NCBI GenBank assembly: GCA_016930535.1
Contig: JAFGGN010000062.1
Location: 207 to 64,206 of the forward strand
Reading direction: 5' to 3'
Origin: a bacterium
GTDB taxonomy: Bacteria > Zhuqueibacterota > QNDG01 > JAFGCO01
Length of the DNA: 64,000 nt
Within the stretch, counting starts at the first letter, position 1, and every line of letters starts with the position of its first letter. Made by a program: the position numbers and the translations under genes. The notes under the pieces are model-generated. The model saw only the letters and a program-made list of their open reading frames with translations. It made no database searches and had not been told where the DNA came from. Of the stretch, positions 1 to 64,000 are shown one piece after another.

Positions 1-1
1 G

Positions 2-178
2 ACACTGACTGTATTCAATATGTTGGGTCAGGAAGTGACTACACTGGTCAATGAAGTTCAGGAAGCCGGTGTGTATCAGATGACCTGGGATGCTGCACAG
101 TGCAACAGCGGCATGTATTTCGTCCGGATGAATGCAGGCGGTCAGGTACTGACGCATAAAATGATGTTTTTAAAATAA
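2..178 (+). CDS. 3' end of a secreted protein with a T9SS/Por-type C-terminal sorting domain (partial, runs off the window)
   Basis: Manual translation TLTVFNMLGQEVTTLVNEVQEAGVYQMTWDAAQCNSGMYFVRMNAGGQVLTHKMMFLK* has the typical xxFNxLGQEV..G.YF.R...K.+.+K CTD pattern; not in the ORF track. Confidence 0.85.
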   Translation, partial: TLTVFNMLGQEVTTLVNEVQEAGVYQMTWDAAQCNSGMYFVRMNAGGQVLTHKMMFLK

Positions 179-214
179 GCTCTCCACCCAGGCAGTAGTA
201 ACCTTCCTTACAGT

Positions 215-262
215 GGGCGCAGATCAGGGACTCCACCGCCCGGTCTGCGCCCTTCCCTTTTG
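215..262. terminator. Hairpin between convergent genes, possible terminator
   Basis: GGGCGCAGAT (215-224) pairs with GTCTGCGCCC (243-252), followed by a pyrimidine tract. Confidence 0.4.
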
Positions 263-303
263 TGCATTCTGCTTGGTCTGTTGTGTCCGGAAGTGAGAAA
301 AAA

Positions 304-2229
304 TTATTGAGACTGTTTAAACTGGATCAGTGTTTGATCTCCCGACGATACCGAGGATAGGAACCTGACGAATTCTGTGTAATCGGACGGTGAAATGACA
401 GAGCGCCGGATATCGAATGACCGTTTAAAATGAATCGTTCCGTGTTCCGATTGGTCGATTGACCAGCTGTAATGTCCGAAGGGAGTCCTTAGTGAATCGC
501 TAACTGATCCGGTCAGGTATTCCCAGCTTTGAGGATAGCGGATCAGAATTTCATCCCGGGTAGAAACCGGATGACGAAGAACCACCGGATGCTGCCTGTC
601 CTGGTTCGGGAAGAGACGCGGCCAGTTAAACGCAGAAAAGCTGCCCGGATAGAGAGACAGAACATCGTCATTCTGAAACGCAATTTTATTGGTGATAAAA
701 CCGCTGTTGATGGTCAGCGGACGTTCCAGATTATTGATATGAGCGATCTGAATCACGTAATATTTGCTGACGGGAAACAGGGTAAGCAGTTCCTGACCGA
801 ACCAGGCGGTGATTTCCTGGGCGCGAATGCCGGAGAGCTGTCTGCGGAGCTCTATGGCATGGGCGCCGGTGAAACGGAGTTCGACCGTGCCTGTCGCCTG
901 ACCGTCTTCGTACAAATCGACCGACCAGAATCGTGTTGAAAGATTCCTTCCTATACTGTCAACCGGAGTGTTTTGCAGAACGGGATCCGTTCCCGCTTTC
1001 AATGCGAGGGTATTCTGGTCATACCAGGGCAGATTGCCGAATGCCTCGTACTTTTCTGTCGGATCCATCCAGATTTCGGTTCCGTCGGAAAGAGTGGCCA
1101 GGGCGATCACATGGTTGAACTGGGATATATTGACGACCGATGTGTCGATGCGGCCATGATACCAGTTGGAAAGGAGAACCGGACTGACTTCGATGCCTGC
1201 AGCCGAAGCCATTGCGATGAGTAATCCGGTCATATCCTTGCAGTCCCCGTATTTATTCAGAAACACACGGCTGGCCGAATGGGGCTGATAACCGCCGATT
1301 CCGATCTCGATAGCGATATAGCGGATACTGTTCCGGATGTATTCAAAGATGTTTTTAAGCTGTTCTTTCTGATTGGTCAAGTTTTCTGTCAGATTCCGAA
1401 CCATCCGGTGTATTGAATCATCGGCTTTGAATCGATCTCCGGACAGCCGCACAAAATAATTTCCTGCATCCTTCCAGGATTGGAAATTGGTGGTACTGAA
1501 AAGGATATGTGATGTTTGCGGTTCCATCGGCGGCATGGCCGTTTCCGTAACAAGCGGCGGAATATTGGCGGCGTTCCACTGATACTTGATATACTGACGG
1601 TACGGATCCGTTTGTGCAGATACGGGAATCCCCTGGTCATGTATCGCAAAATGAAATGACAATTCCCTTGGGCAAATCACAGTGATGGACGATTGAAGCA
1701 CGGGCTCCTGCATCTGGAAATTCCAGCGCGGAATGTTGGCTTGAGGTGGAAGACGCTGTGTCCATTCATATTCAAGAATACATCCGGTTTCTACAGCCGG
1801 CATGGAAAACCGTTTGGCCCTGACATCGGAATAAAAAATAAAATCAGGGAAAAGATTGATCTCAAACACCTGATTTTGGTTAAGCCTGACAATACGTCCA
1901 TCCGGTCGTAACGTTTTTGCTTTTATATGTGAAATCTCTGAATCTGAACCGAAGGGCAGTGTGACATTGGCGTAATCAGCGCCTCGCTTGTTCATGACTT
2001 TTACGGCGATGTGCCTTTTTACCAGGGTGGGTCTGTTTTCGTTCAGTTCAACCCGGGCTTCATTAAGAAGGAAAACGGCTGAAGCATCAGGGAACTGTGA
2101 GGTTAACCCGGTTGAGGCAGGATAAGTATTGGGTTCGGCGGGAAGAGGTTTTCTTGTGAGCACAGTACAGGAAATCAGAATTGAGAGTCCTGTACTGCAA
2201 AAAATAAAACGGGTCGTCTTTTTGCGCAT
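304..2229 (-). CDS. DUF3857 + transglutaminase-like domain lipoprotein
   Basis: Lipobox LISC; DUF3857-like N-domain (GCILEYEW); transglutaminase core IRYIAIEIG..GDCKD, FNHVI, WMDPT. Confidence 0.85.
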   Translation of the reverse strand: MRKKTTRFIFCSTGLSILISCTVLTRKPLPAEPNTYPASTGLTSQFPDASAVFLLNEARVELNENRPTLVKRHIAVKVMNKRGADYANVTLPFGSDSEISHIKAKTLRPDGRIVRLNQNQVFEINLFPDFIFYSDVRAKRFSMPAVETGCILEYEWTQRLPPQANIPRWNFQMQEPVLQSSITVICPRELSFHFAIHDQGIPVSAQTDPYRQYIKYQWNAANIPPLVTETAMPPMEPQTSHILFSTTNFQSWKDAGNYFVRLSGDRFKADDSIHRMVRNLTENLTNQKEQLKNIFEYIRNSIRYIAIEIGIGGYQPHSASRVFLNKYGDCKDMTGLLIAMASAAGIEVSPVLLSNWYHGRIDTSVVNISQFNHVIALATLSDGTEIWMDPTEKYEAFGNLPWYDQNTLALKAGTDPVLQNTPVDSIGRNLSTRFWSVDLYEDGQATGTVELRFTGAHAIELRRQLSGIRAQEITAWFGQELLTLFPVSKYYVIQIAHINNLERPLTINSGFITNKIAFQNDDVLSLYPGSFSAFNWPRLFPNQDRQHPVVLRHPVSTRDEILIRYPQSWEYLTGSVSDSLRTPFGHYSWSIDQSEHGTIHFKRSFDIRRSVISPSDYTEFVRFLSSVSSGDQTLIQFKQSQ

Positions 2230-2255
2230 ATGACATCCATTGGAGAACCCACGGC

Positions 2256-4028
2256 TTATTTCGGCAGTGACAGACGAAATAGACTGCCTCGTCCGACTTC
2301 GCTTTCAACATGCACGGATCCTCCGTGTATCAGCATGATGTGTTTGACGATCGACAGCCCCAGTCCTGATCCGCCCATAAGACGCGTGCGTGCCTTGTCC
2401 ACTCTGTAAAAGCGTTCAAAAATCCTCGGAATATCGGCTTTGGGAATACCGATCCCGTTATCTTCGACCTGAATCACGGTTCCGGACGGCTCCTCATCCG
2501 CCGATATTTTGATGCGGCCTTCCGGGGAACTGTATTTAACGGCATTGTCAAGCAGGTTGACAATGGCCTGTGTCATCAGGGGCGCATTGAGCTGCGCTTT
2601 GAAATCACCGGGATCAATCAGTTCGATTTGAATATTGTTTTCATCCGCCTTTGTCCGGCATAATGCCACTGCTTCCTCGAGCAATTGCCGGACCGAATAA
2701 GTCTGGAGCGTGATGTCTCCCTTTTCGGAATCGCGTTCGATCCGCGACAGATTCAGCAAATCTTCGATAATCAGATTCAAACGGTCCGTATGTTTGATGA
2801 TGATATCGAGGAATTCCGGCGCTTTTTTCTTGTCGTGGATCGCACCCTCTTTCAGGGTTTCCACAAATCCCTGAATGGCGGTGATGGGTGTTTTGAGTTC
2901 ATGAGACACGTTGGCCACGAATTCACGACGTATATTTTCGAGGTTTTTCTGACGGGTGATGTCGTTGAGAACGATCAAGCCTCCGATTATTTCATCGGAA
3001 GCGTCTCTGATCAATGTGCCATGCGCCTGAACCGTGAATTCACATTCACTGATAATGATAAATTCAGCTTCCTGGGAGTGCTTTGAGTCCAGTGTTTTGC
3101 GGATGAAACGCTGCAGCCCCATATTCCGGATGATGGTCTGGAGGTCTTTCCCAACGGCCTCTTCCGGTTTGATATTGAACAGCTTTGACATGGCATGATT
3201 CAGTCGCACCACATGTTCTTCGACGTCCACGACCAGAACCGCTTCCACCATGCTTGACAAAATGGCTTCAAGTTCGTTACGCTGTTTTGTGATTATGTCG
3301 ATACGTTCTTCGAGCTGATCAGCCATCTTGTTCATTGAATCGGCGAGATTTTTCAATTCCACCGGTCTTGTAATGTAAATGCGGTGATTCAGTTCGCCCC
3401 GGCCGATTCTCTGTGCCCCTGACTTGATCCGTTGAATGGGTTTGTTCAGCAAATATGTATAGAAAAAACCAATCACTCCGGAAATCAGTACGACAAGAAT
3501 TCCGGTCCATACAATTTTACGATATATTCGGGTCAATACCAAGGAAAGATCGGAAGCAGCCATGGATGTCCGTACAACGCCGATCACATGCTCGCCGGCA
3601 ATCACCGGAACGGCTACATAGAGCATATCGAGTTTCAGGGTGTAGCTGAACCGGATGGAAAATCCTGTTCTTTTCTGATAGGCTTCTCTGATTTCGGGAC
3701 GGTCCGCATGATTTTCCATGAACCGGTGATCTTCTTCCGAGTCGGCGATGACGACGCCGTCCGGCAGAATGACCGTAATCCTGATCTGATGCAAAGAGGC
3801 CAGATCATGGATCTGCCGGTTCACGTCTTTGAACTGGCGATTTTCAAGCGATGCGTTCAGGATTTGGCTGATTAGCCGTCCGCGGGCCTCGAGATCGATA
3901 CGGGTCCGCTGCAGGAAAAGATCTTTAAGCGCTTCCGAGGAATACAGCGTCACAACAATCAAAGAGACGAGAATCAAAATCAGATACTGGGGATAGATCT
4001 GCCAGATCATGCTTTTACGTGAAAACAT
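2256..4028 (-). CDS. phoR: PhoR-like sensor histidine kinase (HAMP-PAS-HisKA-HATPase)
   Basis: EFVANVSHELKTP H-box, NLLDNAVKYS N-box, RFYRVDKAR, GGSGLGLSIVKH; adjacent to an OmpR-family regulator. Confidence 0.8.
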   Translation of the reverse strand: MFSRKSMIWQIYPQYLILILVSLIVVTLYSSEALKDLFLQRTRIDLEARGRLISQILNASLENRQFKDVNRQIHDLASLHQIRITVILPDGVVIADSEEDHRFMENHADRPEIREAYQKRTGFSIRFSYTLKLDMLYVAVPVIAGEHVIGVVRTSMAASDLSLVLTRIYRKIVWTGILVVLISGVIGFFYTYLLNKPIQRIKSGAQRIGRGELNHRIYITRPVELKNLADSMNKMADQLEERIDIITKQRNELEAILSSMVEAVLVVDVEEHVVRLNHAMSKLFNIKPEEAVGKDLQTIIRNMGLQRFIRKTLDSKHSQEAEFIIISECEFTVQAHGTLIRDASDEIIGGLIVLNDITRQKNLENIRREFVANVSHELKTPITAIQGFVETLKEGAIHDKKKAPEFLDIIIKHTDRLNLIIEDLLNLSRIERDSEKGDITLQTYSVRQLLEEAVALCRTKADENNIQIELIDPGDFKAQLNAPLMTQAIVNLLDNAVKYSSPEGRIKISADEEPSGTVIQVEDNGIGIPKADIPRIFERFYRVDKARTRLMGGSGLGLSIVKHIMLIHGGSVHVESEVGRGSLFRLSLPK

Positions 4029-4031
4029 GGC

Positions 4032-4718
4032 TCACTCCGCAAAACGGTATCCGACACCACGAACGGTTTTGATGTACTGTCCGGCAGAAAGGAGCTTCTT
4101 ACGAAGCCCGACGATCTGCACATCCACCGAGCGGTCAGTCACCGGATAATCGGTTCCCTTGACCGCATCGATGATCTGGGCCCGTGTGAAAACCCAGCCG
4201 GGATGCAGCATGAGATAGTGCAGTATATGAAATTCGGTCGCTGTCAGTTCCACGGATTGGCTGTCCACCTTGACATCGAACCGGACCGGATCGAGTTCAA
4301 TATTGAAAACCGTCAGCACATCGGTTTTGGGCAGGTTTTTTATCCGCTGCCTGCGCAGCACGGTCCGGATCCGTGCGATCAGCACCTTGGGACTGAACGG
4401 TTTGGTGATATAATCTTCGGCGCCAAGTTCGAGCCCGGTTACGATGTCCGATTCTTCCCCTTTGGCCGTCAGCATGACAATGGGAATCGACGCGGTTTCG
4501 TCATTATTCTTCAACATTTTGCATACGTCGAATCCATCCATGCCGGGAAGCATCAGGTCCAGCACAACGAGGTCGGGCCTGTTTTGTCCGGCTTTCAGCA
4601 GGGCTTTCTCTCCCGAATCCACACAAGTGACTTCATATCCTTCATTCGCCAGATTGTACCTGGCGAGTTCGAGTATGTCCTCTTCGTCATCGACCACGAG
4701 TATGTGAGCTTTGTTCAT
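4032..4718 (-). CDS. phoB: PhoB/PhoP-like OmpR-family response regulator
   Basis: Receiver (LVVDDE, LDLMLP, KPFS) plus winged helix (LTATEF, DRSVDVQI..LRKKL, TVRGVGYRF). Confidence 0.8.
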   Translation of the reverse strand: MNKAHILVVDDEEDILELARYNLANEGYEVTCVDSGEKALLKAGQNRPDLVVLDLMLPGMDGFDVCKMLKNNDETASIPIVMLTAKGEESDIVTGLELGAEDYITKPFSPKVLIARIRTVLRRQRIKNLPKTDVLTVFNIELDPVRFDVKVDSQSVELTATEFHILHYLMLHPGWVFTRAQIIDAVKGTDYPVTDRSVDVQIVGLRKKLLSAGQYIKTVRGVGYRFAE

Positions 4719-4762
4719 ATAACCATCCTTTTAAACATGCATCTAAGAATAAGGATTTGGTT

Positions 4763-4790
4763 TGTTAAATTCAAGTTAGAAATTTGTTAG
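4763..4790 (-). promoter_or_regulatory. Pho-box-like triple direct repeat upstream of phoB
   Basis: TGTTAA(4763), AGTTAG(4774), TGTTAG(4785), i.e. YTAACW units on the minus strand at an exact 11-bp period. Confidence 0.55.
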
Positions 4791-4867
4791 GAAAAATGTT
4801 TGACTTTTTTCCGCAAAATGCCGTATTTATGCGTTGGACAACCTGATCAAATAACAGGAGACGCATC

Positions 4868-5395
4868 ATGAAACGATTGACTCTGATCACCCTGTTGATC
4901 ATCGCCTGTCTGGTGATGACCGGATGCTCATCCATGCATGTTACGGTCAAGTATGACGATGAGGTTCAGTTCAGCCAGTATCAGACATTCCGGTTCGTGA
5001 AACCCAGGCACAAGGACAGCCAGTCGGTGAGGGATCCGTTCTTCACCAGGGAAGCCATGCAGGAAATCCGTCCCCTGCTGGAGGAAAAGGGATTCCAGGA
5101 AGCCGCATCCATGGAAGAAGCGGACCTGCTGATTCATTTTTATGCATACGTGAGGAATCAGGCGGATTATGTGCCTACCACGTACAGGCGGGGCCGCTGG
5201 GGACGCGTGCACCGGGCCTCCCCGGCGCATGTGGTGCATTACAAAACGGGGACGCTCGTGATCGATGTGGTGGATGCGGACAAAAAGGAGATGGTCTGGC
5301 AGGGCGTGGGCAAAGGCGTGCTCGACCGGTTCGATCCTTCCACGGATCTCGTCAAGGCAGTGGCCGAGGTGCTCAAGGATTTTCCGCCGTCCTGA
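4868..5395 (+). CDS. DUF4136-family lipoprotein
   Basis: Lipobox MTGC; YKTGTLVIDVVDA..VWQG motif. Confidence 0.8.
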   Translation: MKRLTLITLLIIACLVMTGCSSMHVTVKYDDEVQFSQYQTFRFVKPRHKDSQSVRDPFFTREAMQEIRPLLEEKGFQEAASMEEADLLIHFYAYVRNQADYVPTTYRRGRWGRVHRASPAHVVHYKTGTLVIDVVDADKKEMVWQGVGKGVLDRFDPSTDLVKAVAEVLKDFPPS

Positions 5396-5750
5396 TCCTT
5401 CCGTTTCACGTGAGATATGATGAAATACCGATTTTACGCTTGAAAAGAAGATCGATTTTCATTACACTATACAGCATTACAATACGAATCCGTTTTTTGC
5501 CGGGCCTGCAGCGGGCATGCCGGACCAGACCGCAGATCGATTATAACCGGTAAAAGTGTAGACGGGTAAAAGCGTAAAAGGGTCCCCTCATCCCGGCCCC
5601 TCCAAGTCACTGCCAACGGCTGCATGTCAGCCGCTTTCCGGCAGGCGAACGGCGGGTCGGAAAACAGGAAAGAGCAAAGTTACGGAAATAAACGATTTAC
5701 TATACCATCGACCTGTCGACTCATCATAAAAATTTAAAAGGACATTAAAA

Positions 5751-6830
5751 ATGAAAATCGATCTTCGTCCCAATTGTAAGTATGCCCTGCTCATACCCAC
5801 GAGCATGGGCATTCGTATCACACCCGTCAACGGCCAGCCCGTACACTGCAGCGACATGTTCAAAATGACAGTCAGCAGCGCAGAATCCAATGTGGCCAGT
5901 GTGGCATCGTATCTGGGACTCCCGGTCAAGGTGTTGACCACGTTCGTCAAAGGCAGCCCCATCGCGCGCATGATAAGGGACAATCTGGCCCAGCGTCATA
6001 TGGACGTGGAAGGCCCCGAACTGCCTCAGGGCGGGCCCTGGGGATACCGCCATCAGATCAATATCGCGGACAGCGGTACGGGATCGCGCGGCCCGCGTGT
6101 TCAGAACGACCGTGCCGGCGAGGTGGGAAGAACCCTGAATGTACGGGATTTCGACCTGGAACGTATTTTCAATCAGGAAGGGGTGCAGATCGTGCATCTG
6201 TCCGGTCTGATCGCAGCCCTGTCTCCGGAGACCGGGCAATTCTGCCTCGAGCTCGCGCGGGCCGCAAAGAAACATAAAACGCGCATCTCCTTCGATCTGA
6301 ATCACCGCGCCTCTTTCTGGAAAAACCGTGAATCGGAGCTTCGGGATATTTTTCTTGAAATCGCCGGTGCCTCGGATATCCTGGTGGGCAACGAAGAGGA
6401 TTTTCAGCTGTGTCTCGGCATCGAGGGGCCGGAGGCCGGAGGAAAGGATCTGGCCGCCAAGATCGAGGGATTCAAGGCCATGATCAACCGTGCGAAGACA
6501 GCCTTTCCGGAGGTTACGGCGTTTGCCACCACATTGCGTCAGGTGGTCCACGCCAACAGCCATCTGTGGGGCGCCATCATGTCCGTGGGTGATGACTGGC
6601 ACGTGGTTGAACCGCGGGAAATCGGCGTGCTGGACCGCATCGGAGGCGGAGACGGTTTTGTGGGCGGTATGCTCTATGCCGTATTAAAAGGCTGGGAACC
6701 GGAAAAATGGATACAGTTCGGATGGGCCAGCGGCGCCCTGGCCACCACACTGCTTACGGATTATGCGCAGCCAGCGGATGAGGAGCAGGTCTGGAGTATC
6801 TGGGAGGGGAATGCGAGGGTCAGGAGGTGA
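5751..6830 (+). CDS. PfkB-family sugar kinase (2-keto-3-deoxygluconate kinase-like)
   Basis: AESNVA, FDLNHR, GNEED, DRIGGGDGF motifs. Confidence 0.85.
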   Translation: MKIDLRPNCKYALLIPTSMGIRITPVNGQPVHCSDMFKMTVSSAESNVASVASYLGLPVKVLTTFVKGSPIARMIRDNLAQRHMDVEGPELPQGGPWGYRHQINIADSGTGSRGPRVQNDRAGEVGRTLNVRDFDLERIFNQEGVQIVHLSGLIAALSPETGQFCLELARAAKKHKTRISFDLNHRASFWKNRESELRDIFLEIAGASDILVGNEEDFQLCLGIEGPEAGGKDLAAKIEGFKAMINRAKTAFPEVTAFATTLRQVVHANSHLWGAIMSVGDDWHVVEPREIGVLDRIGGGDGFVGGMLYAVLKGWEPEKWIQFGWASGALATTLLTDYAQPADEEQVWSIWEGNARVRR

Positions 6831-6834
6831 AGCA

Positions 6835-7200
6835 GGGTTAAAGAGGGTCATCGGGTCGTTGAGTCGTTGGGTCATCGGGTCTGTGGAGTCGGCGCGTGAG
6901 ACGGAGAACCGGAGACGCGGGGAACAATGACCGCAGACCGCGGACAGCCAGGCTGGCCGTCTGAGAATCGGAGAGACGGAGACGCTGGGAAACGGAGAAA
7001 AAAACGGATACAAATAAATTTTGACTCGTCTGCATGATATTGTCCCTTTTTCCGCTTCTCCCTTGCCGGGTGCGGCGCTTGCGCCTGGTTACGGCGCGCA
7101 GTACCTTATGCGGTTCTGTTTTGAATTTTGAATTTGTGTTTTGTGATATATTTGTTGTTTGGAATTTGAGATTATTGACGGTCAGCCGTCGGCGGTCCGC
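6835..7200. repeat. Modular intergenic repeat, copy R1
   Basis: GGGTC 8-mer module (6845-6880), GTGAGACGGAGAACCGGAG core, GAAACGGAGAAAAA, AT-rich TTTGAATTT/TTGGAATTT module (~7115-7170). Confidence 0.8.
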
Positions 7201-7228
7201 GCATTTAAGATATAAGGAGTGCCACAAC

Positions 7229-7939
7229 ATGAATGTTCAAGATATCGCTAAAATGATCGACCATTCTTTGCTTCATCCGACGCTGACGGATGCGGAGCTG
7301 GAAGCCGGATGTGCGCTGGCCCGGAAATGGGACGTGGCATCCGTGTGCATCAAGCCCTACGCGGTCAGGCAGGCCGCTGCCTGGCTCGGGGGATCGGATG
7401 TGCTCACGGGTACCGTGATCGGATTTCCGCACGGCAATTCGGATCTTTCCGTCAAAACGGCGGAGACGGGACAGGCGTGCAGCGACGGTGCGGTTGAAAT
7501 CGACATGGTCGTGAATATCGGCAGGGTACTCGGAGAGGACTGGGATTTTATTGAGCGTGAAATCGCCGGCGTACTGAATGTGTGCAGAAGTCACGAGGCC
7601 GTGCTGAAGGTCATTTTTGAAAACGATTATCTGCCCGGGGACCGGTTTAAGATCCGTTTATGTGAAATCTGCAGTGACCTGAAGGTGGATTATGCAAAAA
7701 CATCCACCGGATACGGATTCGTGAAGATGCCGGACGGAAAATACGCATACCGGGGCGCCACGGATCATGATTTGAAACTGATGCGGAAACACTGTCATCC
7801 GGATGTCCGGATCAAAGCGGCCGGGGGGGTGCGCACGCTGGATGATGTGCTCAGGGTGCGGGCGCTCGGTGTCACACGTATCGGCGCTTCGGCCACGGAA
7901 AGTATACTCGAGGAAGCGGTCAGGAGATTTCAAGATTAA
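7229..7939 (+). CDS. deoC: Deoxyribose-phosphate aldolase (start reassigned from 7034)
   Basis: IDHSLL, VIGFPHG, EIDMV, KTSTG, KAAGGVR, RIGAS; AAGGAG RBS before ATG 7229. Confidence 0.92.
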   Translation: MNVQDIAKMIDHSLLHPTLTDAELEAGCALARKWDVASVCIKPYAVRQAAAWLGGSDVLTGTVIGFPHGNSDLSVKTAETGQACSDGAVEIDMVVNIGRVLGEDWDFIEREIAGVLNVCRSHEAVLKVIFENDYLPGDRFKIRLCEICSDLKVDYAKTSTGYGFVKMPDGKYAYRGATDHDLKLMRKHCHPDVRIKAAGGVRTLDDVLRVRALGVTRIGASATESILEEAVRRFQD

Positions 7940-8085
7940 CAAGTCCATAGTGTCTGCAGGGTCGTTGGATCGGAGCGTGAAACGGAGTATCGGAGCGGTG
8001 GAGAAACGGAGAATAAAAAAAACAGAATGGATTTGCAAACGGAACTTCTTTTTCTCCGTTTCACTGTATCTCCGGTTCTCCGATG
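7932..8085. repeat. Modular intergenic repeat, copy R2
   Basis: AAGATTAA, then GGAGCGTGAAACGGAG..GGAGAAACGGAGAATAAAA..GGATTTGCAAACGGAACTTCTTTTTCTCCGTTTCAC palindromic unit. Confidence 0.85.
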
Positions 8086-8245
8086 CGATCCCAGGTTCAT
8101 CGTCCATGGTCCATTGATTCACCGCATCTGCAGTTCCCCGTTTCAGTCCGTGTTCCACTTCCGTATATCCGGGATCTGACAAATTCCGTGGAACCGAACA
8201 GGGGTTTCGAATGTTATTTATGAATAATAAAAATACAAGGAGTGA

Positions 8246-8455
8246 ATGATGACCGATCATGTGTATAAAATCGTTGAAGTCGTGGGAACCTCGCGCATCA
8301 ATATGGAAGACGCCATTAACACAGCCATTAAAAACGTGGGAAAATCCGAAAAGAACCTGAGATGGTTCGAACTGGTCGAAACACGCGGGCAGATCGAGAA
8401 CGGGGAAGTGGCCTATTGGCAGGTGACGGTACGGGTGGGTGTGACCGCAGCCTGA
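8246..8455 (+). CDS. Dodecin (flavin-binding protein)
   Basis: HVYKIVEVVGTS..AI..A..LRWFE..ETRG..WQV pattern; 69 aa; RBS AAGGAG. Confidence 0.9.
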   Translation: MMTDHVYKIVEVVGTSRINMEDAINTAIKNVGKSEKNLRWFELVETRGQIENGEVAYWQVTVRVGVTAA

Positions 8456-8567
8456 GCGGAATTTTTCGTTTTCTGATGCGGGATCCCGGCTGTTCCCGGC
8501 CGGGGAAATCCTTTCATGTATTTTTTATTAAAACGCACGAAACATTGAAAATCCGGGGGACAGAGGG

Positions 8568-9380
8568 ATGGAGAAGTTCGCCACATTGAATCCGATTCTG
8601 CAGGCCCTTCTTGCCACGTGTTTTACCTGGGCCGTAACTGCGCTCGGAGCGGCGCTGGTTTTTTTCTTTAAAACCATTCAACGTAAAGTATTGGACGGCA
8701 TGCTGGGATTCGCCGCCGGCGTGATGATTGCGGCCAGCTACTGGTCGCTTCTGGCACCCGCCATTGAAATGGCGGAAAACAACCTGACCTATGCACCGTG
8801 GATCCCGGCAACCGGGGGATTCCTTCTGGGCGGATTGTTCCTTTTTTCCGTGGACAAACTGCTGCCCCATTTGCATCCGGGTATGAAAACCGGGGATGCG
8901 GAAGGCATTCATACAAGCTGGCGGCGCAGTGTATTGCTGGTGCTGGCCATTACCCTTCATAATATTCCGGAAGGTCTGGCCGTGGGTGTGGCATTCGGGG
9001 CACTGGCCGCGAAACTGCCTTCGGCCACTTTGGCCGGAGCCGTGGCCCTCGCAGTAGGAATCGGGATTCAGAATTTCCCGGAGGGGACCGCAGTATCCGT
9101 TCCCCTGCGCAGGGAAGGCATGTCAAGGGGCAGGGCATTCTGGTACGGTCAGCTGTCGGGACTGGTGGAGCCGGTCGCCGGTGTCGGCGGCGCCCTGGCC
9201 GTCATCATGATGCGTCCGATACTGCCCTATGCACTGGCTTTTGCCGCAGGCGCCATGATTTACGTGGTCGTGGAGGAGCTGATTCCCACGTCGCAGGAAG
9301 AAAAACATTCAGATGTGGCCACCATCGGTGCCATGGCCGGATTCGCGCTCATGATGACGCTGGATGTGGCTCTGGGGTAA
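8568..9380 (+). CDS. ZIP-family (GufA/ZupT-like) metal transporter
   Basis: [44 protein letters not shown]. Confidence 0.9.
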
Positions 9381-9383
9381 GGC

Positions 9384-9835
9384 AAGAATCAAGATTAAAG
9401 ATTAAAGAACGAAGAACAAAGAACGAAGCACAAAGAAGGTTGAGTCGTCGGAACGGAGCGTGAAACGGTGAGGTGAGAAACGGGGAAACGGAGAAAAAGA
9501 TGGAGAAAACCGCAGAGCCGCAGTACGCCGAGACTTTCAGGTCAGTTGTACCGGAGCGTGAAACGGAGGGTCGGAGAGGATGAGAAACGGAGAATAAAAA
9601 ACACAGCGGTTTACAGACAGAACTTCTTTTTCTCCGTTTCACCGCATCTCCGTCTCTCAGCTGCAGTCCACGGCCTCATTCTTTTGTTTGAATTTTCGTA
9701 TTTTTAATTTGGAATTTATTTGAAATTTGGAGTTTGTTATTTGGAATTTCCCGCGGTCCGCGGTCATTGGATTGTCATCTCCGTTTCACCGCATCTCCGG
9801 TTCTCCGTTGCGGTCAGCAGTCTGCGGTCGTATTA
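9384..9835. repeat. Modular intergenic repeat, copy R3 (longest plus-oriented copy)
   Basis: Eight AAGAWYN heptamers (9384-9439), two GGAGCGTGAAACGG cores, palindromic unit, AT-rich module (9680-9750), GCGGTC module. Confidence 0.9.
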
Positions 9836-9837
9836 AC

Positions 9838-10578
9838 TTATCCCTTCGAGAAAAAATCGTCCACTTTCTGAATACCCGCCGACCGCGCTTCCTTGAGCGG
9901 ACCGCAGAACAATACTTTGCCCCTGTCCAGAAAAATCACATGATCCGCGATGCGCTTGATACTGGCTACTTCATGTGAAACCAGAACCACGGTCATGCCC
10001 AGTTGATCGCGCATTTTCAGAATGAGCTCATCCAGGCCCGCGGAGGTAACCGGGTCCAGTCCGGCCGAAGGCTCGTCCCCGAACAGCAGGGGCGGATCCA
10101 GGGCGATGGCCCGGGCCAGTGCGGCCCTTTTCCGCATGCCTCCGGAAAGTTCGGACGGATAGCGGTCGATGGCATGTCCCAGTTCGACCAGGTCGAGTTT
10201 GATTTCCACCAGTTTCCGGATGATTTCGTCGTTGAGGTCCGTATGCTGTTCGAGCGGGATGGATACGTTTTCCGCGACACTCATCGATCCGAGAAGTGCT
10301 CCGTTCTGGAACATGACGCCGATTTTCCTCAGAATGGTATTGAATTCGGGCTCATCCAGTTCCGTTATCTCCTGGCCGAAGAGGCGGATGGATCCGGACC
10401 AGGGCTGAAGCAGCCGTATCAGGTGTTTCAACAGCGTGGTTTTTCCGCACCCGCTGGATCCCAGAATGATCGTGATCTGGTTGCTTGGTGCATGGATGGA
10501 AACATTATCCAGAACCCGGATATCCTCATATCCGGATGTAAGGTCGCTGACTTCGACGATGTGCCGTGATTCGTTCAT
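9838..10578 (-). CDS. mlaF: MlaF-like ABC transporter ATP-binding protein
   Basis: GSSGCGKT, FQNGALLGSMSVAENV, ELSGGMRKRAALARA, DEPSAGLDP. Confidence 0.88.
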   Translation of the reverse strand: MNESRHIVEVSDLTSGYEDIRVLDNVSIHAPSNQITIILGSSGCGKTTLLKHLIRLLQPWSGSIRLFGQEITELDEPEFNTILRKIGVMFQNGALLGSMSVAENVSIPLEQHTDLNDEIIRKLVEIKLDLVELGHAIDRYPSELSGGMRKRAALARAIALDPPLLFGDEPSAGLDPVTSAGLDELILKMRDQLGMTVVLVSHEVASIKRIADHVIFLDRGKVLFCGPLKEARSAGIQKVDDFFSKG

Positions 10579-10616
10579 GGTCCGTTTTCTTTCAGAACAT
10601 GCTTCGTGATCATGAT

Positions 10617-11738
10617 CTATATGTCAATCGTCTGCCCCAGGTAAAAAATCAATCCGAGTATGGAATCCGCGAAAATCACCGCGAAAATGGAGGACACCAC
10701 CGAAGCGGTCGTGGCTTTGCCCACTTCGGCCGCACCGCCCCGGACGCGAAAACCATGATAAGCACCCAGAATCACGATGAGCCATGCGAATACGACGCTT
10801 TTCACCAGCCCCGTGATAATGTCCTTGAGAAACAGCGCACTGACCACCTGATTGTAAAAAGGTTCCAGTCCGATTTCCAGGTAAGTCAGACCGATCACGA
10901 AAGCGCCGAGAATACCGATAATGACCGACAGAATGGTGAGCAGCGGCATGGCCACGGTCATGGCGTAAAATTTGGGAACAAGCACGTACTGAACCGGGTT
11001 GAGCGCCATGGATTTCAGGGCATCGGTTTCTTCGGTGACGACCATGGTTGCAATTTCGGAAGTGATGGCCGAACCGCTGCGGCCCGCAAGCATGATCGCC
11101 GTCATGATCGGTCCCATTTCACGGGTCATGGAAATGGCGATCAGATCCGCCACATAAATGGCCGCACCGAACTGACGCAGCTGGGCGGCGGACTGCAGTG
11201 CGAGAATGAGTCCGATTAAAAAAGAAACAAGCCCGACAATTGGAAACGCATTCATTCCGATGAGGACCAGCTGATTGGTAAATTCGCCCTTGCGCTGGCC
11301 ATGCCTCTTCGTCAGGTTCTGTACGCTGTAATAGAATGTGTCTGCGATCAGGTAAAACAAGTCGTGCAGATGGTGCCCGACATCATAGGCAAAATTACCC
11401 ATCCTGGCCAGAACAGAGGCTTCCCTGGGCGGTCCGGGAGTGCCTTTCGAATCCTTTTTTCCGCTGAAGGTGGTCATGGCCTGGTCCACGAATGCAGGGA
11501 TCCTGGTCCAATGAAGCCGGATGTTTTTGGCGGCAGCGCTGTTTTTCAGGGTTTCCAGAAGCACCACACCTGCGGTGTCGATTTTTTCCACACGGCTCAG
11601 ATCCACGGAAAGATCCGGCTGTGCATGCAGTTCAAGAAGCTGCCCGGCCTGTTTCAGGACAAGACTGACCATGGGAATGGTCAATTCGCCCTCGATGGCC
11701 AAATCCATGCCGGTCCATGTGATTTGGGTCTCTTTCAA
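10617..11738 (-). CDS. mlaE: STAS-domain-fused MlaE-family permease
   Basis: N-terminal STAS (DLSRVEKIDTAG); REMGPIMTAIMLAGRSGSAITSEIATM motif. Confidence 0.9.
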   Translation of the reverse strand: MKETQITWTGMDLAIEGELTIPMVSLVLKQAGQLLELHAQPDLSVDLSRVEKIDTAGVVLLETLKNSAAAKNIRLHWTRIPAFVDQAMTTFSGKKDSKGTPGPPREASVLARMGNFAYDVGHHLHDLFYLIADTFYYSVQNLTKRHGQRKGEFTNQLVLIGMNAFPIVGLVSFLIGLILALQSAAQLRQFGAAIYVADLIAISMTREMGPIMTAIMLAGRSGSAITSEIATMVVTEETDALKSMALNPVQYVLVPKFYAMTVAMPLLTILSVIIGILGAFVIGLTYLEIGLEPFYNQVVSALFLKDIITGLVKSVVFAWLIVILGAYHGFRVRGGAAEVGKATTASVVSSIFAVIFADSILGLIFYLGQTIDI

Positions 11739-12358
11739 GGCAGGTCTCCGGGGACAGGCTGATTGAGCATGCCAGTCATTTCCGATACAAACCGTTCCGT
11801 TTCGTCATAGAGTATACGGCTGACGGTTTTTGCAAAGGCGTTCATGTTTTTGTCGTCTTTGAAAGGTTCGTTGCGATCGAAAGTGTGCCTGAGAACCGAT
11901 CCGCCGCTCTCCTTGTCGATCAGTTCTATGGTGCCGGATATGCTGGCCGAAATCGTTTTGCCGGTTTCATTTCTTTCGAGATGCAGCATATTGCCGGTTA
12001 CGATGTAATCCGGCTGGGACGAAAAACCGCGGGTCAGCCGTTCAAAAGCGGCATGATGCTGGAGCACCTGAAAAACCATATCTGCAATACCGGCGCCGGG
12101 ACGTACGGCCCAATGATGATAAAAATAGTAATTCATTTCATTCGAATTGGAACGCAGGGCAATGCGCGTCTGATCGACGGCCCGTGAAATTTCAAAATCC
12201 CGCACATCCACCTTCACCGGAAGCAGGATGTGTTCCGTGGAATCGGGCATTGAACCAGCCGGCATTTCAATCAGGTAATACTTGCGCAAAACCGCTTTTT
12301 TGCCGCACATAGAGAGCACCATCAAAGCGGCCAGGCATATCACAATCATGCGTTTCAT
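11735..12358 (-). CDS. ABC-type transport auxiliary lipoprotein (PqiC-like)
   Basis: Lipoprotein signal (LSMC), YYLI, HHWAVRPG..ADMV; position in the Mla operon; start set at MKRMIV. Confidence 0.75.
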   Translation of the reverse strand: MKRMIVICLAALMVLSMCGKKAVLRKYYLIEMPAGSMPDSTEHILLPVKVDVRDFEISRAVDQTRIALRSNSNEMNYYFYHHWAVRPGAGIADMVFQVLQHHAAFERLTRGFSSQPDYIVTGNMLHLERNETGKTISASISGTIELIDKESGGSVLRHTFDRNEPFKDDKNMNAFAKTVSRILYDETERFVSEMTGMLNQPVPGDLP

Positions 12359-12359
12359 C

Positions 12360-13343
12360 TCATTTCTCCAGTTTTTCATCAGGGACATTGGCGGGCTTCG
12401 TACCCCGTACAAGCAATGACGGATCCTCTGTTATCATGCGGCTGAACTGATTCAGGTACTCCGTGCTTTCACGAAGCGATTCCATCGTGGCGCTGAAATC
12501 GACCCAGGTTTTAGAGAGATTCGAGTCCATGTCCTTCATCATGTTGTTGGTATGATGCATGGCCCTGTTCAGATCCTCCAGCAGTCCGACAAGATTCGCC
12601 TCGTTGATGGCCTCGGATATCTCCACCAGATTGGCCATCAGCATTCTCAGGGAATCCGATTTCACGATGTGTTCAATCTCAAGCATCGTATTCTTCGATG
12701 ATGCAAGAAGCTGCTGAAAATCATCTGAGCTTTGCTTGATGTTTGACAGGGCGGTCGTGAGTCCCTCCTCGTTTTCGGACAGCAGTTTTTCGAGTATGGC
12801 CATGCTCTTGGCCGAATTGTCGAGCAGGCTGATCAGCGTTTCCCGGTTTTCGGCATTGGTGAGAATCGCCATGTTGTTCAGCATGATTTCCGCTTTTTCC
12901 ATCATCGTTTCCGCTTTTCCGGTAATGACCTCGGTCGTGGATTCTCCTGGCAGAATGAACTCCCCGGGTTGTACATAATCGGATTGGTTGGTGCCGCCCT
13001 TCAGTTCTATGATTTTCAGACCGGTAATGCCCAAAAGCTCGATATCTGCATAGGTGTCCGCCTTGATGGGCGTGCCGTGATCCACACTGATTTCAACGAT
13101 GACGCGTTCGATATCCTTCGGATCGATATAAATGGTGCTGACATAACCGACGGTCAGTCCATGATATTTGACGGCACCGCCCTGCTGCAGGCCGGTCAGT
13201 GATATGCCGCGGTATCCGATCGAATAGAAATCCCGGTGTTCGAAAAATTTGGGAGCGACAATGATGATCAGCGTGGCGATCAGCAGAAACAATGCTGATA
13301 TGATAAAGATGCCCAGACGGACTTTTTGGGATCGTGTGACCAT
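12360..13343 (-). CDS. mlaD: MlaD/MCE-domain protein
   Basis: N-terminal TM, GLQQGGAVKYHGLTVGYV, GITGLKIIEL, C-terminal helical region ending DPSLLVRG. Confidence 0.88.
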   Translation of the reverse strand: MVTRSQKVRLGIFIISALFLLIATLIIIVAPKFFEHRDFYSIGYRGISLTGLQQGGAVKYHGLTVGYVSTIYIDPKDIERVIVEISVDHGTPIKADTYADIELLGITGLKIIELKGGTNQSDYVQPGEFILPGESTTEVITGKAETMMEKAEIMLNNMAILTNAENRETLISLLDNSAKSMAILEKLLSENEEGLTTALSNIKQSSDDFQQLLASSKNTMLEIEHIVKSDSLRMLMANLVEISEAINEANLVGLLEDLNRAMHHTNNMMKDMDSNLSKTWVDFSATMESLRESTEYLNQFSRMITEDPSLLVRGTKPANVPDEKLEK

Positions 13344-13479
13344 AAAAGGATCTCCCAGCGGATGATTGCGAATGATAAAAAAATAATCTTAAAAGAAGCA
13401 CGACAAGGTGTCATCGGGAATTTATCAAATATGCGGTATTGAAGCAAGGATTTTTTCGGCAAATTGGTTTTCTGTGGTC

Positions 13480-13700
13480 CACTGGATCGCTGTATCGTAA
13501 TGTGAAACGGAGAAACGGAGCGGGAGAGAGCCGGAGAAAATAAGTCAGTATCGAACAGGGAGGTATGTGCGGATATTTTTTTCTCCGTTTCTCATTTTCT
13601 CCGTATCCCCGTTTCACATCCCGACTCAGCGACTCCACGGACCCAATAGGCTCAATGACCCTGATATTCTCCGGTTCACGGTTTCCGGACGCGCATTTTC
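13480..13700. repeat. Modular intergenic repeat, copy R4
   Basis: TGTGAAACGGAGAAACGGAG...TTCTCCGTTTCTC..CCCCGTTTCAC inverted arms followed by GACCCAAT module. Confidence 0.8.
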
Positions 13701-13760
13701 ACTTGATCCCTGACCTTCGAATGCATAACTTCGGGGTAACTGTCCGGCCGGAGGTATTGT

Positions 13761-14453
13761 ATGAGATCTGAACCAGCCATGCGTTCCGTTTTTATCTGGC
13801 TTTTTCTCTATGCGGCTGCGATGGCCTTTGTGGAATCGGCCGTGGTCGTGTATTTGCGCTGGCTCTATTATCCGGATGGATTTTCGCTCACGGTTCAGTC
13901 ATTTCCTGTAAAAACCGTGCTGATCGAGGCGGTTCGTGAAGCGGCGACGCTTGTCATGCTCTTTTCAGTGGCCGCTCTTGCCGGAAAAAGCCGGGCAGAA
14001 CGCGCCGGCGCTTTCATTTTCATGTTCGGTGTGTGGGATATCTTCTACTACGTCTGGCTCAAGGTCATGCTTGACTGGCCGGCCGCGCTCACGGATCCGG
14101 ATATTCTGTTCCTCATTCCCGTGGCATGGGTCGGACCGGTGCTGGCACCGGTCCTCGTGTCCTGCGGAATGATCGCTGTTGGGATCCTGCTCTTTTATTA
14201 CGAACGGCATGCATGCTGCATCCGTACGGATATGATCGTGTGGCTGCTTGTTCTTGGGGGATGCGCAATCATATTCGCTTCGTTTGTATTCAATACAGGC
14301 ATGTCTGGAGAGGATATTTCCGGAACAAGGTTCAGGTGGGAGCTCTTCCTGGCCGGAACGGGAATGGCCGCGGGAGGAGCCTGGAGGATGTTCCATTCTC
14401 CAAGATTAAAGAACAAAGAACAAAGATTAAAGATCAAATCTGGCGGAACTTGA
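13761..14453 (+). CDS. Conserved hypothetical integral membrane protein; C-terminus read through a repeat
   Basis: Multiple hydrophobic segments, EAVREAAT and WDIFYYVWL motifs; last residues RLKNKEQRLKIK are encoded by the heptamer module. Confidence 0.75.
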   Translation: MRSEPAMRSVFIWLFLYAAAMAFVESAVVVYLRWLYYPDGFSLTVQSFPVKTVLIEAVREAATLVMLFSVAALAGKSRAERAGAFIFMFGVWDIFYYVWLKVMLDWPAALTDPDILFLIPVAWVGPVLAPVLVSCGMIAVGILLFYYERHACCIRTDMIVWLLVLGGCAIIFASFVFNTGMSGEDISGTRFRWELFLAGTGMAAGGAWRMFHSPRLKNKEQRLKIKSGGT

Positions 14454-14870
14454 GACGGAGTGTCGGAGTAGAGGAGAAACGGAGATGACAATCGCTGACC
14501 GCCGGAAATTCCAAATAACTCCAAATGACAAATAAATCCCAAATCTAAAATTTGAAAATTCAAACAAAAGAATAAGGCCTTGGACTGCAACGGAGAACCG
14601 GAGATACGGAAACGGAGAAAAAGAAGTTCTGTCTGCAAATCCGCTCTGTTATTTATACTCCGTTTCTCATTTTCTCCGCGTCTCCGTTTCACGTTCTGAT
14701 ACAACTCACCTGAAAGTCTCTGCGTACTCTGCGCCTTGCAGTTTTCTCCATCTTTTTCTCCGTTTCTCCATCTCTCTGAAGCCCCGTTTCACGCTCCGCC
14801 CCAATGACTCTAAGACCCAAGGACCCAACTGACCCAACGACTCTGTGACCCAACAGACCCAACGGCTCCG
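14402..14870. repeat. Modular intergenic repeat, copy R5 (largely an inverted copy of R3)
   Basis: 14476-14797 is the reverse complement of 9455-9787 with scattered substitutions; GACCCAA module 14812-14865. Confidence 0.9.
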
Positions 14871-14879
14871 CATCACGAT

Positions 14880-16565
14880 TTACGGCGTCGTATAACCCGC
14901 TACCCGGTAATTGAATTCATAGGTCATGGCGCCGCTCCAGGTTGTATCGAAAACGCCCTTGTACCGCGTGCCGTCCACCGGGCCGACCGATTTGCCGTAT
15001 GTGTAAAACCAGTTCAGGATGGGCCCTCCTGTGAATCCCAGGCGAATCCAGTAGCGGCCCGGAGACAGTTTCTGATCCGATGTCTGAAAATTGAAGTCCG
15101 CCCAGTCATAGCTTTGACGCAGCGGAATGCCGGCCAGATCCATGAAATCGCTTGTGACCAGCACATCGCCGGGCATGCCGTTCGTGTCTTTGAGCAGTTC
15201 CAGCCAGATTTGTCCGCTTCCGCCGAATTTTTTCATGGCAAGCCCAATTTTTGCCAGTTTCAACGGTCTGTCCAGAATAAAGACCTGTGCGAACTGAATA
15301 TCCTTTTCGGTGACAAACTCCGCGGTTTCGACCATGAAGTTTTTCTTGAGCACGACTTCGTCTTCCTGGCCCTGTCCGGCGCTGCGCACATCGAAGAAAT
15401 TAAGGCCCCTCGGATAATCCAGATTACCAAACAAATAGGGTTTGGAGAGCTGGAGATGGTCCAGACGGTCCTGGGGAATTGTTTTGGGCGGCGGCGGTGT
15501 TTCCACCTTGACGGGAACGAATGCGGCCTGAACCTGCGGGACAAGGAGCATGTTTTTGGGGCCGTAATTCTGTTTGGCCATGGACAACTGAACCTGGTCC
15601 GCCGTGAAATCCGCTTCGATGGTTTCATGGAATTTGGGCCGTCCCTGCACGCCTTTGGCCTGGCGCCATTTGACGGTTCCGTCATTGACGGTTTCATTGT
15701 TGTCCACACCTACTTCCAGGCGGACGAACCGGTTTGAAACGAACAGCTCCGTCTGCTGCGGATCGAACGGAACCCATCCCAGATCCGGGAACCAGACTTC
15801 GATCCACGAATGCCGGCCCTGACCCATCTTGAAGGTGAATTCTCCTTCGGTTGTTTTAATCGTATAGGGCTGCTTCAGGGTAACGCCGTTGACGATACGC
15901 ACGGGTATGCCGGCCACGCGCATCAGGGCCGCCGAAAGGTGCGAATAATTCTGGCAGTTGCCTTTTCCGCTTTGAAAGCTGTATAAGGCGTCGTACTGCC
16001 TCGGCGGTGTGACGTAACGCAGGTTATCCACCACCCAGGACAGGATGCGCTGAACCGCGTCGAACTCGGTGGTTACACCCTGTACAAGGGTTCTGGCCCG
16101 TGACTGGATCCCGGGATCATTCGATTGCACCTGCTCGGTCGGCAGCAGGTAATCACTGAATTCAGGGGGTATATTGGACAATGGAAACGCCGCGGTTGAT
16201 TTGAGCGGTTTCAGATCCGTTCGCGTCACTGCGGTGAACCGCATGGCCACATCCACGGGTTGAGACGGTTTTGTCCATTCCAGCTGAACCACCTTGTTGC
16301 CCCTTTTATCCACGCTTTCATTCTGTTTGGACGGCTGCGGTCTCAGATCCAGCCGGTAATTCTCGATGGCCTGCCTGTATGTGGGTGAATCGAAGGATTG
16401 GGGAACTACGAAGCTGAGTTTGATATACTTTGTATCGCCGGCGGGTTCGATCTGCTGTGTGAGTACATAATTGAACCTTGAATTCTGTCCGCCGTTGATC
16501 AGATAGTTTTCTGCATGCGCCAGAACGGACAGCATGATGGCCAAAACAAGGAAAAATCGTTTCAT
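14880..16565 (-). CDS. Secreted transglutaminase-like domain protein
   Basis: Signal peptide MKRFFLVLAIMLSVLAHA; GNCQNYS, RHSWIEV, WVPFDP catalytic C-H-D pattern; start set at 16565. Confidence 0.82.
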   Translation of the reverse strand: MKRFFLVLAIMLSVLAHAENYLINGGQNSRFNYVLTQQIEPAGDTKYIKLSFVVPQSFDSPTYRQAIENYRLDLRPQPSKQNESVDKRGNKVVQLEWTKPSQPVDVAMRFTAVTRTDLKPLKSTAAFPLSNIPPEFSDYLLPTEQVQSNDPGIQSRARTLVQGVTTEFDAVQRILSWVVDNLRYVTPPRQYDALYSFQSGKGNCQNYSHLSAALMRVAGIPVRIVNGVTLKQPYTIKTTEGEFTFKMGQGRHSWIEVWFPDLGWVPFDPQQTELFVSNRFVRLEVGVDNNETVNDGTVKWRQAKGVQGRPKFHETIEADFTADQVQLSMAKQNYGPKNMLLVPQVQAAFVPVKVETPPPPKTIPQDRLDHLQLSKPYLFGNLDYPRGLNFFDVRSAGQGQEDEVVLKKNFMVETAEFVTEKDIQFAQVFILDRPLKLAKIGLAMKKFGGSGQIWLELLKDTNGMPGDVLVTSDFMDLAGIPLRQSYDWADFNFQTSDQKLSPGRYWIRLGFTGGPILNWFYTYGKSVGPVDGTRYKGVFDTTWSGAMTYEFNYRVAGYTTP

Positions 16566-16712
16566 GACGATCTCCTTTTTCAATGGTGATTTGGTTGGCG
16601 CGGGCTGGAGCGCGTCAGAAACACGTCCCCGGGGCGCCTTTGTAATGAATAAAATTAAATCGAAAAAATCCAAAGCTTTTTTTCTGTCCGTCATCGCCGG
16701 ACCGGTTTTCAA

Positions 16713-18905
16713 TCAGGGACGTCCCAGATGGGTCTCAATAAAGTCAGTCATGAGCCGGTACAGATGGACGCGTGTCTTTCTTCCGCCGATGCCATGGTCC
16801 TTATGCGGATACAGCATCAGTTCGAACGGTTTGCCCTGATTCTGCAGTGCATGGATCAGCGCCAGCGTGTTTTCCACATGCACATTGTCATCTTCCGTGC
16901 CATGGATGAGCAGCAACCCCCCGCGATACAGACCGCTGTGGAAAAGCGGGCTCGATGCATCATACCCCTGCTGATTGTCTGCGGGCAGTCCCATGTATCT
17001 TTCGGTCCAGATGGAGTCGTAATACCGCAGATCAGTCACGGGGGCGACGGCGATCCCGCACCGGAAATTCGGAGCACCTTTGGTCATGGCCAGGCACGTC
17101 ATCCATCCGCCGCCGCTCCATCCCCAGATGCCCACACGGTCCGGATCCACATAATCCAGTTGCCTGAGCTGATCGGCAGCCTCAACAAGATCCTGAAGCG
17201 CCCGGCTCATGTCCAGATACAGCATGTTCTTGAAGTCATTGCCCCGGAATCCGGTTCCCCGGTTGTCCACTGAAAATATGCAGAATCCTTTCTGACAGAG
17301 CAGCTGATTCCATAAATTACCCTGTCCGCGGCGCCAGCTGTCAGCCACGATCTGTGAGCCCGGACCGCTGTACGTGTATATCAGCACCGGGTACTTTTTC
17401 CCCGGATCGAAATCGACGGGTTTCATGAACATGGCATTGAGCTTCAGACCGTCCGACGTGACCATTTGCGTGAATTCGGGCCTGGTCAGCCGGTATTCCT
17501 GTAATGCAGGCAGATTTCCTGCCGATAGAATATGCATCAGGGATCCGTCCGCCCGATGCAGTGTGATCCTGGGCGGTGTCGTGCTGTTCGAAAATGTATC
17601 CATAAACATGCGGCCGTCGGGCGACATGTCGATTTCGTGCATACCGGGGGTCCGCGTGACCCGTTCCATATCCGTTCCGTCCTGCCGTATCCGGTACAGA
17701 TGCCGTTCCAGGGGTCCCTGTTCCGTGGCCATGAAATAGATCCACGGATCTTTCGCATCCGCATGAACGAGTTCGGTCACCTCCCAGTTTCCCCTCGTGA
17801 TCTGACTGAGCAGCCGGTCCTGATGATAGAGGTAGATATGGGCCCAGTTGTCCCGTTCTGACAGCCAAAGAAAGCGGTCCTCGCTGTCGAGAAATACAGG
17901 TTCGCCCAGCACGTCCACCCACCCGGACGGATCGGTTTCCGTCAGAACAGGCCGGGACTTGCCGGTCTTTGCATCGGCAAATATCAGGTCCAGCCGGTTC
18001 TGGGCGCGGTTCAGACGCTGAACGGCCAGGGTGCGGCTGTCCGGAGCCCAGGTGATGCGGGCGATGTAATCGTCGCTCTTGTGGCCGGTATTCAGCCATG
18101 TGATTTTCCGGCTGTCCAGTTGGACGACGCCGATGCGCACCCTGGCATTCGGATCCCCGGCCGTTGGATAACGGTACGGGCGCAATTCCTGATGACCGTT
18201 GTTTTCACCCGTCAGTGTGTAAACGGGTTCACCTGCAATGTCCAGTTCATAAAAGGCAATGGCGCGGCTGTCCGGGGACCAGAAAAAGCCCCTGCGCATT
18301 CCGAATTCTTCCTCATACACCCAGTCGAACCGGCCGATGAGACGCGTGTCGGTTCCGTGATCGGTCAGCCTAGCCTCATGCAGTGAGTTCACGTCGAGAA
18401 CGCAGAGATTGCCCTTTTTCAGATAAGCGACATGTTTTCCGTCCGGTGAAATCAGCGGGTCCCGTTCGGGTTCCTTGTCGTCGGTGAGGCGCCGGGTTTT
18501 CTTCGATTTCAGATGAATCCAGTAGAGGTCGTCCGAAGCGGGCAGAAGCAGCGACTCCCCGTCCGGCGCCCATATGTAATTGGGCAGTGTGAAACGGTAC
18601 TCAGTTTCAGGTGCCTGAAGCACCGGAACCGTTTCCGGATCGATCAGCGGGCTCGTCAGTCCGGTTTCCGTATCGATGCGGAAAACGGCCGGTGTGACCC
18701 TGCCTTCGGGTTTGTCATAGTAGGTAATGCCGCCGGAACGGGGGCGCCAGGATATGGTCTGCCAGGAAGGCCCCCGGAATTTATCCGTACCGAAAATATC
18801 CTCGACCGTCCATTGCTTCCCGGGAATCATGTGTGTCGAAGACGGCACGGTCTGAGACAGAGCGGCCTGGAGCAGGATCAGGGCAAGGTTGATGGCGTTT
18901 TTCAT
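16713..18905 (-). CDS. S9B dipeptidyl peptidase IV family protein
   Basis: DWVYEEEF, GIWGWSGGG nucleophile motif, HGTEDDNVH, YPHKDHGI. Confidence 0.92.
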   Translation of the reverse strand: MKNAINLALILLQAALSQTVPSSTHMIPGKQWTVEDIFGTDKFRGPSWQTISWRPRSGGITYYDKPEGRVTPAVFRIDTETGLTSPLIDPETVPVLQAPETEYRFTLPNYIWAPDGESLLLPASDDLYWIHLKSKKTRRLTDDKEPERDPLISPDGKHVAYLKKGNLCVLDVNSLHEARLTDHGTDTRLIGRFDWVYEEEFGMRRGFFWSPDSRAIAFYELDIAGEPVYTLTGENNGHQELRPYRYPTAGDPNARVRIGVVQLDSRKITWLNTGHKSDDYIARITWAPDSRTLAVQRLNRAQNRLDLIFADAKTGKSRPVLTETDPSGWVDVLGEPVFLDSEDRFLWLSERDNWAHIYLYHQDRLLSQITRGNWEVTELVHADAKDPWIYFMATEQGPLERHLYRIRQDGTDMERVTRTPGMHEIDMSPDGRMFMDTFSNSTTPPRITLHRADGSLMHILSAGNLPALQEYRLTRPEFTQMVTSDGLKLNAMFMKPVDFDPGKKYPVLIYTYSGPGSQIVADSWRRGQGNLWNQLLCQKGFCIFSVDNRGTGFRGNDFKNMLYLDMSRALQDLVEAADQLRQLDYVDPDRVGIWGWSGGGWMTCLAMTKGAPNFRCGIAVAPVTDLRYYDSIWTERYMGLPADNQQGYDASSPLFHSGLYRGGLLLIHGTEDDNVHVENTLALIHALQNQGKPFELMLYPHKDHGIGGRKTRVHLYRLMTDFIETHLGRP

Positions 18906-18915
18906 TGCGGACCTC

Positions 18916-20154
18916 TTATTTAACCTCGTATTTCAGGAGGATGTCGTACCGTGTCGTTTCGGAATACCGGGCCCCGATCTGCAGATCGCCGGATTCCGGG
19001 ACCAGGACTTTCGTGAACCGGTCCTCCGGCTTTTGATCCATCGATTCCCATCGGCCGTTCTGAATCAGACACACATCCAGGGCACCGGGTACGATCACAT
19101 CAAAAGTATAAGACGTGCCGCGGCTGAGCAGTCCCTCGACCGGTCCGATAATCCGGGCCTTACGGTCCTGATAGGACTGGAACATCAGGGGAAAACCGCT
19201 GCCCGATTCTCCCGCTTCTGCGGCTTCTATGCGGTAGTCCAGGGCCCAGGTGTATTTGCCCGTTTCATGCCTTCCCCGGGCAAACAAACGCAGCGTGAAG
19301 GTTCCCTTTTCAGGGAAATGGACATGCACTGCAATGTCGTCCCCTTCGTCCTGGACCAGTGTAAAACGTTCGTTTATCTCCCTGCCGTCTTTCAGCAGCC
19401 TTGCTGTCAGCATGGCTCCTTCCGGATTCCCGAGCCGCACGGACAGTCTGTCTCCGCACCGTATTGTTCCCCGGTCCTGGTTTTTCAGGCGCAATCCGTT
19501 TTTAAAAAATGCAGCTTTCAGATAGGGCAGTGCCTCGAATTCGTCCTGACTCAGTTTGGAAGGCAGCAGCTGCCAGTTTTTGTTTTCCGGAAAATGCGTA
19601 TAGATCAGGTTTTCGGGGTCCGTTAAAAAATAATAATCGTCAAAGTTTCTCACAAACCGTCCGGATTCGTCCATATGACCCGCGCCCCATGTGGCATCGA
19701 TCAGCTGCCAGCGCCCGTCGATCTGAACGGCATTCCACGCGTGATTTGCAGGGCCCGAAAAATGATCCCCGACCCTGTAATTGTACCCCTTGGCATACCC
19801 GCTGATTTTGAAGATTTTCAGGTCCGCGGCCGTGCCGAGCTGTTCGAACAGGGTGGAAAATCCGTCACACACGGCTGTTCTGTCTTTCAGTACATCGCCT
19901 GATCTGTGAGGTGAGCCCGTGAAATAGGCCTGTGTATCGTATGTGATATTGGCCGTGATCCACCTGAAAATGGCCCTGATTTTTTCAGTATCGTTTTGCG
20001 CAGGCGCGGTCAGATAACGGGCCAGTGCTTCCACGGACTGTTCGGCCTGCGGGGGAGCTTCGAGCGCATACCGGTCGATGCGGCCGTAATCTGTTTTTGA
20101 CATAAGCCATCCTGTTGCAATGAGTAAGGCCAGCAATATGATTCTCAGTTTCAT
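18916..20154 (-). CDS. Secreted transglutaminase-like (KY/CYK3-type) peptidase
   Basis: Signal peptide; IFRWITANITYD, AVCDGFS, HAWNAV, LIDATWGAG, YFLTDP. Confidence 0.85.
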   Translation of the reverse strand: MKLRIILLALLIATGWLMSKTDYGRIDRYALEAPPQAEQSVEALARYLTAPAQNDTEKIRAIFRWITANITYDTQAYFTGSPHRSGDVLKDRTAVCDGFSTLFEQLGTAADLKIFKISGYAKGYNYRVGDHFSGPANHAWNAVQIDGRWQLIDATWGAGHMDESGRFVRNFDDYYFLTDPENLIYTHFPENKNWQLLPSKLSQDEFEALPYLKAAFFKNGLRLKNQDRGTIRCGDRLSVRLGNPEGAMLTARLLKDGREINERFTLVQDEGDDIAVHVHFPEKGTFTLRLFARGRHETGKYTWALDYRIEAAEAGESGSGFPLMFQSYQDRKARIIGPVEGLLSRGTSYTFDVIVPGALDVCLIQNGRWESMDQKPEDRFTKVLVPESGDLQIGARYSETTRYDILLKYEVK

Positions 20155-20388
20155 GGCCGTTTCCTGTTTTGAGCTCCGGCCGGGCCGGCATGCTGTTTTT
20201 CACGATCGGATGCCGGTTTTATCCTGCAAATATAAGGCCGGACGACCGGAACCGGACAGTGGACCGTGCATTTTACACAATGATGGTTAAAAAATCAATG
20301 ATAAATCTGAATACACGATGCATAATTATCTTGACAATCATTGAAAATCTGTGTAAACTTAATGCGTTAAAAACAAAAAATATTAACT

Positions 20389-21070
<682 letters not shown>

Positions 21071-21111
21071 TCCGTCATCCCTCTTAAGAGAAAAACGAAA
21101 GAGGAACCGGT

Positions 21112-22062
21112 ATGCAGTTGGAAATCCGCCATTTGCTGGGATTGGAAGGCGTCAGCAGGGAAGACATTACCCTCATTCTGGATACGGCAGAATCTTTTAA
21201 AAAGGTACTGGAAAGGCCCATCCCCAAAGTACCGACATTGCGCGGTAAAACAGTGGCCAATCTGTTTTTTGAGCCGTCGACGCGTACGCGTTTTTCATTC
21301 GAGCTGGCCGAAAAAAGAGTGTCTGCGGATACGGTGAACTTCTCGGCATCCACATCGAGCGTGCTGAAAGGGGAAACCCTGAAGGATACGGCCAGGAACA
21401 TTGAAGCCATGAAAATCGATTTTGTCGTGATGCGGCATTCGGCACCGGGAGCCCCTCATTTCCTGGCCCGCTGCCTGAACTCCGTCATTATCAATGCAGG
21501 GGACGGAGCGCATGAACATCCCACCCAGGCCCTGCTCGATATGATGACAATGCGGGAGCAATTCACCAGTCTGGAGGGGCTGAAGGTGATTGTTGTCGGC
21601 GATATCGAACACAGCCGTGTGGCCAGATCCAATATATACGGATTGGTGACCATGGGAGCCCATGTGGGCGTGTGCGGCCCGGCTACCATGATACCGCGGC
21701 AAATGGAAGATCTTGGCGTCACCGTATATCCGGCCATCGAAGACGCTCTGGCCGAGGCCGATGTGCTGAATATACTGCGTATACAGCTGGAGCGTCAAAA
21801 ACAGGCGCTTTTCCCCTCGCTGCGTGAATACAGAAACCTGTTCGGGATCACGCTGGAACGGCTTGACAGGACGGGCCGTGATATCATGATTATGCATCCC
21901 GGTCCCATTAACCGGGGTGTGGAGCTGGACAGCAATGTGGCTGATGGCGATTATTCAGTGATCCTCGACCAGGTGACAAACGGCGTGGCCGTGCGCATGG
22001 CGGTTCTGTATCTTCTGGGAGGAGAACGGCAGAAACTTGAAGGAGATGATCATGCCGCTTAA
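21112..22062 (+). CDS. pyrB: Aspartate carbamoyltransferase catalytic subunit
   Basis: [40 protein letters not shown]. Confidence 0.97.
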
Positions 22063-23341
22063 AATGTCCGATCAATCCGTGATTTTGAAAAATGCCAGAA
22101 TTTTTGATCCGCAGGTGAAACTGGACAAGGTCACGGATATACAAATCAGGGACGGTAAAATAATGGATATCGGACCGGCCGGTGCTTTCAAGGGCAAATC
22201 CATCGATTGTACGGGTAAAATAATCGTGCCGGGTCTTATGGATATGCATGTTCATCTCAGAGAGCCGGGCCACGAACACAAGGAGACCATTCGTACCGGA
22301 TGCAATGCGGCAGCGGCAGGCGGTTTTACCGAAATCTGCTGCATGCCTAATACGTCTCCCCCCATCGACTGCCGCAGCGATGTTGAATTCATCAAGGAAA
22401 GGTCCGCGGGGCATCTGGTCGACGTCCATCCCATTCCCGCCGTAACGGTCGGCATGGCGGGAGAAAAACTGACAGAAATGGGGGATATGGTGGAAGCGGG
22501 AGCCGTCGGATTTTCCGATGACGGCAGGCCCGTAGCCACAGCGGGGCTGTTGCGCCGGGCCATCGAATATGCGGGCATGTTCGGCAAGCCCATCATCGAT
22601 CATTGTGAAGATCCTTCCCTGGCTCAGGATGGCGTCATGCATGAAGGCCGTGTGTCGACAGCGCTGGGAATGCCCGGCATCCCGGGCATCGCCGAGGATA
22701 TTGCGGTCATGCGCGACATTCTGGTGGCTGAATACACCGGAGGCACGGTGCATATCGCCCATGTATCATCCGCAGGAGCGGTCCGGCTGATCCGTGAAGC
22801 CAAAGCCAGGGGCGTCAGGGTTACGGCAGAAACCTGTCCGCATTATCTGGTGCTGACCGATGAAATTATCCGGCAGTTCGATACATTTACGAAGATGAAT
22901 CCCCCCCTGCGGAGCGAAACCGATCAGCAGGCCCTGATCGGCGGTTTAAAAGACGGCACCATCGATGCGATTGCCACGGATCATGCTCCTCATGCATACG
23001 AAGACAAGGAATGCGAGTTCAAAGAGGCTGCATTCGGCATCGTCGGTCTGGAAACCGCTCTCGGCATCATGTGGACCCATTTTATCGATAAGGGGATCTT
23101 GAATCTTGAAAACCTGGTCCGGCTGATGTCGGTCAGGCCGCGTGAAATATTAAATCTGGCAACGAATAAAATAGAGAAAGGAGCGGTTGCAAATCTGACC
23201 GTGATCGATCCCGAAGCAGCATGGGTGGTTGACAGTGCCGCTTTTGAATCCAAATCGCGGAACACGCCTTTTCAGGGATGGAACCTGAAGGGCAGGGCTT
23301 TTGGTGTGATGAACCGGGGCAGGATGATTTTCCCGGTTTAA
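22052..23341 (+). CDS. pyrC: Dihydroorotase (type I)
   Basis: [39 protein letters not shown]. Confidence 0.95.
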
Positions 23342-23378
23342 CGGTTCCAATTCAATCAAAACGAGGAGGGTATAAAAG

Positions 23379-23927
23379 TTGCTTTATGTACCCAAAGAAG
23401 CGTTTCTGACCAAAGGGGTCGGAAGACATAAAGAAAAACTGACAAGCTTTGAACAGGCCTTGCGGGATGCAGGTATCGCCCAGTTGAATCTGGTTCGTGT
23501 GTCGAGTATATTCCCGGGGAACTGCAAACTTCTTTCCAGGGAAAAGGGGCTCACAAAACTGACACCGGGCGCCATTACGTTTTGCGTGATGAGTGACAAT
23601 GCCACCAACGAACCCAACCGGCTGATTGCCGCTTCAGTGGGTCTCGCTATCCCCAAGGATCGTAATCATTACGGATACCTGTCCGAACATCACAGCTTTG
23701 GCGAACGCGAACAAAAGGCCGGTGATTATGCCGAGGACCTGGCCGCCGAAATGCTGGCCACCATTCTGGGTGTGCATTTCGATCCGGATAAAAGTTATGA
23801 TGAGAAGAAGGAGATCTGGAAAATCAGCGGTGAAATTGTCAATACACGCAATATCACCCAGACCGCGATCGGTCAAAAAGACGGTCTTTGGACGACCGTT
23901 GTCGCTGCAGCCGTTTTTGTTTCCTGA
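23379..23927 (+). CDS. pdaD: Pyruvoyl-dependent arginine decarboxylase
   Basis: SFEQALRDAGIAQLNLVRVSSIFP with the Ser-Ser self-cleavage site; YGYLSEHH. Confidence 0.9.
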   Translation: MLYVPKEAFLTKGVGRHKEKLTSFEQALRDAGIAQLNLVRVSSIFPGNCKLLSREKGLTKLTPGAITFCVMSDNATNEPNRLIAASVGLAIPKDRNHYGYLSEHHSFGEREQKAGDYAEDLAAEMLATILGVHFDPDKSYDEKKEIWKISGEIVNTRNITQTAIGQKDGLWTTVVAAAVFVS

Positions 23928-24048
23928 TCTCCGGCTGGATTGCATTGGGGTGAGGCGGCCGCCCGTCTCCCCCGGTTTTCTTTACGCCTGCGCTTTGAAT
24001 TTAACCCGTCTGAACGGATGAAGCCGATCGTTTCAGAGGAGAGGTGAT

Positions 24049-24921
24049 ATGGATTATCTTGATGCCGGCCGGAATTTTTTAGGAATCGAAAACTGCCATA
24101 CCTGGAATGAAGCCAGCTTTGCCATTCTTCCGGTTCCTCTTGAAAAAACGACCAGTTATCTGCACGGCACTGGCGGGGGCCCTGCGGCCATCCTCGAGGC
24201 CTCCCGCCAGGTCGAGATGTACGACGATGAATGCCTCTGTGAAACCTACAGGAAAGGCATCGTGACGCTTTTACCCATGACCTTTGAAAAGGATTCGCAT
24301 CAAAGGGCCGTCGATAAAATCACCACTCAGACGAAAAAAATTCTGAAACATAAAAAGAAACCGGTGCTCATCGGCGGCGAACACAGCCTCAGTATCGGCG
24401 CCGTTCGCGCAATGACCGAAAAATATCCGGATCTGCATGTACTTCATCTGGATGCACATGCGGACCTGCGTGAGGAGTATGAAAACTCCGATTTGAACCA
24501 TGCCTGCGTCATGTCGCAAATCCGGAATCTCTGCTCCTTTACCAGCGTGGGTATACGGAGCCTCTCCAAAGAAGAGTCGGACACCATCCATAACGGGCTG
24601 CTCGATGTCTGGACGGTACATAAACTGCGGAGACAAGACGACTGGATACAGGAGGTGATGAAGCATCTGCATGACCCGCTTTATATCAGTCTGGACCTTG
24701 ACGTATTCGATCCTTCCGTCATTCCCAATGTGGGAACACCCGAACCCGGCGGGCTTTTTTGGGATGAATGCCTGCGGTTTTTGAAAGCTGTATTCGGGCG
24801 TCATCAGGTGGCGGGGATGGACATGGTGGAACTGAGTCCGGAATCAGGCCCCGCCTACGGTGTTTTTTCAGCGGCCAAACTCCTTTACCGGCTGATCGGG
24901 TACTGGGGAAGACAAGAATAA
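24049..24921 (+). CDS. speB: Agmatinase
   Basis: GGEHS, DAHADL, DLDVFDP, GTPEPGG, DMVE ureohydrolase motifs; follows arginine decarboxylase. Confidence 0.9.
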   Translation: MDYLDAGRNFLGIENCHTWNEASFAILPVPLEKTTSYLHGTGGGPAAILEASRQVEMYDDECLCETYRKGIVTLLPMTFEKDSHQRAVDKITTQTKKILKHKKKPVLIGGEHSLSIGAVRAMTEKYPDLHVLHLDAHADLREEYENSDLNHACVMSQIRNLCSFTSVGIRSLSKEESDTIHNGLLDVWTVHKLRRQDDWIQEVMKHLHDPLYISLDLDVFDPSVIPNVGTPEPGGLFWDECLRFLKAVFGRHQVAGMDMVELSPESGPAYGVFSAAKLLYRLIGYWGRQE

Positions 24922-25175
24922 AGATTAAAGAACAAAGAACAAAGAACAAAGATATAGACATGATTCGGGGATGTCGTCGGATTGGACCGTGAAACGGCGA
25001 ACCGGAGCGGGGGAGAACCGGAGAGGAAAACAGGATTCAAACAAGACCGTGACCGGCCGATATAATATTATCGCCTTTTCTCCGTTTCTCTGTTACTCCG
25101 ATTCTCCGTTTCATTTTCCGCTTCAACGACCTGATGACCCAATGACCCAAAGACCCGTTGACCCAAGAGACCTGA
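24914..25175. repeat. Modular intergenic repeat, copy R6
   Basis: Six heptamers 24914-24955, CCGTGAAACGG arm, inverted TTCTCCGTTTC arm, GACCCAAT module 25125-25170. Confidence 0.85.
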
Positions 25176-25230
25176 AACATCCGTCCGCCAGCATAATGTC
25201 CAATTAGAATGATTTCTTCCACCAAAATTC

Positions 25231-25259
25231 TTGACAATAAAACCTTTATTGCGTATATT
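25231..25259 (+). promoter_or_regulatory. Sigma70-type promoter of rplM operon
   Basis: TTGACA(25231)-17 bp-TATATT(25254). Confidence 0.7.
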
Positions 25260-25300
25260 TAGAAGCTTTGCAACAAAAAATGCAGGAGGAGATAACAACT

Positions 25301-25732
25301 GTGAAGACCGTTGTGCCAAAAATTGAACAGGCAAATCAAAAATGGTACGTTGTGGATGCAAACGATCAGGTACTGGGTCGTGTCGCCTCCAAGGTTGCCG
25401 TATTGCTTCGAGGCAAGCATAAACCGCAGTTCACACCGCACCTGGACCTGGGTGATCATGTGATCATCGTAAATGCTGATAAAGTCAAAGTGACCGGACG
25501 CAAAATTCAGCAGAAGCGTTATACTCAATATTCCGGTTATCCGGGCGGATTGCATGTGAGGGATTACAGCCGGGTCATGCAGCTGTATCCGGAAAGAGTT
25601 TTGAAAAGCGCGGTAAAGGGTATGCTGCCCAAAAACCGCCTGGGACGCAGGATTTTCAAGAAACTGAAAGTATATACGGGCCCCGATCATCCGCATCAGG
25701 CTCAGAAACCCGAAGTATTTTCATTAAATTGA
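25301..25732 (+). CDS. rplM: 50S ribosomal protein L13
   Basis: WYVVDA..VLGRVAS..LRGKHKP.FTPH.D.GD; GTG start after AGGAGG. Confidence 0.97.
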
Positions 25733-25739
25733 GGGGATC

Positions 25740-26132
25740 ATGAAGGGTACGACATATTATGCAACCGGCAGGCGCAAGGAGTCCGTGGCCAGAGTCTGGC
25801 TGGCGCCCGGATCCGGTAAAATTGTAGTAAATAAACAGGAAGTCATGGATTATTTCAGAAGGCCGACACTGGACATGATCATCCGGCAGCCTTTTGGCGT
25901 GACGGAAACCGTCGGTCAGTACGATGTCAATGCCACCGTGAAAGGCGGCGGACTGACAGGACAGGCCGGTGCCATGCTGCTGGGTATCGCCCGTGCACTG
26001 GTGCAGGTGAACGAGGATATGCGTAAATCGTTGAGGGGCGCCGGATTTTTAACCCGTGATCCCAGAGAAAAGGAACGGAAAAAATACGGTCAGCCGGGCG
26101 CCAGAAAACGGTTTCAGTTTTCGAAACGTTAA
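25740..26132 (+). CDS. rpsI: 30S ribosomal protein S9
   Basis: [41 protein letters not shown]. Confidence 0.98.
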
Positions 26133-26157
26133 CGGATCTGTTTTTATATTTGCGAAT

Positions 26158-26251
26158 CACACACATTCTCTGATTTTCAAATGGGTGTCCGCTTTACGGC
26201 GTGCCGTAAGGCGGATTTTTTGAAAAGCCGACGGGAATGGTGGGAGAACCC
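26158..26251 (+). ncRNA. rpsB 5' leader (S2 autoregulatory / t44-like structure)
   Basis: CACACATTC pairs with GGAATGGTG; internal GGGTGT motif; hairpin GCTTTACGGC-GT-GCCGTAAGGC directly upstream of rpsB. Confidence 0.55.
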
Positions 26252-26270
26252 AATTCATAAGGAGTAAAAA

Positions 26271-27053
26271 ATGCCTGAAATCACACTGCAGCAACTGCTC
26301 ATGGCCGGATCTCATTTCGGCCACCTGACCCGCCGCTGGAATCCCAAAATGAAACCCTACATTTTCATGGAGCGCAGCGGCATCTATATCATCGATCTGA
26401 ACAAGACACTGAAGTATCTGATGGAAGCCGTTCAGATGATCGGCAATATTGTTCAAAGCGGTGAGCCCATATTGTTTCTTGGCACAAAAAAGCAGGCCAA
26501 GGATATTATCAAAGTGGAGGCTGAACGTTGCGGTATGCCCTATGTCACGGAAAGGTGGATGGGCGGAACCCTGACCAATTTCAGCACCATCAAGAAAAGC
26601 ATCAAGCATCTGAAAAGCCTTGAGAAGATGGCCAGCGACGGCACATACGACAATCTTTTGAAAAAAGAGATTCTTCGTATCGAAAGAACCAAGGAAAAAC
26701 TGGAAAAAAGTCTGGGCGGTATCAAGGACATGCCCCGGCTGCCCGGCGGACTTTTTGTCGTGGATACAAAAAAGGAAGCCATTGCCGTCGCAGAAGCGAA
26801 CAAACTGAATATTCCCGTATTTGGCGTGGTGGATACCAATTGTAATCCCGATCCCATTAATTATCCGATTCCGGCCAATGACGATGCCTTTAAATCCATC
26901 AGTCTGATTGTGCATACCATTTCGGATGCGGTTATCGAAGCCAGATCGAAGAGCGATCGTATCATGGAGGCCATGAAGGAAATCGGGGAAGAAGCCGAAG
27001 CGGAAGAAAAACCGCCGGTACAGGAAGAAGAACCGGTAGCAAAATCCGAATAA
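26271..27053 (+). CDS. rpsB: 30S ribosomal protein S2
   Basis: GSHFGHLTRRWNPKM, GTKKQA, RWMGGTLTN, DTNCNP, PANDDA. Confidence 0.98.
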   Translation: MPEITLQQLLMAGSHFGHLTRRWNPKMKPYIFMERSGIYIIDLNKTLKYLMEAVQMIGNIVQSGEPILFLGTKKQAKDIIKVEAERCGMPYVTERWMGGTLTNFSTIKKSIKHLKSLEKMASDGTYDNLLKKEILRIERTKEKLEKSLGGIKDMPRLPGGLFVVDTKKEAIAVAEANKLNIPVFGVVDTNCNPDPINYPIPANDDAFKSISLIVHTISDAVIEARSKSDRIMEAMKEIGEEAEAEEKPPVQEEEPVAKSE

Positions 27054-27133
27054 TCTGATCCAACGCGATTCATCGTGAACGACTGACCGGCCGCGGTGAA
27101 TCGCGCGTTGATCATAAATCGAAGGAGAAGTTG

Positions 27134-27733
27134 ATGTCTATATCTGCATCGGAAGTAAAGAAACTCCGGGATATGACCGGAGCCGGAATGATGGACTGCA
27201 AAAATGCCCTGAATGAAACGAATGGCGATGTGGAAAAAGCCGTTGAATTCTTACGGAAAAAAGGTATCGCATCCGCTGCAAAGCGGTCAGGCCGTGACGT
27301 GAATGAAGGCGTCATCATGTCTTATATTCACCCCGGCAACCGTCTGGGCGTTCTGGTTGAATTGAACTGTGAAACGGATTTTGTGGCTAAAACGGATGAT
27401 TTTCTGAATCTTGCCAAGGATATTGCCATGCAGATAGCGGCGAGCAATCCGGCGGCCGTCAATAGAGAAGATGTTCCCCAGTCCGTTGTCGAGAAAGAAA
27501 TGGAAATTTTCCGGATGCAGGCAAAGGAAGAGGGAAAACCCGACCATGTGGCCGAGAAAATCATTCATGGCCGGCTCGAAAAATACTATCAGGAAGCCGC
27601 ACTCATGGAGCAGAGCTTTGTGAAGAATCCTGATAAAACCATCAAGGAACATCTCATGGAAGTTTCGGGCAAACTGGGTGAAAACATGTCTGTGGGCCGT
27701 TTTGTCCGTTTCCAGATCGGAGAGGGTGCCTGA
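27134..27733 (+). CDS. tsf: Elongation factor Ts (short form)
   Basis: VKKLRDMTGAGMMDCKNAL, VELNCETDFVA, RFVRFQIGE. Confidence 0.97.
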   Translation: MSISASEVKKLRDMTGAGMMDCKNALNETNGDVEKAVEFLRKKGIASAAKRSGRDVNEGVIMSYIHPGNRLGVLVELNCETDFVAKTDDFLNLAKDIAMQIAASNPAAVNREDVPQSVVEKEMEIFRMQAKEEGKPDHVAEKIIHGRLEKYYQEAALMEQSFVKNPDKTIKEHLMEVSGKLGENMSVGRFVRFQIGEGA

Positions 27734-27855
27734 CAGGCTGTATGTCTCTTTGGTTTAACCCGACCCGGTTTCACCGGGAGACTTGATTTCAAGCGGTATC
27801 TTCGGTTTTTTTAATTTCTCATTATCCTGTTCTGCAACATTTTCAGGGACTCGTC

Positions 27856-28593
27856 GTGGCGAAAAAAAATCAAAAACCAGTGCCAAAGTACAAGCGGATT
27901 CTGTTGAAACTCAGCGGAGAAGCACTGAGGGCCAGCCGGGAGCTTGAAATCGATCCTTCGATTGTGCGCAAAATCGCGGATGAGATTAAAACCGTCCGGG
28001 ATCTCGGTGTGGAAATCGGGATCGTGATCGGCGGCGGGAATATATTCCGCGGTCTTTCCGCCAGCGCCCGGGGAATGGACCGGGTTGCGGCGGATCATAT
28101 GGGCATGCTTGCAACCGTGATCAACGCCCTCGCTTTGCAGGATTTTCTAGAAAAAGACGGTGTTCCGACCATTGTACAATCCGCCATCCGGCTTGAAGCC
28201 ATGGCCGAACCGTATATACGCAGGCGTGCGATCAATCATCTGACAAAGGGTCGTGTGGTTATTTTTGCGGCGGGGACGGGGAATCCGTATTTTACAACGG
28301 ATACGGCTGCGGCGCTCAGGGCCATTGAAATCGATTCGGACGCCATTTTGAAAGGCACGAAGGTCGACGGCATTTATTCGGCCGATCCGGTTCAGGACCA
28401 GAATGCAAAAAAAATCATGGAAATCAGTTATGCAGAGGTGATTGAAAAAAGACTGGGTGTCATGGATGCGACAGCGGTGACGCTTTGCCGTGAAAACGAG
28501 ATCCCGATTGTCGTTTTCAAACTGCTTGAACCGGACAATCTGAAGCGGGTGGTGCTCGGGGAACCCGTAGGTTCAATCGTACAGGGAGATTAA
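27856..28593 (+). CDS. pyrH: UMP kinase
   Basis: [45 protein letters not shown]. Confidence 0.98.
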
Positions 28594-28594
28594 C

Positions 28595-29152
28595 ATGATC
28601 GAACTTATCGTTGATGACGCCAAAGATCGCATGGAAAAATCCGTATCCAGTACGCATCAGGAACTGGGAACGGTGCGTACCGGCAGGGCCACGCCCTCAT
28701 TGCTCGATTCAGTCAAGGTGGATTATTACGGCAGTATGATGCCCTTGAAACAGGTGGCCAATATCGCGGTTCCTGAACCCCGCATGCTGACCGTGCATCC
28801 ATGGGACAGAAGCATGCTCGCACCGATAGAAAAAGCGATTTTGAAGGCGGATATCGGCATCACGCCAAACAATGACGGACATATTATACGCCTGCCCATC
28901 CCCGCACTGACCGAGGAACGGCGTAAAGAAATGGTCAAACTGGTACACAAACTCGGTGAAGACGGCAGAATCGCGATTCGTAACGTTCGCAGAGATGCTC
29001 TGAACGCCCTCAAGAAAGCCCAGAAGGACAAGGAAATTTCAGAAGACGAGGAATCGAACGCCGGTATCGATATTCAGGAACTGACGGACAGTTACGTTCA
29101 GAAAATCGACGATATGATCAAGGCCAAGGAAAAGGAAGTAATGGAAGTATAA
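28595..29152 (+). CDS. frr: Ribosome recycling factor
   Basis: RTGRATPSLLD, LTEERRKE, AIRNVRRD. Confidence 0.98.
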   Translation: MIELIVDDAKDRMEKSVSSTHQELGTVRTGRATPSLLDSVKVDYYGSMMPLKQVANIAVPEPRMLTVHPWDRSMLAPIEKAILKADIGITPNNDGHIIRLPIPALTEERRKEMVKLVHKLGEDGRIAIRNVRRDALNALKKAQKDKEISEDEESNAGIDIQELTDSYVQKIDDMIKAKEKEVMEV

Positions 29153-29180
29153 GTTCATGTGTTTATAACAGAGCAGATTG

Positions 29181-29210
29181 AAAAGGGGATCCGGCCGGAT
29201 CCCTTTTTTT
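29181..29210 (+). terminator. Intrinsic terminator after frr
   Basis: AAAAGGGGATCCG-GC-CGGATCCCTTTTTTT. Confidence 0.85.
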
Positions 29211-29377
29211 ATTAATCGTATTGAGTCTGGCGGAACGATTTTTCACCGATTGAAATCAAATTGCCTTGCATTTGTTGTTCATACCTTTTATAATGGAATA
29301 TCCATATTCAATCATAAAAAATTCCGGCAACCCGGGGTGCCATGATTGTTATGATCCAATGAAAGCGAGGTGAAGTT

Positions 29378-30778
29378 TTGGGCGGATTTTTTGCAGTTGC
29401 ATCCAAAGATGATTGTGTGCAGGATCTGTTTTACGGAACGGATTATCATTCCCATCTGGGTACGAAAAGGGGCGGATTGGTGGTCATGTCCGGGGAAAGT
29501 ATGAGCCGCGGCATCCATAATATCGAAAATGCCCAGTTCCGGTCGAAATTTGAGGATGATATCCTTGAGTTCCATGGCCGGTCGGGAATCGGCGTGATCA
29601 GTGATACGGATTCACAGCCGCTGTTGATCAATTCGCATCTCGGACAGTACGGTATTGTAACCGTAGCGAAAATCAACAATATGAAGTCACTGATCGACCA
29701 GGCTTTCCGGAACCGGCGGGCGCATTTTTCCGAAATGAGCGGAGGGTCGATCAGTCCGACAGAACTCGTGGCCACACTGATCAATCACGGAGACACATTT
29801 GAGGAGGGGCTGCGGTATGCTCAGGAGACCATCGACGGATCCTGTTCCATTCTTCTGTTGACCGAAAAGGGAATTTATGCAGCCCGCGATTTTTTCGGAC
29901 GTACGCCGATCATTATCGGACGCAAGAAAAATGCATTTTGTGCAACTTTCGAAACATGCGCGTTTTACAATCTGGACTATGAACTGCATCATGAACTGGG
30001 TCCCGCTGAGGTTGTGCTGCTGACGGCCGAAGGTATTCAAACAGTGCTCCCTGCCATCGACCAGCTTCGTATCTGTTCCTTCCACTGGATCTATTATGGA
30101 TACCCGGCATCTTCATACGAAGGGATTAACGTGGAGAGCACGCGGTATCGGTGCGGGATTGCACTGGCGCGAAGAGACAATGTAAAAGTGGATATGGTCG
30201 CGGGCATTCCGGATTCCGGAAGTGCCCATGCTTTGGGGTATGCGCATGAAACCAAACTGCCTTACGGCCGGCCGTTCGTGAAATACACGCCCACATGGCC
30301 CCGGAGTTTTATGCCGCAAAACCAGAACATCAGGGATCTGGTGGCCAGAATGAAACTGATTCCGATACGGGACCTGATTCATGGCAAACGGCTGCTGTTC
30401 TGCGAAGATTCAATTGTGCGCGGGACACAGCTCAAGGATACAATCAGGCGTCTGTTCGATCTGGGCGCCAGGGAAATCCATATGCGGCCCGCGTGCCCGC
30501 CGCTGATACACGGATGCCGGTTTCTGAATTTTTCACAATCGAGATCCGAACTGGACCTGGCCGGACGCCGGGCAATAGCAGCCATGGAAAACGATGCCGA
30601 AACCGTACCTCCGGTTTATTCGGATCCGGATTCCGATCAATACGGGAACATGGTGGAACGCATATGTGACGAACTCAATCTGACTACTTTGCAGTATCAG
30701 CGCCTTCCGGACATGGTTCAGGCCATCGGACTGCCGAAGGATAAGTTGTGCACCTATTGCTGGGATGGCAAGGGATGA
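29378..30778 (+). CDS. purF: Amidophosphoribosyltransferase, MGGFF-type lacking the N-terminal Cys
   Basis: ARDFFGRTP, GIPDSG, VKYTPTWPRSF, EDSIVRGT PRPP motif, Fe-S cysteines (CSFHWIY, RPACPP, CTYC); TTG start. Confidence 0.88.
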   Translation: MGGFFAVASKDDCVQDLFYGTDYHSHLGTKRGGLVVMSGESMSRGIHNIENAQFRSKFEDDILEFHGRSGIGVISDTDSQPLLINSHLGQYGIVTVAKINNMKSLIDQAFRNRRAHFSEMSGGSISPTELVATLINHGDTFEEGLRYAQETIDGSCSILLLTEKGIYAARDFFGRTPIIIGRKKNAFCATFETCAFYNLDYELHHELGPAEVVLLTAEGIQTVLPAIDQLRICSFHWIYYGYPASSYEGINVESTRYRCGIALARRDNVKVDMVAGIPDSGSAHALGYAHETKLPYGRPFVKYTPTWPRSFMPQNQNIRDLVARMKLIPIRDLIHGKRLLFCEDSIVRGTQLKDTIRRLFDLGAREIHMRPACPPLIHGCRFLNFSQSRSELDLAGRRAIAAMENDAETVPPVYSDPDSDQYGNMVERICDELNLTTLQYQRLPDMVQAIGLPKDKLCTYCWDGKG

Positions 30779-30887
30779 CACAGTTACAGTTCAACGGGAT
30801 CTGCCGGATGCTTTGTAACCGTTCATTCACAAACTGATATCGCATCCGGGGGCAGCCTTGAAACGGAGTCCGCTTTTAAAATACTGC

Positions 30888-30934
30888 TTGACTTCCCGGT
30901 CGGAATAATGTATATTGTTTCTACTTGTAGAAAC
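30888..30934 (+). promoter_or_regulatory. trp operon promoter with adjacent palindrome
   Basis: TTGACT(30888)-17 bp-TATATT(30911); GTTTCTAC-TT-GTAGAAAC (30917-30934). Confidence 0.65.
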
Positions 30935-30951
30935 GCGGAAGAAGAAAAACG

Positions 30952-31020
30952 ATGATTTTTAGCGGGACAAACATGTTGAACAATGCTTGGTGGTGGTGGA
31001 CAAGCAAAGGGCCTGCCTAA
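30952..31020 (+). CDS. trpL: Trp attenuator leader peptide MIFSGTNMLNNAWWWWTSKGPA (alternative start 30973)
   Basis: Four consecutive TGG codons (30988-30999) in a 22-codon ORF directly upstream of trpD; not in the ORF track. Confidence 0.88.
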   Translation: MIFSGTNMLNNAWWWWTSKGPA

Positions 31021-31044
31021 CGGAGCGGAGAGGAATTGAGATAG

Positions 31045-31120
31045 AAAAGGTGGGAGCCCAGATGCGTGTTCTCACCTTTTTTATTTAAAGTCGTGAGAAC
31101 AAACTCACGACTTTTTTTTT
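31045..31120 (+). terminator. trp attenuator hairpins (two tandem stem-loops with T-tracts)
   Basis: AAAAGGTGGGAGC/GTTCTCACCTTTT (31045-31080) and AAAGTCGTGAG/CTCACGACTTT+T (31087-31120). Confidence 0.8.
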
Positions 31121-31139
31121 ATATGAAGGAGGAATTTTT

Positions 31140-32159
31140 ATGATGAAGATTCAGGACGCTATACAGAAAACCATTGAAGGCGGTTCACTGACCCTTGAGG
31201 AAGCCCATTTCACGGCTACCGAAATCATGGAAGGACGGGCCACAGATGCACAAATCGCAGGGCTCCTGATGACACTCCGGCTGAAAGGGGAATCTATCGA
31301 TGAAATCACCGGTTTTGCACAAACCATGCGTGAAAAAGCCACGGCCATTCCATGTGCGTCGAAGCATGTCGTGGATACCTGCGGCACCGGCGGAGACGGC
31401 AGCGGCTCATTCAATATTTCGACCGTCAGCGCCATCGTGGCCGCAGGCGCCGGTTGTTCCGTGGCCAAGCATGGCAACCGCTCCGTTTCGAGCCGATGCG
31501 GCAGTGCGGATGTTCTGAAGGCACTGGGTGTCAAGCTGGAAATCACACCAGAGAAAGCGGCCGCGTGCATCGATCAGGCGGGCATCGGTTTTCTGTTCGC
31601 TCCGCTTCTGCACAGTGCCATGAAATATGCGATCGGTCCGCGACGTGAACTGGGTGTGAGAACCATTTTCAACATGCTGGGTCCACTGACCAATCCGGCC
31701 GATGCAAAAAGGCAGGTGATGGGCGTGTACAGTAAGGATCTGACCGAACCCATCGCGAATGTGCTGAAAAATCTGGGTTCGGAACATGTGCTTGTGGTAC
31801 ACGGGGAGGACGGGCTCGACGAAATTACACTCACAGGAAAAACGAAAGTCAGCGAATTGAAAGACGGCGCCGTCCATACCTATGATCTGGATCCGGAATC
31901 CCTGGGATTGAAAGCGGTTCAGTACGGGGACCTGAAGGGCGGCGATCCGGAAGCCAACGCGGATACGGCCATCCGTATTTTAAAGGGAGAAAAAGGCGCG
32001 AAAATGGATACGGTGGTCCTGAATGCCGGCGCCGTAATTTATACGGCCGGCATGGCCGAATCAATCGAAGCAGGCATGGCGCTCGCAGAACAGTCGATAC
32101 TCTCGGGAGCGGCCATGGAGAGGTTGGAGAAACTGAAGGAAATGACGAACGACGAGTAA
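31140..32159 (+). CDS. trpD: Anthranilate phosphoribosyltransferase
   Basis: DTCGTGGDG..FNIST, KHGNRSVSSRCGSADVL, RTIFNMLGPLTNP, GLDEI. Confidence 0.97.
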   Translation: MMKIQDAIQKTIEGGSLTLEEAHFTATEIMEGRATDAQIAGLLMTLRLKGESIDEITGFAQTMREKATAIPCASKHVVDTCGTGGDGSGSFNISTVSAIVAAGAGCSVAKHGNRSVSSRCGSADVLKALGVKLEITPEKAAACIDQAGIGFLFAPLLHSAMKYAIGPRRELGVRTIFNMLGPLTNPADAKRQVMGVYSKDLTEPIANVLKNLGSEHVLVVHGEDGLDEITLTGKTKVSELKDGAVHTYDLDPESLGLKAVQYGDLKGGDPEANADTAIRILKGEKGAKMDTVVLNAGAVIYTAGMAESIEAGMALAEQSILSGAAMERLEKLKEMTNDE

Positions 32160-32350
32160 ACGGGTCATTGGGTCAAACAGGTCGTTGAGTCTGTAGGGTC
32201 GTTGTGTCGGAGGGTGAAACGGAGAACCGGAGCAACGGGGAAAAATGAACAATCCGAGAATCTCTGCCCGATACTCTGTTTTATTCTCCGTTTCTCACTT
32301 TCTCCGACCCTCCGGTTCACGGTCCGACCCGGCGACATAATGACCCGATG
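32160..32350. repeat. Modular intergenic repeat, copy R7 (inside trp operon)
   Basis: GGGTC module, GGAGGGTGAAACGGAGAACCGGAG arm, inverted TTCTCCGTTTCTC..CCGGTTCAC arm, GACCCGAT. Confidence 0.85.
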
Positions 32351-32395
32351 CATTCACGACCGGCGACCTAGAGTATTATTTAGAAAAGGGATCCC

Positions 32396-33166
32396 ATGAA
32401 GGATATATTGACCGAAATTCTGGAGTACAAAAAACGGGAAGTCCTGGGGCGGAAGACGGCGGTTCCGCTTGCGGAACTGGAGCAAATGCCCTTTCCGGAA
32501 ATTCGGAATTTCAGACACGCGCTTCAGAAATCCGGATTGTCCGTCATTGCCGAGGTTAAGCACAAATCACCCTCGGCCGGCGTGATTCAGCCCGATTTCG
32601 ATCCGGTCCGTATCGCCATGGCCTATGAACAGGCCGGTGCGGATGCGGTTTCCGTTCTTACGGATGAAAAATACTTCGGTGGGCATCTCGATTACCTGAA
32701 ACGAATCCGTGAAGCGACCGGGCTCCCCCTGCTGTGCAAGGATTTTATTATCGATCCCTATCAGATTCTGGAGGCCAGGGTATCGGGCGCAGATGCCGTT
32801 CTATTGATTGTACGGGCCCTGTCCGGTGCGGATCTGCAGGATTTTATACAGATTGCGAGGGCACTGGATCTTTATTCCCTGGTCGAGGTGCATTCCATGG
32901 ACGAACTGGGCATCGCTCTCGATGCAGATCCTGAAATAATCGGTGTCAACAACCGGAATCTTGGTACGTTTGCCGTGGATATCGGGACATCACTCGCTCT
33001 GAAAACCCGGATTCCCGCCCATGTGACCGCTGTAAGCGAGAGCGGGATCCGTAAGGGATCGGATACGCAGCAGCTTCGCCTTGCCGGTTTCGATGCGGTG
33101 CTGGTCGGTGAGACACTGATGCGTGAAAAAAATCCTGCAGGCATGATGCATGAATTGAAAGGATAA
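32396..33166 (+). CDS. trpC: Indole-3-glycerol-phosphate synthase
   Basis: IAEVKHKSPSAG, SVLTDEKYFGG, KDFIIDPYQI, GVNNRNL, SESGI. Confidence 0.97.
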   Translation: MKDILTEILEYKKREVLGRKTAVPLAELEQMPFPEIRNFRHALQKSGLSVIAEVKHKSPSAGVIQPDFDPVRIAMAYEQAGADAVSVLTDEKYFGGHLDYLKRIREATGLPLLCKDFIIDPYQILEARVSGADAVLLIVRALSGADLQDFIQIARALDLYSLVEVHSMDELGIALDADPEIIGVNNRNLGTFAVDIGTSLALKTRIPAHVTAVSESGIRKGSDTQQLRLAGFDAVLVGETLMREKNPAGMMHELKG

Positions 33167-33169
33167 AGC

Positions 33170-33793
33170 GTGAATCTGAATTTTCGAAAGGTCCGGGGAA
33201 AGACCCGGGTAAAAATCTGCAGCATCACCAATCTGGAAGACGCCATGACGGCCGTGGACTGCCATGCGGATGCACTGGGATTCATTTTTGCCGAATCCAA
33301 ACGCCGGATCACCCCTGCCGGGGCCGCATTCATCATCGAGCGTATTCCAATTTTCGTCAAGACCGTGGGCGTGTTTATGAACAGCTCTCTGGACGAGGTC
33401 CGCTGCACGGCGGAAGAGGCCGGTGTGGATGTGGTGCAGCTTCACGGGGAGGAACCCCCGGATTTCTGCAGCGCGGTCGGCCGGCCCGTAATCAAACGGA
33501 TTCATGTCCGGGACGAGTCCACGGTTGCTTCCATTCATGCGGAAATGGACCGGTATCAGAATGTGCACTTTCTTCTCGATCCGGGTGCCGGCGACGGCCG
33601 TACATTCCCGTGGAATCAGCTCCAGGGAATCGGCCGCCCGTTTATACTGGCCGGGGGCCTGACACCGGACAATGTCTGGGAGGCCATTCAGTTACTTCAG
33701 CCCTATGCGGTCGATGTCAGTTCAGGTGTTGAGGTCCGGCCCGGCAAAAAGGATCCGGACAAAATCAGACATTTTATTCAGGAGGCCAAATGA
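33170..33793 (+). CDS. trpF: Phosphoribosylanthranilate isomerase
   Basis: [32 protein letters not shown]. Confidence 0.95.
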
Positions 33794-34971
33794 CACATTT
33801 GCCCGATGCATCGGGGCATTGGGACCGTTTCGGCGGCCGGTATGTGCCGGAAACCGTGATGGCGGCCCTATATGAACTGGAAGCGGAATATGAAAGAGCC
33901 AGGTCCGATGAAATATTCGAAAATGAATTCATCCATATTATGAATCAGTACGTCGGCCGGGAAACGCCGTTGTATTTTGCGGAGAGGCTGACAAAAAAGA
34001 TCGGCGGCGCAAAAATCTATCTGAAACGGGAAGATCTCGCGCATACCGGAGCGCATAAAATCAACAATACGATCGGTCAGATCCTTCTGGCCAGACGCAT
34101 GGGAAAACCGCGTATCATTGCCGAGACCGGAGCAGGGCAGCATGGCGTAGCCACGGCCACGGCCTGCGCGCTCATGGGACTCGAATGTCAGGTGTATATG
34201 GGCGCGGTGGATGTGAAACGGCAGCGCATGAACGTTTTCCGTATGGAACTTCTGGGCACACGCGTCGTGCCCGTGGAATCCGGATCGAAAACACTGAAGG
34301 ATGCGATCAATGAGGCGATGCGCGACTGGGTGACCAATATTGAAAATACGTTTTACTGCATCGGTTCCGTGGTCGGCCCGCATCCCTATCCCATGATGGT
34401 CAGGGATTTTCAAACCATTATCGGCCGCGAGGCCAGACAGCAGATGCATGAACTGGAAAACAGGCTGCCGGACCTGCTCGTGGCCTGCGTGGGCGGCGGC
34501 AGCAACGCCATGGGTCTGTTTTATCCGTTCCTGCAGGATGCAGACGTGAAAATCGTCGGTGTGGAAGCCGCCGGACACGGTGTCCATACGGGAAAACACA
34601 GCGCCACGCTCTGTATGGGATCCGTGGGATCGCTGCACGGCGCCATGAGTTATATGCTGCAGGATGAGAACGGCCAGGTGCTCGAGGCCCATTCCGTGTC
34701 TGCGGGTCTGGACTATCCGGGTGTGGGGCCGGAGCACAGTTACCTGAAGGATAACGGACGGGTCAGCTATGTGTCAGCCACGGACGAAGAGGCTCTGGGT
34801 GCATTCCGGCTTCTCTGTGAAACCGAGGGCATCATTCCCGCGCTGGAGAGCGCTCATGCAGTGGCGCATGCGGTCAAGGCAGCGGCCGATATGCCCGCAG
34901 ATCAGATCGTACTCGTGAATCTTTCGGGCCGTGGTGATAAGGATCTTGAAATCGTGGAGGGACTGGTATGA
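33790..34971 (+). CDS. trpB: Tryptophan synthase beta chain
   Basis: [54 protein letters not shown]. Confidence 0.98.
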
Positions 34972-35750
34972 GCATACGCGAGACATTCGACCGGTTGAAA
35001 TCCGGCAATGAGATGGCCCTGATCGCCTATCTGACCGGGGGGTTCCCTTCGCTCGAGGCGTCGATGGAGCTAATACGTACCCTTTCTGCGAATGGAGCGG
35101 ATATTATCGAAATCGGCATACCGTTTTCCGATCCTATTGCCGACGGGCCCACGATACAGGCCTCTTCGCAGGCGGCACTTGAAAAGGGTGTATCCCTGCC
35201 GCAGATTCTCGAAGCCGTTTCCCGTATTCAAACCGATACTCCGCTGGTGGCCATGAGTTATCTGAATCCGCTGCTGGCCTATGGAAGGGAGCGGCTTCTC
35301 CAGGACATGAAAGCCGCGGGATTTTCGGGTCTGATCGTTCCGGATCTGCCCCTGGAAGAGGCGGAAAAAGGCAGGGGGACCGAATCCGGATGGAAAACCG
35401 AAGCCATAAAGCATGGCATCGACCTGATTTTCCTGGTCACACCCACCACATCCGAGGACCGGCTCAGACGCCTCGTGGATGCGACCGAGGGATTCGTATA
35501 TTGCGTGAGTCTGACGGGCATCACGGGAGAACGGTCCGATCTGCCGCCCCATCTTTCAGAATTTTTGGGAAAAGTGAAATCCCTTACGGACAAACCTGCG
35601 GCTGTCGGATTCGGCATTTCCACTCCTGCACATGTGCGTCAGTTGAAAACCATGGCGGATGCCGTAATCGTGGGCAGCCGAATCGTCAAGGCCGTATCCG
35701 AAGGCGAGGATCTGGGAAGCCTGATTCGGGCATTGAAAGCGGAATGCTGA
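34968..35750 (+). CDS. trpA: Tryptophan synthase alpha chain
   Basis: [37 protein letters not shown]. Confidence 0.97.
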
Positions 35751-35797
35751 ACAGGCGGAGCAGAAAATGCAACTTCATGATCAATTCGAGGACGACA

Positions 35798-37204
35798 ATG
35801 AATCCTGTTCCAAAGATTAAACTGGATTACATACACAGGCGGATCCGGTACGACGGATGTCCGCTGACCATTTATGAGAAGCTGTACCGGTCCGAACCCT
35901 ACGGTTTCATTTACGAATCTCTGGAAAGCCTGGAAAAGCGGGGACGTTATTCCGTGATCGGTTCCAGACCCTACATGCGGTTCGAAAGCCGGGGCAGCCA
36001 TATCACCATCAACTATGCGGCTGCTGTTTTTGAAATGGAAGGGGATCCGTTCCAGGTGCTGCGGCAGCTGGTTCCCAAGGATCATCCGCATCCGGACGTG
36101 CTCCCGCTGGCCGGCGGCGCCGTAGGTTATATGGCCTACGACAGCATCCGGTATGTGGAAAATATTCCCGACGGCAATCCCGATGAGATGAACGTGCCGG
36201 ATATGATTTTCATGTTTCCGTCCGAGCTGATCATATTCGATCATCAGGAATGGATGGCGGATATCATTATTTACGGACAGGAACCGTCTGAAAAGAGGCT
36301 GACCGAACTCGTGCAGGAAGTGGCCACGAGTCTCGAAAAACCCGAAGTGCGTTATGATAAGAAACCGCCTCAGGAGGTGAAATTTACCAGCAATTTCACG
36401 AAGGACGGATTCTGCCGCATTGTGGAGCGGGCCAAGGAATACATACTGGCCGGGGATATTTTTCAGGTGGTTCTGTCACAGCGGTTCACATTCCCGCTGC
36501 ATACGGATCCACTCAATGCCTATCGCGCGGTGCGTTTTACAAATCCGTCACCCTATATGTATTATATGCATTTGAAGGATTTCTACGTGCTCGGATCCTC
36601 ACCGGAAATCATGGTCAAGCTGAGCGGCGAGGAGGTGAATATCAAACCCCTTGCCGGCACGCGCAGGCGGGGAAATGACGAGGCCGAGGACAGTGCGTTT
36701 GCCGGGGAACTGCTGCATGATGAAAAGGAACGGGCGGAACACGTGATGCTGCTCGATCTGGCCAGGAACGATATCGGGCGTGTCTGCGAGTACGGCTCCA
36801 TCCGCTGGCCCAATACTTTTTATATAGAATACTATTCCAAGGTCATGCATCTCGTTTCGGATGTGTACGGAAAGCTCGCGGAAGGCAGGGATGCCTTCGA
36901 TCTCGTGGCCGCATCGTTCCCGGCGGGAACCGTATCCGGATCTCCTAAAGTCCGCTCAATGGAGATCATCGACGAGCTGGAAAATGTGCGCCGCGGCGTC
37001 TATGCCGGATCGATCGGTTATTTCGGATTCAACGGGGACATGGATATGTGTATTGCGATCCGGAACCTGATTCTGAAGAACGATAAGGGCATTCTTCAGG
37101 CGGGTGCAGGCATTGTGGCCGACTCCGTGCCGGAGATGGAGTACAAGGAAACCCTGAACAAGGCACGGGCGCTGATTCAGGCTGTCGAGATGATGGGAGG
37201 CTGA
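35798..37204 (+). CDS. trpE: Anthranilate synthase component I (start reassigned from 35390)
   Basis: [62 protein letters not shown]. Confidence 0.95.
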
Positions 37205-37205
37205 C

Positions 37206-37784
37206 ATGATTTTCGTTCTGGATAATTATGATTCGTTTGTTTATAACCTGGTGCAGTATCTGGGTGTCCTGGGTCAGGAACTGAAGGTTTTCAGAAACGA
37301 TGCGATCACGGTCGAGGCGGTCGGGGAAATGCATCCTTCGGTCATTCTCATTTCACCGGGACCCTGTACGCCGAACGAGGCGGGCATTTCGAAGGATCTG
37401 ATCTCGGCTTATGCGGACAGCATACCCATTCTGGGTGTCTGTCTGGGCCATCAGTGCATCGGCGAGGTGTTCGGTGGTAAAGTCATCCGGGCCGGTCAGG
37501 TCGTGCACGGCAAGGTCAGCGAAATTCATCATGACGGCAAAACCATATTTGAAGGCATTGGAAATCCGTTTACCGCGACCCGGTATCATTCGCTCATTGT
37601 CGAGCGCAGGTCGCTGCCGGATTGTCTCGAGATCTCCGCGGAAACGAAGACCGGTGAAATCATGGCGCTCCGGCACAAAATCCATCCGGTCGAGGGCGTT
37701 CAGTTCCATCCCGAATCCGTGCTCACCGAACCGGGAATGAATATATTGAAGAATTTTCTGAAGCGGGCCAAGGTGAAGATTTAA
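37206..37784 (+). CDS. trpG: Anthranilate synthase component II (glutamine amidotransferase)
   Basis: [35 protein letters not shown]. Confidence 0.95.
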
Positions 37785-38085
37785 GATTAAAGAACGAAGA
37801 ACAAAGAACAAAGACAAAAGAACATCGTTGTGTCGGAACGTGAAACGGAGGGCCGGAGCGGTGGAGAAACGGAGAAAAAGATATAGAAAACCGCAGAGGC
37901 GCAGAGATTATTAGGCCAGTTGTGTCGGAACGTGAAACGGAGGGTCGGAGCGGTGGAGAAACGGGGAATAAAAAAACGGAACGGATTTGCAGACAGAACT
38001 TCTTTTTCTCCGTTTCACCGGATCTCTGTCTCTCCGAGGCATTCACGGTCTGCGGTCCGCCGTTCGCGGTCCGCGGTCTGTGATT
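37776..38085. repeat. Modular intergenic repeat, copy R8
   Basis: Heptamers from 37776; two GTCGGAACGTGAAACGGAGGG cores (~37832, ~37924); same GGATTTGCAGACAGAACTTCTTTTTCTCCGTTTCAC unit as R2/R3/R5; GCGGTCC module. Confidence 0.9.
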
Positions 38086-38126
38086 GGCATATCCATCACG
38101 CCGTTTCATTTTAAGGAACAATACAT

Positions 38127-38624
38127 ATGCCTGACGATCAAAAACCATTTTCCGGGTATCGGATCGTGACTGCGGATCCCGGTGACGCGGAGGAAATCCT
38201 GCAGCTGCAGAAGCTGGCCTATTGGTCCGAAGCGGCCATTATCGATGACTATACAATCGAACCTCTGGTGCAGACGCTCGGGGAAAAGCAAACAGAATTT
38301 GGAGATCAGGTGTTTCTGAAGGCCTTGTATAACGGACGGATCATCGGTTCGGTGAAAGCCTATGAGGAGGAAGGCACCTGTTATATCGGCAAGGTCATTG
38401 TCTGTCCGGATCTGCAGAACCGGGGCATCGGGAAATGCCTGATGAAGCAGATTGAGCAACGGTTCAGAACGGTCAGCAGATACGAGCTGTTTACGGGCGC
38501 TCTGAGCAAAAGGAATATCGCTTTCTACGAAAAATGCGGATACCGGATTTTTGATGAACGTAAAATCTCGGAAAAGCTGAGCCTGGTTTTTATGGAAAAA
38601 CCGAAACGACGGGTGGAAGGGTAG
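38127..38624 (+). CDS. GNAT-family N-acetyltransferase
   Basis: IIGSVKA, VIVCPDLQNRGIG, FYEKCGY. Confidence 0.88.
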   Translation: MPDDQKPFSGYRIVTADPGDAEEILQLQKLAYWSEAAIIDDYTIEPLVQTLGEKQTEFGDQVFLKALYNGRIIGSVKAYEEEGTCYIGKVIVCPDLQNRGIGKCLMKQIEQRFRTVSRYELFTGALSKRNIAFYEKCGYRIFDERKISEKLSLVFMEKPKRRVEG

Positions 38625-38679
38625 ATGAGTATATGGGTCCCGGCTGCCCATCCCCAAAATATAGCAACGTTTGAGCTTT

Positions 38680-38930
38680 GATGTGAGAAACGGAGAATTG
38701 GTGAAACGGAGGAAAAAACAAACTTCTTCTCCTTGTCTCCGTCTCCCCGTTTCTCTTCTCTCCGTTTCACGCTCCGACACGATGACCCGATTATCTTTGG
38801 TCTTTGGTCTTTGTTCTTTAATCTTGTCTCTTTAATCTTTTCCTCCGTCTCTCCGTTTCTCACCTCTCCGGTTCACACTCCGACCCAGAGACCCGATGAC
38901 CAATGACCCTGCGACTCAACCGACCCGAAT
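38680..38930. repeat. Modular intergenic repeat, copy R9
   Basis: GAGAAACGGAG..GTGAAACGGAG arm, CTCCGTTTCACGCTCC arm, minus-strand heptamers 38792-38841, GACCCGAT module to 38930. Confidence 0.85.
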
Positions 38931-39035
38931 GCTTTTTCCCGTTGACAAATTCGATTCCTTCCCTTAAGTTTATATCAACTGCACCAGGACATCACTTTCA
39001 AATCGCCCGCGTTTGTGTACACATGGAGGACATTT

Positions 39036-39677
39036 ATGTCGAATCCGGACAAATTGCGAATTCTGGTGGTCGAGGATGAGCCCCTGGTCCGTGAGAGCAT
39101 CGTGGCTTTTCTCGAAACCCTGGGCTATATTGTCTCCGGCATCGCGGAGAACGGGGAAGAGGCCATTGAGAAAACAAAAGCGTTGCTGCCGAATCTGGTT
39201 TTCATGGATATTAAAATGCCCGGCATAGACGGTATCGAAGCCGCAAAACGGATACAGGAATTTTCAGAAATACCGGTGGTGCTTCTGACCGCCTACGAAT
39301 CGGAAGAACTGGTGCGCCAGGCTTCGGAGGCCGGTGTCAGCTCCTATCTGATGAAGCCGCCGACAACGGCTGAGATCCACCGGGCCGTAACCATTGCCAT
39401 GGCGCGTCACCGCGATTTTATGAAAATGAAAATGCTGAATCTTGAACTCGGGGCACGCACTGCTGAACTGGAAAAGGCTTTGGAAGAAATTCAGACACTT
39501 CGGGGGATTTTACCCATATGCGCAGGGTGCAAAAACATCAGAAATGATGAAGGATTCTGGGAGAAAGTGGAGGACTACCTGGAAAGGAACTCCAGTGTTT
39601 CATTTACGCACGGCCTGTGTCCCGATTGTCAGACAAAGCTTTACGGCGACTTTTTAAAGGACAACACCGATTCGTAA
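39036..39677 (+). CDS. Response regulator with C-terminal Cys-motif (ICxxC...HGLCPDC) domain
   Basis: LVVEDE, FMDIKMP, LLTAY, YLMKP receiver; GILPICAGCKNIR..FTHGLCPDC tail. Confidence 0.85.
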   Translation: MSNPDKLRILVVEDEPLVRESIVAFLETLGYIVSGIAENGEEAIEKTKALLPNLVFMDIKMPGIDGIEAAKRIQEFSEIPVVLLTAYESEELVRQASEAGVSSYLMKPPTTAEIHRAVTIAMARHRDFMKMKMLNLELGARTAELEKALEEIQTLRGILPICAGCKNIRNDEGFWEKVEDYLERNSSVSFTHGLCPDCQTKLYGDFLKDNTDS

Positions 39678-39693
39678 CGGATATTCAAAAACC

Positions 39694-40614
39694 ATGAAAT
39701 TGCTGCATATTCTTCTGTTCGGCGGTGCGCTGTTGCTTGATGCCCAGCCGGTGCTTCGTTTTACTTATATCGCCACATGGGGAGAACAGGGCAGCGGTCC
39801 CGGGCAATTTAAATTTCCCGGCGGATTCGATGCCGGGCCCGCGGGTAATTTATACATTGCGGATACGGGGAATCAGCGTATCGAAAAATTCGACTCCAGG
39901 GGACGGTTTGTGACAGAAATCGGCGGATTCGGATGGGGAGCCGAGCAATTCGACGGACCGGTCGCCGTGGACGCGGGTAACGGTCTGGATGTATTCGTGG
40001 CGGATTACAATAATGACCGCATTCAGCGTTATGACAAGGATCTTCATTATCTGGCCTCTTTCAGAGCAGCCGAACACTGGCCCGAACATCTGATGTTCGG
40101 TTTTCCACTGGATGTTGCGCTGTCCGACCAGGGGGAGCTGTTCTGTCTGGACGGTGAGAATTTCCGCATTCTGAAAATGGATGTGCTGGGCAGCCCGCAG
40201 CGCAGTTTCGGGGATTTCGATTCCGGTGCCGGCCGCCTTGAGGATCCCCGGAGTCTGTTCATCGGCCTCGGACACCGGGTATGGATTTCGGATGCCGGAT
40301 CACACGAGCTGGTTGTATTCGATGTGCATGGCAATTTTCTTTTCCGTATAGGACGCAGCCTGTTTCAATCGCCGCGCGGCATGGCCGAAATACCGGGTGG
40401 TATCCTGATTTCTGCCGATGCCGAACTCGGCGTGCTGGCACTTTCCGCAGAAGGACGCCTGCTGACCCGGCTAACGGGCAGTGCGGAGGGCGGATTTGCT
40501 TTCAGGGAAGCCGTTGACGTGGCGGTCTGGGAGCGGTTTCTCTATGTGCTCGACAGACAGAGACACGTGATCGATGTGTTCAAATGGGAAAGACTTGCCG
40601 AAGGTGGTTTTTGA
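39694..40614 (+). CDS. NHL-repeat beta-propeller protein
   Basis: Repeated GQFKFPGG..LYIADTGNQRI / FDGPVAV..VFVADYNNDRI units; signal peptide. Confidence 0.85.
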   Translation: MKLLHILLFGGALLLDAQPVLRFTYIATWGEQGSGPGQFKFPGGFDAGPAGNLYIADTGNQRIEKFDSRGRFVTEIGGFGWGAEQFDGPVAVDAGNGLDVFVADYNNDRIQRYDKDLHYLASFRAAEHWPEHLMFGFPLDVALSDQGELFCLDGENFRILKMDVLGSPQRSFGDFDSGAGRLEDPRSLFIGLGHRVWISDAGSHELVVFDVHGNFLFRIGRSLFQSPRGMAEIPGGILISADAELGVLALSAEGRLLTRLTGSAEGGFAFREAVDVAVWERFLYVLDRQRHVIDVFKWERLAEGGF

Positions 40615-43600
40615 AGCGGCCTGGTGACATCCGGACAGGTATTCTGCTGTTATTTACGGTGATGCTTCATGCTCAGAACGGAATGTTCGATCCGGCTTTT
40701 CACAGCATGCATGTGACAGCCTATGAAGACACGATCCGGCTGCCGCACCGGTTCATTCTGCCCAATTCACTCCGGATCTCCATCGGGGAACTGCCGGTCG
40801 AACCCTCGTCGTACAGGCTGGACTCACTGGCCGGCACCCTGGTTTTCCAGGTGTCCCCCGATTCAGGCAGCACGCTTTTTATCCGATACAGGCATCTGCC
40901 TTTTCTCATACCGCCATCCTTGCGGCATTTTACCATGACGGACATAGCCCGGCTCGATTCGCTCAACGTGGCCAATGCACAGCAGCGTTTTCAGGGGCGA
41001 AGCACTTCCGTATCCCGTGAGACGGAATTCAACGATCTTGCGCTGAAAAGAAGCGGAAGCATTTTCAGGGGAATTACCGTGGGTACGGATCAGGGCATGC
41101 GGCTCCAGTCCGGACTGAGGCTGCAGATTTCAGGTCAGGTAGTGCCCGGCGTGGATGTGACAGCCTCGCTGACCGACCAGAACACACCTATACAGCCGGA
41201 AGGCAATACACAGACATTGCAGGAAATCGACAAGGTGTTCATCAATATCACCGCCCGTTCCTTCAGGGCCACCCTGGGCGATTTCAATTTTGACACCGGG
41301 CCTTCCGGTTTCGGGAGTTATTCACGCAAACTGCAGGGCATTATGGGGCGTGCGGAAAATCCGGCGGGCAGCCTGACACTGATCGGCGCCGCATCCAGGG
41401 GACAGTTTACCACGAACCATTTTCAGGGGGCCGAGGGCAATCAGGGCCCCTATCAGCTCACGGGTATTCAGGGCCAGAAAGACATCATCGTACTGGCCGG
41501 TACGGAACGCGTTTGGATCGACGGCGAATCCATGGTGCGGGGAGAAGACAACGATTACGTGATCGAATACGGGACCGGGCAGATCGTCTTTACACGCAAC
41601 CGCCTGATTACGGGAGATTCGCGGATCGCGGTGGATTTTGAATACTCCGATCTGAAGTTTCAGAAATCCATCTACGGGGCCGTGGGTGAGCTTCGCCTGT
41701 GGGACGAGCGGTTCCGGTTCAGAACATCGTTTCTCCGCGAATCGGACGACAAGGAGAATCCCCTGGACATCACGTTGACGGATACTTACAGGGAGAGGCT
41801 GGCCAATGCCGGCGACAATGCGGATTCCGCATCCACATCCGGAGCGGAAGTGGTGGGTACGGGCAAGGGGAGTTATGTCAGGGCCGAAAGCGGCGGCGAG
41901 GTTTATTACCGCTATGTGGGAAGCAATGAGGGCGATACGGCCGTCCGGTTCACGTATGTGGGAGAGGGGCAGGGTGATTACAGTTTTCAGGGATACGGTT
42001 TTTACCGGTACGAGGGCAAAGGCGGGGGAAGTTATATCTCGGCGCTGCAGCTGCCCATGGCACGCGCCCATCAGGTCATGAACCTGATTTCTGAAATCTC
42101 GCTGGTCGAGGGTGTCACGCTTTCCGGGGAATTCGGTGTGAGCGATCTGGACATGAATCTGTATTCCGCAAAGGATGACGGCGACAATACGGACCGGGCC
42201 CTTGAAACGGAACTGCGGGTCAGGCGGCGTCCCGTGCAGCTGTTCAGCCGGAACCTGGGTGTTTTCGACATGACGGGCCGGATACGGCACGTGGGGGACC
42301 GGTTCAGGCCGGTCGGCCGTATGACCGAAGTCGAGTACGGCCGCAAATGGGGCACGGAGGAAGGTGTGTTCTGGGGCGAGGACCTGTGGGAAATGGAAGG
42401 GACCTATTCACCGTACAGGAACTGGAACCTGGGATGTGAATTCGGAGATTTCAAACGGGGTCCGTTTCGTTCTTCGAGGAAGATGGTGTACACCGAAACG
42501 AATCCTGAAAAATGGGCAAAAATCAGGATCCGGTCGGAGTGGATCGATTCCGAAAATACGGGGCAGGGATCGGGTGCATGGACGCGCAACAAGGGAAGCA
42601 TCGAGCAGCCGTTGGGCATGTTTACGCTTTATGCCGGTTATGAAGGGGAAAACCGGCGCAATCAGAATCCGGATTCAACCTGGACGGGATTCCGGTTCGA
42701 CGAAATCACGGGACGCTTCGAAGTGCACAGAGCCTGGATGACCGCGTCCCTGGATGAAATCTTACGGAACCAGAAAAAGATTCAGCCGGGCACGCGGACG
42801 CGTGTGCTGGAGAAGGAATCGGAGGCGCGCACGCACAAGGCGCAGTGCACGCTTTCACCGGGAACCGGTTTCAGCACCACGCTGATGTACACCCGGCGCG
42901 ACAGGGATTATGAGGATCCGGCTTCCGAGGATCAGCGCGTGGATCTGGCGGGCATGAAAATGCGGTTCGGACCGGGGAAAAAGTGGATGGACGCGCAGCT
43001 GAACTATCAGTTCTCGTCCACGCAGGTGTCCGAACTGGTACGGGACACGATTCAGGTTCAGACCGGACTGGGAAATTACCGTCTTGATGCATTGCTCGGC
43101 GAGCTGGTGCCGGATCCGGACGGCGATTTGCTGCTGCGCATGATTCAGACCGGGCGCTTCACGCCAGTGAACGATCTGAAGGCGGGTGCGGAACTTGGTT
43201 TTGACGGTTCACGGCTGTGGAGGCGGCCCGCAGCATGGCAGGCCCCCATGGCCATGCTGCGCGGACGCACACTGATTCATGTGGAGCGAAGAGACAGCGA
43301 ACGCGATTTTCTGAACGTGAACCGGAAATCCCTGTCCCCGCAATGGGGCCGGGACAGCACCCTGGTACAGGCCATGATTTCTTTTCAGCAGGATGTGGAA
43401 ATTCAGCCCGAAGCAGGCCGGTATTCCGTCCGGTTCCGTCTCAAGCGGAACGATTCCGAAAACAATCAGCTCCTGAATGAAAATCTGGTGCGCATGGTGC
43501 GTGAAAAAGGGGTGCGGATCAAGGGACAGCCGGTACAGGCCCTGGGCATTCAGACCGAGTACACTTATCTGACGGACCATAAAACCTATGCGACGCGGAG

Positions 43601-44021
43601 TTATTCGGACCGGCGCATTTCCGCACATCATGTTCAGACGGAGGTTTCGTTCAGGCCGAGGCAGCAAATCGAGCTGGCTCTGAAGAATCAGGTCCGCGTG
43701 GCCCGCGACGATGTGCCCGATCCCGCGACCAAAGCGTCCTCGGTTTTCTGGATGCCGCGCGTGACTTACGCGCTCCGGGGCCGGGGCAATCTGCGTGCGG
43801 AGCTGGAAATCGGCGAGGTCGCCGCGAAACCTGCCGGCCGGGCGCTTCCCTACGAGATGCTGGGCGGGGATCAGCCGGGCACCACGGTCCGCTGGAACAT
43901 GCTGATGACGTACCGTCTGTCCGGGCATGTTATGGCCACACTGAATTACCGGGCAAGAAAGGAACCCTGGCGCGACAAGGTGTATCACACGGGCCAGGTC
44001 GAGGTCAGGGCGTTCTTTTAA
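40584..44021 (+). CDS. Large hypothetical outer-membrane protein (1145 aa)
   Basis: Signal-like N-terminus, alternating beta-strand pattern over the C-terminal ~750 aa, C-terminal aromatic (RAFF). Confidence 0.7.
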   Translation: MGKTCRRWFLKRPGDIRTGILLLFTVMLHAQNGMFDPAFHSMHVTAYEDTIRLPHRFILPNSLRISIGELPVEPSSYRLDSLAGTLVFQVSPDSGSTLFIRYRHLPFLIPPSLRHFTMTDIARLDSLNVANAQQRFQGRSTSVSRETEFNDLALKRSGSIFRGITVGTDQGMRLQSGLRLQISGQVVPGVDVTASLTDQNTPIQPEGNTQTLQEIDKVFINITARSFRATLGDFNFDTGPSGFGSYSRKLQGIMGRAENPAGSLTLIGAASRGQFTTNHFQGAEGNQGPYQLTGIQGQKDIIVLAGTERVWIDGESMVRGEDNDYVIEYGTGQIVFTRNRLITGDSRIAVDFEYSDLKFQKSIYGAVGELRLWDERFRFRTSFLRESDDKENPLDITLTDTYRERLANAGDNADSASTSGAEVVGTGKGSYVRAESGGEVYYRYVGSNEGDTAVRFTYVGEGQGDYSFQGYGFYRYEGKGGGSYISALQLPMARAHQVMNLISEISLVEGVTLSGEFGVSDLDMNLYSAKDDGDNTDRALETELRVRRRPVQLFSRNLGVFDMTGRIRHVGDRFRPVGRMTEVEYGRKWGTEEGVFWGEDLWEMEGTYSPYRNWNLGCEFGDFKRGPFRSSRKMVYTETNPEKWAKIRIRSEWIDSENTGQGSGAWTRNKGSIEQPLGMFTLYAGYEGENRRNQNPDSTWTGFRFDEITGRFEVHRAWMTASLDEILRNQKKIQPGTRTRVLEKESEARTHKAQCTLSPGTGFSTTLMYTRRDRDYEDPASEDQRVDLAGMKMRFGPGKKWMDAQLNYQFSSTQVSELVRDTIQVQTGLGNYRLDALLGELVPDPDGDLLLRMIQTGRFTPVNDLKAGAELGFDGSRLWRRPAAWQAPMAMLRGRTLIHVERRDSERDFLNVNRKSLSPQWGRDSTLVQAMISFQQDVEIQPEAGRYSVRFRLKRNDSENNQLLNENLVRMVREKGVRIKGQPVQALGIQTEYTYLTDHKTYATRSYSDRRISAHHVQTEVSFRPRQQIELALKNQVRVARDDVPDPATKASSVFWMPRVTYALRGRGNLRAELEIGEVAAKPAGRALPYEMLGGDQPGTTVRWNMLMTYRLSGHVMATLNYRARKEPWRDKVYHTGQVEVRAFF

Positions 44022-44032
44022 GAGCAGGTGCT

Positions 44033-45793
44033 ATGCAACGGATTTTAAAAACCATATGGCTGACAGGCCTTCTCATGACGGGCGCATCCCGGGCGCAGAC
44101 ACAGCCCGTTGTGCGGGATGTACGCGTCCATGGCGCCGGGCAGGTACAACCCGCCGACCTGGTCAGGGCAGCCGGACTGACACTCAGACAGCCCTGTTCG
44201 ACGGTATGGCCGGATTCGGTGCTCATGCGCATGATGCGGTATGTTCAGTCCCTGGGATTTTACGGGGCCGGAATCGATTCGTTCCGTGCGGTGTATTCGG
44301 CCGATTCATCCAGGGTCGTTTTCGACATCTGGCTCTCTGAAGGAAAAGCGGCAAAAACCGGAACGCTGGTCATGCAGGGCCTGGATTCCACGGTTGTCCG
44401 GGATCTCCGGCACCTGCTGCCGCTTCGGGGCGGCACCCGGTTTTATCCGGACATGCTCCGGGAAACCATGGACCAGATCCTCGTTTATATGGAAAATCAC
44501 GGCCATCCCCTGGCCGAGGTCCGCATCGGCCGGCTGGATTACGATGATGTTGAAGCGACTGTCGATATCATCCTTCATGTGAACCGCGGCCCGCCGGTGA
44601 CCATCGGTTCGTTCAGCATTCAGGGCAACAGCGTGACAAAGACGGCCGTGATTCTGAGGGAAATCCGGTTGAAACCGGGCACGCCGTACCGTCATGATCA
44701 GATCATGCGCCTGAACGAGGACCTCCTAAGGCTCGGCTATTTCGAATCCGTGGATCCTCCGGATGTGCTTTTTTTCGACAATCAGGCGCTTATCACCGTT
44801 TCCATTCGGGAGGGTAATCCCAATACGCTGGACGGTGTGGTGGGTTATACGCCTTCCAACGATCCGGACAGGCCCGGGTATTTTACCGGGCAGCTGCATT
44901 TTCTGTTCAGGAACCTGTTCGGTACGGGACGCTTTTTCGAGGCATTCTGGGTGAAGAAAGACAGGGATTCCCAGGCCATGCGTTTCGGATACGAGGAACC
45001 GTGGTTTCTGGGCCGGCCCGTGCATCCCGGCATTTACTTCACTCAGGAGATCCGTGATACCACGTATGTGGACCGGGGATGGCGCATCCGCATCCGGTAC
45101 ACGCCGTGGTCCGTGTTTTCCCTGTTTGCCGAGGGCGGGCAGCGTGAGATCCTGCCCGATTCGCTCGGCAGCGTGCTGCAGGATCTGGCGCAGACCAAAT
45201 CGTGGGTCGGCACCCTGGGCCTGGATTATTCCACGTTCGACGATCCGCTGAATCCGCGCAGGGGAGTGAGGTACAGAACACTGGCCTCCTTCGGCCGCAA
45301 ACGCAACCTGGGCCCCGCGTTTATGGATACGCTGCCGGACTGGAAAAAACCGGTGAACACGCGCCATATTCAGATCGATGCGGAATTCGTGCTGCCCGCT
45401 TTCGGGCGGCAGGTCCTGTTCCTGGGGCTTCACGGTCAGGAAGTGAAAAGCGGCACGGCCATCGTTCCGGTAAGCGAGCAGATCCGTTTCGGCGGAACCG
45501 GTACGCTCCGGGGCTATGCGGAGGACCTGTTCCGCGGCAGCACCGTGGCCTGGGCCAATATGGAGTACCGATATCTTCTGAGCCGGCGATCGAGGGTCTT
45601 CGTGTTCGTAGATGCCGGCATGTTTCAGCGCCGCGAGCGCGACCGCGGCTGGGTGAGGGATCAGAAAACGGGCTATGGTCTGGGTGTGCGCATCGAAACC
45701 CGCCTGGGCGTGATGGGTGTGGACTACGGCCTCGGCGAGGGGGACGGCCTGATGCAGGGCAAGGTGCACGTGGGGCTGATGAACCAGTTTTAA
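44033..45793 (+). CDS. Omp85 (BamA/TamA-like) POTRA-domain outer-membrane protein
   Basis: POTRA motifs (IQGNSVTKTAVILREI..PG..Y; LGYFESV), RFGGTGTLRGYAE, DYGLG, C-terminal F. Confidence 0.85.
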   Translation: MQRILKTIWLTGLLMTGASRAQTQPVVRDVRVHGAGQVQPADLVRAAGLTLRQPCSTVWPDSVLMRMMRYVQSLGFYGAGIDSFRAVYSADSSRVVFDIWLSEGKAAKTGTLVMQGLDSTVVRDLRHLLPLRGGTRFYPDMLRETMDQILVYMENHGHPLAEVRIGRLDYDDVEATVDIILHVNRGPPVTIGSFSIQGNSVTKTAVILREIRLKPGTPYRHDQIMRLNEDLLRLGYFESVDPPDVLFFDNQALITVSIREGNPNTLDGVVGYTPSNDPDRPGYFTGQLHFLFRNLFGTGRFFEAFWVKKDRDSQAMRFGYEEPWFLGRPVHPGIYFTQEIRDTTYVDRGWRIRIRYTPWSVFSLFAEGGQREILPDSLGSVLQDLAQTKSWVGTLGLDYSTFDDPLNPRRGVRYRTLASFGRKRNLGPAFMDTLPDWKKPVNTRHIQIDAEFVLPAFGRQVLFLGLHGQEVKSGTAIVPVSEQIRFGGTGTLRGYAEDLFRGSTVAWANMEYRYLLSRRSRVFVFVDAGMFQRRERDRGWVRDQKTGYGLGVRIETRLGVMGVDYGLGEGDGLMQGKVHVGLMNQF

Positions 45794-46084
45794 AGGAATT
45801 CCGTAATTCAGCATCCGTGATGCTGCACTACTTGATTCATCTGTTGGGATTGTGGTGCAAACGGTTTCTTCCCGCAGCATCTGTGCATCGTCGAACCATG
45901 TCATCCCCCCGATACGGCATCATCCTTCAATATGCAGAATTCCATTTGATTTTTACTCACTATTTTGGTATTATTCCGCTGTTCGATATACTTTCCCTGA
46001 TGATTGACATCATTTGCTGAAATTGACACCTGCCGGTCCCTGTGAATTTTCTACTTTTTTACAGATAATCAGCGAGGTGCTGCA

Positions 46085-46900
46085 ATGATACATCATACTA
46101 TTGTCTTTCAGATCCTTGTTTTCTGCCTTCCTGTTTTTATCGGTTCGGCCCATGCCGGTCAGCAGGATTCGAATCCGCCCGGAAATGAAAACACGGATTT
46201 ATATCAGAAGGACCGGGTTCAAATGGGTAACTGGAGCCTGGGGTGCGGGATACAGTGGTTCAATTCGCAATCGGGAAAGGCCTATTCAAAGGCGTTCAAA
46301 CAGGCGGGATTCACAGGATGCCATTTTGATTGGTTTACAGCCTATGCGACTGACGAACTGGACGAAGAAAGAGGGGATTTCAGGCGGTATTACTTCATCG
46401 AACGTCAGATTAACGCATATCTTTCTGCAGGAGGGCTTTTTACGAAATTTTACGGAATGGAAGTGATCGGTTATGACCTAGGGCACGACACGGAAATTCA
46501 TGCGATTGATGATGGAGAGGGATATTATCTGTATGCACTCGCCCGCAAAGAACGAATCCGTTCACGTTCCGTTGTACAGGCCCTTCAGGCCGGATGCGGC
46601 GCAGGAGTCGCACGGATCAGGTTCAGTGAAAAAGTCGACAACTGGCATTTATGGGATTCTGTTAAAGCCGCAGGTCCGGAATATGCGCGTTGGGTGCCTT
46701 CCGGTTTCATCACATGCGGTTGTCAGACGATTCTGTTCAGAACCATTATTTTAGGATTCGATGTTCATTACTGGTATGTTGTACCGGTCAGGACCGGCGG
46801 ATTCACCATCGATTATAACGGAATCCCCTATCAGCTCGATGAGCAGAAAATCGATTTCGGCGGATGGGGCTATGGGGTCGTGATCGGACTCCGGCTTTAA
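46085..46900 (+). CDS. Hypothetical outer-membrane beta-barrel-like protein
   Basis: Signal peptide, aromatic-rich strands, ends YGVVIGLRL. Confidence 0.6.
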   Translation: MIHHTIVFQILVFCLPVFIGSAHAGQQDSNPPGNENTDLYQKDRVQMGNWSLGCGIQWFNSQSGKAYSKAFKQAGFTGCHFDWFTAYATDELDEERGDFRRYYFIERQINAYLSAGGLFTKFYGMEVIGYDLGHDTEIHAIDDGEGYYLYALARKERIRSRSVVQALQAGCGAGVARIRFSEKVDNWHLWDSVKAAGPEYARWVPSGFITCGCQTILFRTIILGFDVHYWYVVPVRTGGFTIDYNGIPYQLDEQKIDFGGWGYGVVIGLRL

Positions 46901-46994
46901 TGACGGCGTCGGGTGACTCCGGTGAATGGGGAAGATTGGATTATGAGGTTGTTTTCGATTGCGCAGGGTTTATGACAATTGAAACAATTAATCG

Positions 46995-47023
46995 TTGACA
47001 TTGTATATACAATCGGCTATATT
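46995..47023 (+). promoter_or_regulatory. TA operon promoter with overlapping palindromic operator
   Basis: TTGACA(46995)-17 bp-TATATT(47018); perfect palindrome ATTGTATATACAAT (47000-47013). Confidence 0.7.
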
Positions 47024-47029
47024 TGAAAA

Positions 47030-47305
47030 ATGAATATCCTATGGGATAAAGATAAAAATGATTGGCTGATGTCAAACCGGGGTGTCTCATTTGAGGAGAT
47101 TTCCGATATAATATTAAATGAACAGGATTTAATCATACTTGATAACCCGGCAAGGAAGAATCAACAATATTTTGTAATCGGGATCAATAACTATACCTGG
47201 GTCGTTCCATTTATCATGAACGAAGATAATGATATTGTTTTGAAAACAGCATTTCCAAGCAGAAAATTTCATAAAAAGTACGGTGAAAACAATGAAATCA
47301 TTTAA
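47030..47305 (+). CDS. BrnT-like (DUF497-type) type II toxin
   Basis: WDKDKNDWL..NRGVSFEEI; ..LKTAFPSRK..K.Y pattern; AT-rich; overlaps the downstream partner. Confidence 0.75.
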   Translation: MNILWDKDKNDWLMSNRGVSFEEISDIILNEQDLIILDNPARKNQQYFVIGINNYTWVVPFIMNEDNDIVLKTAFPSRKFHKKYGENNEII

Positions 47306-47591
47306 ACTGACAGATGAAGAAAAAGCGATAGAACAACATATTGATAATTTGCGGCCGGTTTCAGACGCGAAGAGAAGAAAAATAGAGAAAATAATTTCTC
47401 AGGCAAAAAAAAACAAATCGATCAGCCTTAGGATTTCAAGTTATGATCTGGAAAAAATTAAAGAAAAGGCCTGTCTTGAAGGGATCCCCTATCAGACATT
47501 GATAAACTCAATTCTTCATAAATACATCACGAATCAATTGCTTGATAAAGAACAGATCATTAAATCTGTAAAACTGATAACCGAGTCCTGA
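47283..47591 (+). CDS. Cognate antitoxin with CopG/RHH-like DNA-binding motif
   Basis: KSISLRISSYDLEKIK..A..GIPYQTLINSILH. Confidence 0.75.
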   Translation: MKTMKSFKLTDEEKAIEQHIDNLRPVSDAKRRKIEKIISQAKKNKSISLRISSYDLEKIKEKACLEGIPYQTLINSILHKYITNQLLDKEQIIKSVKLITES

Positions 47592-47716
47592 CACTTGAGT
47601 GACCGGTTCACTCAATCACGTGGTTTGCCTGAATTCGGATATTTTACGCCATATGCGTGCGGAATGCTTGAGGGAGTTCGGGCATGCATGTTTTCCAAAC
47701 CTTCAAAGGGAGATAT

Positions 47717-48916
47717 ATGAAATCGATTCATATCCCCATCCTCATCTTGATAACCGCATCGGCGGTCATGGCCCAGACGAGCGATAAAAGGCTTGCAGTC
47801 AACGCCATGCAGCTGGTCCAGGGCTATGTGACCGAATCGATCGGCGGTCAGGGAATCGGCGGCTGTACAGGCGTTCCCGTATACAATATCCCGGCCGGCA
47901 ATCCAGCGGCGATCCGGAATTTCGACAGAATTATCGCAGGCATAAGCTGGCAGTTCGAATCCGGCATTCAGCCGGCCTGGATCGAAGGGATCGGTTATGA
48001 ACGGTTATATCCGGCACTTCCCCAGTCGTTCGGGGTCGTGATTCCGGCCGGTCGTTTTCGTGTCGGGCTGGGGATGAGCCAGTCTTACAATGGACGTATG
48101 GATATGGCGCCGATGGAAGTGACGACTGTATCGCAGCCGGAAGGCACTGGTGAAACGTTCACGGCCAGCAGTTCCGATCTCCTGATCCGTTATTCAGTAC
48201 TGATGTCCTGTAAACTGGGGCATGGTGCCCGGTATGATCATGGATGGAGCACGGGCATCACATGCAGTTATAACCGGCTGAATATAGAAGACAAGATCTT
48301 TCATTCCTCGATGAAGGCGGCCACGGGCGATTTCGGTTGGACCTTCGGACTGCATTACAGGGACGCGGACCGGTTTCAGGCCGGCGTATTTTACGAATGG
48401 AACCCGGCATTTGAGGACGTGGTCCAGTATGACGGCCCGGACATGATGATACAGACCGATCCGGATCCCACTGTCGCAGGCAACAATCAGGCCGTTAATG
48501 CCGCTTTAACCACGACCTGTTATCTCGACAGCAAGTTCCCGGACAGACTGCATATCGGATTCGCCTGCAGGCCGGTTCCCGTTTTCGGACTGTCATTCGA
48601 TCTGGCTCATGTGTACTGGAACCAGGTCTCGGATCAGTACAAAAGTCATATCGATCTGGCCGGGAATGTCACTGCCGACATTATCCCCGCATTGGCCCTG
48701 ACCATCGGATTCCTGTCCACGGACCGGCGTACCGGGGGGGATCTTGACCGTTATTTCGATGTCAACGGCAAACTGTCCGCCTTTTTCCTTCTCACCGGAA
48801 TCCGGATCAGGCTGCCGGGTTTTTACCTTGATGCCGCCTATGTGACCAATATAAACGATTCGGCCGTATGGCGCGATCAGCATATTTTCAAAACAGGTAT
48901 CGGTGTAAAATTTTAA
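47717..48916 (+). CDS. Outer-membrane beta-barrel protein (FadL/OmpP1- or PorV-like)
   Basis: Signal peptide, N-terminal IGGQGIGG..NPAAI plug motif, C-terminal TGIGVKF. Confidence 0.65.
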   Translation: MKSIHIPILILITASAVMAQTSDKRLAVNAMQLVQGYVTESIGGQGIGGCTGVPVYNIPAGNPAAIRNFDRIIAGISWQFESGIQPAWIEGIGYERLYPALPQSFGVVIPAGRFRVGLGMSQSYNGRMDMAPMEVTTVSQPEGTGETFTASSSDLLIRYSVLMSCKLGHGARYDHGWSTGITCSYNRLNIEDKIFHSSMKAATGDFGWTFGLHYRDADRFQAGVFYEWNPAFEDVVQYDGPDMMIQTDPDPTVAGNNQAVNAALTTTCYLDSKFPDRLHIGFACRPVPVFGLSFDLAHVYWNQVSDQYKSHIDLAGNVTADIIPALALTIGFLSTDRRTGGDLDRYFDVNGKLSAFFLLTGIRIRLPGFYLDAAYVTNINDSAVWRDQHIFKTGIGVKF

Positions 48917-48938
48917 TTTTTATTTTCGGGAGTAAAAT

Positions 48939-49586
48939 ATGAAAAAAATGCTATCCGAAGAGGACCGCGGCCGGCTCGACGGTCTCGTCGCCGGCGCGGA
49001 AAAACGGACGGGCGCGGAAATCGTGCTCGCCGTCACGGGACGCAGCGACAATTACGCAGAACTGCCGTGGAAGGCATTCGCACTGGGCGCATCCCTTGCG
49101 GGTCTGGCCGCGATCGCCCCGGACTGGCTGGTGCCGGACTGGACCCCGCGCGTGACCGCGCCGCTGGCCGCGCTGGTCATACTCGTCACGGGGACGGTTT
49201 TTGCATTGCTCGCCGTGCTGATCCCGGCATTCGCCAAACGGTTTCTGACAGCGGACCGCGCGGATACGGAGGTCCGGCAGTATGCGGAATCCCTGTTCCT
49301 GAACCGCGGGCTGTTCGGTACGAGCCGCCGCAACGGCGTTCTGCTGCTCGTGAGCCGGTTCGAACGCAAGGTGGTGATTCTTCCCGACAAGGGGCTGGCG
49401 GATGTGCTGAGCGAAACCGTGCTCGGGAGCGTGATCGCGTCCATGGTTCCGTTTCTGAAGCGGAACGATATACACGGAGCGTTCGAAACCGGTCTGGACC
49501 ATCTGTGCCGGATTCTGGGAACCGGGGAAAAAGGAACGGGTGAAAATGAACTGCCGGACGGTATTATCGAGGAGAAAGGCGTATGA
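48939..49586 (+). CDS. TPM-domain membrane protein
   Basis: AEKRTGAEIVLAV; TSRRNGVLLLVSRFERKVVILPDKG. Confidence 0.8.
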   Translation: MKKMLSEEDRGRLDGLVAGAEKRTGAEIVLAVTGRSDNYAELPWKAFALGASLAGLAAIAPDWLVPDWTPRVTAPLAALVILVTGTVFALLAVLIPAFAKRFLTADRADTEVRQYAESLFLNRGLFGTSRRNGVLLLVSRFERKVVILPDKGLADVLSETVLGSVIASMVPFLKRNDIHGAFETGLDHLCRILGTGEKGTGENELPDGIIEEKGV

Positions 49587-50530
49587 AGACCTTCAAATAT
49601 ATGCTGCTGCCGGTCGTGGTTCTGGGGGTGACGGTGGTTACCGGAACGAACGTCCCCTATCTGACCGGCCGGGTGACGGACAATGCACAGATCCTCTCGT
49701 CCGAAACGAGCCGTATGCTGACGGAACGCCTGAGGGATCACGAAAACCGCACGGGCAACCAGATCGCGGTGCTCACGGTTTCGTCGCTGGACGGGGAGGC
49801 TGTCGAAGATTATGCACTCGATGTCTTTAATGAATGGAAGCTCGGTCAGAAAGACCGGGACAACGGAATATTAATCCTTGTGGCGCCCAATGACAGGCGC
49901 ATGCGCATCGAAGTGGGGTACGGACTGGAGCCGGTCATGCCCGATGCCATGGCGGGCCGGATCATCCGGGGCATCATGACCCCCCGGTTCAAGAACGGGG
50001 ACTATGACGGCGGCATCATGGAGGGAACCCTGGCCGTCATCGATGTGCTGGAAGGGGGCACACTGTCTGAAACGGCGGAGGAGACGGCGTCCGGAAACGG
50101 CTCCGGGGGTCTGCATTTCGAGGGCCCGGACCTGTCCATCATGGAACGCGTGCTGATCGGCTCGTTCATTTTCGGCATTATCGGGCTCTTCACCGTGATC
50201 GGTATTCTCACACCGGGTGCGGGCTGGTTTCTCTATTTCTTTCTCATCCCGTTCTGGGCCATGTTTCCGATCGTCGTGCTCGGTGTCCGGGGGGCGTTCG
50301 TGCTGCTCTGCATCTATATCGTCGGTTTTCCGATCGCGAAACTGATCGTGAAAAACACCAAATGGTACAAGAAGGCAGGAAAGAGCCTGCGCACCAAGGG
50401 CCGGGCCTCGATCGGCGGTTTCAATTTCTCGTCGGGCAGTTCGGGCGGTTCCTGGTCCTCGGGCAGCTCGGGCGGATTTTCGGGAGGCGGCGGCTCGTCA
50501 GGCGGGGGCGGGGCATCGGGAAGCTGGTGA
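49583..50530 (+). CDS. TPM-domain (YgcG-like) protein with Gly/Ser-rich tail
   Basis: GRVTDNAQIL, WKLGQKDRDNGILILVA.NDR.MRIEVGYGLE, FSGGGGSSGGGGASGSW. Confidence 0.88.
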   Translation: MKTFKYMLLPVVVLGVTVVTGTNVPYLTGRVTDNAQILSSETSRMLTERLRDHENRTGNQIAVLTVSSLDGEAVEDYALDVFNEWKLGQKDRDNGILILVAPNDRRMRIEVGYGLEPVMPDAMAGRIIRGIMTPRFKNGDYDGGIMEGTLAVIDVLEGGTLSETAEETASGNGSGGLHFEGPDLSIMERVLIGSFIFGIIGLFTVIGILTPGAGWFLYFFLIPFWAMFPIVVLGVRGAFVLLCIYIVGFPIAKLIVKNTKWYKKAGKSLRTKGRASIGGFNFSSGSSGGSWSSGSSGGFSGGGGSSGGGGASGSW

Positions 50531-50723
50531 GCATCCGTTCCGGAAGTCCGGACCTGGTGTGAAGACATGGGGACTCAATCTGGGAATATATGAAATTGAT
50601 GTTTCCCCCTATGTTTCCCCGTAACCAGGTTCATAAATAATTGATAATAAAAATGATAAGATTATGAAAATATGCATACTACGTAGTATGCACCGGTGTA
50701 TCGTCCATGAACAGGAGGCAACT

Positions 50724-52757
50724 GTGAAAAAACGTCTGATGATCACTGTACTGATGACCCTGCTGGTCGCGATGTCCGCATTTGTCCGGGCGGCCCAGAG
50801 CGAAACCCCGGATCAGAAGGATGCCCGAATGCAGTGGTGGCGGGAAGCGCGTTTCGGCATGTTCATTCACTGGGGCATTTACTCGGTTCCGGCAGGCATT
50901 TACCACGGCGAGAAGATTGTCGGCATAGGCGAGTGGATCATGAACAATGCCAGGATCCCGGTGGAGGAATATGCAGGGTATGCAAAGCAGTTCAATCCTG
51001 TCAAATTCGATGCGGATGCATGGGTGCAGCTTGCCGGGCGTGCGGGCATGAAGTACATCGTGATCACGTCCAAGCATCACGACGGATTCGCCATGTTCGG
51101 TACCAAGGCCAGTCCCTACAATATCATGGATGCCACACCGTTCAGGCGGGATCCGCTGAAAGAGCTGGCGGCTGCGTGTAAAAAACACGGCATCAGGCTG
51201 GGATTCTACTATTCCCAGGCCCAGGACTGGCATCATCCGGGCGGATCCGCCATGGGCGGCCACTGGGATCCGGCCCAGGACGGCAGCATGGATGCATATA
51301 TCGAAAAAGTCGCCATACCGCAGGTGAAGGAAATACTGAGCAATTACGGAAAAATTTCCGTGCTGTGGTGGGACACGCCGTTCGGCATGACGCATGAACA
51401 AACCGCCCGGTTCGTACCGCTGCTCGATCTGCAGCCGGGCATTATCACGAACAACCGGCTCGGCAGCGGATTCGAGGGAGACACGGAGACGCCGGAGCAG
51501 TTCATTCCGGCCACGGGCTACGGGGACCGCGACTGGGAAACCTGCATGACCATGAACGACACCTGGGGATACAAGTCCACGGACCATAACTGGAAAAGCA
51601 TCCGCACTCTGATCTTCAATCTGTGTGATATCGCCTCCAAGGGCGGAAATTATCTGCTCAATGTCGGTCCCACGGCCGAGGGCCTGATTCCGGAGGCTTC
51701 GGTCGAACGGCTGGAAGCCATCGGCCGGTGGATGGCCGTGAATGGAGAGGCGGTTTACGGCACACAGGCAGGACCTTTTAACGTGTCGCCGTGGGGCAAA
51801 TGCACACAGCAGCCCGCTGGCGAATCCGAAAACGGCATCACCCGGCTCTATCTGCATGTGTTCAACTGGCCGGAAGACGGTCCGCTGACCATCTCCGGTC
51901 TGAGCAACCGTCCGGCCGGAGCGTTTCTCCTGTCGGATCCTGAACGGTCCGCGCTTTCGATTGCACGGAACGGGGATGCCGTCGAAATCGGCGTGCCGGC
52001 CCAGGCCCCGGATTCGATCTGCAGCGTGGTGGTGCTGGATATCGAGGGTATGGCCCGGGTAACCGATCCGCCGGTTTTCTCCAATACGGTCACTATATTT
52101 ACGGATTCGATCGATGTGCTGGCCAAAAGTGATTATCCGGAACTGGAACTGAGGATGTCCACGGACGGCCGCGTTCCGGATGCGGATGCTCCGCCCGTAC
52201 AGGGGCCCGTTACCGTCAGGGAGACGTCCACGGTCATGGCCAGGCTGTTCAAGGACGGCCGGCCGGTCAGCGGAACCGCCCGTATCCAGTTCACGCGGGT
52301 CACGCCGGCTCCGGGCGTGAGTCCGGCCGATCCGGTCCAGGGTATACGGTGCCGGTACTACGAGGGCGACTGGGACGTCATACCGGATTTTACGGCCATG
52401 CAGGCATCGAAGGACGGCATCTCGGCCAATTTCGGATTGTCCGCACGCGAAAAAGACGACAGTTACGGATTTCATTATCAGGGATTCATACAAATTCCGG
52501 AGGACGGCATCTACACCTTCTTCACGGAATCCGACGACGGCAGCCGTCTCTGGATCGGGGATAAACCCGTTGTGGACAATGACGGACTGCATGCCATGGT
52601 GGAAAAGTCTGGCTCAGTCGCCCTGGCTGCCGGGTATCATGCCATTGCCGTCTCCTTCTTCGAAAAGGGCGGAGACGACGATCTGAAGGTTTCCTGGCAG
52701 GGGCCGGGTATTGAAAAGGGGCCGGTGCCGGATTCGGTGCTTTTTACTGAAAAATGA
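50724..52757 (+). CDS. GH29 alpha-L-fucosidase with C-terminal FN3/chitobiase-like and PA14 domains
   Basis: WWREARFGMFIHWG, SKHHDGF, LWWD nucleophile, WETCMT, YLLNVGP; PA14 (SDDGSRLWI..VVDNDGLH); GTG start after AGGAGG. Confidence 0.9.
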   Translation: MKKRLMITVLMTLLVAMSAFVRAAQSETPDQKDARMQWWREARFGMFIHWGIYSVPAGIYHGEKIVGIGEWIMNNARIPVEEYAGYAKQFNPVKFDADAWVQLAGRAGMKYIVITSKHHDGFAMFGTKASPYNIMDATPFRRDPLKELAAACKKHGIRLGFYYSQAQDWHHPGGSAMGGHWDPAQDGSMDAYIEKVAIPQVKEILSNYGKISVLWWDTPFGMTHEQTARFVPLLDLQPGIITNNRLGSGFEGDTETPEQFIPATGYGDRDWETCMTMNDTWGYKSTDHNWKSIRTLIFNLCDIASKGGNYLLNVGPTAEGLIPEASVERLEAIGRWMAVNGEAVYGTQAGPFNVSPWGKCTQQPAGESENGITRLYLHVFNWPEDGPLTISGLSNRPAGAFLLSDPERSALSIARNGDAVEIGVPAQAPDSICSVVVLDIEGMARVTDPPVFSNTVTIFTDSIDVLAKSDYPELELRMSTDGRVPDADAPPVQGPVTVRETSTVMARLFKDGRPVSGTARIQFTRVTPAPGVSPADPVQGIRCRYYEGDWDVIPDFTAMQASKDGISANFGLSAREKDDSYGFHYQGFIQIPEDGIYTFFTESDDGSRLWIGDKPVVDNDGLHAMVEKSGSVALAAGYHAIAVSFFEKGGDDDLKVSWQGPGIEKGPVPDSVLFTEK

Positions 52758-52844
52758 ACGGGGTGAAATATCCATCGTATTTCTCTCCAAAAGGGGTTCC
52801 TGATTTTTTGTGTTGGTTTTCATCCGTTAAGGAAGGTTTTCCGG

Positions 52845-55358
52845 TTGACCATGGCTGCGGCATGTATCCTGCAGGCCGCAGCCGTGCCTTCCGCAATCCA
52901 ATACATCCATCCGCTGCCCGGCAGCCGGCTGCACACGCCTGAAACCACCGTGATCCTGAGGCTGAGGCCGGATCTGCAGGACGGGGTGACGGATCCGGCG
53001 GGTCTGATCCGTGCAAAGGGGAAAAACCGCGATAGTCCGGGGACCGTGACCCGGGCGTCTGACGGAAGTACCCTTATTTTTAAACCCGCACAGCCTTTCG
53101 ATTATAATGATGAAGTGGAGGTGACGATACGGACCGGATGGCCGGATGTGGATTTTCATTATACCTTTTATACGGTTCCCGCACAGAAGACGCTTGCAAA
53201 AACGGGTATGGCCTCCAAGATTTCCGGTCCGGATCCCCGGCCAAAAGCAGTACTGACCCGTGATGTGCACACCATCAACGGTGTGCCCGTTCCGGCCGAT
53301 TTTCCCGGCATAACCACGATTCAGATGGGTGACACGGCGCCGGGCCTGATTTTTTTCACCACCAATTTCCCCGTAAACTGCGGCAATTACATGATCGTCT
53401 GCGACAACGGCGGCACGCCTGTTTTTTACCGGAAGATAACCGAAGCGGCGCGAAGCACGAATTTTCTGCTGCATGCCGGCGGTTTGCTGTCCGTGCATCT
53501 GTGCGACCCGCTGGACACGGGTCAGTGGCGGCATCTGATTTTCGACAACACCTTCACACCCGTGGATGAGATCCGGGCCGGACACGGCTATATCACGGAC
53601 AATCATGAACTGCAGCTGCTGCCGGACGGCCACGCACTCGTCATCGCGGATCAGACAGTCGAGCTCGATCTGAGCCGGACCGTGCCTGAAGGCAATACCC
53701 GTGCACTGGTGCAGGGCTTCCATTTTCAGGAACTGGACCGCAACAAAGACGTGATTTTTGAATGGCGGAGCTGGGATCATTACCGGGTCACGGATGCCGT
53801 ATGGGAGGATCTTTCCGAAGGCAGCGTCGACTACGTGCATATGAATTCCGTGGACATCGATTTCGACGGCCATTATATCGTTTCGAGCCGGAACCTCAGC
53901 GAAGTCACGAAAATCGACCGGAACACCGGTGTCATAATCTGGCGGTTCGGCGGTGTGAACAATCAGTTCGATTTCAGGGATGATGACGGTCCGTTTTCGT
54001 ACCAGCATGATGTCCGGCCCGTTTCCGGAAAGCCCAATCACTACCTGATGTTCGACAACGGCGTTCATCACGAAGCGCATTATTCCAGGGCAGTGGAATA
54101 CAGACTGGATATGGTGGCCAAAACCGCCGGAATAGCGTGGCAGTTCCGGTATACGCCGGACCGTGCCGTGACGGGCATGGGAAGCTGTCAGCGGCTGCCG
54201 CAGGGAAACACCCTGATCGACTGGCCGCAGGATGAAACCCGGATCTGTGAAGTCACGCCGGAGGGTAAAATTGTCTTCGAGCTTTTCAGCCCGGGTCACA
54301 CCAATTACCGCTGCCGGCGTTACGACTGGCACGGCCGCATGAAAACACCCTGCCTGCAGATCGAGAATCATGGCGATTTTGTCCGTCTCTTTTTCAGCCA
54401 GTCCGGGGATCCGAATGTCCGTTACTACAATATCTATTCGGGAGTCTCGGACCCGCCGGAAACACGGATCGCTTCGACTTCACAGCGTTATTTCGATGTG
54501 AACGACCCTGTCAACGGCGCCGTGAATTATTATCGTGTGACATCCGTGGACAAGGACGACCGTGAAAGCGGATTTTCGATCACGGAAAAAACAACGGTCA
54601 ATACACTCGGACCGGGTGAAAATGCGGTGCGGAACGGCAGCTTCGATTCATTCTCTTACTGGATATTGAAGGTAACCAAACCGGCTTCTGCAGAAAGCGG
54701 CATTACCGGGCGCGGTGAATGCCGCATTCACAGCGACAGGGATGGCATGGAAGCTGAGAATATTCAGCTCTGTCAGGAGAACGTGCCGATTATCGAAGGC
54801 AGGACATACCGTTTCGAATTCGACGCCTGGGCGAGCGATCCATGTTTCATCGGTGCACGGGTCGGGGAAAATGCGTATCCCTATGCGGATTACGGCAGCA
54901 TGGGGGAATTTTATATCACACGGAAGAAAAAGCGGTATCAGGACGCCTTTGTCATGGGAGCGCGCAGTGATCCGGACGCCCGGGTCAGTTTCAAATGCGG
55001 TCTGGTCACCGGGGATCTGTACATAGACAACGTGTCCCTGTTCTATCTGGAAACCGTATCGGCTGCTCCGCATGATTCGCCGGCTGATGTTCCGGAAAAC
55101 CTGGTGCTGTATCCGAATGTGCCGAATCCGTTCAATCCTGTCACATCCATTTCCTACCGTATTCTGAAGAGGAATCCTGTTCATCTCAGCGTGACCAATA
55201 TCGCCGGCCAGACCGTGGCGGTGCTTGTAAATACGATTCAGGCGCCTGGAGTTTATTCGGTCAAATTTACAGGCGGCCGTCTGCCGGCCGGTGTATATGT
55301 ATGCAGGCTGAAATCCGGGGAGGCATCCCTGACCCGCCGTATGGTGCTTATCAAGTAG
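52845..55358 (+). CDS. Arylsulfotransferase (ASST)-family protein with CBM4/9-like module and T9SS-type CTD
   Basis: DNHELQ, YVHMNSVD, SYQHDVR, FDNG, SCQRLPQGNTLI; VRNGSF..YRFEFDA; LYPNVPNPFNP.T.I CTD. Confidence 0.8.
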   Translation: MTMAAACILQAAAVPSAIQYIHPLPGSRLHTPETTVILRLRPDLQDGVTDPAGLIRAKGKNRDSPGTVTRASDGSTLIFKPAQPFDYNDEVEVTIRTGWPDVDFHYTFYTVPAQKTLAKTGMASKISGPDPRPKAVLTRDVHTINGVPVPADFPGITTIQMGDTAPGLIFFTTNFPVNCGNYMIVCDNGGTPVFYRKITEAARSTNFLLHAGGLLSVHLCDPLDTGQWRHLIFDNTFTPVDEIRAGHGYITDNHELQLLPDGHALVIADQTVELDLSRTVPEGNTRALVQGFHFQELDRNKDVIFEWRSWDHYRVTDAVWEDLSEGSVDYVHMNSVDIDFDGHYIVSSRNLSEVTKIDRNTGVIIWRFGGVNNQFDFRDDDGPFSYQHDVRPVSGKPNHYLMFDNGVHHEAHYSRAVEYRLDMVAKTAGIAWQFRYTPDRAVTGMGSCQRLPQGNTLIDWPQDETRICEVTPEGKIVFELFSPGHTNYRCRRYDWHGRMKTPCLQIENHGDFVRLFFSQSGDPNVRYYNIYSGVSDPPETRIASTSQRYFDVNDPVNGAVNYYRVTSVDKDDRESGFSITEKTTVNTLGPGENAVRNGSFDSFSYWILKVTKPASAESGITGRGECRIHSDRDGMEAENIQLCQENVPIIEGRTYRFEFDAWASDPCFIGARVGENAYPYADYGSMGEFYITRKKKRYQDAFVMGARSDPDARVSFKCGLVTGDLYIDNVSLFYLETVSAAPHDSPADVPENLVLYPNVPNPFNPVTSISYRILKRNPVHLSVTNIAGQTVAVLVNTIQAPGVYSVKFTGGRLPAGVYVCRLKSGEASLTRRMVLIK

Positions 55359-55565
55359 CCGTGATAGCGCCATCCGCAGAATTCCCGTTGATTTTACAGC
55401 CTGATTTGGTTATACTGATTTTCAGAACGATTCGCCTGCCTTTGCGTTTTACATCAGGGACCAACCATGCCCCGCTGTCGGGATAGGGTTCGGTTCCGAT
55501 AACGGGAAAGGCGACAGAACATGTGTCAGGCGGTGTTTTAAATCGGCGGGCGAATCCGCTTCGTT

Positions 55566-56834
55566 ATGAGATCAGGCGTTATCATCAAACAGTCGGGGCC
55601 GGTCATGATCCATATCACAAAGAAAGTATCCGCACTCATCGCCGTCTGTCTGGCCGTCTCCTCCGTCCTCTGCCAGACGCCTGAAACCATAAGGCCGGGC
55701 TGTCCGGAATGCCGTTTGCTCAGGCTCGATTATGAAAATTCCGGCGGGGAAAACGGACTGACGACATTCGATTACAACGGGGATGGCCTGCTGGAAAAGG
55801 CCGTGTGGGAGCTGGACGACGGCAGCCGGATCTCCCTGAATTCATACACACACGATAAAGACGGCAGGCTCATCCGGAAGTACCGTGAGTATTCCGACAG
55901 TCTGATATCGGATCAGGCATTCGAGTATAATAACCGGGGACAATTGATCACGGAGCGTTTCGAGAGGTCCGACAGTGTTTCGGGATTGACAACGTACGAG
56001 TATGACGATCAGGGAAGACTGGCCGGGATGCGGTGCAGGGGATTCAATGGGTGGTTTTACGGGGATATCGCCTTTACGTACGATGAGGCGGGTAGCAAAA
56101 TAAAGGGAGATATCCGGCATGAGGGTGAACACGCGGGCGTTATTTTATATTCGTATGACGAATGCGGCAACCTGATCAGGGAGCACTGGGATTTTTCGGG
56201 CCGGTGGAGCCAGACATTCATTTATGAATACGAAGCCTGTCCGGCAGCTCCGCCTGCGGTTTATGCATCTTCGAACGTGTTTATTTCCGGCAATCCGCAA
56301 TACCGTCTCATCGGAGAACATTATGATTATTCAGGCAAAACGGGCGGTCCGTCGTTTTATTTTTACGGCAAGGGCGGCAAGCTCCTGTCGAAGCGTTTCG
56401 AACGGTCGGACGGTTTTTCGACCGAAACGGATTATTTGTACGATTGTAAGGGGAAGCTGACCCGGTCCTGCAGACACTATTCGAACGGACTCTTCGCGGT
56501 CTTTTCCTATGAATCCGGTCCGTCCGGCAAACTTGCGACACGGTCATTCAGGCGTACGGACGGTGTCTCCGGAAGCGAATCCTATGCATACGATTCCAGG
56601 TCGAACCTGGTATCCGCACAGTGGATCAATGTCGACTCATGGCTCACCGGAGCGCTGACATTCACTTCCGCTGAAGACGGAACACTTACCGGCGGGCATT
56701 ATCAGGGAGCGGACGGTTCCGGCGCTGAGATCCGGTTCGAATATGACGCTCACGGGAATTTACTGAAAATTCACTGGGATTTTGCATCCGGTGCAACTCA
56801 GACATATGTGTTTGAGTATGAATATGCCAAATGA
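55566..56834 (+). CDS. Secreted YD/RHS-like repeat protein of two tandem homologous halves (start may be 55605)
   Basis: Repeated YxYDxxGxL beta-hairpins; both halves end YDxxGNL.+.HWDF....QT...EYE. Confidence 0.7.
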   Translation: MRSGVIIKQSGPVMIHITKKVSALIAVCLAVSSVLCQTPETIRPGCPECRLLRLDYENSGGENGLTTFDYNGDGLLEKAVWELDDGSRISLNSYTHDKDGRLIRKYREYSDSLISDQAFEYNNRGQLITERFERSDSVSGLTTYEYDDQGRLAGMRCRGFNGWFYGDIAFTYDEAGSKIKGDIRHEGEHAGVILYSYDECGNLIREHWDFSGRWSQTFIYEYEACPAAPPAVYASSNVFISGNPQYRLIGEHYDYSGKTGGPSFYFYGKGGKLLSKRFERSDGFSTETDYLYDCKGKLTRSCRHYSNGLFAVFSYESGPSGKLATRSFRRTDGVSGSESYAYDSRSNLVSAQWINVDSWLTGALTFTSAEDGTLTGGHYQGADGSGAEIRFEYDAHGNLLKIHWDFASGATQTYVFEYEYAK

Positions 56835-56847
56835 ATCCGTTTCCCGC

Positions 56848-57615
56848 CTAAAGCCATGACAGCGTGACTTCTCCGGGTTCGGGATTGACCAGCTGATGGA
56901 ACAATTCCGTCAGGCCGGCCAGACAGCCGGGGAGGTTGTCATTGGACATGGTCTGAACGGCATCCTGATAAATCAGCTGGCCTTCCTTCAATATGCCGAC
57001 TTCCATGCACACTTTTTCGATCAGGCTCAGATTGTGCGAGGTCATAAAAACCGTGGTACCTTTTGCAGCCATTCGCATGATGATGTCCTGAATCATTCCG
57101 GATGAAACCGGATCCAGGCCATCGAACAATTCGTCGATAAAGAGAATTCGGGGATCGTGAATGATGGCGCACATGAAGGCCAGTTTTTTCTTCATGCCCT
57201 TCGAATACTCATGGATCCACATCTGCCTCTGACCGTAAAGATCGAATGCGATAAAAAGTTCATGCAGCCGTTCCAAGGCTGTTCGTCTGTCCAATCCGTA
57301 TATCCGTGCCGAGAAATACAACTGTTCATCCGCATGCAGATGATCGAAGAGGGCCAGATCTTCCGTGACCACGCCGATTTCCGATTTAATTGCACAGCTG
57401 TTTTTGGACGTGAATTCCCGTCCCAGAAGATAAATCCGGCCATGACTGGCCCTGAGAAGCCCGGTCAGCAGATTCATGCTGGTGGTTTTGCCGGAACCAT
57501 TGGGACCGACAAGTCCGTATATGACGGATTCGCGAACACTGAAATTGATATTGGTTAAGGCTTGCCGCATGCCGTAATTCTTGCACAGATCGGCGGTTCG
57601 AATCGCAAAGTCCAT
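56848..57615 (-). CDS. ABC-2 type transporter ATP-binding subunit
   Basis: GPNGSGKTT, YSKGMKKK, FIDELFDGLD, TSHNL. Confidence 0.9.
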   Translation of the reverse strand: MDFAIRTADLCKNYGMRQALTNINFSVRESVIYGLVGPNGSGKTTSMNLLTGLLRASHGRIYLLGREFTSKNSCAIKSEIGVVTEDLALFDHLHADEQLYFSARIYGLDRRTALERLHELFIAFDLYGQRQMWIHEYSKGMKKKLAFMCAIIHDPRILFIDELFDGLDPVSSGMIQDIIMRMAAKGTTVFMTSHNLSLIEKVCMEVGILKEGQLIYQDAVQTMSNDNLPGCLAGLTELFHQLVNPEPGEVTLSWL

Positions 57616-59259
57616 TCAACCTCCTCTGATTGTCATGACAAACGTTTCTTTTTCCTTTTCCAGAAGATGTGCCACCGGCCTGAGACTGACTGCATATATG
57701 TCCACGGCCAGGATGGCCATGATCAACATGACCGGGATGCTTCCTGCCGGCGATTGAATCAGGCTCAGAACGAGGGCCACAGGCAGCGAGAAGCCGACGA
57801 AGGCGATGATGAGCAGAATGTTGTTTTGAACCGATGTCGATTTACCGAATATGGAACAGAAATCGGTTCGTGACGGATTTTTAGTCAGAAGACTGTTGAT
57901 ACACAGACTGATGATTGCGTAGAAATAGATCAGAATCAGTTCGCAGAGCAGGATCATTCCCGCGCCGGCATGCTGATGAAAAAGAAGAATGCTGAGGGCT
58001 ATGCTCTGTATCAGACTGATCTGAACCACACAAAAATAAGCCAGATTCTTTATGAGAAGATAATGCCTGATCCGGACCGGAACGATAAAAACCTGCTGTA
58101 TGCCTTTTCCGTCGAACGTGTGCATATAGAATCCCTCCTTCGACAGGACAACGGGTGCGATACACACGGCCACGGCCATCTTCATGACGGTCGGACCATC
58201 CCGCAGCAGCCAGCTGCAGTAGATGACGGTGACGAGCATGCACAGCAGAAGATACATCCAGGTCCGACCGCTCCTGATCAGGTATAATATCTCTTTCTTC
58301 AGCAGGATGTTTATTCCGGTGTTCTGCGGGACGATGAAATCATGGAGCCAGTTTTTCAAAAGAGGGCTGGACGAGCGGCTGACAGGATTCCCGCCTGCCC
58401 GATAACGATCCGAATCGATCAATCCGGAGAAAAACAGAAAGCAAAGCGTCATCAGGATGATGTCGGTCAGAGTGAGCCACAGTACACTTCGGATGAAGCC
58501 GGCGGATAATCCTGAGGCGAACAGGCTCCCGGTTGCACTGGCTGCAGATGTCCACGGCGTCAGCCCGATGAGCAGGCGGCCGGAACGCAACACCTGCAGG
58601 GGCAGCGGACTGCCGAACGAGAAATAAAAGCCCGTCAGTGCAAGGACCGCGGCGGCAAGGATCCATTTGAACAGTCTGCCCAGTCGCCCCATTCCCGGAT
58701 GCCTTCCCAACAGGGACTCGTACAACAAATAGAAAAGAAAACGGAGTGAGAGAATGCTGGTCATGTACAGAAAACATATCAGGATCAGCCCGGGCCACCG
58801 CATCAGATTCAGGAACCCGGGAACAGCAGTCACGATGATGATAATTAAGCCGAAGAAAACGAGACTCGGAATGTCCAGGGCCGTTATAATAAATTCATAC
58901 AGAAACAGCCGGAATCTGGAAACGGGCAGAAAACCACGGGAACGCAACCGGGACGGTGAAGTATGGTGAACGCCCAGATAAAAACCTGCGGCGATCATGC
59001 CGTATCCACCCCAGAAAAAAAGCGCCTGAAACACATGAGGGTTCGTCACGATCTGCCGCTCGAAGATGCGGAACATATCCCGGATGAAGCCGGCCCCGAA
59101 ATACACAACAATGCCCAGAAGTGCGAACAGTACGGCTGCCGGATTTTTAAAGGGTCCTCTCCTGTAAAAAAAACGGTTGAAACGCTGTCTCAGCATCAGT
59201 CGGAATATCATGTTTTGCTCCAGATGGATTTCTATAAAATAAAAATGTTTTCGTTCCAT
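57616..59259 (-). CDS. ABC transporter permease (about 12 TM, two halves); start may be 59211
   Basis: Many hydrophobic segments, internal LLKKEILYLIRS motif, abuts the ATPase gene. Confidence 0.75.
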   Translation of the reverse strand: MERKHFYFIEIHLEQNMIFRLMLRQRFNRFFYRRGPFKNPAAVLFALLGIVVYFGAGFIRDMFRIFERQIVTNPHVFQALFFWGGYGMIAAGFYLGVHHTSPSRLRSRGFLPVSRFRLFLYEFIITALDIPSLVFFGLIIIIVTAVPGFLNLMRWPGLILICFLYMTSILSLRFLFYLLYESLLGRHPGMGRLGRLFKWILAAAVLALTGFYFSFGSPLPLQVLRSGRLLIGLTPWTSAASATGSLFASGLSAGFIRSVLWLTLTDIILMTLCFLFFSGLIDSDRYRAGGNPVSRSSSPLLKNWLHDFIVPQNTGINILLKKEILYLIRSGRTWMYLLLCMLVTVIYCSWLLRDGPTVMKMAVAVCIAPVVLSKEGFYMHTFDGKGIQQVFIVPVRIRHYLLIKNLAYFCVVQISLIQSIALSILLFHQHAGAGMILLCELILIYFYAIISLCINSLLTKNPSRTDFCSIFGKSTSVQNNILLIIAFVGFSLPVALVLSLIQSPAGSIPVMLIMAILAVDIYAVSLRPVAHLLEKEKETFVMTIRGG

Positions 59260-59300
59260 CCCTGAAAAAGCGAATGAAACGAAAACATATCAGGCCGGAA

Positions 59301-59471
59301 TCAGCATGGCGCTTTGGCCATCATGAAACCGAACGCCACCGCACCAACCACCGGTCCCAACGCCGCCGCACCGATGCCGGCCACCGCCAGTGACTGAAAA
59401 ATATAGACAGCACAGGCGAGTTTTTTGCCTCCTTCGAGCTCCAGCAGTTCTGATTCTGTCAGTAATGTCAT
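59301..59471 (-). CDS. Double-glycine-leader peptide precursor 2 (56 aa), not in the ORF track
   Basis: Manual translation MTLLTESELLELEGG|KKLACAVYIFQSLAVAGIGAAALGPVVGAVAFGFMMAKAPC*; GGGAGGAG RBS upstream. Confidence 0.88.
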   Translation of the reverse strand: MTLLTESELLELEGGKKLACAVYIFQSLAVAGIGAAALGPVVGAVAFGFMMAKAPC

Positions 59472-59492
59472 GTTCTCCTCCCTGAATGTGAA

Positions 59493-59654
59493 TTACATCA
59501 GTCTGCCGATGGCCCACCCGACACAGGCGGCACCGGCGATGAGCAGGGGTGCGAAGAACAGGGCGCCGACGCCGACTGCCGCGCAACCGTAATCCACGGC
59601 CCTTTTCCACCCTCCTTCGAGCTGCTCCATCTGCTGAATGGTGAGTTCGTGCAT
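59493..59654 (-). CDS. Double-glycine-leader peptide precursor 1 (53 aa; start reassigned from 59774)
   Basis: MHELTIQQMEQLEGG|WKRAVDYGCAAVGVGALFFAPLLIAGAACVGWAIGRLM*; AAAGGAGG RBS. Confidence 0.9.
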   Translation of the reverse strand: MHELTIQQMEQLEGGWKRAVDYGCAAVGVGALFFAPLLIAGAACVGWAIGRLM

Positions 59655-59724
59655 GGATCCTCCTTTCTTTGGTTTGGAATGAATCGTTATCCTGCACAAA
59701 CGGGCATTTGATGCAGGATCGCGT

Positions 59725-60273
59725 TTAATTTGCAGAATATGCCTGATCGGCCTGTTCCGGTTCGGCGGAATCATGACCTCCGATCAGACCGGCGAGCGAC
59801 CGGATATTGAACTCGCCAGTTGATTTGTAAATCAGCCTCCCGTCCGGGGCGAACACATAAATCGATGGTACGCTCCGTGTGCCGAAAACCATTCTCAGTG
59901 TATCCGGATCCACCAGCCCCCAGAATATCCGGCCGGTTCCGTTCAGATCCGGGTACTTCTGAATGTAGTAACCGGGGGGAGGCAGATCGCTGTCCGTCCA
60001 GATAAACAACCTGGCCGATGAAAACGACTGGACGTGGTTCTCCAATTCTTTCAAAAAATAATGGCAATAGGGACAGTCCGGTCGGTGAATGATGATGCAT
60101 GTGTGAATCGAAGGGTCCGGGCCAAGTTCCGCGATGCCGGATCCGGACCTGTACCACATACGGGGCAGGCTTGCCCCAAGCGGCAGTACATCGGGCCTGA
60201 ACACTTCACGGATCAGGAGCGTCAGACAGATCAGCATCATTGAAACCATCACGCAATAGAACAATCTTTTCAT
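59725..60273 (-). CDS. Membrane-anchored thioredoxin-fold (TlpA/redoxin-like) protein
   Basis: N-terminal TM MKRLFYCVMVSMMLICL; HRPDCPYC motif; FGTRSVPSIYVF cis-Pro region. Confidence 0.8.
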   Translation of the reverse strand: MKRLFYCVMVSMMLICLTLLIREVFRPDVLPLGASLPRMWYRSGSGIAELGPDPSIHTCIIIHRPDCPYCHYFLKELENHVQSFSSARLFIWTDSDLPPPGYYIQKYPDLNGTGRIFWGLVDPDTLRMVFGTRSVPSIYVFAPDGRLIYKSTGEFNIRSLAGLIGGHDSAEPEQADQAYSAN

Positions 60274-60281
60274 TCCGGCTC

Positions 60282-60938
60282 CTACGCCATGAGCCGCATC
60301 AGATATGCGACAACGGCCCATTGGAAAATGAACATGAAAAACCAGATGCCCAGTATCAGGATCAGGGCATTGGTTAAGGACATGGAACGGATGCGGAGCA
60401 GTCCGTAAACCATCAGACCGATCCAGAGGCCCTGGAAAATATTCAGATGATTCATCAGGAAGACGGTCGATGCCGGGTAAGAGGACATATCGAAAAATCC
60501 GGACAGGGAAAGCGGAACATGGGACAGGGCGGCATAATCCAGTGAACCGGATGGAACGTGCATGCGCAGCAGGGTTCCGGATAATTTACCGGAGAGCAGC
60601 GGAATTTCCGCCAGGCATACGGTTACAAACAGGCGCCCGAACGGCATGTCCTTCAGCTTAAGTACGAAAGGAAACTGAACCAGCAGTGTTTTAAAAACGA
60701 TTTTCAGCATCAGGACAACAGGGACCAGCACATAGACGATTCCGGAAAACCGGTGTATCTGATCCGCATACCGGTCGATGAGTGCGGCATCCATCCGGTC
60801 TGACAGGATCGAATGATAGGCCTCCCGTGTCATGATGACCTCTTGTGTCAGAAACAGGTCCAGCGCAAGGCCGGCCGTGAGCATACAAAACAGAAGCCAT
60901 CCGTCATTGTCCGGTTTCCCATGGGATTGATTATCCAT
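60282..60938 (-). CDS. Multi-pass membrane accessory protein of the peptide cluster
   Basis: About 5 hydrophobic segments; ATG overlaps the exporter stop (translational coupling). Confidence 0.75.
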   Translation of the reverse strand: MDNQSHGKPDNDGWLLFCMLTAGLALDLFLTQEVIMTREAYHSILSDRMDAALIDRYADQIHRFSGIVYVLVPVVLMLKIVFKTLLVQFPFVLKLKDMPFGRLFVTVCLAEIPLLSGKLSGTLLRMHVPSGSLDYAALSHVPLSLSGFFDMSSYPASTVFLMNHLNIFQGLWIGLMVYGLLRIRSMSLTNALILILGIWFFMFIFQWAVVAYLMRLMA

Positions 60939-63147
60939 GATCCGCCTTTCCTGCCGGGTCCTGTTTTTTATGAATCCCGTGCGAAAAATGAGGACCGGGT
61001 GAAAAAAGCAGATCCGGAGGCACGGTACGGACGATTTTTCCGCGGTCCAGCACATGCACCTGGTCCGTGTAAAACAGGGACTGCATGTCGTGCGTGATCA
61101 GGAGCACGGCGTGATCCGCTGCATAGTCCCTCAGTCCTTTCAGAATACGCAGCCTGATTTCCATATCGGTCATGAGAATGCCTTCGTCCACGATCAGCAC
61201 ATCCGGACAGGACAGAAGCGCCCGTACCAGGCCGACGACCTGCCGTTCACCTCCGGACAGTTTCCTTCCGTCTTCTCCGAGAATCGCCGTCATTCCGGAA
61301 TCGAAACGGTCGAAAACGGGACCCGCGCCGAATGCATGAATTCTGGCACGTATATCCGGGAGGCCGTATTCCATCCGGCCCATGCGGATGTTTTCAAAAA
61401 GGGATCCGTTGAAAATATGCACCTCCTGATGAATTGCGGCTACGCGCTGCCGGTAATCCGTCAGATTCAGGCGGCCGGCCGGAAGACCGTTGACGGACAG
61501 GATGCCGGCCGACAGGGCATATTTTCTCTGGAGCAGGCTGGCGATCGTACTTTTACCCGTCCCGCTTTTTCCCCACAGCGCGGAAATGGTGCCGCACCGG
61601 ATATGCAGATTCAGGCCGTCCAGCAGGCGTGAGCAGCGTGGGTAGGCAAACCGGCCGTTCTCGATGATGAGTTCGCGGATTTTCCCCGGTTTTTCGGAGG
61701 CCTGGTGGTTTTCCCGTTCATAATCCAGAATGTCCCGCTGTCTTCTGATGGCCACGCGGGTCTGTTTCAGGGCAATGACGGTGTCCCCGAACTGATGCAC
61801 GGCAGGGACAATGGTCATCATCAGCGCCCAGGCGGCCATCATTTCTCCGATTCGCAGAGATCCGTGCAGCACCTGCGCGGCACCCGAAGCAAGGAAAATG
61901 ACCAGGAACAGGCCATGAAGATGCCCGGAGCAGAGCGAGATATGGTTCCTGGTGAAGCCGAGTTTTTCAAGATGTTTCTGAAACAGTGTAAATAAACGGC
62001 TGTTGATCATGATAAACGGTTCATGCGCATGAAATCCAATGATATCGTCGATGCCCTTCAGGCTGTTGAAGGCCGAGGATTCCACATCCGCAAAAGATTT
62101 CAGTGTCCATGTCTGTTCATCTTCGATATGCCGGGTCCTGGCCAGCAGTAAAACGGCGTACAGGATCAGGAACAAAATGAGGATGCCTGCAAGCGTTTTT
62201 GAGAACAGGATGAGCAGAACAAACGATGCGGCACACATGATACCGTCCACTACGGTCTGGTTCAGGAGCAGCATCAGTCCCTGCTGGATCTTCAGACTGT
62301 CATTCAGGCGTGCAATAATATCTCCGATTTTCCGGGAGTCGAAAAACATTCTGGGCAGCCTGAAAAGATGTTCCAGAAAATCCCGGTTGATATCCATGCT
62401 CATGGTTTTGTTCAGGGAGATAAAAAACCGCTGCCGGAAATAGGCAGCCCATGTCCGGCAGAGAATAAAACAGGCAAGCAGGATACAGGTCCAGACAATG
62501 TCGGACAGATCGCCCCGGGGAATCAGCACGTCGATCAGCTGATGGATGTAAAAGACCGGCAGCAATCCCAGAAGGCTTGCAAGCAGACCCAGAAATACGG
62601 ACTGGTAAAACAGGGGAAGAATGCGTCTGATGTAATGCATGAGCCATTCTGTCCAGGGCGGTTCTGTACGGCTGGTCAATGGCCTTTCCGGCTCGAGCAG
62701 GATGACGGCTCCGGATTGCCATATATCGAGAAAACGGGATTTGCTTATTTTCCTGAGGCCTTCGGCCGGATCTCCGGCAAGTACGTTTTTGTGCGTGACC
62801 CTGAAGAGCACCATGAAATGCTGAAGACCGGCTTCCGATACGACATGGGCGATACAGGGCATCCGCTCACGGCTCAGGTCCGAATAGGAACCGGCTGCGC
62901 CTCTGGCCCGGAATCCAAGAGATTGGGCGGCCCTGACCAGTTCCAGCATGCTTGTACCGATCCGGTCCGCATGGCACAGCTGCCGGACATGGGCCATTGG
63001 GGCATCTCCCCCGTAGAATCTCAGAACGCTCAGCAATGCGGCCGGTCCGCAATCACTGCTGTCCATCTGGCGGACGATTCCGGGTCTGTGTCTGAATCGC
63101 AACCTGAGGTATCTGTACAGCGCAGAAAAACCATATATCCGCATCAT
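60931..63147 (-). CDS. Peptidase C39-containing ABC transporter (PCAT)
   Basis: RQMDSSDCGPAAL (catalytic Cys), QHFMVL (His), GDPA; TM domain; GKSGTGKST, LSGGERQ, IVDEG, ITHD. Confidence 0.93.
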   Translation of the reverse strand: MMRIYGFSALYRYLRLRFRHRPGIVRQMDSSDCGPAALLSVLRFYGGDAPMAHVRQLCHADRIGTSMLELVRAAQSLGFRARGAAGSYSDLSRERMPCIAHVVSEAGLQHFMVLFRVTHKNVLAGDPAEGLRKISKSRFLDIWQSGAVILLEPERPLTSRTEPPWTEWLMHYIRRILPLFYQSVFLGLLASLLGLLPVFYIHQLIDVLIPRGDLSDIVWTCILLACFILCRTWAAYFRQRFFISLNKTMSMDINRDFLEHLFRLPRMFFDSRKIGDIIARLNDSLKIQQGLMLLLNQTVVDGIMCAASFVLLILFSKTLAGILILFLILYAVLLLARTRHIEDEQTWTLKSFADVESSAFNSLKGIDDIIGFHAHEPFIMINSRLFTLFQKHLEKLGFTRNHISLCSGHLHGLFLVIFLASGAAQVLHGSLRIGEMMAAWALMMTIVPAVHQFGDTVIALKQTRVAIRRQRDILDYERENHQASEKPGKIRELIIENGRFAYPRCSRLLDGLNLHIRCGTISALWGKSGTGKSTIASLLQRKYALSAGILSVNGLPAGRLNLTDYRQRVAAIHQEVHIFNGSLFENIRMGRMEYGLPDIRARIHAFGAGPVFDRFDSGMTAILGEDGRKLSGGERQVVGLVRALLSCPDVLIVDEGILMTDMEIRLRILKGLRDYAADHAVLLITHDMQSLFYTDQVHVLDRGKIVRTVPPDLLFSPGPHFSHGIHKKQDPAGKADHG

Positions 63148-63161
63148 TAGCAAGACCAATT

Positions 63162-63197
63162 AGTTAAAATTGACGAAAAACAGTTAAAATTAACGAA
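63162..63197. promoter_or_regulatory. Tandem 16-bp direct repeat upstream of the PCAT gene
   Basis: AGTTAAAATTGACGAA (63162) and AGTTAAAATTAACGAA (63182), 15/16 identical, 20-bp period. Confidence 0.55.
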
Positions 63198-63477
63198 CAG
63201 AATCAGTATAAAAAATAAAATCACATTTGTCAAGCAAAAAATGCAATAAATACGTAATTAAGCAAAATTACTCTTATAATGGAAGAAAATTCAGGTAATG
63301 ATGCACAATCGCGTGAAATTTTACGATTCATATTGAAAATATGGCATTTATTACCGTTTTTCTCCGTGAATCGCCGATCGGTTCCGCATATGCCGCCGGT
63401 TCGGTCCCGCATGTTTTCCATTGATTTTATAATTTGATATGCGTATACTCGTTTATCGATGATTCCCGGCTGATTTG

Positions 63478-64000
63478 ATGCAGAAAGGAAATCAATCCCA
63501 TTCATCGTCCCTTCATCTGGAAATCCGCAACCCGGTAATCCGCATGGAAAAATACTTCAACGAATACTGGAAAGATTTCGCCAACGCATTTATTCATCCG
63601 GTGACGTCCAACGGTCTGATCAGCAAGTTTGTCTCCAATCCCGCAGTCGCCGGTTTGTATATGGAGACCTGGATCCGTGATCTGCTGAAAACCATGATGC
63701 CACATTACAGGATATCGGCAGGTGCCATCATCCGTTCCTCGGACCGGATCTCGGAGGCGGGCAAGATTCCTGAATGCGCCCTCATTGTCTGGGATCCCAC
63801 CGAACTGCCCGCGATTTTTGAAAAGGAAGGATTTGCACTGGTGCCCAGTTTTTCCGTGCGCGCCCTCGTGGAAGTCAAGAAAAACAGTCAGCGGATACCG
63901 AAATTCAAGGATCATCTGGCGAAGCTGCAGGACTGCATGCTGGACGAATACAGAAACAATGTTCTGGGCATCGTGTTTTCGCATTCCGAACCCCTGTACA
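63478..64000 (+). CDS. DUF6602-like PD-(D/E)XK-fold protein, partial (start 63478 or 63544; runs off the window)
   Basis: Manual translation ..AGLYMETWIRDLLKTMMPHYRISAGAII..PECALIVWD..PAIF..LVPSFSVRALVEVK; not in the ORF track. Confidence 0.55.
   Translation, partial: MQKGNQSHSSSLHLEIRNPVIRMEKYFNEYWKDFANAFIHPVTSNGLISKFVSNPAVAGLYMETWIRDLLKTMMPHYRISAGAIIRSSDRISEAGKIPECALIVWDPTELPAIFEKEGFALVPSFSVRALVEVKKNSQRIPKFKDHLAKLQDCMLDEYRNNVLGIVFSHSEPLY

What the first reader, a model, noticed from the sequence alone, without database searches (positions are those of the whole stretch)
6835..38930. Genome-specific family of mosaic palindromic intergenic repeats (nine loci in 32 kb)
Nine intergenic regions (6835, 7932, 9384, 13480, 14402, 24914, 32160, 37776, 38680) share one architecture. 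A simple-repeat module (AAGAWYA heptamers or GACCCRAT/GGGTC octamers) is followed by an arm GTCG..GAGCGTGAAACGGAG..GAGAAACGGAGAA. Then come a 25-60 nt variable spacer, the inverted arm TTCTCCGTTTC..CTCCGTTTCAC, and often an inverted simple-repeat module. Modules are shuffled, duplicated and inverted between loci, giving 150-470 bp elements. They occur inside operons (trpD-trpC, kinase-deoC) and encode nothing. This looks like a REP/BIME- or MITE-like non-autonomous element with no mobilising gene in the window. The module combinatorics do not match a family I can name.
Basis: seen in the sequence. Interest (0 to 1): 0.75.

Follow-up and report, generated by a model that had tools for sequence, protein, structure and literature searches.

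The report
Modular foldback repeats after stop codons
Nine gaps between genes hold copies of a non-coding repeat built from runs of 7- and 8-base units arranged as long imperfect hairpins; it has multiplied to about 290 sites in this uncultured bacterium, begins almost exactly at stop codons, and belongs to a kind of bacterial repeat that is already described but still unexplained.

Summary
All nine loci carry the described modules, far beyond chance. The "arm" is a tandem array of 8-nt units (NNNCGGAG).

Across the genome there are 291 module loci, about 2% of the DNA and 94% intergenic, and they cause many contig breaks. The elements are polar. Reading from a gene's stop codon the order is (AAAGAWY)n, then (GGGTCNNN)n, arm type 1, loop, inverted arm type 2, and then TTTGGAA and GCGGTCN arrays.

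In co-directional gaps they start a median of 8 nt before the end of the upstream stop codon and end 85 nt before the next start codon. The trpD-trpC and trpG sites are empty in relatives, so these copies are derived insertions. Among 167 genomes of the phylum only this one has a burst (145 arm matches); three relatives have 2-4.

I found no partner transposase. The genome's Y1 (RAYT-type) genes are flanked by their own, different REP sequences. The two arms of a hairpin show no compensatory pairing.

The same unit core (TCTCCGT) occurs in paired arrays in Geobacter metallireducens and on nine unrelated metagenome contigs.

Verdict: a new member of the known, unexplained class of stop-codon-proximal heptamer/octamer arrays and foldback repeats. 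It is most likely selfish or neutral DNA.

The parts
6831..7010 (+). Element 1, directly after the stop of the PfkB kinase gene (6830). GGGTC octamer array 6845-6891 (x6), CGGAG arm 6902-6923, GACCGC units 6929-6941, second CGGAG arm 6969-6998.
   Evidence: Every module has 30-120 BLAST copies in the genome.
7932..8095 (+). Element 2. The lead-in CAAGATTAA supplies the deoC stop codon (7937-7939). Then G-like units, arm type 1 at 7973-8013, a 38-nt loop of the 'L1' family, and inverted arm type 2 at 8052-8083.
   Evidence: RNA fold -48 kcal/mol, z = -1.4.
9381..9830 (+). Element 3, a full composite between convergent genes (ZIP transporter and ABC ATPase). H heptamers 9383-9437, arm 1, CGCAGAG module, arm 1 at 9554-9594, L1 loop, inverted arm 9630-9658, TTTGGAA array 9706-9749, GCGGTC array 9751-9765, inverted arm 9776-9808, GCGGTC 9810-9829.
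   Evidence: The same module order recurs at six or more loci at about 80% identity.
13476..13665 (.). Element 4, in a divergent gap (MlaD-like gene and a membrane protein gene). Arm 13502-13538, loop, inverted arm 13581-13612, GACCC units 13623-13645.
14402..14868 (.). Element 5, between convergent genes; both ends abut stop codons. H heptamers 14401-14438 (the stop at 14451-14453 lies inside the element), arm, AT-rich module, arm 14589-14619, L1 loop reversed, inverted arms 14656-14696 and 14756-14796, GACCC octamers 14800-14864 next to the stop of the transglutaminase-like gene (14880).
24910..25175 (+). Element 6, between the arginase-family gene and rplM. H heptamers 24913-24953 supply the TAA stop (24919-24921). 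Arm 24985-25025, loop of the 'L2' family, inverted arm 25077-25114, GACCC octamers 25134-25172.
32160..32350 (.). Element 7, inside the trp operon between trpD and trpC; nearly symmetric. GGGTC units 32162-32201, arm 32210-32242, loop, inverted arm 32284-32324, GACCC units 32326-32347.
   Evidence: RNA fold -84 kcal/mol, z = -5.2. The orthologous junction is 2-30 bp in most of 24 relatives and 107 unrelated bp in G001.
37776..38085 (+). Element 8, after trpG; the stop at 37782-37784 lies in the H lead-in. H heptamers 37789-37824, arm 1 at 37836-37876, CGCAGAG module 37892-37905, arm 1 at 37928-37968, L1 loop, inverted arm 38006-38037, CGGTCCG heptamers 38046-38078.
   Evidence: The site is empty in G001.
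38625..38930 (-). Element 9, oriented opposite to the flanking + genes. GTATATG-type module at 38625-38650, short hairpin 38685-38755, inverted arm 38758-38774, TCTTTG heptamers 38793-38841, inverted arm 38843-38880, GACCC octamers 38882-38927.

Best explanation
The nine loci are copies of one amplified family of non-coding, non-autonomous, modular foldback repeats. The modules are degenerate tandem arrays of 7- or 8-nt units, that is, long-unit simple-sequence repeats.

Shown:
- There are about 290 loci, almost all intergenic.
- The polarity is fixed: stop codon, (AAAGAWY)n, (GGGTCNNN)n, arm type 1, loop, inverted arm type 2, then (TTTGGAA)n and (GCGGTCN)n.
- The ends abut or overlap the stop codon of the upstream gene and leave the downstream promoter and ribosome-binding region free.
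- The copies are derived insertions that relatives lack.
- The burst is confined to this genome.

Inferred:
- The elements are copied as DNA from one gene 3' flank to another by machinery supplied in trans or by the replication and recombination apparatus. This may be template switching seeded at unit-like microhomology such as TAA-AG or GGGTTTTAG.
- The arrays then grow, shrink and recombine by slippage, which produces the mosaic.
- Copies persist only where they do little harm, namely just after stop codons.
- They are probably co-transcribed as 3' UTR or intercistronic RNA. Any effect on mRNA ends is secondary.
- On balance they are selfish or neutral DNA, not a dedicated regulatory device.
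For: - Copy number and chance controls: 188 CGGAG arrays, 85 GGGTC, 154 AAAGA and 33 GCGGTC, against 0-1 in a shuffled genome; 291 loci; 73 of 282 contig ends lie at a locus.
- Location: 94% of repeat bases are intergenic.
- Polarity: arrays within 40 nt of a gene 3' end are sense-oriented in 80 of 82 cases (H), 27 of 27 (G) and 21 of 22 (arm).
- Hairpins pair arm type 1 with type 2 in 28 of about 31 cases, and they are co-oriented with genes in 11 of 12 co-directional gaps.
- Position: in 131 co-directional gaps the median distance from stop to element is -8 nt and from element to next start 85 nt; 111 of 131 lie closer to the stop, p = 2e-16.
- TAA is the stop codon in 65 of 80 genes next to an H array, against 42% genome-wide.
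- Filled versus empty sites: trpD-trpC, the trpG 3' end and the reverse case G001 filled / G000 empty.
- G001 has two near-identical copies after the stops of unrelated genes.
- Burst: 145 arm matches in this genome, 2-4 in three relatives and 0 in 163 other genomes of the phylum.
- A composite of about 450 bp with fixed module order occurs at six or more loci.
- Selfish or neutral reading: pairwise copy identity has a median of 80% and a maximum of 95%. The arms of one hairpin are no more complementary to each other than to random partners, 0.53 against 0.57. There are no canonical sense-strand terminators. RAYT-type REPs are nested inside the elements.
Against: - No transposase, target-site duplication or intact autonomous copy was found, so the means of spread is inferred.
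- There are no very young copies (none above 95% identity), although the assembly breaks at these repeats and may hide them.
- The same 5-nt core recurs in Geobacter (PMC2700814) and on nine metagenome contigs with 29-59% G+C. One orthologous site is filled in both G000 and G001, although their proteins are only 60-82% identical. Both facts are easier to explain if the unit is read by something conserved.
- The exact juxtaposition to stop codons is sharper than simple tolerance would predict. About 24 H arrays start 0-2 nt after the stop.
Confidence: 0.55

Rival explanations
1. The arrays are functional binding platforms. A conserved RNA- or DNA-binding protein, or the ribosome via the GGAG cores, reads CGGAG (and GGGTC or AAAGA) at a 7-8-nt register on the transcript or on the non-template strand just after the ribosome leaves. 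This would set mRNA stability, re-initiation or local chromosome structure. It corresponds to the 'global regulator binding site' idea proposed for Geobacter metallireducens.
For: - Within each unit the core is conserved and three positions are free.
- There is no compensatory pairing between arms, so the motif is conserved and the helix is not.
- Orientation is strictly sense and the arrays are anchored at stop codons.
- The same core occurs in the class 2 paired sites of G. metallireducens (PMC2700814) and on nine unrelated metagenome contigs, for example in a dnaK-dnaJ spacer where the stop codon lies inside GTGAAACGG.
- One orthologous site is filled in two genera.
- 47 of 80 stop-adjacent H arrays stand alone, often spanning from the stop to the next start.
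Against: - The pattern is absent from 163 of 167 genomes of the phylum and nearly absent from the sister genus, so it is not required by the lineage.
- The flanking genes are functionally unrelated.
- HU/IHF genes are not expanded: 2 in G000 against 1-9 in relatives.
- Copies are 20% diverged and mosaic.
- No candidate binding protein was identified.
Confidence: 0.2
2. The elements are a REP/BIME-type system mobilised by a Y1 (RAYT) transposase acting on single-stranded hairpins.
For: - The genome has five Y1_Tnp genes.
- One of them (C98) is single-copy and has a 72% identical ortholog in G001, the only other genome of the family.
- The layout is mosaic and extragenic, lies in gene 3' flanks and alternates in orientation, as BIMEs do.
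- A strand-specific orientation is what single-strand transposition would give.
Against: - Two Y1 genes are flanked by their own classical REPs (GTCCCGTAGGGAC type and GGACGGCC..GGCCGTCCTACA type). None is flanked by octamer arms.
- The arms are 40-50-nt unit arrays without a GTAG-type head.
- Homologs of the C98 gene occur in genomes without arrays and are missing from G022, which has arrays.
Confidence: 0.08
3. The elements are MITEs, deletion derivatives of an IS or transposon whose ends carry multiple subterminal binding sites, moved by a DDE transposase encoded elsewhere or since lost.
For: - The arms are long imperfect terminal inverted repeats.
- Element boundaries are sharp.
- The left and right ends are asymmetric.
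- Near-identical copies lie at unrelated sites in G001.
- A tight operon junction has been filled.
Against: - No target-site duplication is visible.
- No protein family has three or more copies at 70% identity or above in the assembly.
- No copy encloses an ORF.
- The termini are variable-length simple repeats, not fixed ends.
- There is no plasmid or phage match.
Confidence: 0.12
4. The elements are static transcription terminators or mRNA-stabilising hairpins that evolved in place.
For: - They sit at gene 3' ends and are enriched between convergent genes: 17.8% of such gaps carry one, against 4.7% of co-directional gaps.
- One copy folds much better than shuffled sequence, z = -5.2.
Against: - They occur inside the trp operon.
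- No U-tract follows the hairpin on the sense strand, while canonical terminators exist elsewhere in the window at 26187 and 31087.
- Orthologous sites in relatives are empty.
- Two of the three folded copies are no more stable than shuffles.
- The arms show no covariation.
Confidence: 0.05

Closest known systems
[quoted passage not shown] 2009, PMC2700814)
   Same: - Paired tandem 7-8-nt units lie on opposite strands at a variable distance.
- The class 2 unit has the same core as this arm (TCTCCGT is the reverse complement of ACGGAGA).
- GGGACCG is one base away from the CGGTCCG/GCGGTCN module seen here.
- The Geobacter elements are multicopy, mostly intergenic and specific to one species of the genus. 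Some sites belong to two classes, which is a mosaic arrangement.
   Different: - Geobacter belongs to a different phylum and has far fewer copies (21 pairs against 153 arm-bearing loci).
- The paper text I read does not mention anchoring at stop codons, a fixed polarity or a higher-order composite.
- The IHF/HU binding proposed there was never tested, and HU/IHF genes are not expanded here.
- I could not align the Geobacter sequences because the figure files are not held as text.
Intergenic heptamer simple-sequence repeats close to stop codons: GGGAATC in Xanthomonas, GGGGA(C/T)T in Nostoc/Anabaena (Rehm et al. 2015, PMC4692102); cyanobacterial STRR heptamers (from memory: Mazel et al. 1990); TAACTGA repeats of Beggiatoaceae, Cyanobacteria and Bacteroidetes (MacGregor 2015, PMC4679880)
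   Same: - Tandem 7-nt units make up arrays that are about 90% intergenic.
- The arrays lie much nearer the upstream ORF end than the downstream ORF, often within 0-50 nt of the stop codon or overlapping it on the coding strand.
- Some occur as inverted pairs, and they are under-represented between divergent genes.
- Their function is unresolved.
- 29 of 85 GGGTC arrays here also fit the G3N1-7 x4 quadruplex motif.
   Different: - Here several unit families are joined in a fixed order around a long hairpin.
- Whole composites of 150-470 bp are repeated, so this is more than a microsatellite.
- The H unit is A-rich and cannot form a quadruplex.
BIMEs and REPINs of enterobacteria and pseudomonads (REP/PU sequences with the accessory motifs of BIMEs; RAYT transposases). 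From memory: Gilson et al. 1991; Nunvar et al. 2010; Bertels and Rainey 2011; Ton-Hoang et al. 2012
   Same: - Both are extragenic mosaics of palindromic units and accessory motifs, with alternating orientation.
- Both lie in 3' flanks and between cistrons, number in the hundreds and have two unit types that pair heterotypically (as Y and Z PUs do).
   Different: - There is no sequence similarity.
- The arms are unit arrays, not 20-40-nt palindromes with a GTAG head.
- The genome's RAYTs have other cognate REPs, and those REPs are nested inside these elements.
MITEs (for example Correia/NEMIS, RUP, and modular elements such as pneumococcal BOX; named from memory)
   Same: They are non-coding, carry inverted-repeat ends, measure 100-500 bp, are dispersed, have a modular build (BOX A-Bn-C) and are co-transcribed with neighbouring genes.
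   Different: No target-site duplication, no fixed termini and no parent IS were found.

Membership tests
REP/REPIN-RAYT system | A cognate Y1 (RAYT) gene flanked by the same repeats | tested here: not met
   There are five PF01797 genes. Two are flanked by different, classical REPs and the other three by no repeats. None is flanked by octamer arms.
REP/REPIN-RAYT system | A short (20-40 nt) imperfect palindrome with a conserved GT[AG]G head | tested here: not met
   The arms are 40-50-nt arrays of NNNCGGAG units with the consensus TCGTTGGGTCGGAGCGTGAAACGGAG...GAGAAACGGAGAA. They have no GTAG head.
REP/REPIN-RAYT system | Extragenic, high copy number, inverted doublets | tested here: met
   94% of repeat bases are intergenic, 153 loci carry arms, and convergent arm pairs are present.
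BIME (bacterial interspersed mosaic element) | A mosaic of palindromic units of two or more types in alternating orientation, plus accessory motifs, in 3' flanks or intercistronic gaps | tested here: met
   Arm types 1 and 2 pair heterotypically in 28 of about 31 hairpins. Accessory modules H, G, T, C and R keep a fixed order. The elements abut stop codons. This is an architectural resemblance only; there is no sequence homology.
BIME (bacterial interspersed mosaic element) | Binding of IHF, DNA gyrase or DNA polymerase I | not testable with these tools
   This needs biochemistry. The HU/IHF gene count is not elevated.
MITE | Terminal inverted repeats | tested here: met
   The inverted arms and inverted outer arrays are present.
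MITE | Target-site duplication of fixed length | tested here: inconclusive
   None was seen at junctions. The ends are variable simple repeats, which would hide a short duplication.
MITE | A related autonomous IS with the same ends | tested here: not met
   No protein family has three or more copies at 70% identity or above, and no element encloses an ORF. Caveat: this is a fragmented MAG of 141 contigs.
Stop-codon-proximal heptamer/octamer simple-sequence arrays (long-unit SSRs; Xanthomonas, Nostoc, Geobacter type) | Tandem units of 7-8 nt, three or more copies, over-represented against chance, intergenic | tested here: met
   460 arrays against 0-1 in a shuffled genome. Unit counts range from 3 to 20.
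Stop-codon-proximal heptamer/octamer simple-sequence arrays (long-unit SSRs; Xanthomonas, Nostoc, Geobacter type) | Located within about 50 nt of the upstream stop codon or overlapping it, on the coding strand | tested here: met
   Sense orientation in 80 of 82 H arrays and 27 of 27 G arrays. The median offset is -8 nt. Compare PMC4692102.
Stop-codon-proximal heptamer/octamer simple-sequence arrays (long-unit SSRs; Xanthomonas, Nostoc, Geobacter type) | Rapid variation in unit number between close strains | not testable with these tools
No near-identical genome was available, and the nearest relative has only 60-82% protein identity.
Intrinsic (Rho-independent) terminator | A G+C-rich stem followed by a U-tract on the sense strand | tested here: not met
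   No strong sense-strand terminator-like site lies in any element, while canonical ones occur at 26187-26216 and 31087-31114.
Any Rfam RNA family | A match at the gathering threshold | tested here: not met
   There were 0 matches in the whole window.

The most novel reading that the evidence does not exclude
The stop-anchored, sense-oriented arrays could be the footprint of an undescribed process that either generates or reads repeats and is shared across phyla.

- The same units (ACGGAGA octamers, GGACCGN heptamers) appear in this FCB-group MAG, in Geobacter metallireducens and on metagenome contigs with 29-59% G+C.
- Together with the 8-nt register and the lack of helix covariation, this would fit a protein or ribonucleoprotein that acts on single-stranded RNA, or on the non-template DNA strand, exactly where the ribosome leaves the message.
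- That factor would either seed arrays there or use them, for example to control re-initiation or 3'-end fate.
- In this reading the mosaic elements are its amplified substrates, not ordinary junk.
Probability: 0.12. Interest if true: 0.85.

Novelty: new member of a known kind. Interest (0 to 1): 0.4.

Why it matters
Intergenic heptamer and octamer arrays placed at stop codons have been reported piecemeal for decades, as cyanobacterial STRR, Xanthomonas GGGAATC, Beggiatoaceae TAACTGA and Geobacter 'regulator sites'. No mechanism or function is known for any of them.

This genome is an extreme case and an unusually ordered one. About 290 loci show a fixed polarity, two arm types and clear filled-versus-empty orthologous sites. 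It also shares its core unit with a distant phylum.

That makes it a useful data set for three questions:
- whether such arrays are by-products of slippage,
- whether they are mobile DNA,
- whether they are binding platforms.

In practical terms, the elements break the assembly (a quarter of contig ends lie at one) and create false ORFs. The finding does not by itself reveal a new mechanism.

Tried and rejected
- Rfam at gathering thresholds over the whole window gave no match.
- The single genome-contig scan with four exact CGGAG units was uninformative.
No RNA evidence, insertion polymorphism or unit-number variation could be checked, and read laying was therefore unusable.
- An exact-protein look-up for the dodecin gene found no other contig.
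- RAYT link: Y1 genes exist, but two carry other REPs and none is flanked by octamer arms. Homologs of the C98 gene do not track the arrays across the order.
- IS partner: an all-against-all protein comparison found no family with three or more copies.
- HU/IHF expansion, the idea from the Geobacter paper: not seen.
- Terminator reading: rejected.
- Hairpin selection: folding z-scores were mixed at -5.2, -1.4 and -0.8. A partner-shuffle test showed no excess complementarity.
- Replication direction against gene direction as the determinant of orientation: only 9 discordant cases, of which 7 follow the gene. This is suggestive only, because G/C skew tracks gene strand in this genome.
- Plasmid and phage collections gave no match.
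- Target-site duplications: none recognisable.
- The supplementary alignments of the Geobacter paper are not held as text, so no direct sequence comparison was possible.

Full report
**Observation.**
- GAGCGTGAAACGGAG with up to 2 mismatches occurs 13 times in the window, against 0.13 expected. GAGAAACGGAGAA with up to 2 mismatches occurs 56 times, against 1.7 expected. All but two weak matches fall in the nine loci.
- Tandem Repeats Finder lists the AAGAWYA heptamers, the GGGTCATC/GACCCAAC octamers and a period-8 GAGAAACG signal inside the arms. The arm is therefore a tandem array of 8-nt units, with five conserved bases (CGGAG) and three free ones.
- Pfam confirms the flanking genes: trpD and trpC, followed by trpF, trpB, trpE and trpG; a PfkB kinase next to a DeoC aldolase; an arginase-family gene next to rplM; and a ZIP transporter.
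- Rfam has no match anywhere in the window.

**Genome-wide census.** The window is C106:207-64206 of a 4.99-Mb, 141-contig MAG with 51.5% G+C.
- GTGAAACGGAG occurs 223 times, against 2.4 expected.
- BLAST of the nine elements against the genome shows that every module, and even the 'spacers', has 15-200 copies, with sharp outer boundaries. Iterating the search converges on about 397 regions and 94 kb, or 1.9% of the genome. That set also picked up two unrelated REP families.
- Direct detection of arrays gives 188 CGGAG arrays (period 8), 85 GGGTC arrays (period 8), 154 AAAGA arrays (period 7) and 33 GCGGTC arrays (period 7). A shuffled genome gives 0-1.
- These arrays group into 291 loci: 153 with arms, 93 with H arrays only and 22 with G arrays only. 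73 of 282 contig ends lie within 400 nt of a locus, so the true copy number is higher.
- With a codon-usage gene caller, 94% of repeat bases are intergenic.
- Further unit families (GTAGAAGN, GTATATGN, CGCAGAGN, TTTGGAA) occur in the same elements.

**Anatomy and polarity.** Reading outward from a gene's stop codon, the order is H (lead-in RGCAAGA, then WYAAAGA units), G (GGGTCNNN), arm, loop, inverted arm, and then either inverted G or H arrays, or T (TTTGGAA) and C (GCGGTCN) arrays.
- There are two arm types. Type 1 (152 copies) is ...GGGTCGGAGCGTGAAACGGAGnnnCGGAGArrATGAGAAACGGAGAA. Type 2 (104 copies) is AACCGGAGAnnCGGTGAAACGGAGA and lies next to C arrays.
- Hairpins pair type 1 with type 2 in 28 of about 31 convergent arm pairs. 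In co-directional gaps the type 1 arm is on the gene's sense strand in 11 of 12 cores. For single arms the figure is 83 against 35.
- Arrays within 40 nt of a gene 3' end are sense-oriented in 80 of 82 cases for H, 27 of 27 for G and 21 of 22 for arms.
- In 131 co-directional gaps the element starts a median of 8 nt before the end of the upstream stop codon, and 66% start no later than 5 nt after it. The element ends a median of 85 nt before the next start codon. 111 of 131 lie closer to the stop, p = 2e-16. In convergent gaps both ends lie a median of 4 nt from a stop. In divergent gaps the ends lie a median of 78 nt from the start codons.
- TAA is the stop codon of 65 of 80 genes next to an H array, against 42% genome-wide. 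About 24 arrays begin 0-2 nt after the stop, and about 30 supply the stop codon themselves.
- 47 of 80 stop-adjacent H arrays stand alone. They often fill the whole gap from stop to start, or precede a canonical terminator.
- Convergent gaps carry elements most often: 17.8%, against 4.7% of co-directional and 5.9% of divergent gaps.
- Where gene direction and G/C skew disagree, the element follows the gene in 7 of 9 cases. The test is weak because skew tracks gene strand in this genome.

**Is the hairpin the selected feature?**
- One copy, in the trpD-trpC gap, folds far better than shuffled sequence (z = -5.2). Two others do not (z = -1.4 and -0.8).
- Across 65 cores, the two arms of one hairpin are no more complementary to each other than to arms from other elements (0.53 against 0.57, z = -3.9). 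At the variable positions pairing is 38%, which is at chance. Only the inner 12 bp or so and the CGGAG cores can pair.
- Loops fall into a few families, for example AATAAAAAAACAGAACGGATTTGCAGACAGAACTTCTTTTT, plus many unique short loops. Loops begin with an A run and end with a T run.
- No element carries a canonical sense-strand terminator. Such terminators exist elsewhere in the window, at 26187 and 31087.

**Insertions, not ancestral sequence.**
- The order holds 31 genomes. The trpD-trpC junction is 2-30 bp in most of 24 relatives, 107 unrelated bp in G001 (the only other genome of the family), and 236 bp of element in this genome.
- The site after trpG is empty in G001.
- Conversely, G001 has two nearly identical copies after the stops of two unrelated genes. 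One of these sites is empty in this genome (C20). The other is filled in both genomes (C135:4690), although the orthologous proteins are only 82% identical.
- At that shared site the gene's own end (GGGTTTTAG or GGGTTTTAA) resembles a G unit. H arrays likewise join at TAA-AG. I read this as a hint of seeding at microhomology. It is an inference only.
- The arm pattern CGGAGN3CGGAGN8AAACGGAG occurs 145 times here, 2 times in G001, 3 in G022 and 4 in G003 (one long array). It occurs 0 times in the other 163 genomes of the phylum, and the reversed-pattern control gives 0.
- The H pattern with its lead-in occurs 35 times here, once in G001 and nowhere else in the order.
- A composite of about 450 bp with a constant module order recurs at six or more loci.
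- Copies are 72-88% identical (5th-95th percentile), with a median of 80% and a maximum of 94.7%. No very recent burst is visible in the assembly.

**Search for a partner.**
- Five Y1_Tnp (PF01797) genes exist. The genes on C129 and C37 are each flanked by their own classical REP hairpins (GTCCCGTAGGGAC/GCCCCTACGGGGC type, and GGACGGCC...GGCCGTCCTACA type). None is flanked by octamer arms.
- Those REPs are often nested inside the mosaic elements. 11 of 18 and 8 of 15 motif hits lie within 300 nt of a module locus, a zone that covers 4% of the genome.
- A third Y1 gene (C98) is single-copy and has a 72% identical ortholog in G001. Its homologs also occur in genomes without arrays, and it is missing from G022.
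- No protein family has three or more copies at 70% identity or above.
- HU/IHF genes are not expanded: 2 here, against 1-9 in relatives.
- The plasmid and phage collections give no match.

**Wider distribution and literature.**
- A scan of metagenome contigs for GTGAAACGGAGN3CGGAGN5GAGAAACGG found nine contigs with 29-59% G+C. Their proteins are only 38-63% identical to those of this genome. All nine carry GTGAAACGGAG(ANACGGAG)n arrays next to other 7-8-mer arrays.
- In at least four of these contigs the arrays lie just after a gene end on the sense strand. One case is a dnaK-dnaJ spacer in which the stop codon lies inside GTGAAACGG.
- Earlier notes of this scan pointed to the literature, which I then read.
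- Rehm et al. 2015 (PMC4692102) describe GGGAATC and GGGGA(C/T)T heptamer arrays. They are about 90% intergenic, lie an average of 28 nt from the upstream ORF against 160 nt from the downstream one, are mostly within 0-50 nt of the stop codon or overlapping it on the coding strand, and sometimes form inverted pairs. Their function is unresolved.
- MacGregor 2015 (PMC4679880) describes TAACTGA arrays in Beggiatoaceae, Cyanobacteria and Bacteroidetes, and suggests horizontal spread and a post-transcriptional regulator.
- Aklujkar et al. 2009 (PMC2700814) describe features unique to Geobacter metallireducens within its genus: paired opposite-strand sites of three tandem repeats with consensus TCTCCGTS[Y], octamers GTTGCTYN, heptamers MTYCTGA, and 49 elements of GGGACCG x4. 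They are interpreted there, without any test, as binding sites for global regulators.
- TCTCCGT is the core of the inverted arm here, and GGGACCG differs by one base from the CGGTCCG/GCGGTCN module.

**Interpretation.** The evidence best fits a non-autonomous, modular foldback repeat of the class of stop-proximal 7-8-nt arrays and paired tandem repeats, amplified in this one lineage.
- Shown: the copy number, the polarity, the anchoring at stop codons, the derived insertion at specific sites, the restriction of the burst to this genome, the lack of an identifiable partner gene, and the lack of helix covariation.
- Inferred: that copies spread as DNA by trans-acting or general replication and recombination functions; that slippage and recombination between unit arrays generate the mosaic; and that position and orientation reflect where and on which strand insertion occurs or is tolerated.
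- The main rival is that the unit arrays are read by a conserved factor. It is supported by the cross-phylum recurrence of the same core, by conservation of the motif and not of the helix, and by one site shared between genera. Against it stand the near absence of the arrays from the rest of the phylum and the lack of a candidate protein.
- REP/RAYT membership fails on its defining features. MITE membership is unproven. The terminator reading is rejected.

**Limits.**
- The genome is a fragmented MAG that breaks at these repeats.
- The nearest relative is very distant.
- My gene calls come from a home-made codon-usage caller.
- Orientation statistics for palindromic copies are partly built in by their symmetry. 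The informative cases are the asymmetric cores and the H and C modules.

Noticed in passing
G000 contig C129:117200-118600 and C37:5150-6050 (outside the window): Two RAYT-type Y1 transposase genes are each flanked by their own classical REP hairpins: TAGTCCCGTAGGGAC / GTCGCCCCTACGGGGC with ATATTTRTAGA tails, and TGTAGGACGGCC..GGCCGTCC. Copies of these REPs are frequently nested inside the loops of the octamer elements.
   Followed up: partly
window 38625-38650; also G000 C21:1816-1950, C26:13518-13650, C109:144684-144720: Further octamer-unit families share the same elements: GTATATGN next to a GGGACCC..GGGTCCC hairpin, GTAGAAGN arms that form their own inverted pairs, and CGCAGAGN. The genome therefore has several parallel 'arm' families, not one.
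   Followed up: no
L146 (G008), L149 (G002), L161 (G014), at the trpD-trpC junction: Three other genomes of the order carry unrelated inserts of 170-200 bp at the same trpD-trpC junction. The G008 insert is an inverted repeat built from its own short units (TTATAAGTT / TTAAAGT). The junction seems to be a recurrent landing or tolerance site.
   Followed up: no
L209, L212, L213, L214 (metagenome contigs): Unrelated uncultured bacteria have intergenic regions packed with five or six different 7-8-mer arrays in a row, for example GCGAATGG, TTTACGC, TTACGCAT, CCCTCGTC and GACCNNA, together with the CGGAG octamers.
   Followed up: partly
window 34968-35750 and 35390-37204: The ORF called for trpE (604 aa from 35390) overlaps the trpA ORF by about 360 nt. 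The G001 ortholog aligns only from residue 135, so the real trpE start is probably further downstream.
   Followed up: no
window 6835-38930 against 38931-64000: All nine loci lie in one 32-kb half of the window, where about 1.9 would be expected from the genome average. The other half has none, and two more loci lie just beyond the window end (C106:65520-66385).
   Followed up: partly
L215 (G001:C7), about 200 nt upstream of trpD: G001 has a canonical hairpin plus T-run (GGTGGGACTCTTTATCATGTTCCCACCTTTTTTTT) upstream of trpD. It may be a leader or attenuator, or the terminator of the upstream gene.
   Followed up: no

Follow-up and report, generated by a model that had tools for sequence, protein, structure and literature searches.

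Seven closely packed open reading frames (ORFs), all on the minus strand and in one direction, occupy positions 56848-63147 of the window, by which we mean the whole 64,000-nucleotide stretch of DNA that was analysed. In order of transcription they encode a peptidase-containing ABC exporter (PCAT), a membrane protein of approximately five helices (TM5), a thioredoxin-fold protein, two double-glycine (GG) precursor peptides (pre1 and pre2), a permease and an ATPase. The features, with the basis for each, are as follows:

63205..63233, minus strand: sigma-70-like promoter, TTGACA-17 nt-TATACT, ahead of the exporter gene (consensus match)
63162..63197, minus strand: two 16-nt direct repeats, TTCGTCAATTTTAACT and TTCGTTAATTTTAACT (repeat search)
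60931..63147, minus strand: PCAT exporter, 738 aa (Pfam, NCBIfam, PCAT1 alignment)
60282..60938, minus strand: TM5, ~5-helix membrane protein, 218 aa (family alignment, AlphaFold2 model)
59725..60273, minus strand: membrane-anchored thioredoxin-fold thiol oxidoreductase (CPYC), 182 aa from MKRLF (Thioredoxin_2, family alignment)
59689..59719, minus strand: stable hairpin with an 8-bp outer stem and an inner stem, no U-tract (folding)
59493..59654, minus strand: pre1, 53 aa, a 15-aa GG leader and a 38-aa core (ORF, RBS, core analysis)
59301..59471, minus strand: pre2, 56 aa, a 15-aa GG leader and a 41-aa core (ORF, RBS, core analysis)
59233..59288, minus strand: terminator-like hairpin (~19 bp), then UUUUUAUUUUAU (folding versus shuffles)
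57616..59259, minus strand: polytopic permease, 547 aa, ~12 hydrophobic segments (ORF, hydrophobicity)
56848..57615, minus strand: ABC ATPase of the DrrA/ABC-2 type, 255 aa (Pfam, NCBIfam, locus homology)

Several of the gene junctions are coupled: the start of TM5 overlaps the exporter stop by 8 nt, the thioredoxin gene, with a GGAG RBS, begins 8 nt past the TM5 stop, and the ATPase start codon abuts the permease stop (0-nt gap). No RiPP-modifying enzyme domain was found by Pfam/NCBIfam search in any of the seven products, and, judged from its sequence, the operon is a complete locus for the production and export of GG peptides, of class-II type and free of modifying enzymes. Relatives from the same taxonomic order carry the name candidate division KSB1, which is Candidatus Zhuqueibacterota in current NCBI naming and belongs to the FCB group. 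The GC content of the region gives no sign of recent transfer, an Rfam search of it found no RNA family, and neither island borders nor an empty site were found in relatives, where orthologues of the neighbouring RHS-repeat gene are 60% identical and synteny is lost.

The exporter has the C39 peptidase, six-TM and nucleotide-binding domains of a PCAT (Pfam: Peptidase_C39, 3e-28; ABC_membrane, 1e-24; ABC_tran, 9e-20), and its top NCBIfam matches are bacteriocin cleavage/export transporters, under the equivalog cut-offs. The best solved relative is PCAT1 of Clostridium thermocellum (4RY2; E 9e-88, full length), followed by ComA of Streptococcus (E 1e-64). Gln27, Cys33, His110 and Asp126 align with the oxyanion Gln and the Cys/His/Asp triad of PCAT1, and Walker A (GKSGTGKST), signature (LSGGERQ) and Walker B (VLIVDE) motifs can be picked out by eye in the translation. 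The likeness to PCAT1 and ComA thus takes in full-length homology, the triad and the nucleotide-binding motifs; unlike the operon, however, their systems have neither a TM5 nor a thioredoxin partner. The C39 domain is present in a single copy in the genome. An alternative TTG start for the exporter lies at 63159. Class II microcin systems of Proteobacteria pair a PCAT with a cluster-encoded CvaA-type membrane-fusion protein (MFP) and TolC, whereas Pfam and NCBIfam detect no HlyD/MFP domain in the seven operon products, and the cluster, which has no MFP or TolC gene, offers no evident route through the outer membrane.

The promoter upstream of the exporter matches 11 of 12 positions of the sigma-70 consensus, which may not be that of KSB1, and is the best in the 7-kb region. 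Between its -10 hexamer and the exporter start codon lie the two direct repeats, 94% identical and 20 nt apart from start to start; the tandem is essentially unique in the genome, and would be an operator-like site.

TM5 matches nothing in Pfam or NCBIfam. Its AlphaFold2 model is all-helical, with approximately five transmembrane helices (pLDDT 86), and a Foldseek search of the PDB with this model gave no fold match (best E 3.4). Homologues fall into 1118 representative clusters at E<=1e-3 and sit in identically arranged Bacteroidota loci (Pontibacter, Algoriphagus, Flavobacterium, Melioribacteraceae); TM5 is strongly matched in 23 of the 167 KSB1 species genomes, and 28 of the 401 sampled Bacteroidota also have a match. 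A tblastn search against plasmids found no match, and a homologue search from Bacteroidota-type TM5 queries, which was swamped, gave no named Bacteroides match. A locus search with a reduced TM5 alignment returned KSB1 contigs only, a limit set by the use of a single peptide pattern. TM5 is the conserved partner of the exporter. Two other identities were rejected: a DsbB/VKOR-like re-oxidase, as no Cys is conserved in the family alignment, and a relative of the ABC permease (hhalign probability below 1%). A weak profile match does connect TM5 to a Yip1-like protein of the same genome (hhalign probability 41%, E 2.8e-4), and two TM5 homologues bear the Yip1 name in UniRef; the Pfam Yip1 model (PF04893) matches two other genes of the genome and does not match TM5 at E<=10. 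The Yip1-family protein YknW, an accessory membrane protein of the Bacillus YknWXYZ system for SDP-toxin efflux (PMC4887032), provides a precedent for a small polytopic protein that aids an ABC peptide transporter, which is the role we infer for TM5; unlike YknW, TM5 is tied to Yip1 weakly and fails the Pfam model.

The thioredoxin-fold protein is matched by Thioredoxin_2 with E 6.5e-5, below the cut-off, and the CxxC motif (here CPYC), the cis-Pro and the N-terminal anchor are invariant across 15 homologues. By the positive-inside rule, it would face the periplasm. In several sister loci the thioredoxin-fold gene is adjoined by a MauE-family 4-TM gene, reminiscent of the MauE/MauD-type disulfide-forming pairs; MauE is missing from the operon in the window, and the one homologue in the genome is on another contig. 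That the oxidoreductase has no cis-encoded re-oxidising partner counts against the explanation favoured below.

Pre1 (leader MHELTIQQMEQLEGG, core WKRAVDYGCAAVGVGALFFAPLLIAGAACVGWAIGRLM; RBS AAGGAGG) and pre2 (leader MTLLTESELLELEGG, core KKLACAVYIFQSLAVAGIGAAALGPVVGAVAFGFMMAKAPC; RBS GGGAGGAG) are encoded 21 nt apart, each behind its own strong RBS. Both leaders are 15 aa long and end in LEGG, their ends being nearly alike (13 identical nt), and that of pre1 presents hydrophobic residues at -12, -7 and -4 ahead of the GG. Core 1 (38 aa; net charge +2; GRAVY 1.22) contains Cys9, Cys29 and Pro21, and core 2 (41 aa; net charge +3; GRAVY 1.36) contains Cys5, a C-terminal Cys41 and Pro25; GWAIG and GPVVG motifs are present in the cores. 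The calculated core masses are 3895.7 and 4013.9 Da, or about 3894 and 4012 Da once oxidised. Across the wider peptide family, cores typically have a Cys close to either terminus, and 14 of 34 peptides also have a mid-core Pro. A low-confidence AlphaFold2 model of the pre2 peptide (pLDDT 60) has a helix, a break at LGP and a second helix, and the two peptides, predicted to be secreted, are probably each stapled by a disulfide. When all 4.99 Mb of the genome were scanned for an ATG, an RBS, a double-glycine leader and a hydrophobic core, just pre1, pre2 and an unrelated 74-aa hydrophobic ORF on contig C109 were retrieved; the features of the pair are, therefore, more than chance.

A preliminary description of this DNA, made without database searches, had reported an uncultured FCB-type lineage, seven co-directional genes with no RiPP-modifying enzyme, a C39 domain with intact catalytic Cys/His, a ~5-TM protein, a CPYC thioredoxin-fold protein, strong RBSs, 15-aa LEGG leaders and cationic, hydrophobic, GxxxG-bearing cores of 38 and 41 aa; the results above bear out each of these observations. 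It had not recognised the cores, and indeed no characterised peptide was matched by Pfam, NCBIfam or a word search. There are no significant core homologues: the word search with pre2 among 5.8 billion proteins found itself alone, and HMMs of the most similar-looking cores fail to retrieve pre1 or pre2.

Two hairpins flank the precursor genes. The first, which separates the thioredoxin stop from the pre1 RBS, lies in a region with a dG of -29 kcal/mol (z -2.25); a role in mRNA processing or stability would be speculative. The second, directly past pre2, is terminator-like (dG -26 kcal/mol; z -3.56) and none of 200 shuffles folds as well; it was missed by a simple scan. Because this hairpin covers the annotated start of the permease, translation probably begins instead at the ATG at 59211, which lies behind a GGAG and would give a product of 531 aa.

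The permease has no match in Pfam and no family was detected for it, and its similarity to the ~520-545-aa permeases in the same position of Bacteroidota loci is a weak colinear match (hhalign E 3.3e-4; probability 38%; 414 columns). The ATPase is matched by ABC_tran (3e-26). A family of lantibiotic-protection ATPases, TIGR03740, comes second among its NCBIfam matches (E 5e-47, under the cut-off), and the protein shows 35-39% identity (E 1e-48 to 1e-60) with the ATPases encoded after the large permeases of Bacteroidota loci L070, L072 and L073. The two proteins probably constitute an immunity/efflux ABC transporter of which the permease is the membrane part; LanFEG-type lantibiotic immunity transporters are a precedent for an ABC-2-type pump that guards a producer against the membrane-active peptide it makes.

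The exporter-TM5-thioredoxin cassette, with adjacent peptides that have 15-aa leaders and two or four Cys, was found in 13 retrieved KSB1 loci and at least 10 Bacteroidota loci. L070 and L073 keep the order seen in the window (exporter, TM5, in places MauE, thioredoxin, one or more peptides, ~520-545-aa permease, ATPase) and L072 has the same genes rearranged, these three being the Bacteroidota loci in which the large permease and ATPase were found with the trio. By sequence-based count, the family extends to ~14% of KSB1 species and ~7% of the sampled Bacteroidota species, and the arrangement is not unique to the lineage.

The closest described counterparts are the loci for the bacteroidetocins (Bd-A, Bd-B, Bd-C and Bd-D), for which class IIf has been proposed (PMC6671954; Matano et al. 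2021, PMC8546649). As described by Coyne et al. (2019), a bacteroidetocin locus encodes a GG peptide, whose leader is 15 aa long, together with an ABC transporter that has a double-glycine peptidase, a thiol oxidoreductase and a protein of five TM regions; the five-TM protein, oxidoreductase and peptide are each required for toxin activity, the four genes suffice in Escherichia coli, and the five-TM protein of Bacteroides is not an immunity protein (PMC6671954). The leader is cut at the GG and the mature peptides are disulfide-bonded (PMC6671954). The resemblance, which the preliminary description had already pointed out, is genuine: the four-gene core of the operon matches the published description (PMC6671954). 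Of the class IIf features, the operon has the GG leader (15 aa here, 15-16 aa in the class), two or more Cys per mature peptide, and the adjacent C39 ABC transporter and thiol oxidoreductase. A ~5-TM protein likewise adjoins, homologous to TM5 of the identically arranged Bacteroidota loci and compared with Bd-A/B by description. The likeness rests on that description, and TM5, the thioredoxin-fold protein and the exporter have clear homologues in the identically arranged Bacteroidota loci; TM5 and the thioredoxin-fold protein may also be related to the Bd-A/B proteins. The host is from KSB1/Zhuqueibacterota, whereas class IIf peptides are made by, and act on, Bacteroidetes. Both kinds of locus are also without an MFP/TolC gene or RiPP enzyme, and their hosts without general DsbB/VKOR machinery; the absence of DsbB and VKOR from the present genome echoes the case made for a dedicated oxidoreductase in Bd loci (PMC6671954). 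There are, however, clear differences. The Bd-A/B peptides have four Cys, only 12-13 of their 42 residues are hydrophobic, and their producers, being without immunity, kill themselves (PMC6671954), whereas the operon encodes a pair of two-Cys peptides, of far greater hydrophobicity (GRAVY 1.2-1.4) and without detectable sequence relatives, together with a likely immunity permease and ATPase. BamA is the target of the Bd peptides (PMC6671954, PMC8546649); neither target nor activity can be transferred to the present cores, given that these have no significant homologue and are not retrieved by HMMs.

The operon is, then, a bacteroidetocin-like variant rather than a new system, and we consider it likely that it is of bacteroidetocin type (class IIf-like) in function, making, exporting and probably resisting its peptides. 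The sigma-70-like promoter ahead of the exporter gene would initiate transcription, and most transcripts would stop at the hairpin and U-tract that follow pre2, some reading on into the ABC-2-type genes. The exporter, through its C39 domain, would bind the precursors by their 15-aa amphipathic leaders; the precursors would be cut after Gly15 by Cys33/His110/Asp126 and the cores pumped across the inner membrane, with TM5, whose counterpart in Bacteroides is the five-TM protein, as an accessory membrane subunit in the export step. The outward-facing CPYC protein would then oxidise the two Cys of each core (C9-C29 and C5-C41 for cores 1 and 2, respectively), and the disulfide would staple each as a helix-turn-helix hairpin about the central Pro. 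The permease and ATPase would confer immunity by expelling the highly hydrophobic peptides from the producer membrane, and the released peptides would most likely be membrane-active antibacterial toxins against related bacteria, acting alone or together. Besides the missing re-oxidising partner, the orphan cores, the contrasts with Bd-A/B, the lack of an evident way through the outer membrane, the weak permease homology and the low confidence of the peptide model all tell against this reading.

Whether the two peptides are obligate partners is a separate matter. In a class IIb-like bacteriocin, the cores would be inactive alone and form a 1:1 GxxxG-mediated helix-helix complex with shared immunity, possibly as an inter-chain disulfide heterodimer; the closely spaced genes with their own RBSs and nearly identical leader ends, the cationic, hydrophobic cores rich in small-xxx-small motifs and the single ABC module serving both peptides all agree with this. 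The operon indeed shares with class IIb systems (lactococcin G, plantaricin EF/JK; lactobin A/cerein 7B, TIGR03949) two adjacent GG precursors, a C39 ABC exporter and cationic, hydrophobic, Gly/Ala-rich cores with GxxxG-type motifs. Moreover, peptides often come in neighbouring pairs in the closest clade of Bacteroidota (L070, L071, L072 and L073), L071 and L073 sharing a tandem pair ('xxxAC...SPC' and 'D.GCA...C.GY..ARLFG') with motifs loosely like those of pre2 and pre1, respectively. We nonetheless rejected a conserved pair, since the likeness is of motifs only and not significant (shuffle z about 3-4) and core-only HMMs miss pre1 and pre2 among the 93,284 ORFs of the genome. GxxxG and small-xxx-small motifs occur throughout the family and are equally common in single-peptide loci, the other KSB1 loci in which peptides were found have one full-length GG peptide each, and the class IIb/IIc models stay below cut-off on the precursors (Bacteriocin_IIc, E 8e-4 with pre2; PF10439, 19.8 against 27.1 bits; TIGR03949, 12.5-12.7 against 21.5 bits). 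Typical class IIb operons also carry a small dedicated immunity gene, of which the present operon has none, the immunity candidate here being an ABC transporter and not a small membrane protein; furthermore, the Cys pairs beside a dedicated oxidoreductase and the presence of TM5 are unlike class IIb, whose hosts are Gram-positive, whereas the present host is presumably diderm, as a member of the FCB group. An obligate two-peptide bacteriocin is possible but rather unlikely, and of the original interpretation the class-II-type export locus and the bacteroidetocin likeness are retained, whereas the class IIb label is not.

Less probable still is that the peptides are not antibiotics but stapled hairpins for the membrane or surface of the producer (for example, as envelope or vesicle parts), positioned there by the ABC-2 transporter. 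As modelled, they do resemble membrane-resident helical hairpins, the family is widespread, its genomes mostly having one copy, and the producer is without an evident outer-membrane export route. Against this, the family occurs patchily, as an accessory trait, and has decaying copies, those of G096 and G097 containing in-frame stops; the cores diverge fast beside conserved machinery, as we would expect of weapon/immunity loci; the only characterised loci of the four-gene layout, moreover, make secreted antibacterial toxins (PMC6671954, PMC8546649).

The two cores, at 38-41 aa and with GRAVY above 1.2, match transmembrane helices in hydrophobicity. Pheromones such as ComC, exported by ComA, likewise use GG leaders and PCAT exporters, but a quorum-sensing or competence-type role is very unlikely here: ComA ranks second among the solved relatives of the exporter and the tandem repeat at the promoter is operator-like, yet there is no histidine kinase or response regulator in the operon or in 6 kb of contig past the window, known GG pheromones, unlike these cores, are soluble, and a dedicated efflux-type ABC transporter better suits self-protection.

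On the bacteroidetocin-type reading, the export trio would extend beyond the Bacteroidetes to an uncultured sister phylum, for which we found no paper, in the literature searched, tying KSB1/Zhuqueibacterota to double-glycine or bacteriocin-type peptides. One machinery would serve both hydrophilic and extremely hydrophobic disulfide-stapled cargo, and the pump would be a candidate for immunity in a family whose characterised members have none. It is possible, if somewhat doubtful, that the loci represent a distinct bacteriocin subclass of the FCB superphylum (Zhuqueibacterota, Ignavibacteria-like lineages and Bacteroidota), in which highly hydrophobic helical hairpins with a single end-to-end disulfide, exported by a PCAT with a Yip1-like accessory protein and countered by a cognate ~12-TM ABC pump, would act on the membrane and not BamA, the pair in the window being the first KSB1 antimicrobial and perhaps a true two-peptide system. 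The operon yields two orphan peptides of 38 and 41 aa that are synthesisable. TM5, with more than 1000 sequence clusters and a confident predicted fold that has no structural match, presents a tractable question, which bears on how diderm bacteria without an MFP/TolC system export GG peptides.

On the best-supported reading, the minus-strand operon is likely to be a bacteroidetocin-type unit for production, export and immunity, devoted to two hydrophobic, disulfide-stapled and probably antibacterial peptides. The cluster that had been proposed in the preliminary description is borne out when the ORFs are listed and the DNA is read directly; its seven genes, all on the minus strand, occupy 56848-63147:

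60931-63147 (-), exporter, 738 aa, the first gene, with Pfam Peptidase_C39, ABC_membrane and ABC_tran domains
60282-60938 (-), TM5, a helical membrane protein of 218 aa with about five helices
59725-60273 (-), thioredoxin-fold protein, 182 aa, anchored in the membrane at its N-terminus and carrying a CPYC motif
59493-59654 (-), pre1 (precursor 1), strong RBS, MHELTIQQMEQLEGG leader followed by a 38-aa core
59301-59471 (-), pre2 (precursor 2), strong RBS, MTLLTESELLELEGG leader followed by a 41-aa core
57616-59259 (-), permease, polytopic with about 12 helices, near the operon end
56848-57615 (-), ATPase of the ABC-2/DrrA type, the last operon gene, its start abutting the permease stop

The GWAIG, GPVVG and LEGG motifs had been read correctly in that description, as had the absence of a RiPP-modifying enzyme. 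Scanned in full for the GG-peptide pattern, the 4.99-Mb assembly yielded only pre1, pre2 and, on a different contig, an unrelated hydrophobic ORF, and the genome encodes a single C39 domain; the arrangement is therefore not due to chance. Among solved structures, the exporter is closest to PCAT1, a peptidase-containing ABC transporter (E 9e-88, end-to-end alignment): Gln27 aligns with the oxyanion Gln of PCAT1, and Cys33, His110 and Asp126 with its Cys/His/Asp triad. The exporter and TM5 genes overlap by 8 nt, and the thioredoxin-fold gene begins 8 nt after TM5, behind GGAG.

Each core contains exactly two Cys residues (9/29 in core 1 and 5/41 in core 2) and a central Pro; core 1 has a net charge of +2 and a GRAVY of 1.22, core 2 a net charge of +3 and a GRAVY of 1.36. 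In a comparison set of 34 peptides from related loci, nearly all have a 15-aa leader, and the cores are 36-60 aa long, Gly/Ala-rich and of GRAVY 0.6-1.65. Two or four Cys residues are present in 33 of them and three in the other, the first lying 2-16 residues from the cleavage site and the last 0-13 from the C-terminus; Pro occurs near the middle of the core in 14. Within this set, pre2 resembles a subset with Cys at core position 4-5 and an [S/A]-P-C end (peptide alignment A5), and pre1, loosely, peptides with a C-x-G-[WY]-x-x-x-R-L-[FM] ending. Both likenesses are weak (shuffle z-scores 3-6); core-only HMMs built from the look-alike peptides did not retrieve pre1 or pre2 among the 93,284 ORFs of their own genome, and a word search with pre2 matched only itself. 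On these comparisons, the cores are therefore orphans within a loosely defined peptide family. The low-confidence AlphaFold2 model of pre2 (pLDDT 60), in which a leader helix is followed by two core helices with a break at Leu-Gly-Pro, is compatible with a hairpin. An identical 13-nt stretch, AGCTCGAAGGAGG, at window 59428-59440 and 59611-59623 encodes the LEGG end of both leaders, while the cores differ, as would be expected either if the leaders are conserved or if gene conversion followed a duplication. At a locus of Algoriphagus taiwanensis (L093:9675-10563), the exporter-thioredoxin-TM5 trio stands beside two GG peptides that are hydrophilic and acidic and have two Cys each (GRAVY -0.1 and -0.3); the machinery is thus not tied to greasy cargo.

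The fold predicted for TM5 is confident (pLDDT 86), and the model matched no solved structure; nor did the protein match any Pfam or NCBIfam family. A role as a DsbB/VKOR-type re-oxidase was rejected because TM5 has no conserved Cys, and the protein is unrelated to the permease. Two Bacteroidota homologues are named 'Yip1 domain-containing' by UniRef; the Pfam Yip1 model does not match TM5, although it matches two other genes of the same genome, with one of which the TM5 profile aligns colinearly but weakly (prob 41%, E 2.8e-4). In Bacillus, the YknXYZ ABC pump, which acts against the SDP peptide toxin, is helped by YknW, a protein of the Yip1 family (PMC4887032); by analogy, an accessory-subunit role for TM5 is plausible. 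At five loci, some from KSB1 and some from Bacteroidota, a four-TM gene of the MauE family (PF07291) lies between TM5 and the thioredoxin gene (L018:6435-6839, L022:8249-8704, L023:8591-9052, L070:8007-8423 and L073:8015-8425), which suggests that MauE and the thioredoxin may be a disulfide-forming pair there. The window operon has no MauE gene; the one homologue in the genome is at contig C30:192-668.

The trio recurs well beyond this genome. Among 167 species genomes sampled from the host phylum, 25 encode a homologue of the thioredoxin-fold protein and 23 a strong TM5 match (E<=1e-29), the latter one per genome and spread across many families. Thirteen KSB1 loci that were retrieved show the exporter-TM5-thioredoxin order, in whole or, where contigs are short, in part, with a 15-aa-leader GG peptide gene nearby in 11 and, in one further locus (L025), a GG peptide with a longer leader of 27 aa. 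The thioredoxin-fold genes of two KSB1 genomes contain in-frame stop codons (G097:C124:8699-9193 and G096:C381:1087-1602), so the cassette seems to be degenerating in some genomes. Run against 1.84 billion representative proteins, a TM5 profile gave 1118 clusters at E<=1e-3, and the profile matches 28 of 401 evenly sampled Bacteroidota genomes; Algoriphagus taiwanensis, Flavobacterium piscis and a Melioribacteraceae genome are among those with matches. A Pontibacter locus combines TM5 with three GG peptides, an ABC ATPase, a 442-aa permease that has no Pfam match, a thioredoxin-family protein and a C39 ABC exporter.

Two further loci, L070 and L073 (Bacteroidota/Ignavibacteria-like), show the full gene order of the window operon, including a 519-544-aa permease (approximately 12-14 helices) followed by the ATPase; L072 has the same genes in another order, with a permease of 533 aa. 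Their ATPases are 35-39% identical to that of the window, and the window permease is colinear with the Bacteroidota-locus permeases over 414 columns, albeit weakly (hhalign E 3.3e-4, prob 38%). Phylogenetically, the KSB1 exporters cluster as a single group (support 94/96) that nests with the L070-L073 clade, separately from a further clade of Bacteroidota; the branch of the window exporter is long. Downstream of a single exporter trio, L070 and L073 carry successive modules of GG peptide(s), membrane protein(s) and ABC ATPase, as if each toxin brought its own ABC immunity module.

[quoted passage not shown] The extended bacteroidetocin (class IIf) family has been accepted on the leader, at least two Cys residues and the ancillary genes (Coyne et al., PMC6671954). 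Every such architectural feature is present at the window locus, its likeness to the bacteroidetocin A and B loci being one of description; orthology to the proteins of those loci we infer from the matching descriptions and the Bacteroidota homologues. In the bacteroidetocin loci, deletion of the peptide, TM or oxidoreductase gene attenuates toxin activity, and four genes are enough for the toxin in E. coli; neither accessory protein confers immunity, and producers kill themselves (Coyne et al., PMC6671954). The target of the toxins is BamA (PMC8546649). Their oxidoreductase has been explained by Bacteroides having no general disulfide machinery (Coyne et al., PMC6671954); likewise, DsbB and VKOR are absent from the genome of the window. 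The differences are that the host phylum is another, that there are two peptides, each with two Cys rather than four, that the cores are orphan and far more hydrophobic (bacteroidetocins A and B have 12-13 hydrophobic residues of 42), and that a permease-ATPase pair is attached. Greasy peptides and extra transporters do occur in our own Bacteroidota loci. In relation to published work, the locus would be a variant of the bacteroidetocin-type system and not a new kind of system.

The two cores may act only as an obligate pair, though this is less likely than not: adjacent peptide pairs occur frequently in the nearest clade, but a single full-length peptide was seen at each of the other peptide-bearing KSB1 loci, and the GxxxG motifs are uninformative. 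A non-antibiotic role in the envelope is unlikely beside the bacteroidetocin-type reading, and a signalling function for the peptides more improbable still; no kinase or regulator was seen near the operon, including 6 kb of contig beyond the window.

A putative sigma-70-type promoter of near-consensus sequence (TTGACA-17-TATACT) lies at 63233-63205. Between its -10 hexamer and the exporter start are two 16-nt direct repeats, 20 nt apart (63162-63197), a tandem essentially unique in the genome that by its appearance looks like a putative operator. One hairpin is predicted after the thioredoxin stop, ahead of pre1 (z -2.25); directly after pre2, a 19-bp terminator-like hairpin with a U-tract (59233-59288, z -3.56) covers the annotated permease start at 59259, which suggests attenuated read-through and that the true permease start may be the ATG at 59211, behind GGAG. 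An Rfam search of the region gave no match.

The GC content of the locus is similar to that of the rest of the window, and the source assembly is 92% complete in 141 contigs. Assignment to an uncultured FCB-type lineage, as first proposed, agrees with the title 'candidate division KSB1 bacterium' borne by contigs of same-order and same-phylum relatives, a name now placed at NCBI under Candidatus Zhuqueibacterota in the FCB group (PMC11683472). In a neighbouring gene, a C-terminal sorting domain for type IX secretion scores weakly, short of the Pfam cut-off. The flanks (window 50664-56834) encode an RHS-repeat protein, whose gene has 60%-identical orthologues within the host's order but in a neighbourhood that is not kept, an alpha-L-fucosidase with a PA14 domain, and an arylsulfotransferase-like protein that carries a CBM and ends in a weak type IX secretion tail.

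Follow-up and report, generated by a model that had tools for sequence, protein, structure and literature searches.

A gene for a short precursor with a double-glycine leader, pepA, lies on the minus strand of the window (the whole stretch of 64,000 nucleotides analyzed here) and is followed by a second short open reading frame, pepB, on the same strand. The locus raises the question of whether pepB is a gene at all and, if so, whether the products of the two genes act together or merely share an export system. An open reading frame of this length is by itself little evidence, as the region from 52 to 64 kb overlaps 127 ORFs with a length of 30 aa or more. We addressed the question by homology searches, by comparison of gene neighborhoods in other genomes and by structure prediction.

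Results

Two adjoining precursors with common leaders and unrelated cores

An earlier note on this DNA had claimed a 56-aa ORF 21 bp past the stop codon of precursor 1 (pepA), equipped with a ribosome-binding site of its own. Coordinates and translation proved exact, and a GGAGG sequence was indeed found 5 nt before the ATG. The features of the two genes are as follows:

59664..59659, minus strand: Shine-Dalgarno sequence of pepA, AGGAGG, 4 nt from the pepA ATG
59654..59493, minus strand: pepA (precursor 1), 53 aa, stop codon TAA at 59495-59493
59492..59472: spacer of 21 nt between the pepA stop codon and the pepB ATG
59482..59475, minus strand: Shine-Dalgarno sequence of pepB, GGGAGGAG, with its GGAGG core 5 nt from the ATG
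59471..59301, minus strand: pepB, 56-aa precursor, ATG to TGA, translation MTLLTESELLELEGGKKLACAVYIFQSLAVAGIGAAALGPVVGAVAFGFMMAKAPC
59471..59427, minus strand: pepB leader, 15 residues, MTLLTESELLELEGG, ending in GG
59426..59304, minus strand: pepB core, 41 aa, followed by the stop codon at 59303..59301

The ORF listed for pepA comprises 93 aa from an upstream ATG; homologs favor the 53-aa start used here. Its leader, MHELTIQQMEQLEGG, has 15 residues and ends in GG, as that of pepB does. Hydrophobic residues occupy the positions typical of double-glycine leaders in both precursors, namely L-4, M-7, L-12 and M-15 in pepA and L-4, L-7, L-12 and M-15 in pepB. At the DNA level the two leaders have the run AGCTCGAAGGAGG in common and are identical at 25 of 45 nucleotides. 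The cores, in turn, gave no BLASTP alignment at E ≤ 100, which agrees with the previous observation of a common leader ending in front of unrelated cores.

The mature peptides nevertheless resemble each other in composition. The computed pepA core comprises 38 aa with Cys9 and Cys29, a GWAIG motif, a net charge of +2 and a GRAVY of 1.22, and the computed pepB core carries Cys5 and the C-terminal Cys41, a GPVVG motif, a net charge of +3 and a GRAVY of 1.36. Gly and Ala together make up 39% of each mature peptide. Both sequences thus contain helix-packing motifs of the kind found in class IIb bacteriocins (GWAIG in pepA, GPVVG in pepB and several further [GAS]xxx[GAS] motifs), and the arrangement of two adjoining genes on the same strand with separate Shine-Dalgarno sites is also that of class IIb loci.

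The second precursor had been described as hidden and missed by the ORF track. This is correct insofar as pepB falls below the 60-aa threshold of that listing, but public gene calls already include it: both pepB and pepA are present as called genes in a public protein collection (P0001 and P0002). The sole name given to pepB in any source is "hypothetical protein".

pepB has full-length relatives in other genomes

An exhaustive phmmer search of 1.84 billion representative proteins retrieved six relatives of pepB, all full-length, 48-69 aa long and 38-53% identical, with a best E-value of 1.1e-8. Invariant among them are the GG site, a Cys at position 4-5 of the core, a Tyr three residues further on and a C-terminal Pro-Cys; in alignments A1 and A6 of the pepB family, the invariant positions are G14, C20, P55 and C56. 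A profile built for pepB and run against 5.8 billion proteins found only eight clusters, all of them unnamed and one of them beyond the phmmer set. In a word-indexed search of the 5.8 billion proteins, pepA and pepB each matched themselves alone, and single-sequence searches with both peptides in the own genome and 60 relatives returned weak, chance-level matches only. Scanning metagenome contigs for the pepA pattern yielded 426 pattern matches and no confirmed relative.

The longest pepB relative (P0007, 69 aa in the public gene call; L041 163-372 and L042 111-320) is that long only when a TGA codon is translated as Trp. By the standard bacterial code (table 11), it ends at the invariant Pro-Cys.

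With short ORFs this abundant in G+C-rich DNA, pepB could in principle have been an untranslated chance ORF. The homology evidence decides against such a reading: the relatives align end to end (best phmmer E=1.1e-8), conservation is seen at the protein level and includes the functional residues of the GG site as well as the invariant Cys, Tyr and Pro-Cys, the position and the Shine-Dalgarno site are conserved, and gene callers predict pepB. On these comparative grounds the chance reading is ruled out and retains next to no probability; judged from sequence conservation, pepB is a true gene.

A and B genes are found side by side

In each of the contigs that harbor the pepB relatives found by phmmer (L033, L035, L036, L037, L041 and L043), a pepA relative adjoins the pepB relative. 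These adjoining partners follow the pattern GG|xWKxxVDxxC ... FCAGWxxGRL, and G14, C24 and C44 are invariant in alignments A2 and A7 of the pepA family. The pair of L035 is also present, uncalled, in L034, and further counterparts were seen as L041/L042, L043/L044 and L037-L040. Running the A and B HMMs over every stop-to-stop ORF in 80 C39-ABC loci of GTDB species genomes, together with a scan of the window's phylum, added pairs in the order B then A in L062 and L129 (KSB1), in L049, L061 and L063 (Ignavibacteriales/Melioribacteraceae) and in L111 (Calditrichia), the partner in L111 being identified by reading the sequence by hand.

In total, 13 paired clusters including the window were counted, two of which (L049 and L061) are 94% identical in DNA. 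They carry the labels KSB1, Ignavibacteriota/Melioribacteraceae, Calditrichia and "Acidobacteria", some also Ignavibacteriales and Melioribacter. The earlier note had named absence or frameshift of pepB in all homologous clusters as the outcome that would speak against it. The opposite was observed, as the two genes are inherited in pairs, in the manner of class IIb bacteriocins, with intergenic distances between -4 and 44 nt. In nearly all pairs, both genes are preceded by a GGAGG- or AGGAG-type Shine-Dalgarno sequence. Both gene orders occur, L036 and L037-L040 being reversed and containing a four-Cys variant of pepA. Singletons were encountered twice: L122 has an A-like gene, and L133 a second copy that is B-like.

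G14 is invariant in A and B, and each mature peptide has two Cys residues that form invariant pairs in alignments A6 (B) and A7 (A). The GW..[GS] motif is retained in most A members, and 5/7 close B members still have the second Gly of GPVVG. Pairwise identities of the A cores correlate with those of the B cores (Mantel r=0.48, p=4e-4), as expected of a jointly inherited unit. In a codon comparison of the closely similar L049 and L061, 4 synonymous and 3 non-synonymous differences were counted in pepB, against 5 and 1 in pepA; small as these numbers are, they lean toward purifying selection.

In one locus (L129 678-1115, minus strand; genome G124, KSB1 phylum) both partners possess a third, C-terminal Cys, with A ending in ...GRWIDPC and B in ...AVSPCC. 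Since the odd Cys was gained in both partners at once, an inter-peptide bond is the simplest reading, and the sequences of this single locus suggest a covalent A-B heterodimer.

Full-length pepB was found in 3/167 species genomes of the window's phylum. The A/B family is rare and patchy in its distribution, which fits a mobile competition cassette. The source genome is a metagenome-assembled genome of 5 Mb in 141 contigs with a completeness of 92%.

Two further arrangements of double-glycine precursors were noticed along the way. On the metagenome contig L036, a second and unrelated GG-leader pair (1487-1861; 56 and 62 aa) comes directly past MauE and Trx genes and has a permease and an ATPase of its own behind it, the pair of pepB and the pepA variant lying further along. 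In two Gemmatimonadota MAGs (L064 3935-4379 and L065 3594-4325), 2-3 tandem, near-identical GG-leader two-Cys precursors, MHTLSSDQMTDIEGGGLF.CG..., are placed upstream of a related C39-ABC exporter; these are multi-copy genes and not a hetero-pair.

The precursor genes are embedded in a conserved export cluster

On the minus strand, the order is promoter-like site, exporter, 218-aa membrane protein, thioredoxin-like protein, pepA, pepB, permease and ATPase. The components surrounding the precursor genes are:

63233..63205, minus strand: promoter-like sequence TTGACA-17-TATACT, 11/12 matches to the consensus, 46 nt upstream of the exporter ORF
63159..60931, minus strand: C39-peptidase ABC exporter of the PCAT type (PF03412, 3e-28; PF00664; PF00005)
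60938..60282, minus strand: multi-pass membrane protein of about 218 aa (alignment A4)
60273..59725, minus strand: membrane-anchored thioredoxin-like oxidoreductase with a CPYC motif (PF13098, E=6.5e-5, below cut-off)
59259..57616, minus strand: permease of 547 aa with about 12 TM helices (12 hydrophobic segments; no known family)
57615..56848, minus strand: ABC ATPase, DrrA- or lantibiotic-protection-like (PF00005, 2.9e-26)

This gene order is repeated in L033, L037 and L043, and the components align (A3, A4, A5 and A8). The promoter-like site is a consensus match, and such sites are no commoner in the region than in shuffled sequences.

The exporter reaches 98.7 bits for PF03412 at a cut-off of 22 and matches TIGR01193 and TIGR03796 below their cut-offs. 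Q31, C37, H114 and D130 are invariant in alignment A5, so an intact C39 exporter is encoded close to the precursors. As the genome contains a single C39 domain, the one in the cluster exporter, this protein is left as the sole candidate for processing the two leaders.

The 218-aa protein is 21-34% identical to same-position genes in L033, L034, L037 and L043 and matched no Pfam or NCBIfam family. It probably starts with the Met at 60938 and not at the start of the 257-aa ORF at 61055. Likewise, the thioredoxin-like protein probably starts with MKRLFY at 60273 and has 182 aa, including one N-terminal TM helix (residues 3-21). The longest ORFs at 60282-61055 and 59725-60321 are too long, and the homolog-based starts remove overlaps of 125 nt and 40 nt. 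The CxxC motif and the cis-Pro are invariant in six cluster homologs of the thioredoxin-like protein, so that a conserved oxidoreductase accompanies the peptides much as in gallocin loci; homologs were found in 11/100 relatives.

In some clusters a MauE-family membrane protein precedes the Trx-like gene or is fused to it (L033 5038-5910, L034 1309-1752 and L039 461-844), where it may reoxidize the thioredoxin-like protein. The window's cluster does not contain a MauE-family gene.

Same-position genes of the permease are present in L033, L036, L037 and L043 (A3, 16-27% identity). The ATG of the ATPase gene directly abuts the permease stop codon, and an ATPase gene closes the homologous clusters, too; matches of the protein to TIGR01188 (2e-56) and TIGR03740 (4.7e-47) are each below cut-off. 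No small dedicated immunity gene, as would be typical of class IIb loci, is located beside pepA and pepB, the next genes being those of the 547-aa permease and the ATPase, which are, from position and conservation, a candidate self-protection transporter. No HlyD-type adaptor or TolC-type channel is encoded in the cluster, and neither the window's cluster nor the homologous clusters contain a histidine kinase or response regulator.

Flanking the cluster are genes for an RHS/YD-repeat protein (55566-56834, plus strand; PF05593, 1.9e-13) and a DUF6602 protein (63475-63999, plus strand). Neither belongs to the conserved cluster of the other genomes.

Two potential RNA hairpins were observed on the minus strand. 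The one at 59719..59689, ATCCTGCA ... TGCAGGAT with an inner stem, lies 5 nt past the Trx stop codon and about 35 nt before pepA. It has a folding energy of -20.1 kcal/mol (z=-3.06; 0/200 shuffles as stable) and lacks a T-run. It was considered as a conserved regulatory element and rejected, as it has no counterpart in L033, L035, L043 or L062; for this reason it was left out of the definition of the system. In the other hairpin, at 59250-59283 (-16.9 kcal/mol, z=-2.2), the region past the pepB stop codon pairs with the start region of the permease gene (ATG at 59259), an arrangement that could keep translation of the genes further downstream below that of the peptides.

Predicted structures place the cysteines around a central break

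Based on the family alignments, AF2 predicted a helix-break-helix fold with modest confidence for both precursors (pepB: 6-38/40-53, pLDDT 65; pepA: 16-31/35-52, pLDDT 71). The two Cys residues are 19 and 17 residues away from the predicted break in pepB and 9 and 11 residues away in pepA. In these models, the near-equal distances would correspond to the geometry of a disulfide-stapled hairpin. Searching the models of pepA and pepB against the PDB by Foldseek gave no matches. A sequence search of the PDB with both profiles returned nothing significant either, the best match being the leader-like CtA peptide 7s5j_B at E=1.5.

Comparison with known bacteriocin families

With 19.8 bits, pepB stays below the cut-off of 27.1 of the Pfam family PF10439 (Bacteriocin_IIc), and pepA has no Pfam match. 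Weak matches to PF10439 were obtained for 5/11 B members (best E 1.2e-4). For the NCBIfam model TIGR03949 (lactobin A/cerein 7B) the two peptides score 12.5 and 13.4 bits at a cut-off of 21.5. The likeness to these two families consists of a GG leader and a Gly/Ala-rich hydrophobic core, with all scores below cut-off.

[quoted passage not shown] The present locus resembles that of gallocin A (GllA1/GllA2) in having two different GG-leader precursors that adjoin in one operon, C39-ABC export, hydrophobic and poorly charged mature peptides of about 40 aa with two Cys each toward the ends and a thioredoxin-domain surface protein in the locus; a helical hairpin may be a further likeness, as it is predicted with modest confidence for each peptide here. 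The comparison is one of features. The present locus differs in its hosts, which are uncultured diderm-type bacteria (KSB1, Ignavibacteriota, Calditrichia) and not streptococci, and in the absence of a GIP-type immunity peptide, in place of which a 12-TM permease and an ABC ATPase are found. An extra conserved 218-aa membrane protein and the invariant Pro-Cys at the end of pepB are further differences.

The accessory genes resemble those of the bacteroidetocins. A 5-TM protein is encoded in bacteroidetocin loci together with a thiol oxidoreductase and a C39-ABC transporter; the toxin depends on the TM protein and the oxidoreductase for its activity, while neither of the two confers immunity (PMC6671954). 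As stated in PMC8546649, bacteroidetocins target BamA. Common to these peptides, for which a class IIf was proposed, and to the A/B pair are a Gram-negative FCB host, a 15-aa GG leader, Cys-containing peptides, the same accessory set (multi-TM protein, thiol oxidoreductase, C39-ABC) and a locus without HlyD/TolC. In contrast, bacteroidetocins consist of one four-Cys peptide, whereas here two unrelated, co-conserved two-Cys peptides are encoded, and they lack the ABC-2-like permease/ATPase pair present here. Compared by features, the A/B pair is thus placed outside class IIf: the accessory set is present, yet peptide number and Cys count differ.

Class II microcins of the MccV type are likewise Gram-negative, with a GG leader, a C39-ABC exporter and in some cases disulfides (PMC12219008). 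They differ in their export via an HlyD-type adaptor and TolC, in being single peptides and in having a small immunity protein. They show no sequence similarity to pepA or pepB except for one of 11 pepA members, which matches PF17508 at E=0.01.

Among the papers searched, none joins double-glycine peptides and KSB1, and the surveys of microcins and of gut class II bacteriocins that were consulted do not describe such A/B pairs. Because the scores for PF10439 and TIGR03949 are below cut-off, no relative was found in the PDB and no small immunity gene is present, the pair was not assigned to any named family. By sequence, A and B constitute a family without earlier description. Its best reading by analogy is a gallocin-type class IIb peptide logic set in a bacteroidetocin-like locus.

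Discussion

Our data favor the view, at a probability of about 0.6, that pepB encodes the second precursor of a conserved GG-leader A/B pair, which would constitute a two-peptide, disulfide-bridged class II bacteriocin. The earlier proposal that the locus is a two-peptide rather than a single-peptide one is supported by the pepA relatives that adjoin pepB in homologous clusters; joint action of the peptides, and with it a need for both of them, we infer from their strict co-occurrence.

In the mechanism that we propose, the cluster would be transcribed as one operon, and each precursor would be translated from the Shine-Dalgarno site observed before it. Judged by its family, the C39 ABC transporter would cut after Gly15 and export both peptides. 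The membrane-anchored CPYC thioredoxin-like protein, presumably facing outward, would oxidize the two invariant Cys residues of each core, and the resulting disulfide would hold each peptide in a stapled helix-turn-helix hairpin, bridging core residue 5 and the last residue in pepB. The mature peptides of 38 and 41 aa, being cationic, very hydrophobic and rich in Gly and Ala, might then jointly attack the membrane of competitors in a class IIb-like manner. From their position and conservation, the 12-TM permease and the ABC ATPase, possibly with the 218-aa protein, would protect or assist the producer.

A less likely alternative is that A and B are two independent one-peptide bacteriocins that travel together as a cassette and share exporter, oxidoreductase and protection transporter. 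Multi-bacteriocin loci with common machinery occur in streptococci, lactobacilli and cyanobacteria, and many C39-ABC loci of FCB-type MAGs hold several GG-leader two-Cys peptides, among them the tandem genes of L064 and L065 and the second pair of L036. The singletons in L122 and L133 and the absence of a dedicated single immunity gene would also suit independent toxins. Independence does not readily account for the regularity of the pairing, however, as A adjoins B in 13 clusters at 20-56% identity, under four lineage labels and in both orders, while A/A or B/B pairs were not seen among the clusters examined. The divergence of A is moreover correlated with that of B, and in L129 both partners gained the odd Cys simultaneously. 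Still less probable is a division of roles, with one peptide as the toxin and the other as a signal, a decoy or an immunity-like factor, or a non-antagonistic membrane function of the pair. GG-leader pheromone genes do adjoin class II bacteriocin genes in Gram-positive loci, but a signaling role is at odds with the lack of a histidine kinase or response regulator in the window's and the homologous clusters. An immunity-like partner would be compatible with the likeness between the immunity peptide of gallocin, GIP, and the hairpins of the toxin (PMC10100652). Both mature peptides are, however, long (38 and 41 aa), cationic, hydrophobic (GRAVY 1.2-1.4) and two-Cys, unlike short pheromones. Immunity proteins, for their part, normally have no export leader.

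Taking the two-peptide bacteriocin one step further, pepA and pepB may be obligate halves of a disulfide-stapled bacteriocin native to diderm FCB-type phyla (KSB1, Ignavibacteriota, Calditrichia), which operates without outer-membrane export genes and whose halves may be covalently joined in L129. We put this forward tentatively, at somewhat less than even odds. If it is true, no class IIb-like system would precede the pair beyond the Gram-positive bacteria, and the pair would have its own oxidoreductase; to our knowledge, work on two-peptide (class IIb) bacteriocins has dealt almost exclusively with lactic acid bacteria and streptococci. For annotation, the example illustrates that a 60-aa ORF threshold conceals half of such two-peptide systems. 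At about 4 kDa each, the mature peptides are within reach of synthetic production. The pair also raises the question, as bacteroidetocins do, of how the outer membrane is passed without HlyD/TolC genes. With a conserved, unnamed A/B pair that is encoded together with a disulfide-forming enzyme in uncultured lineages of sediment and subsurface, class IIb action would reach into Gram-negative-type phyla.
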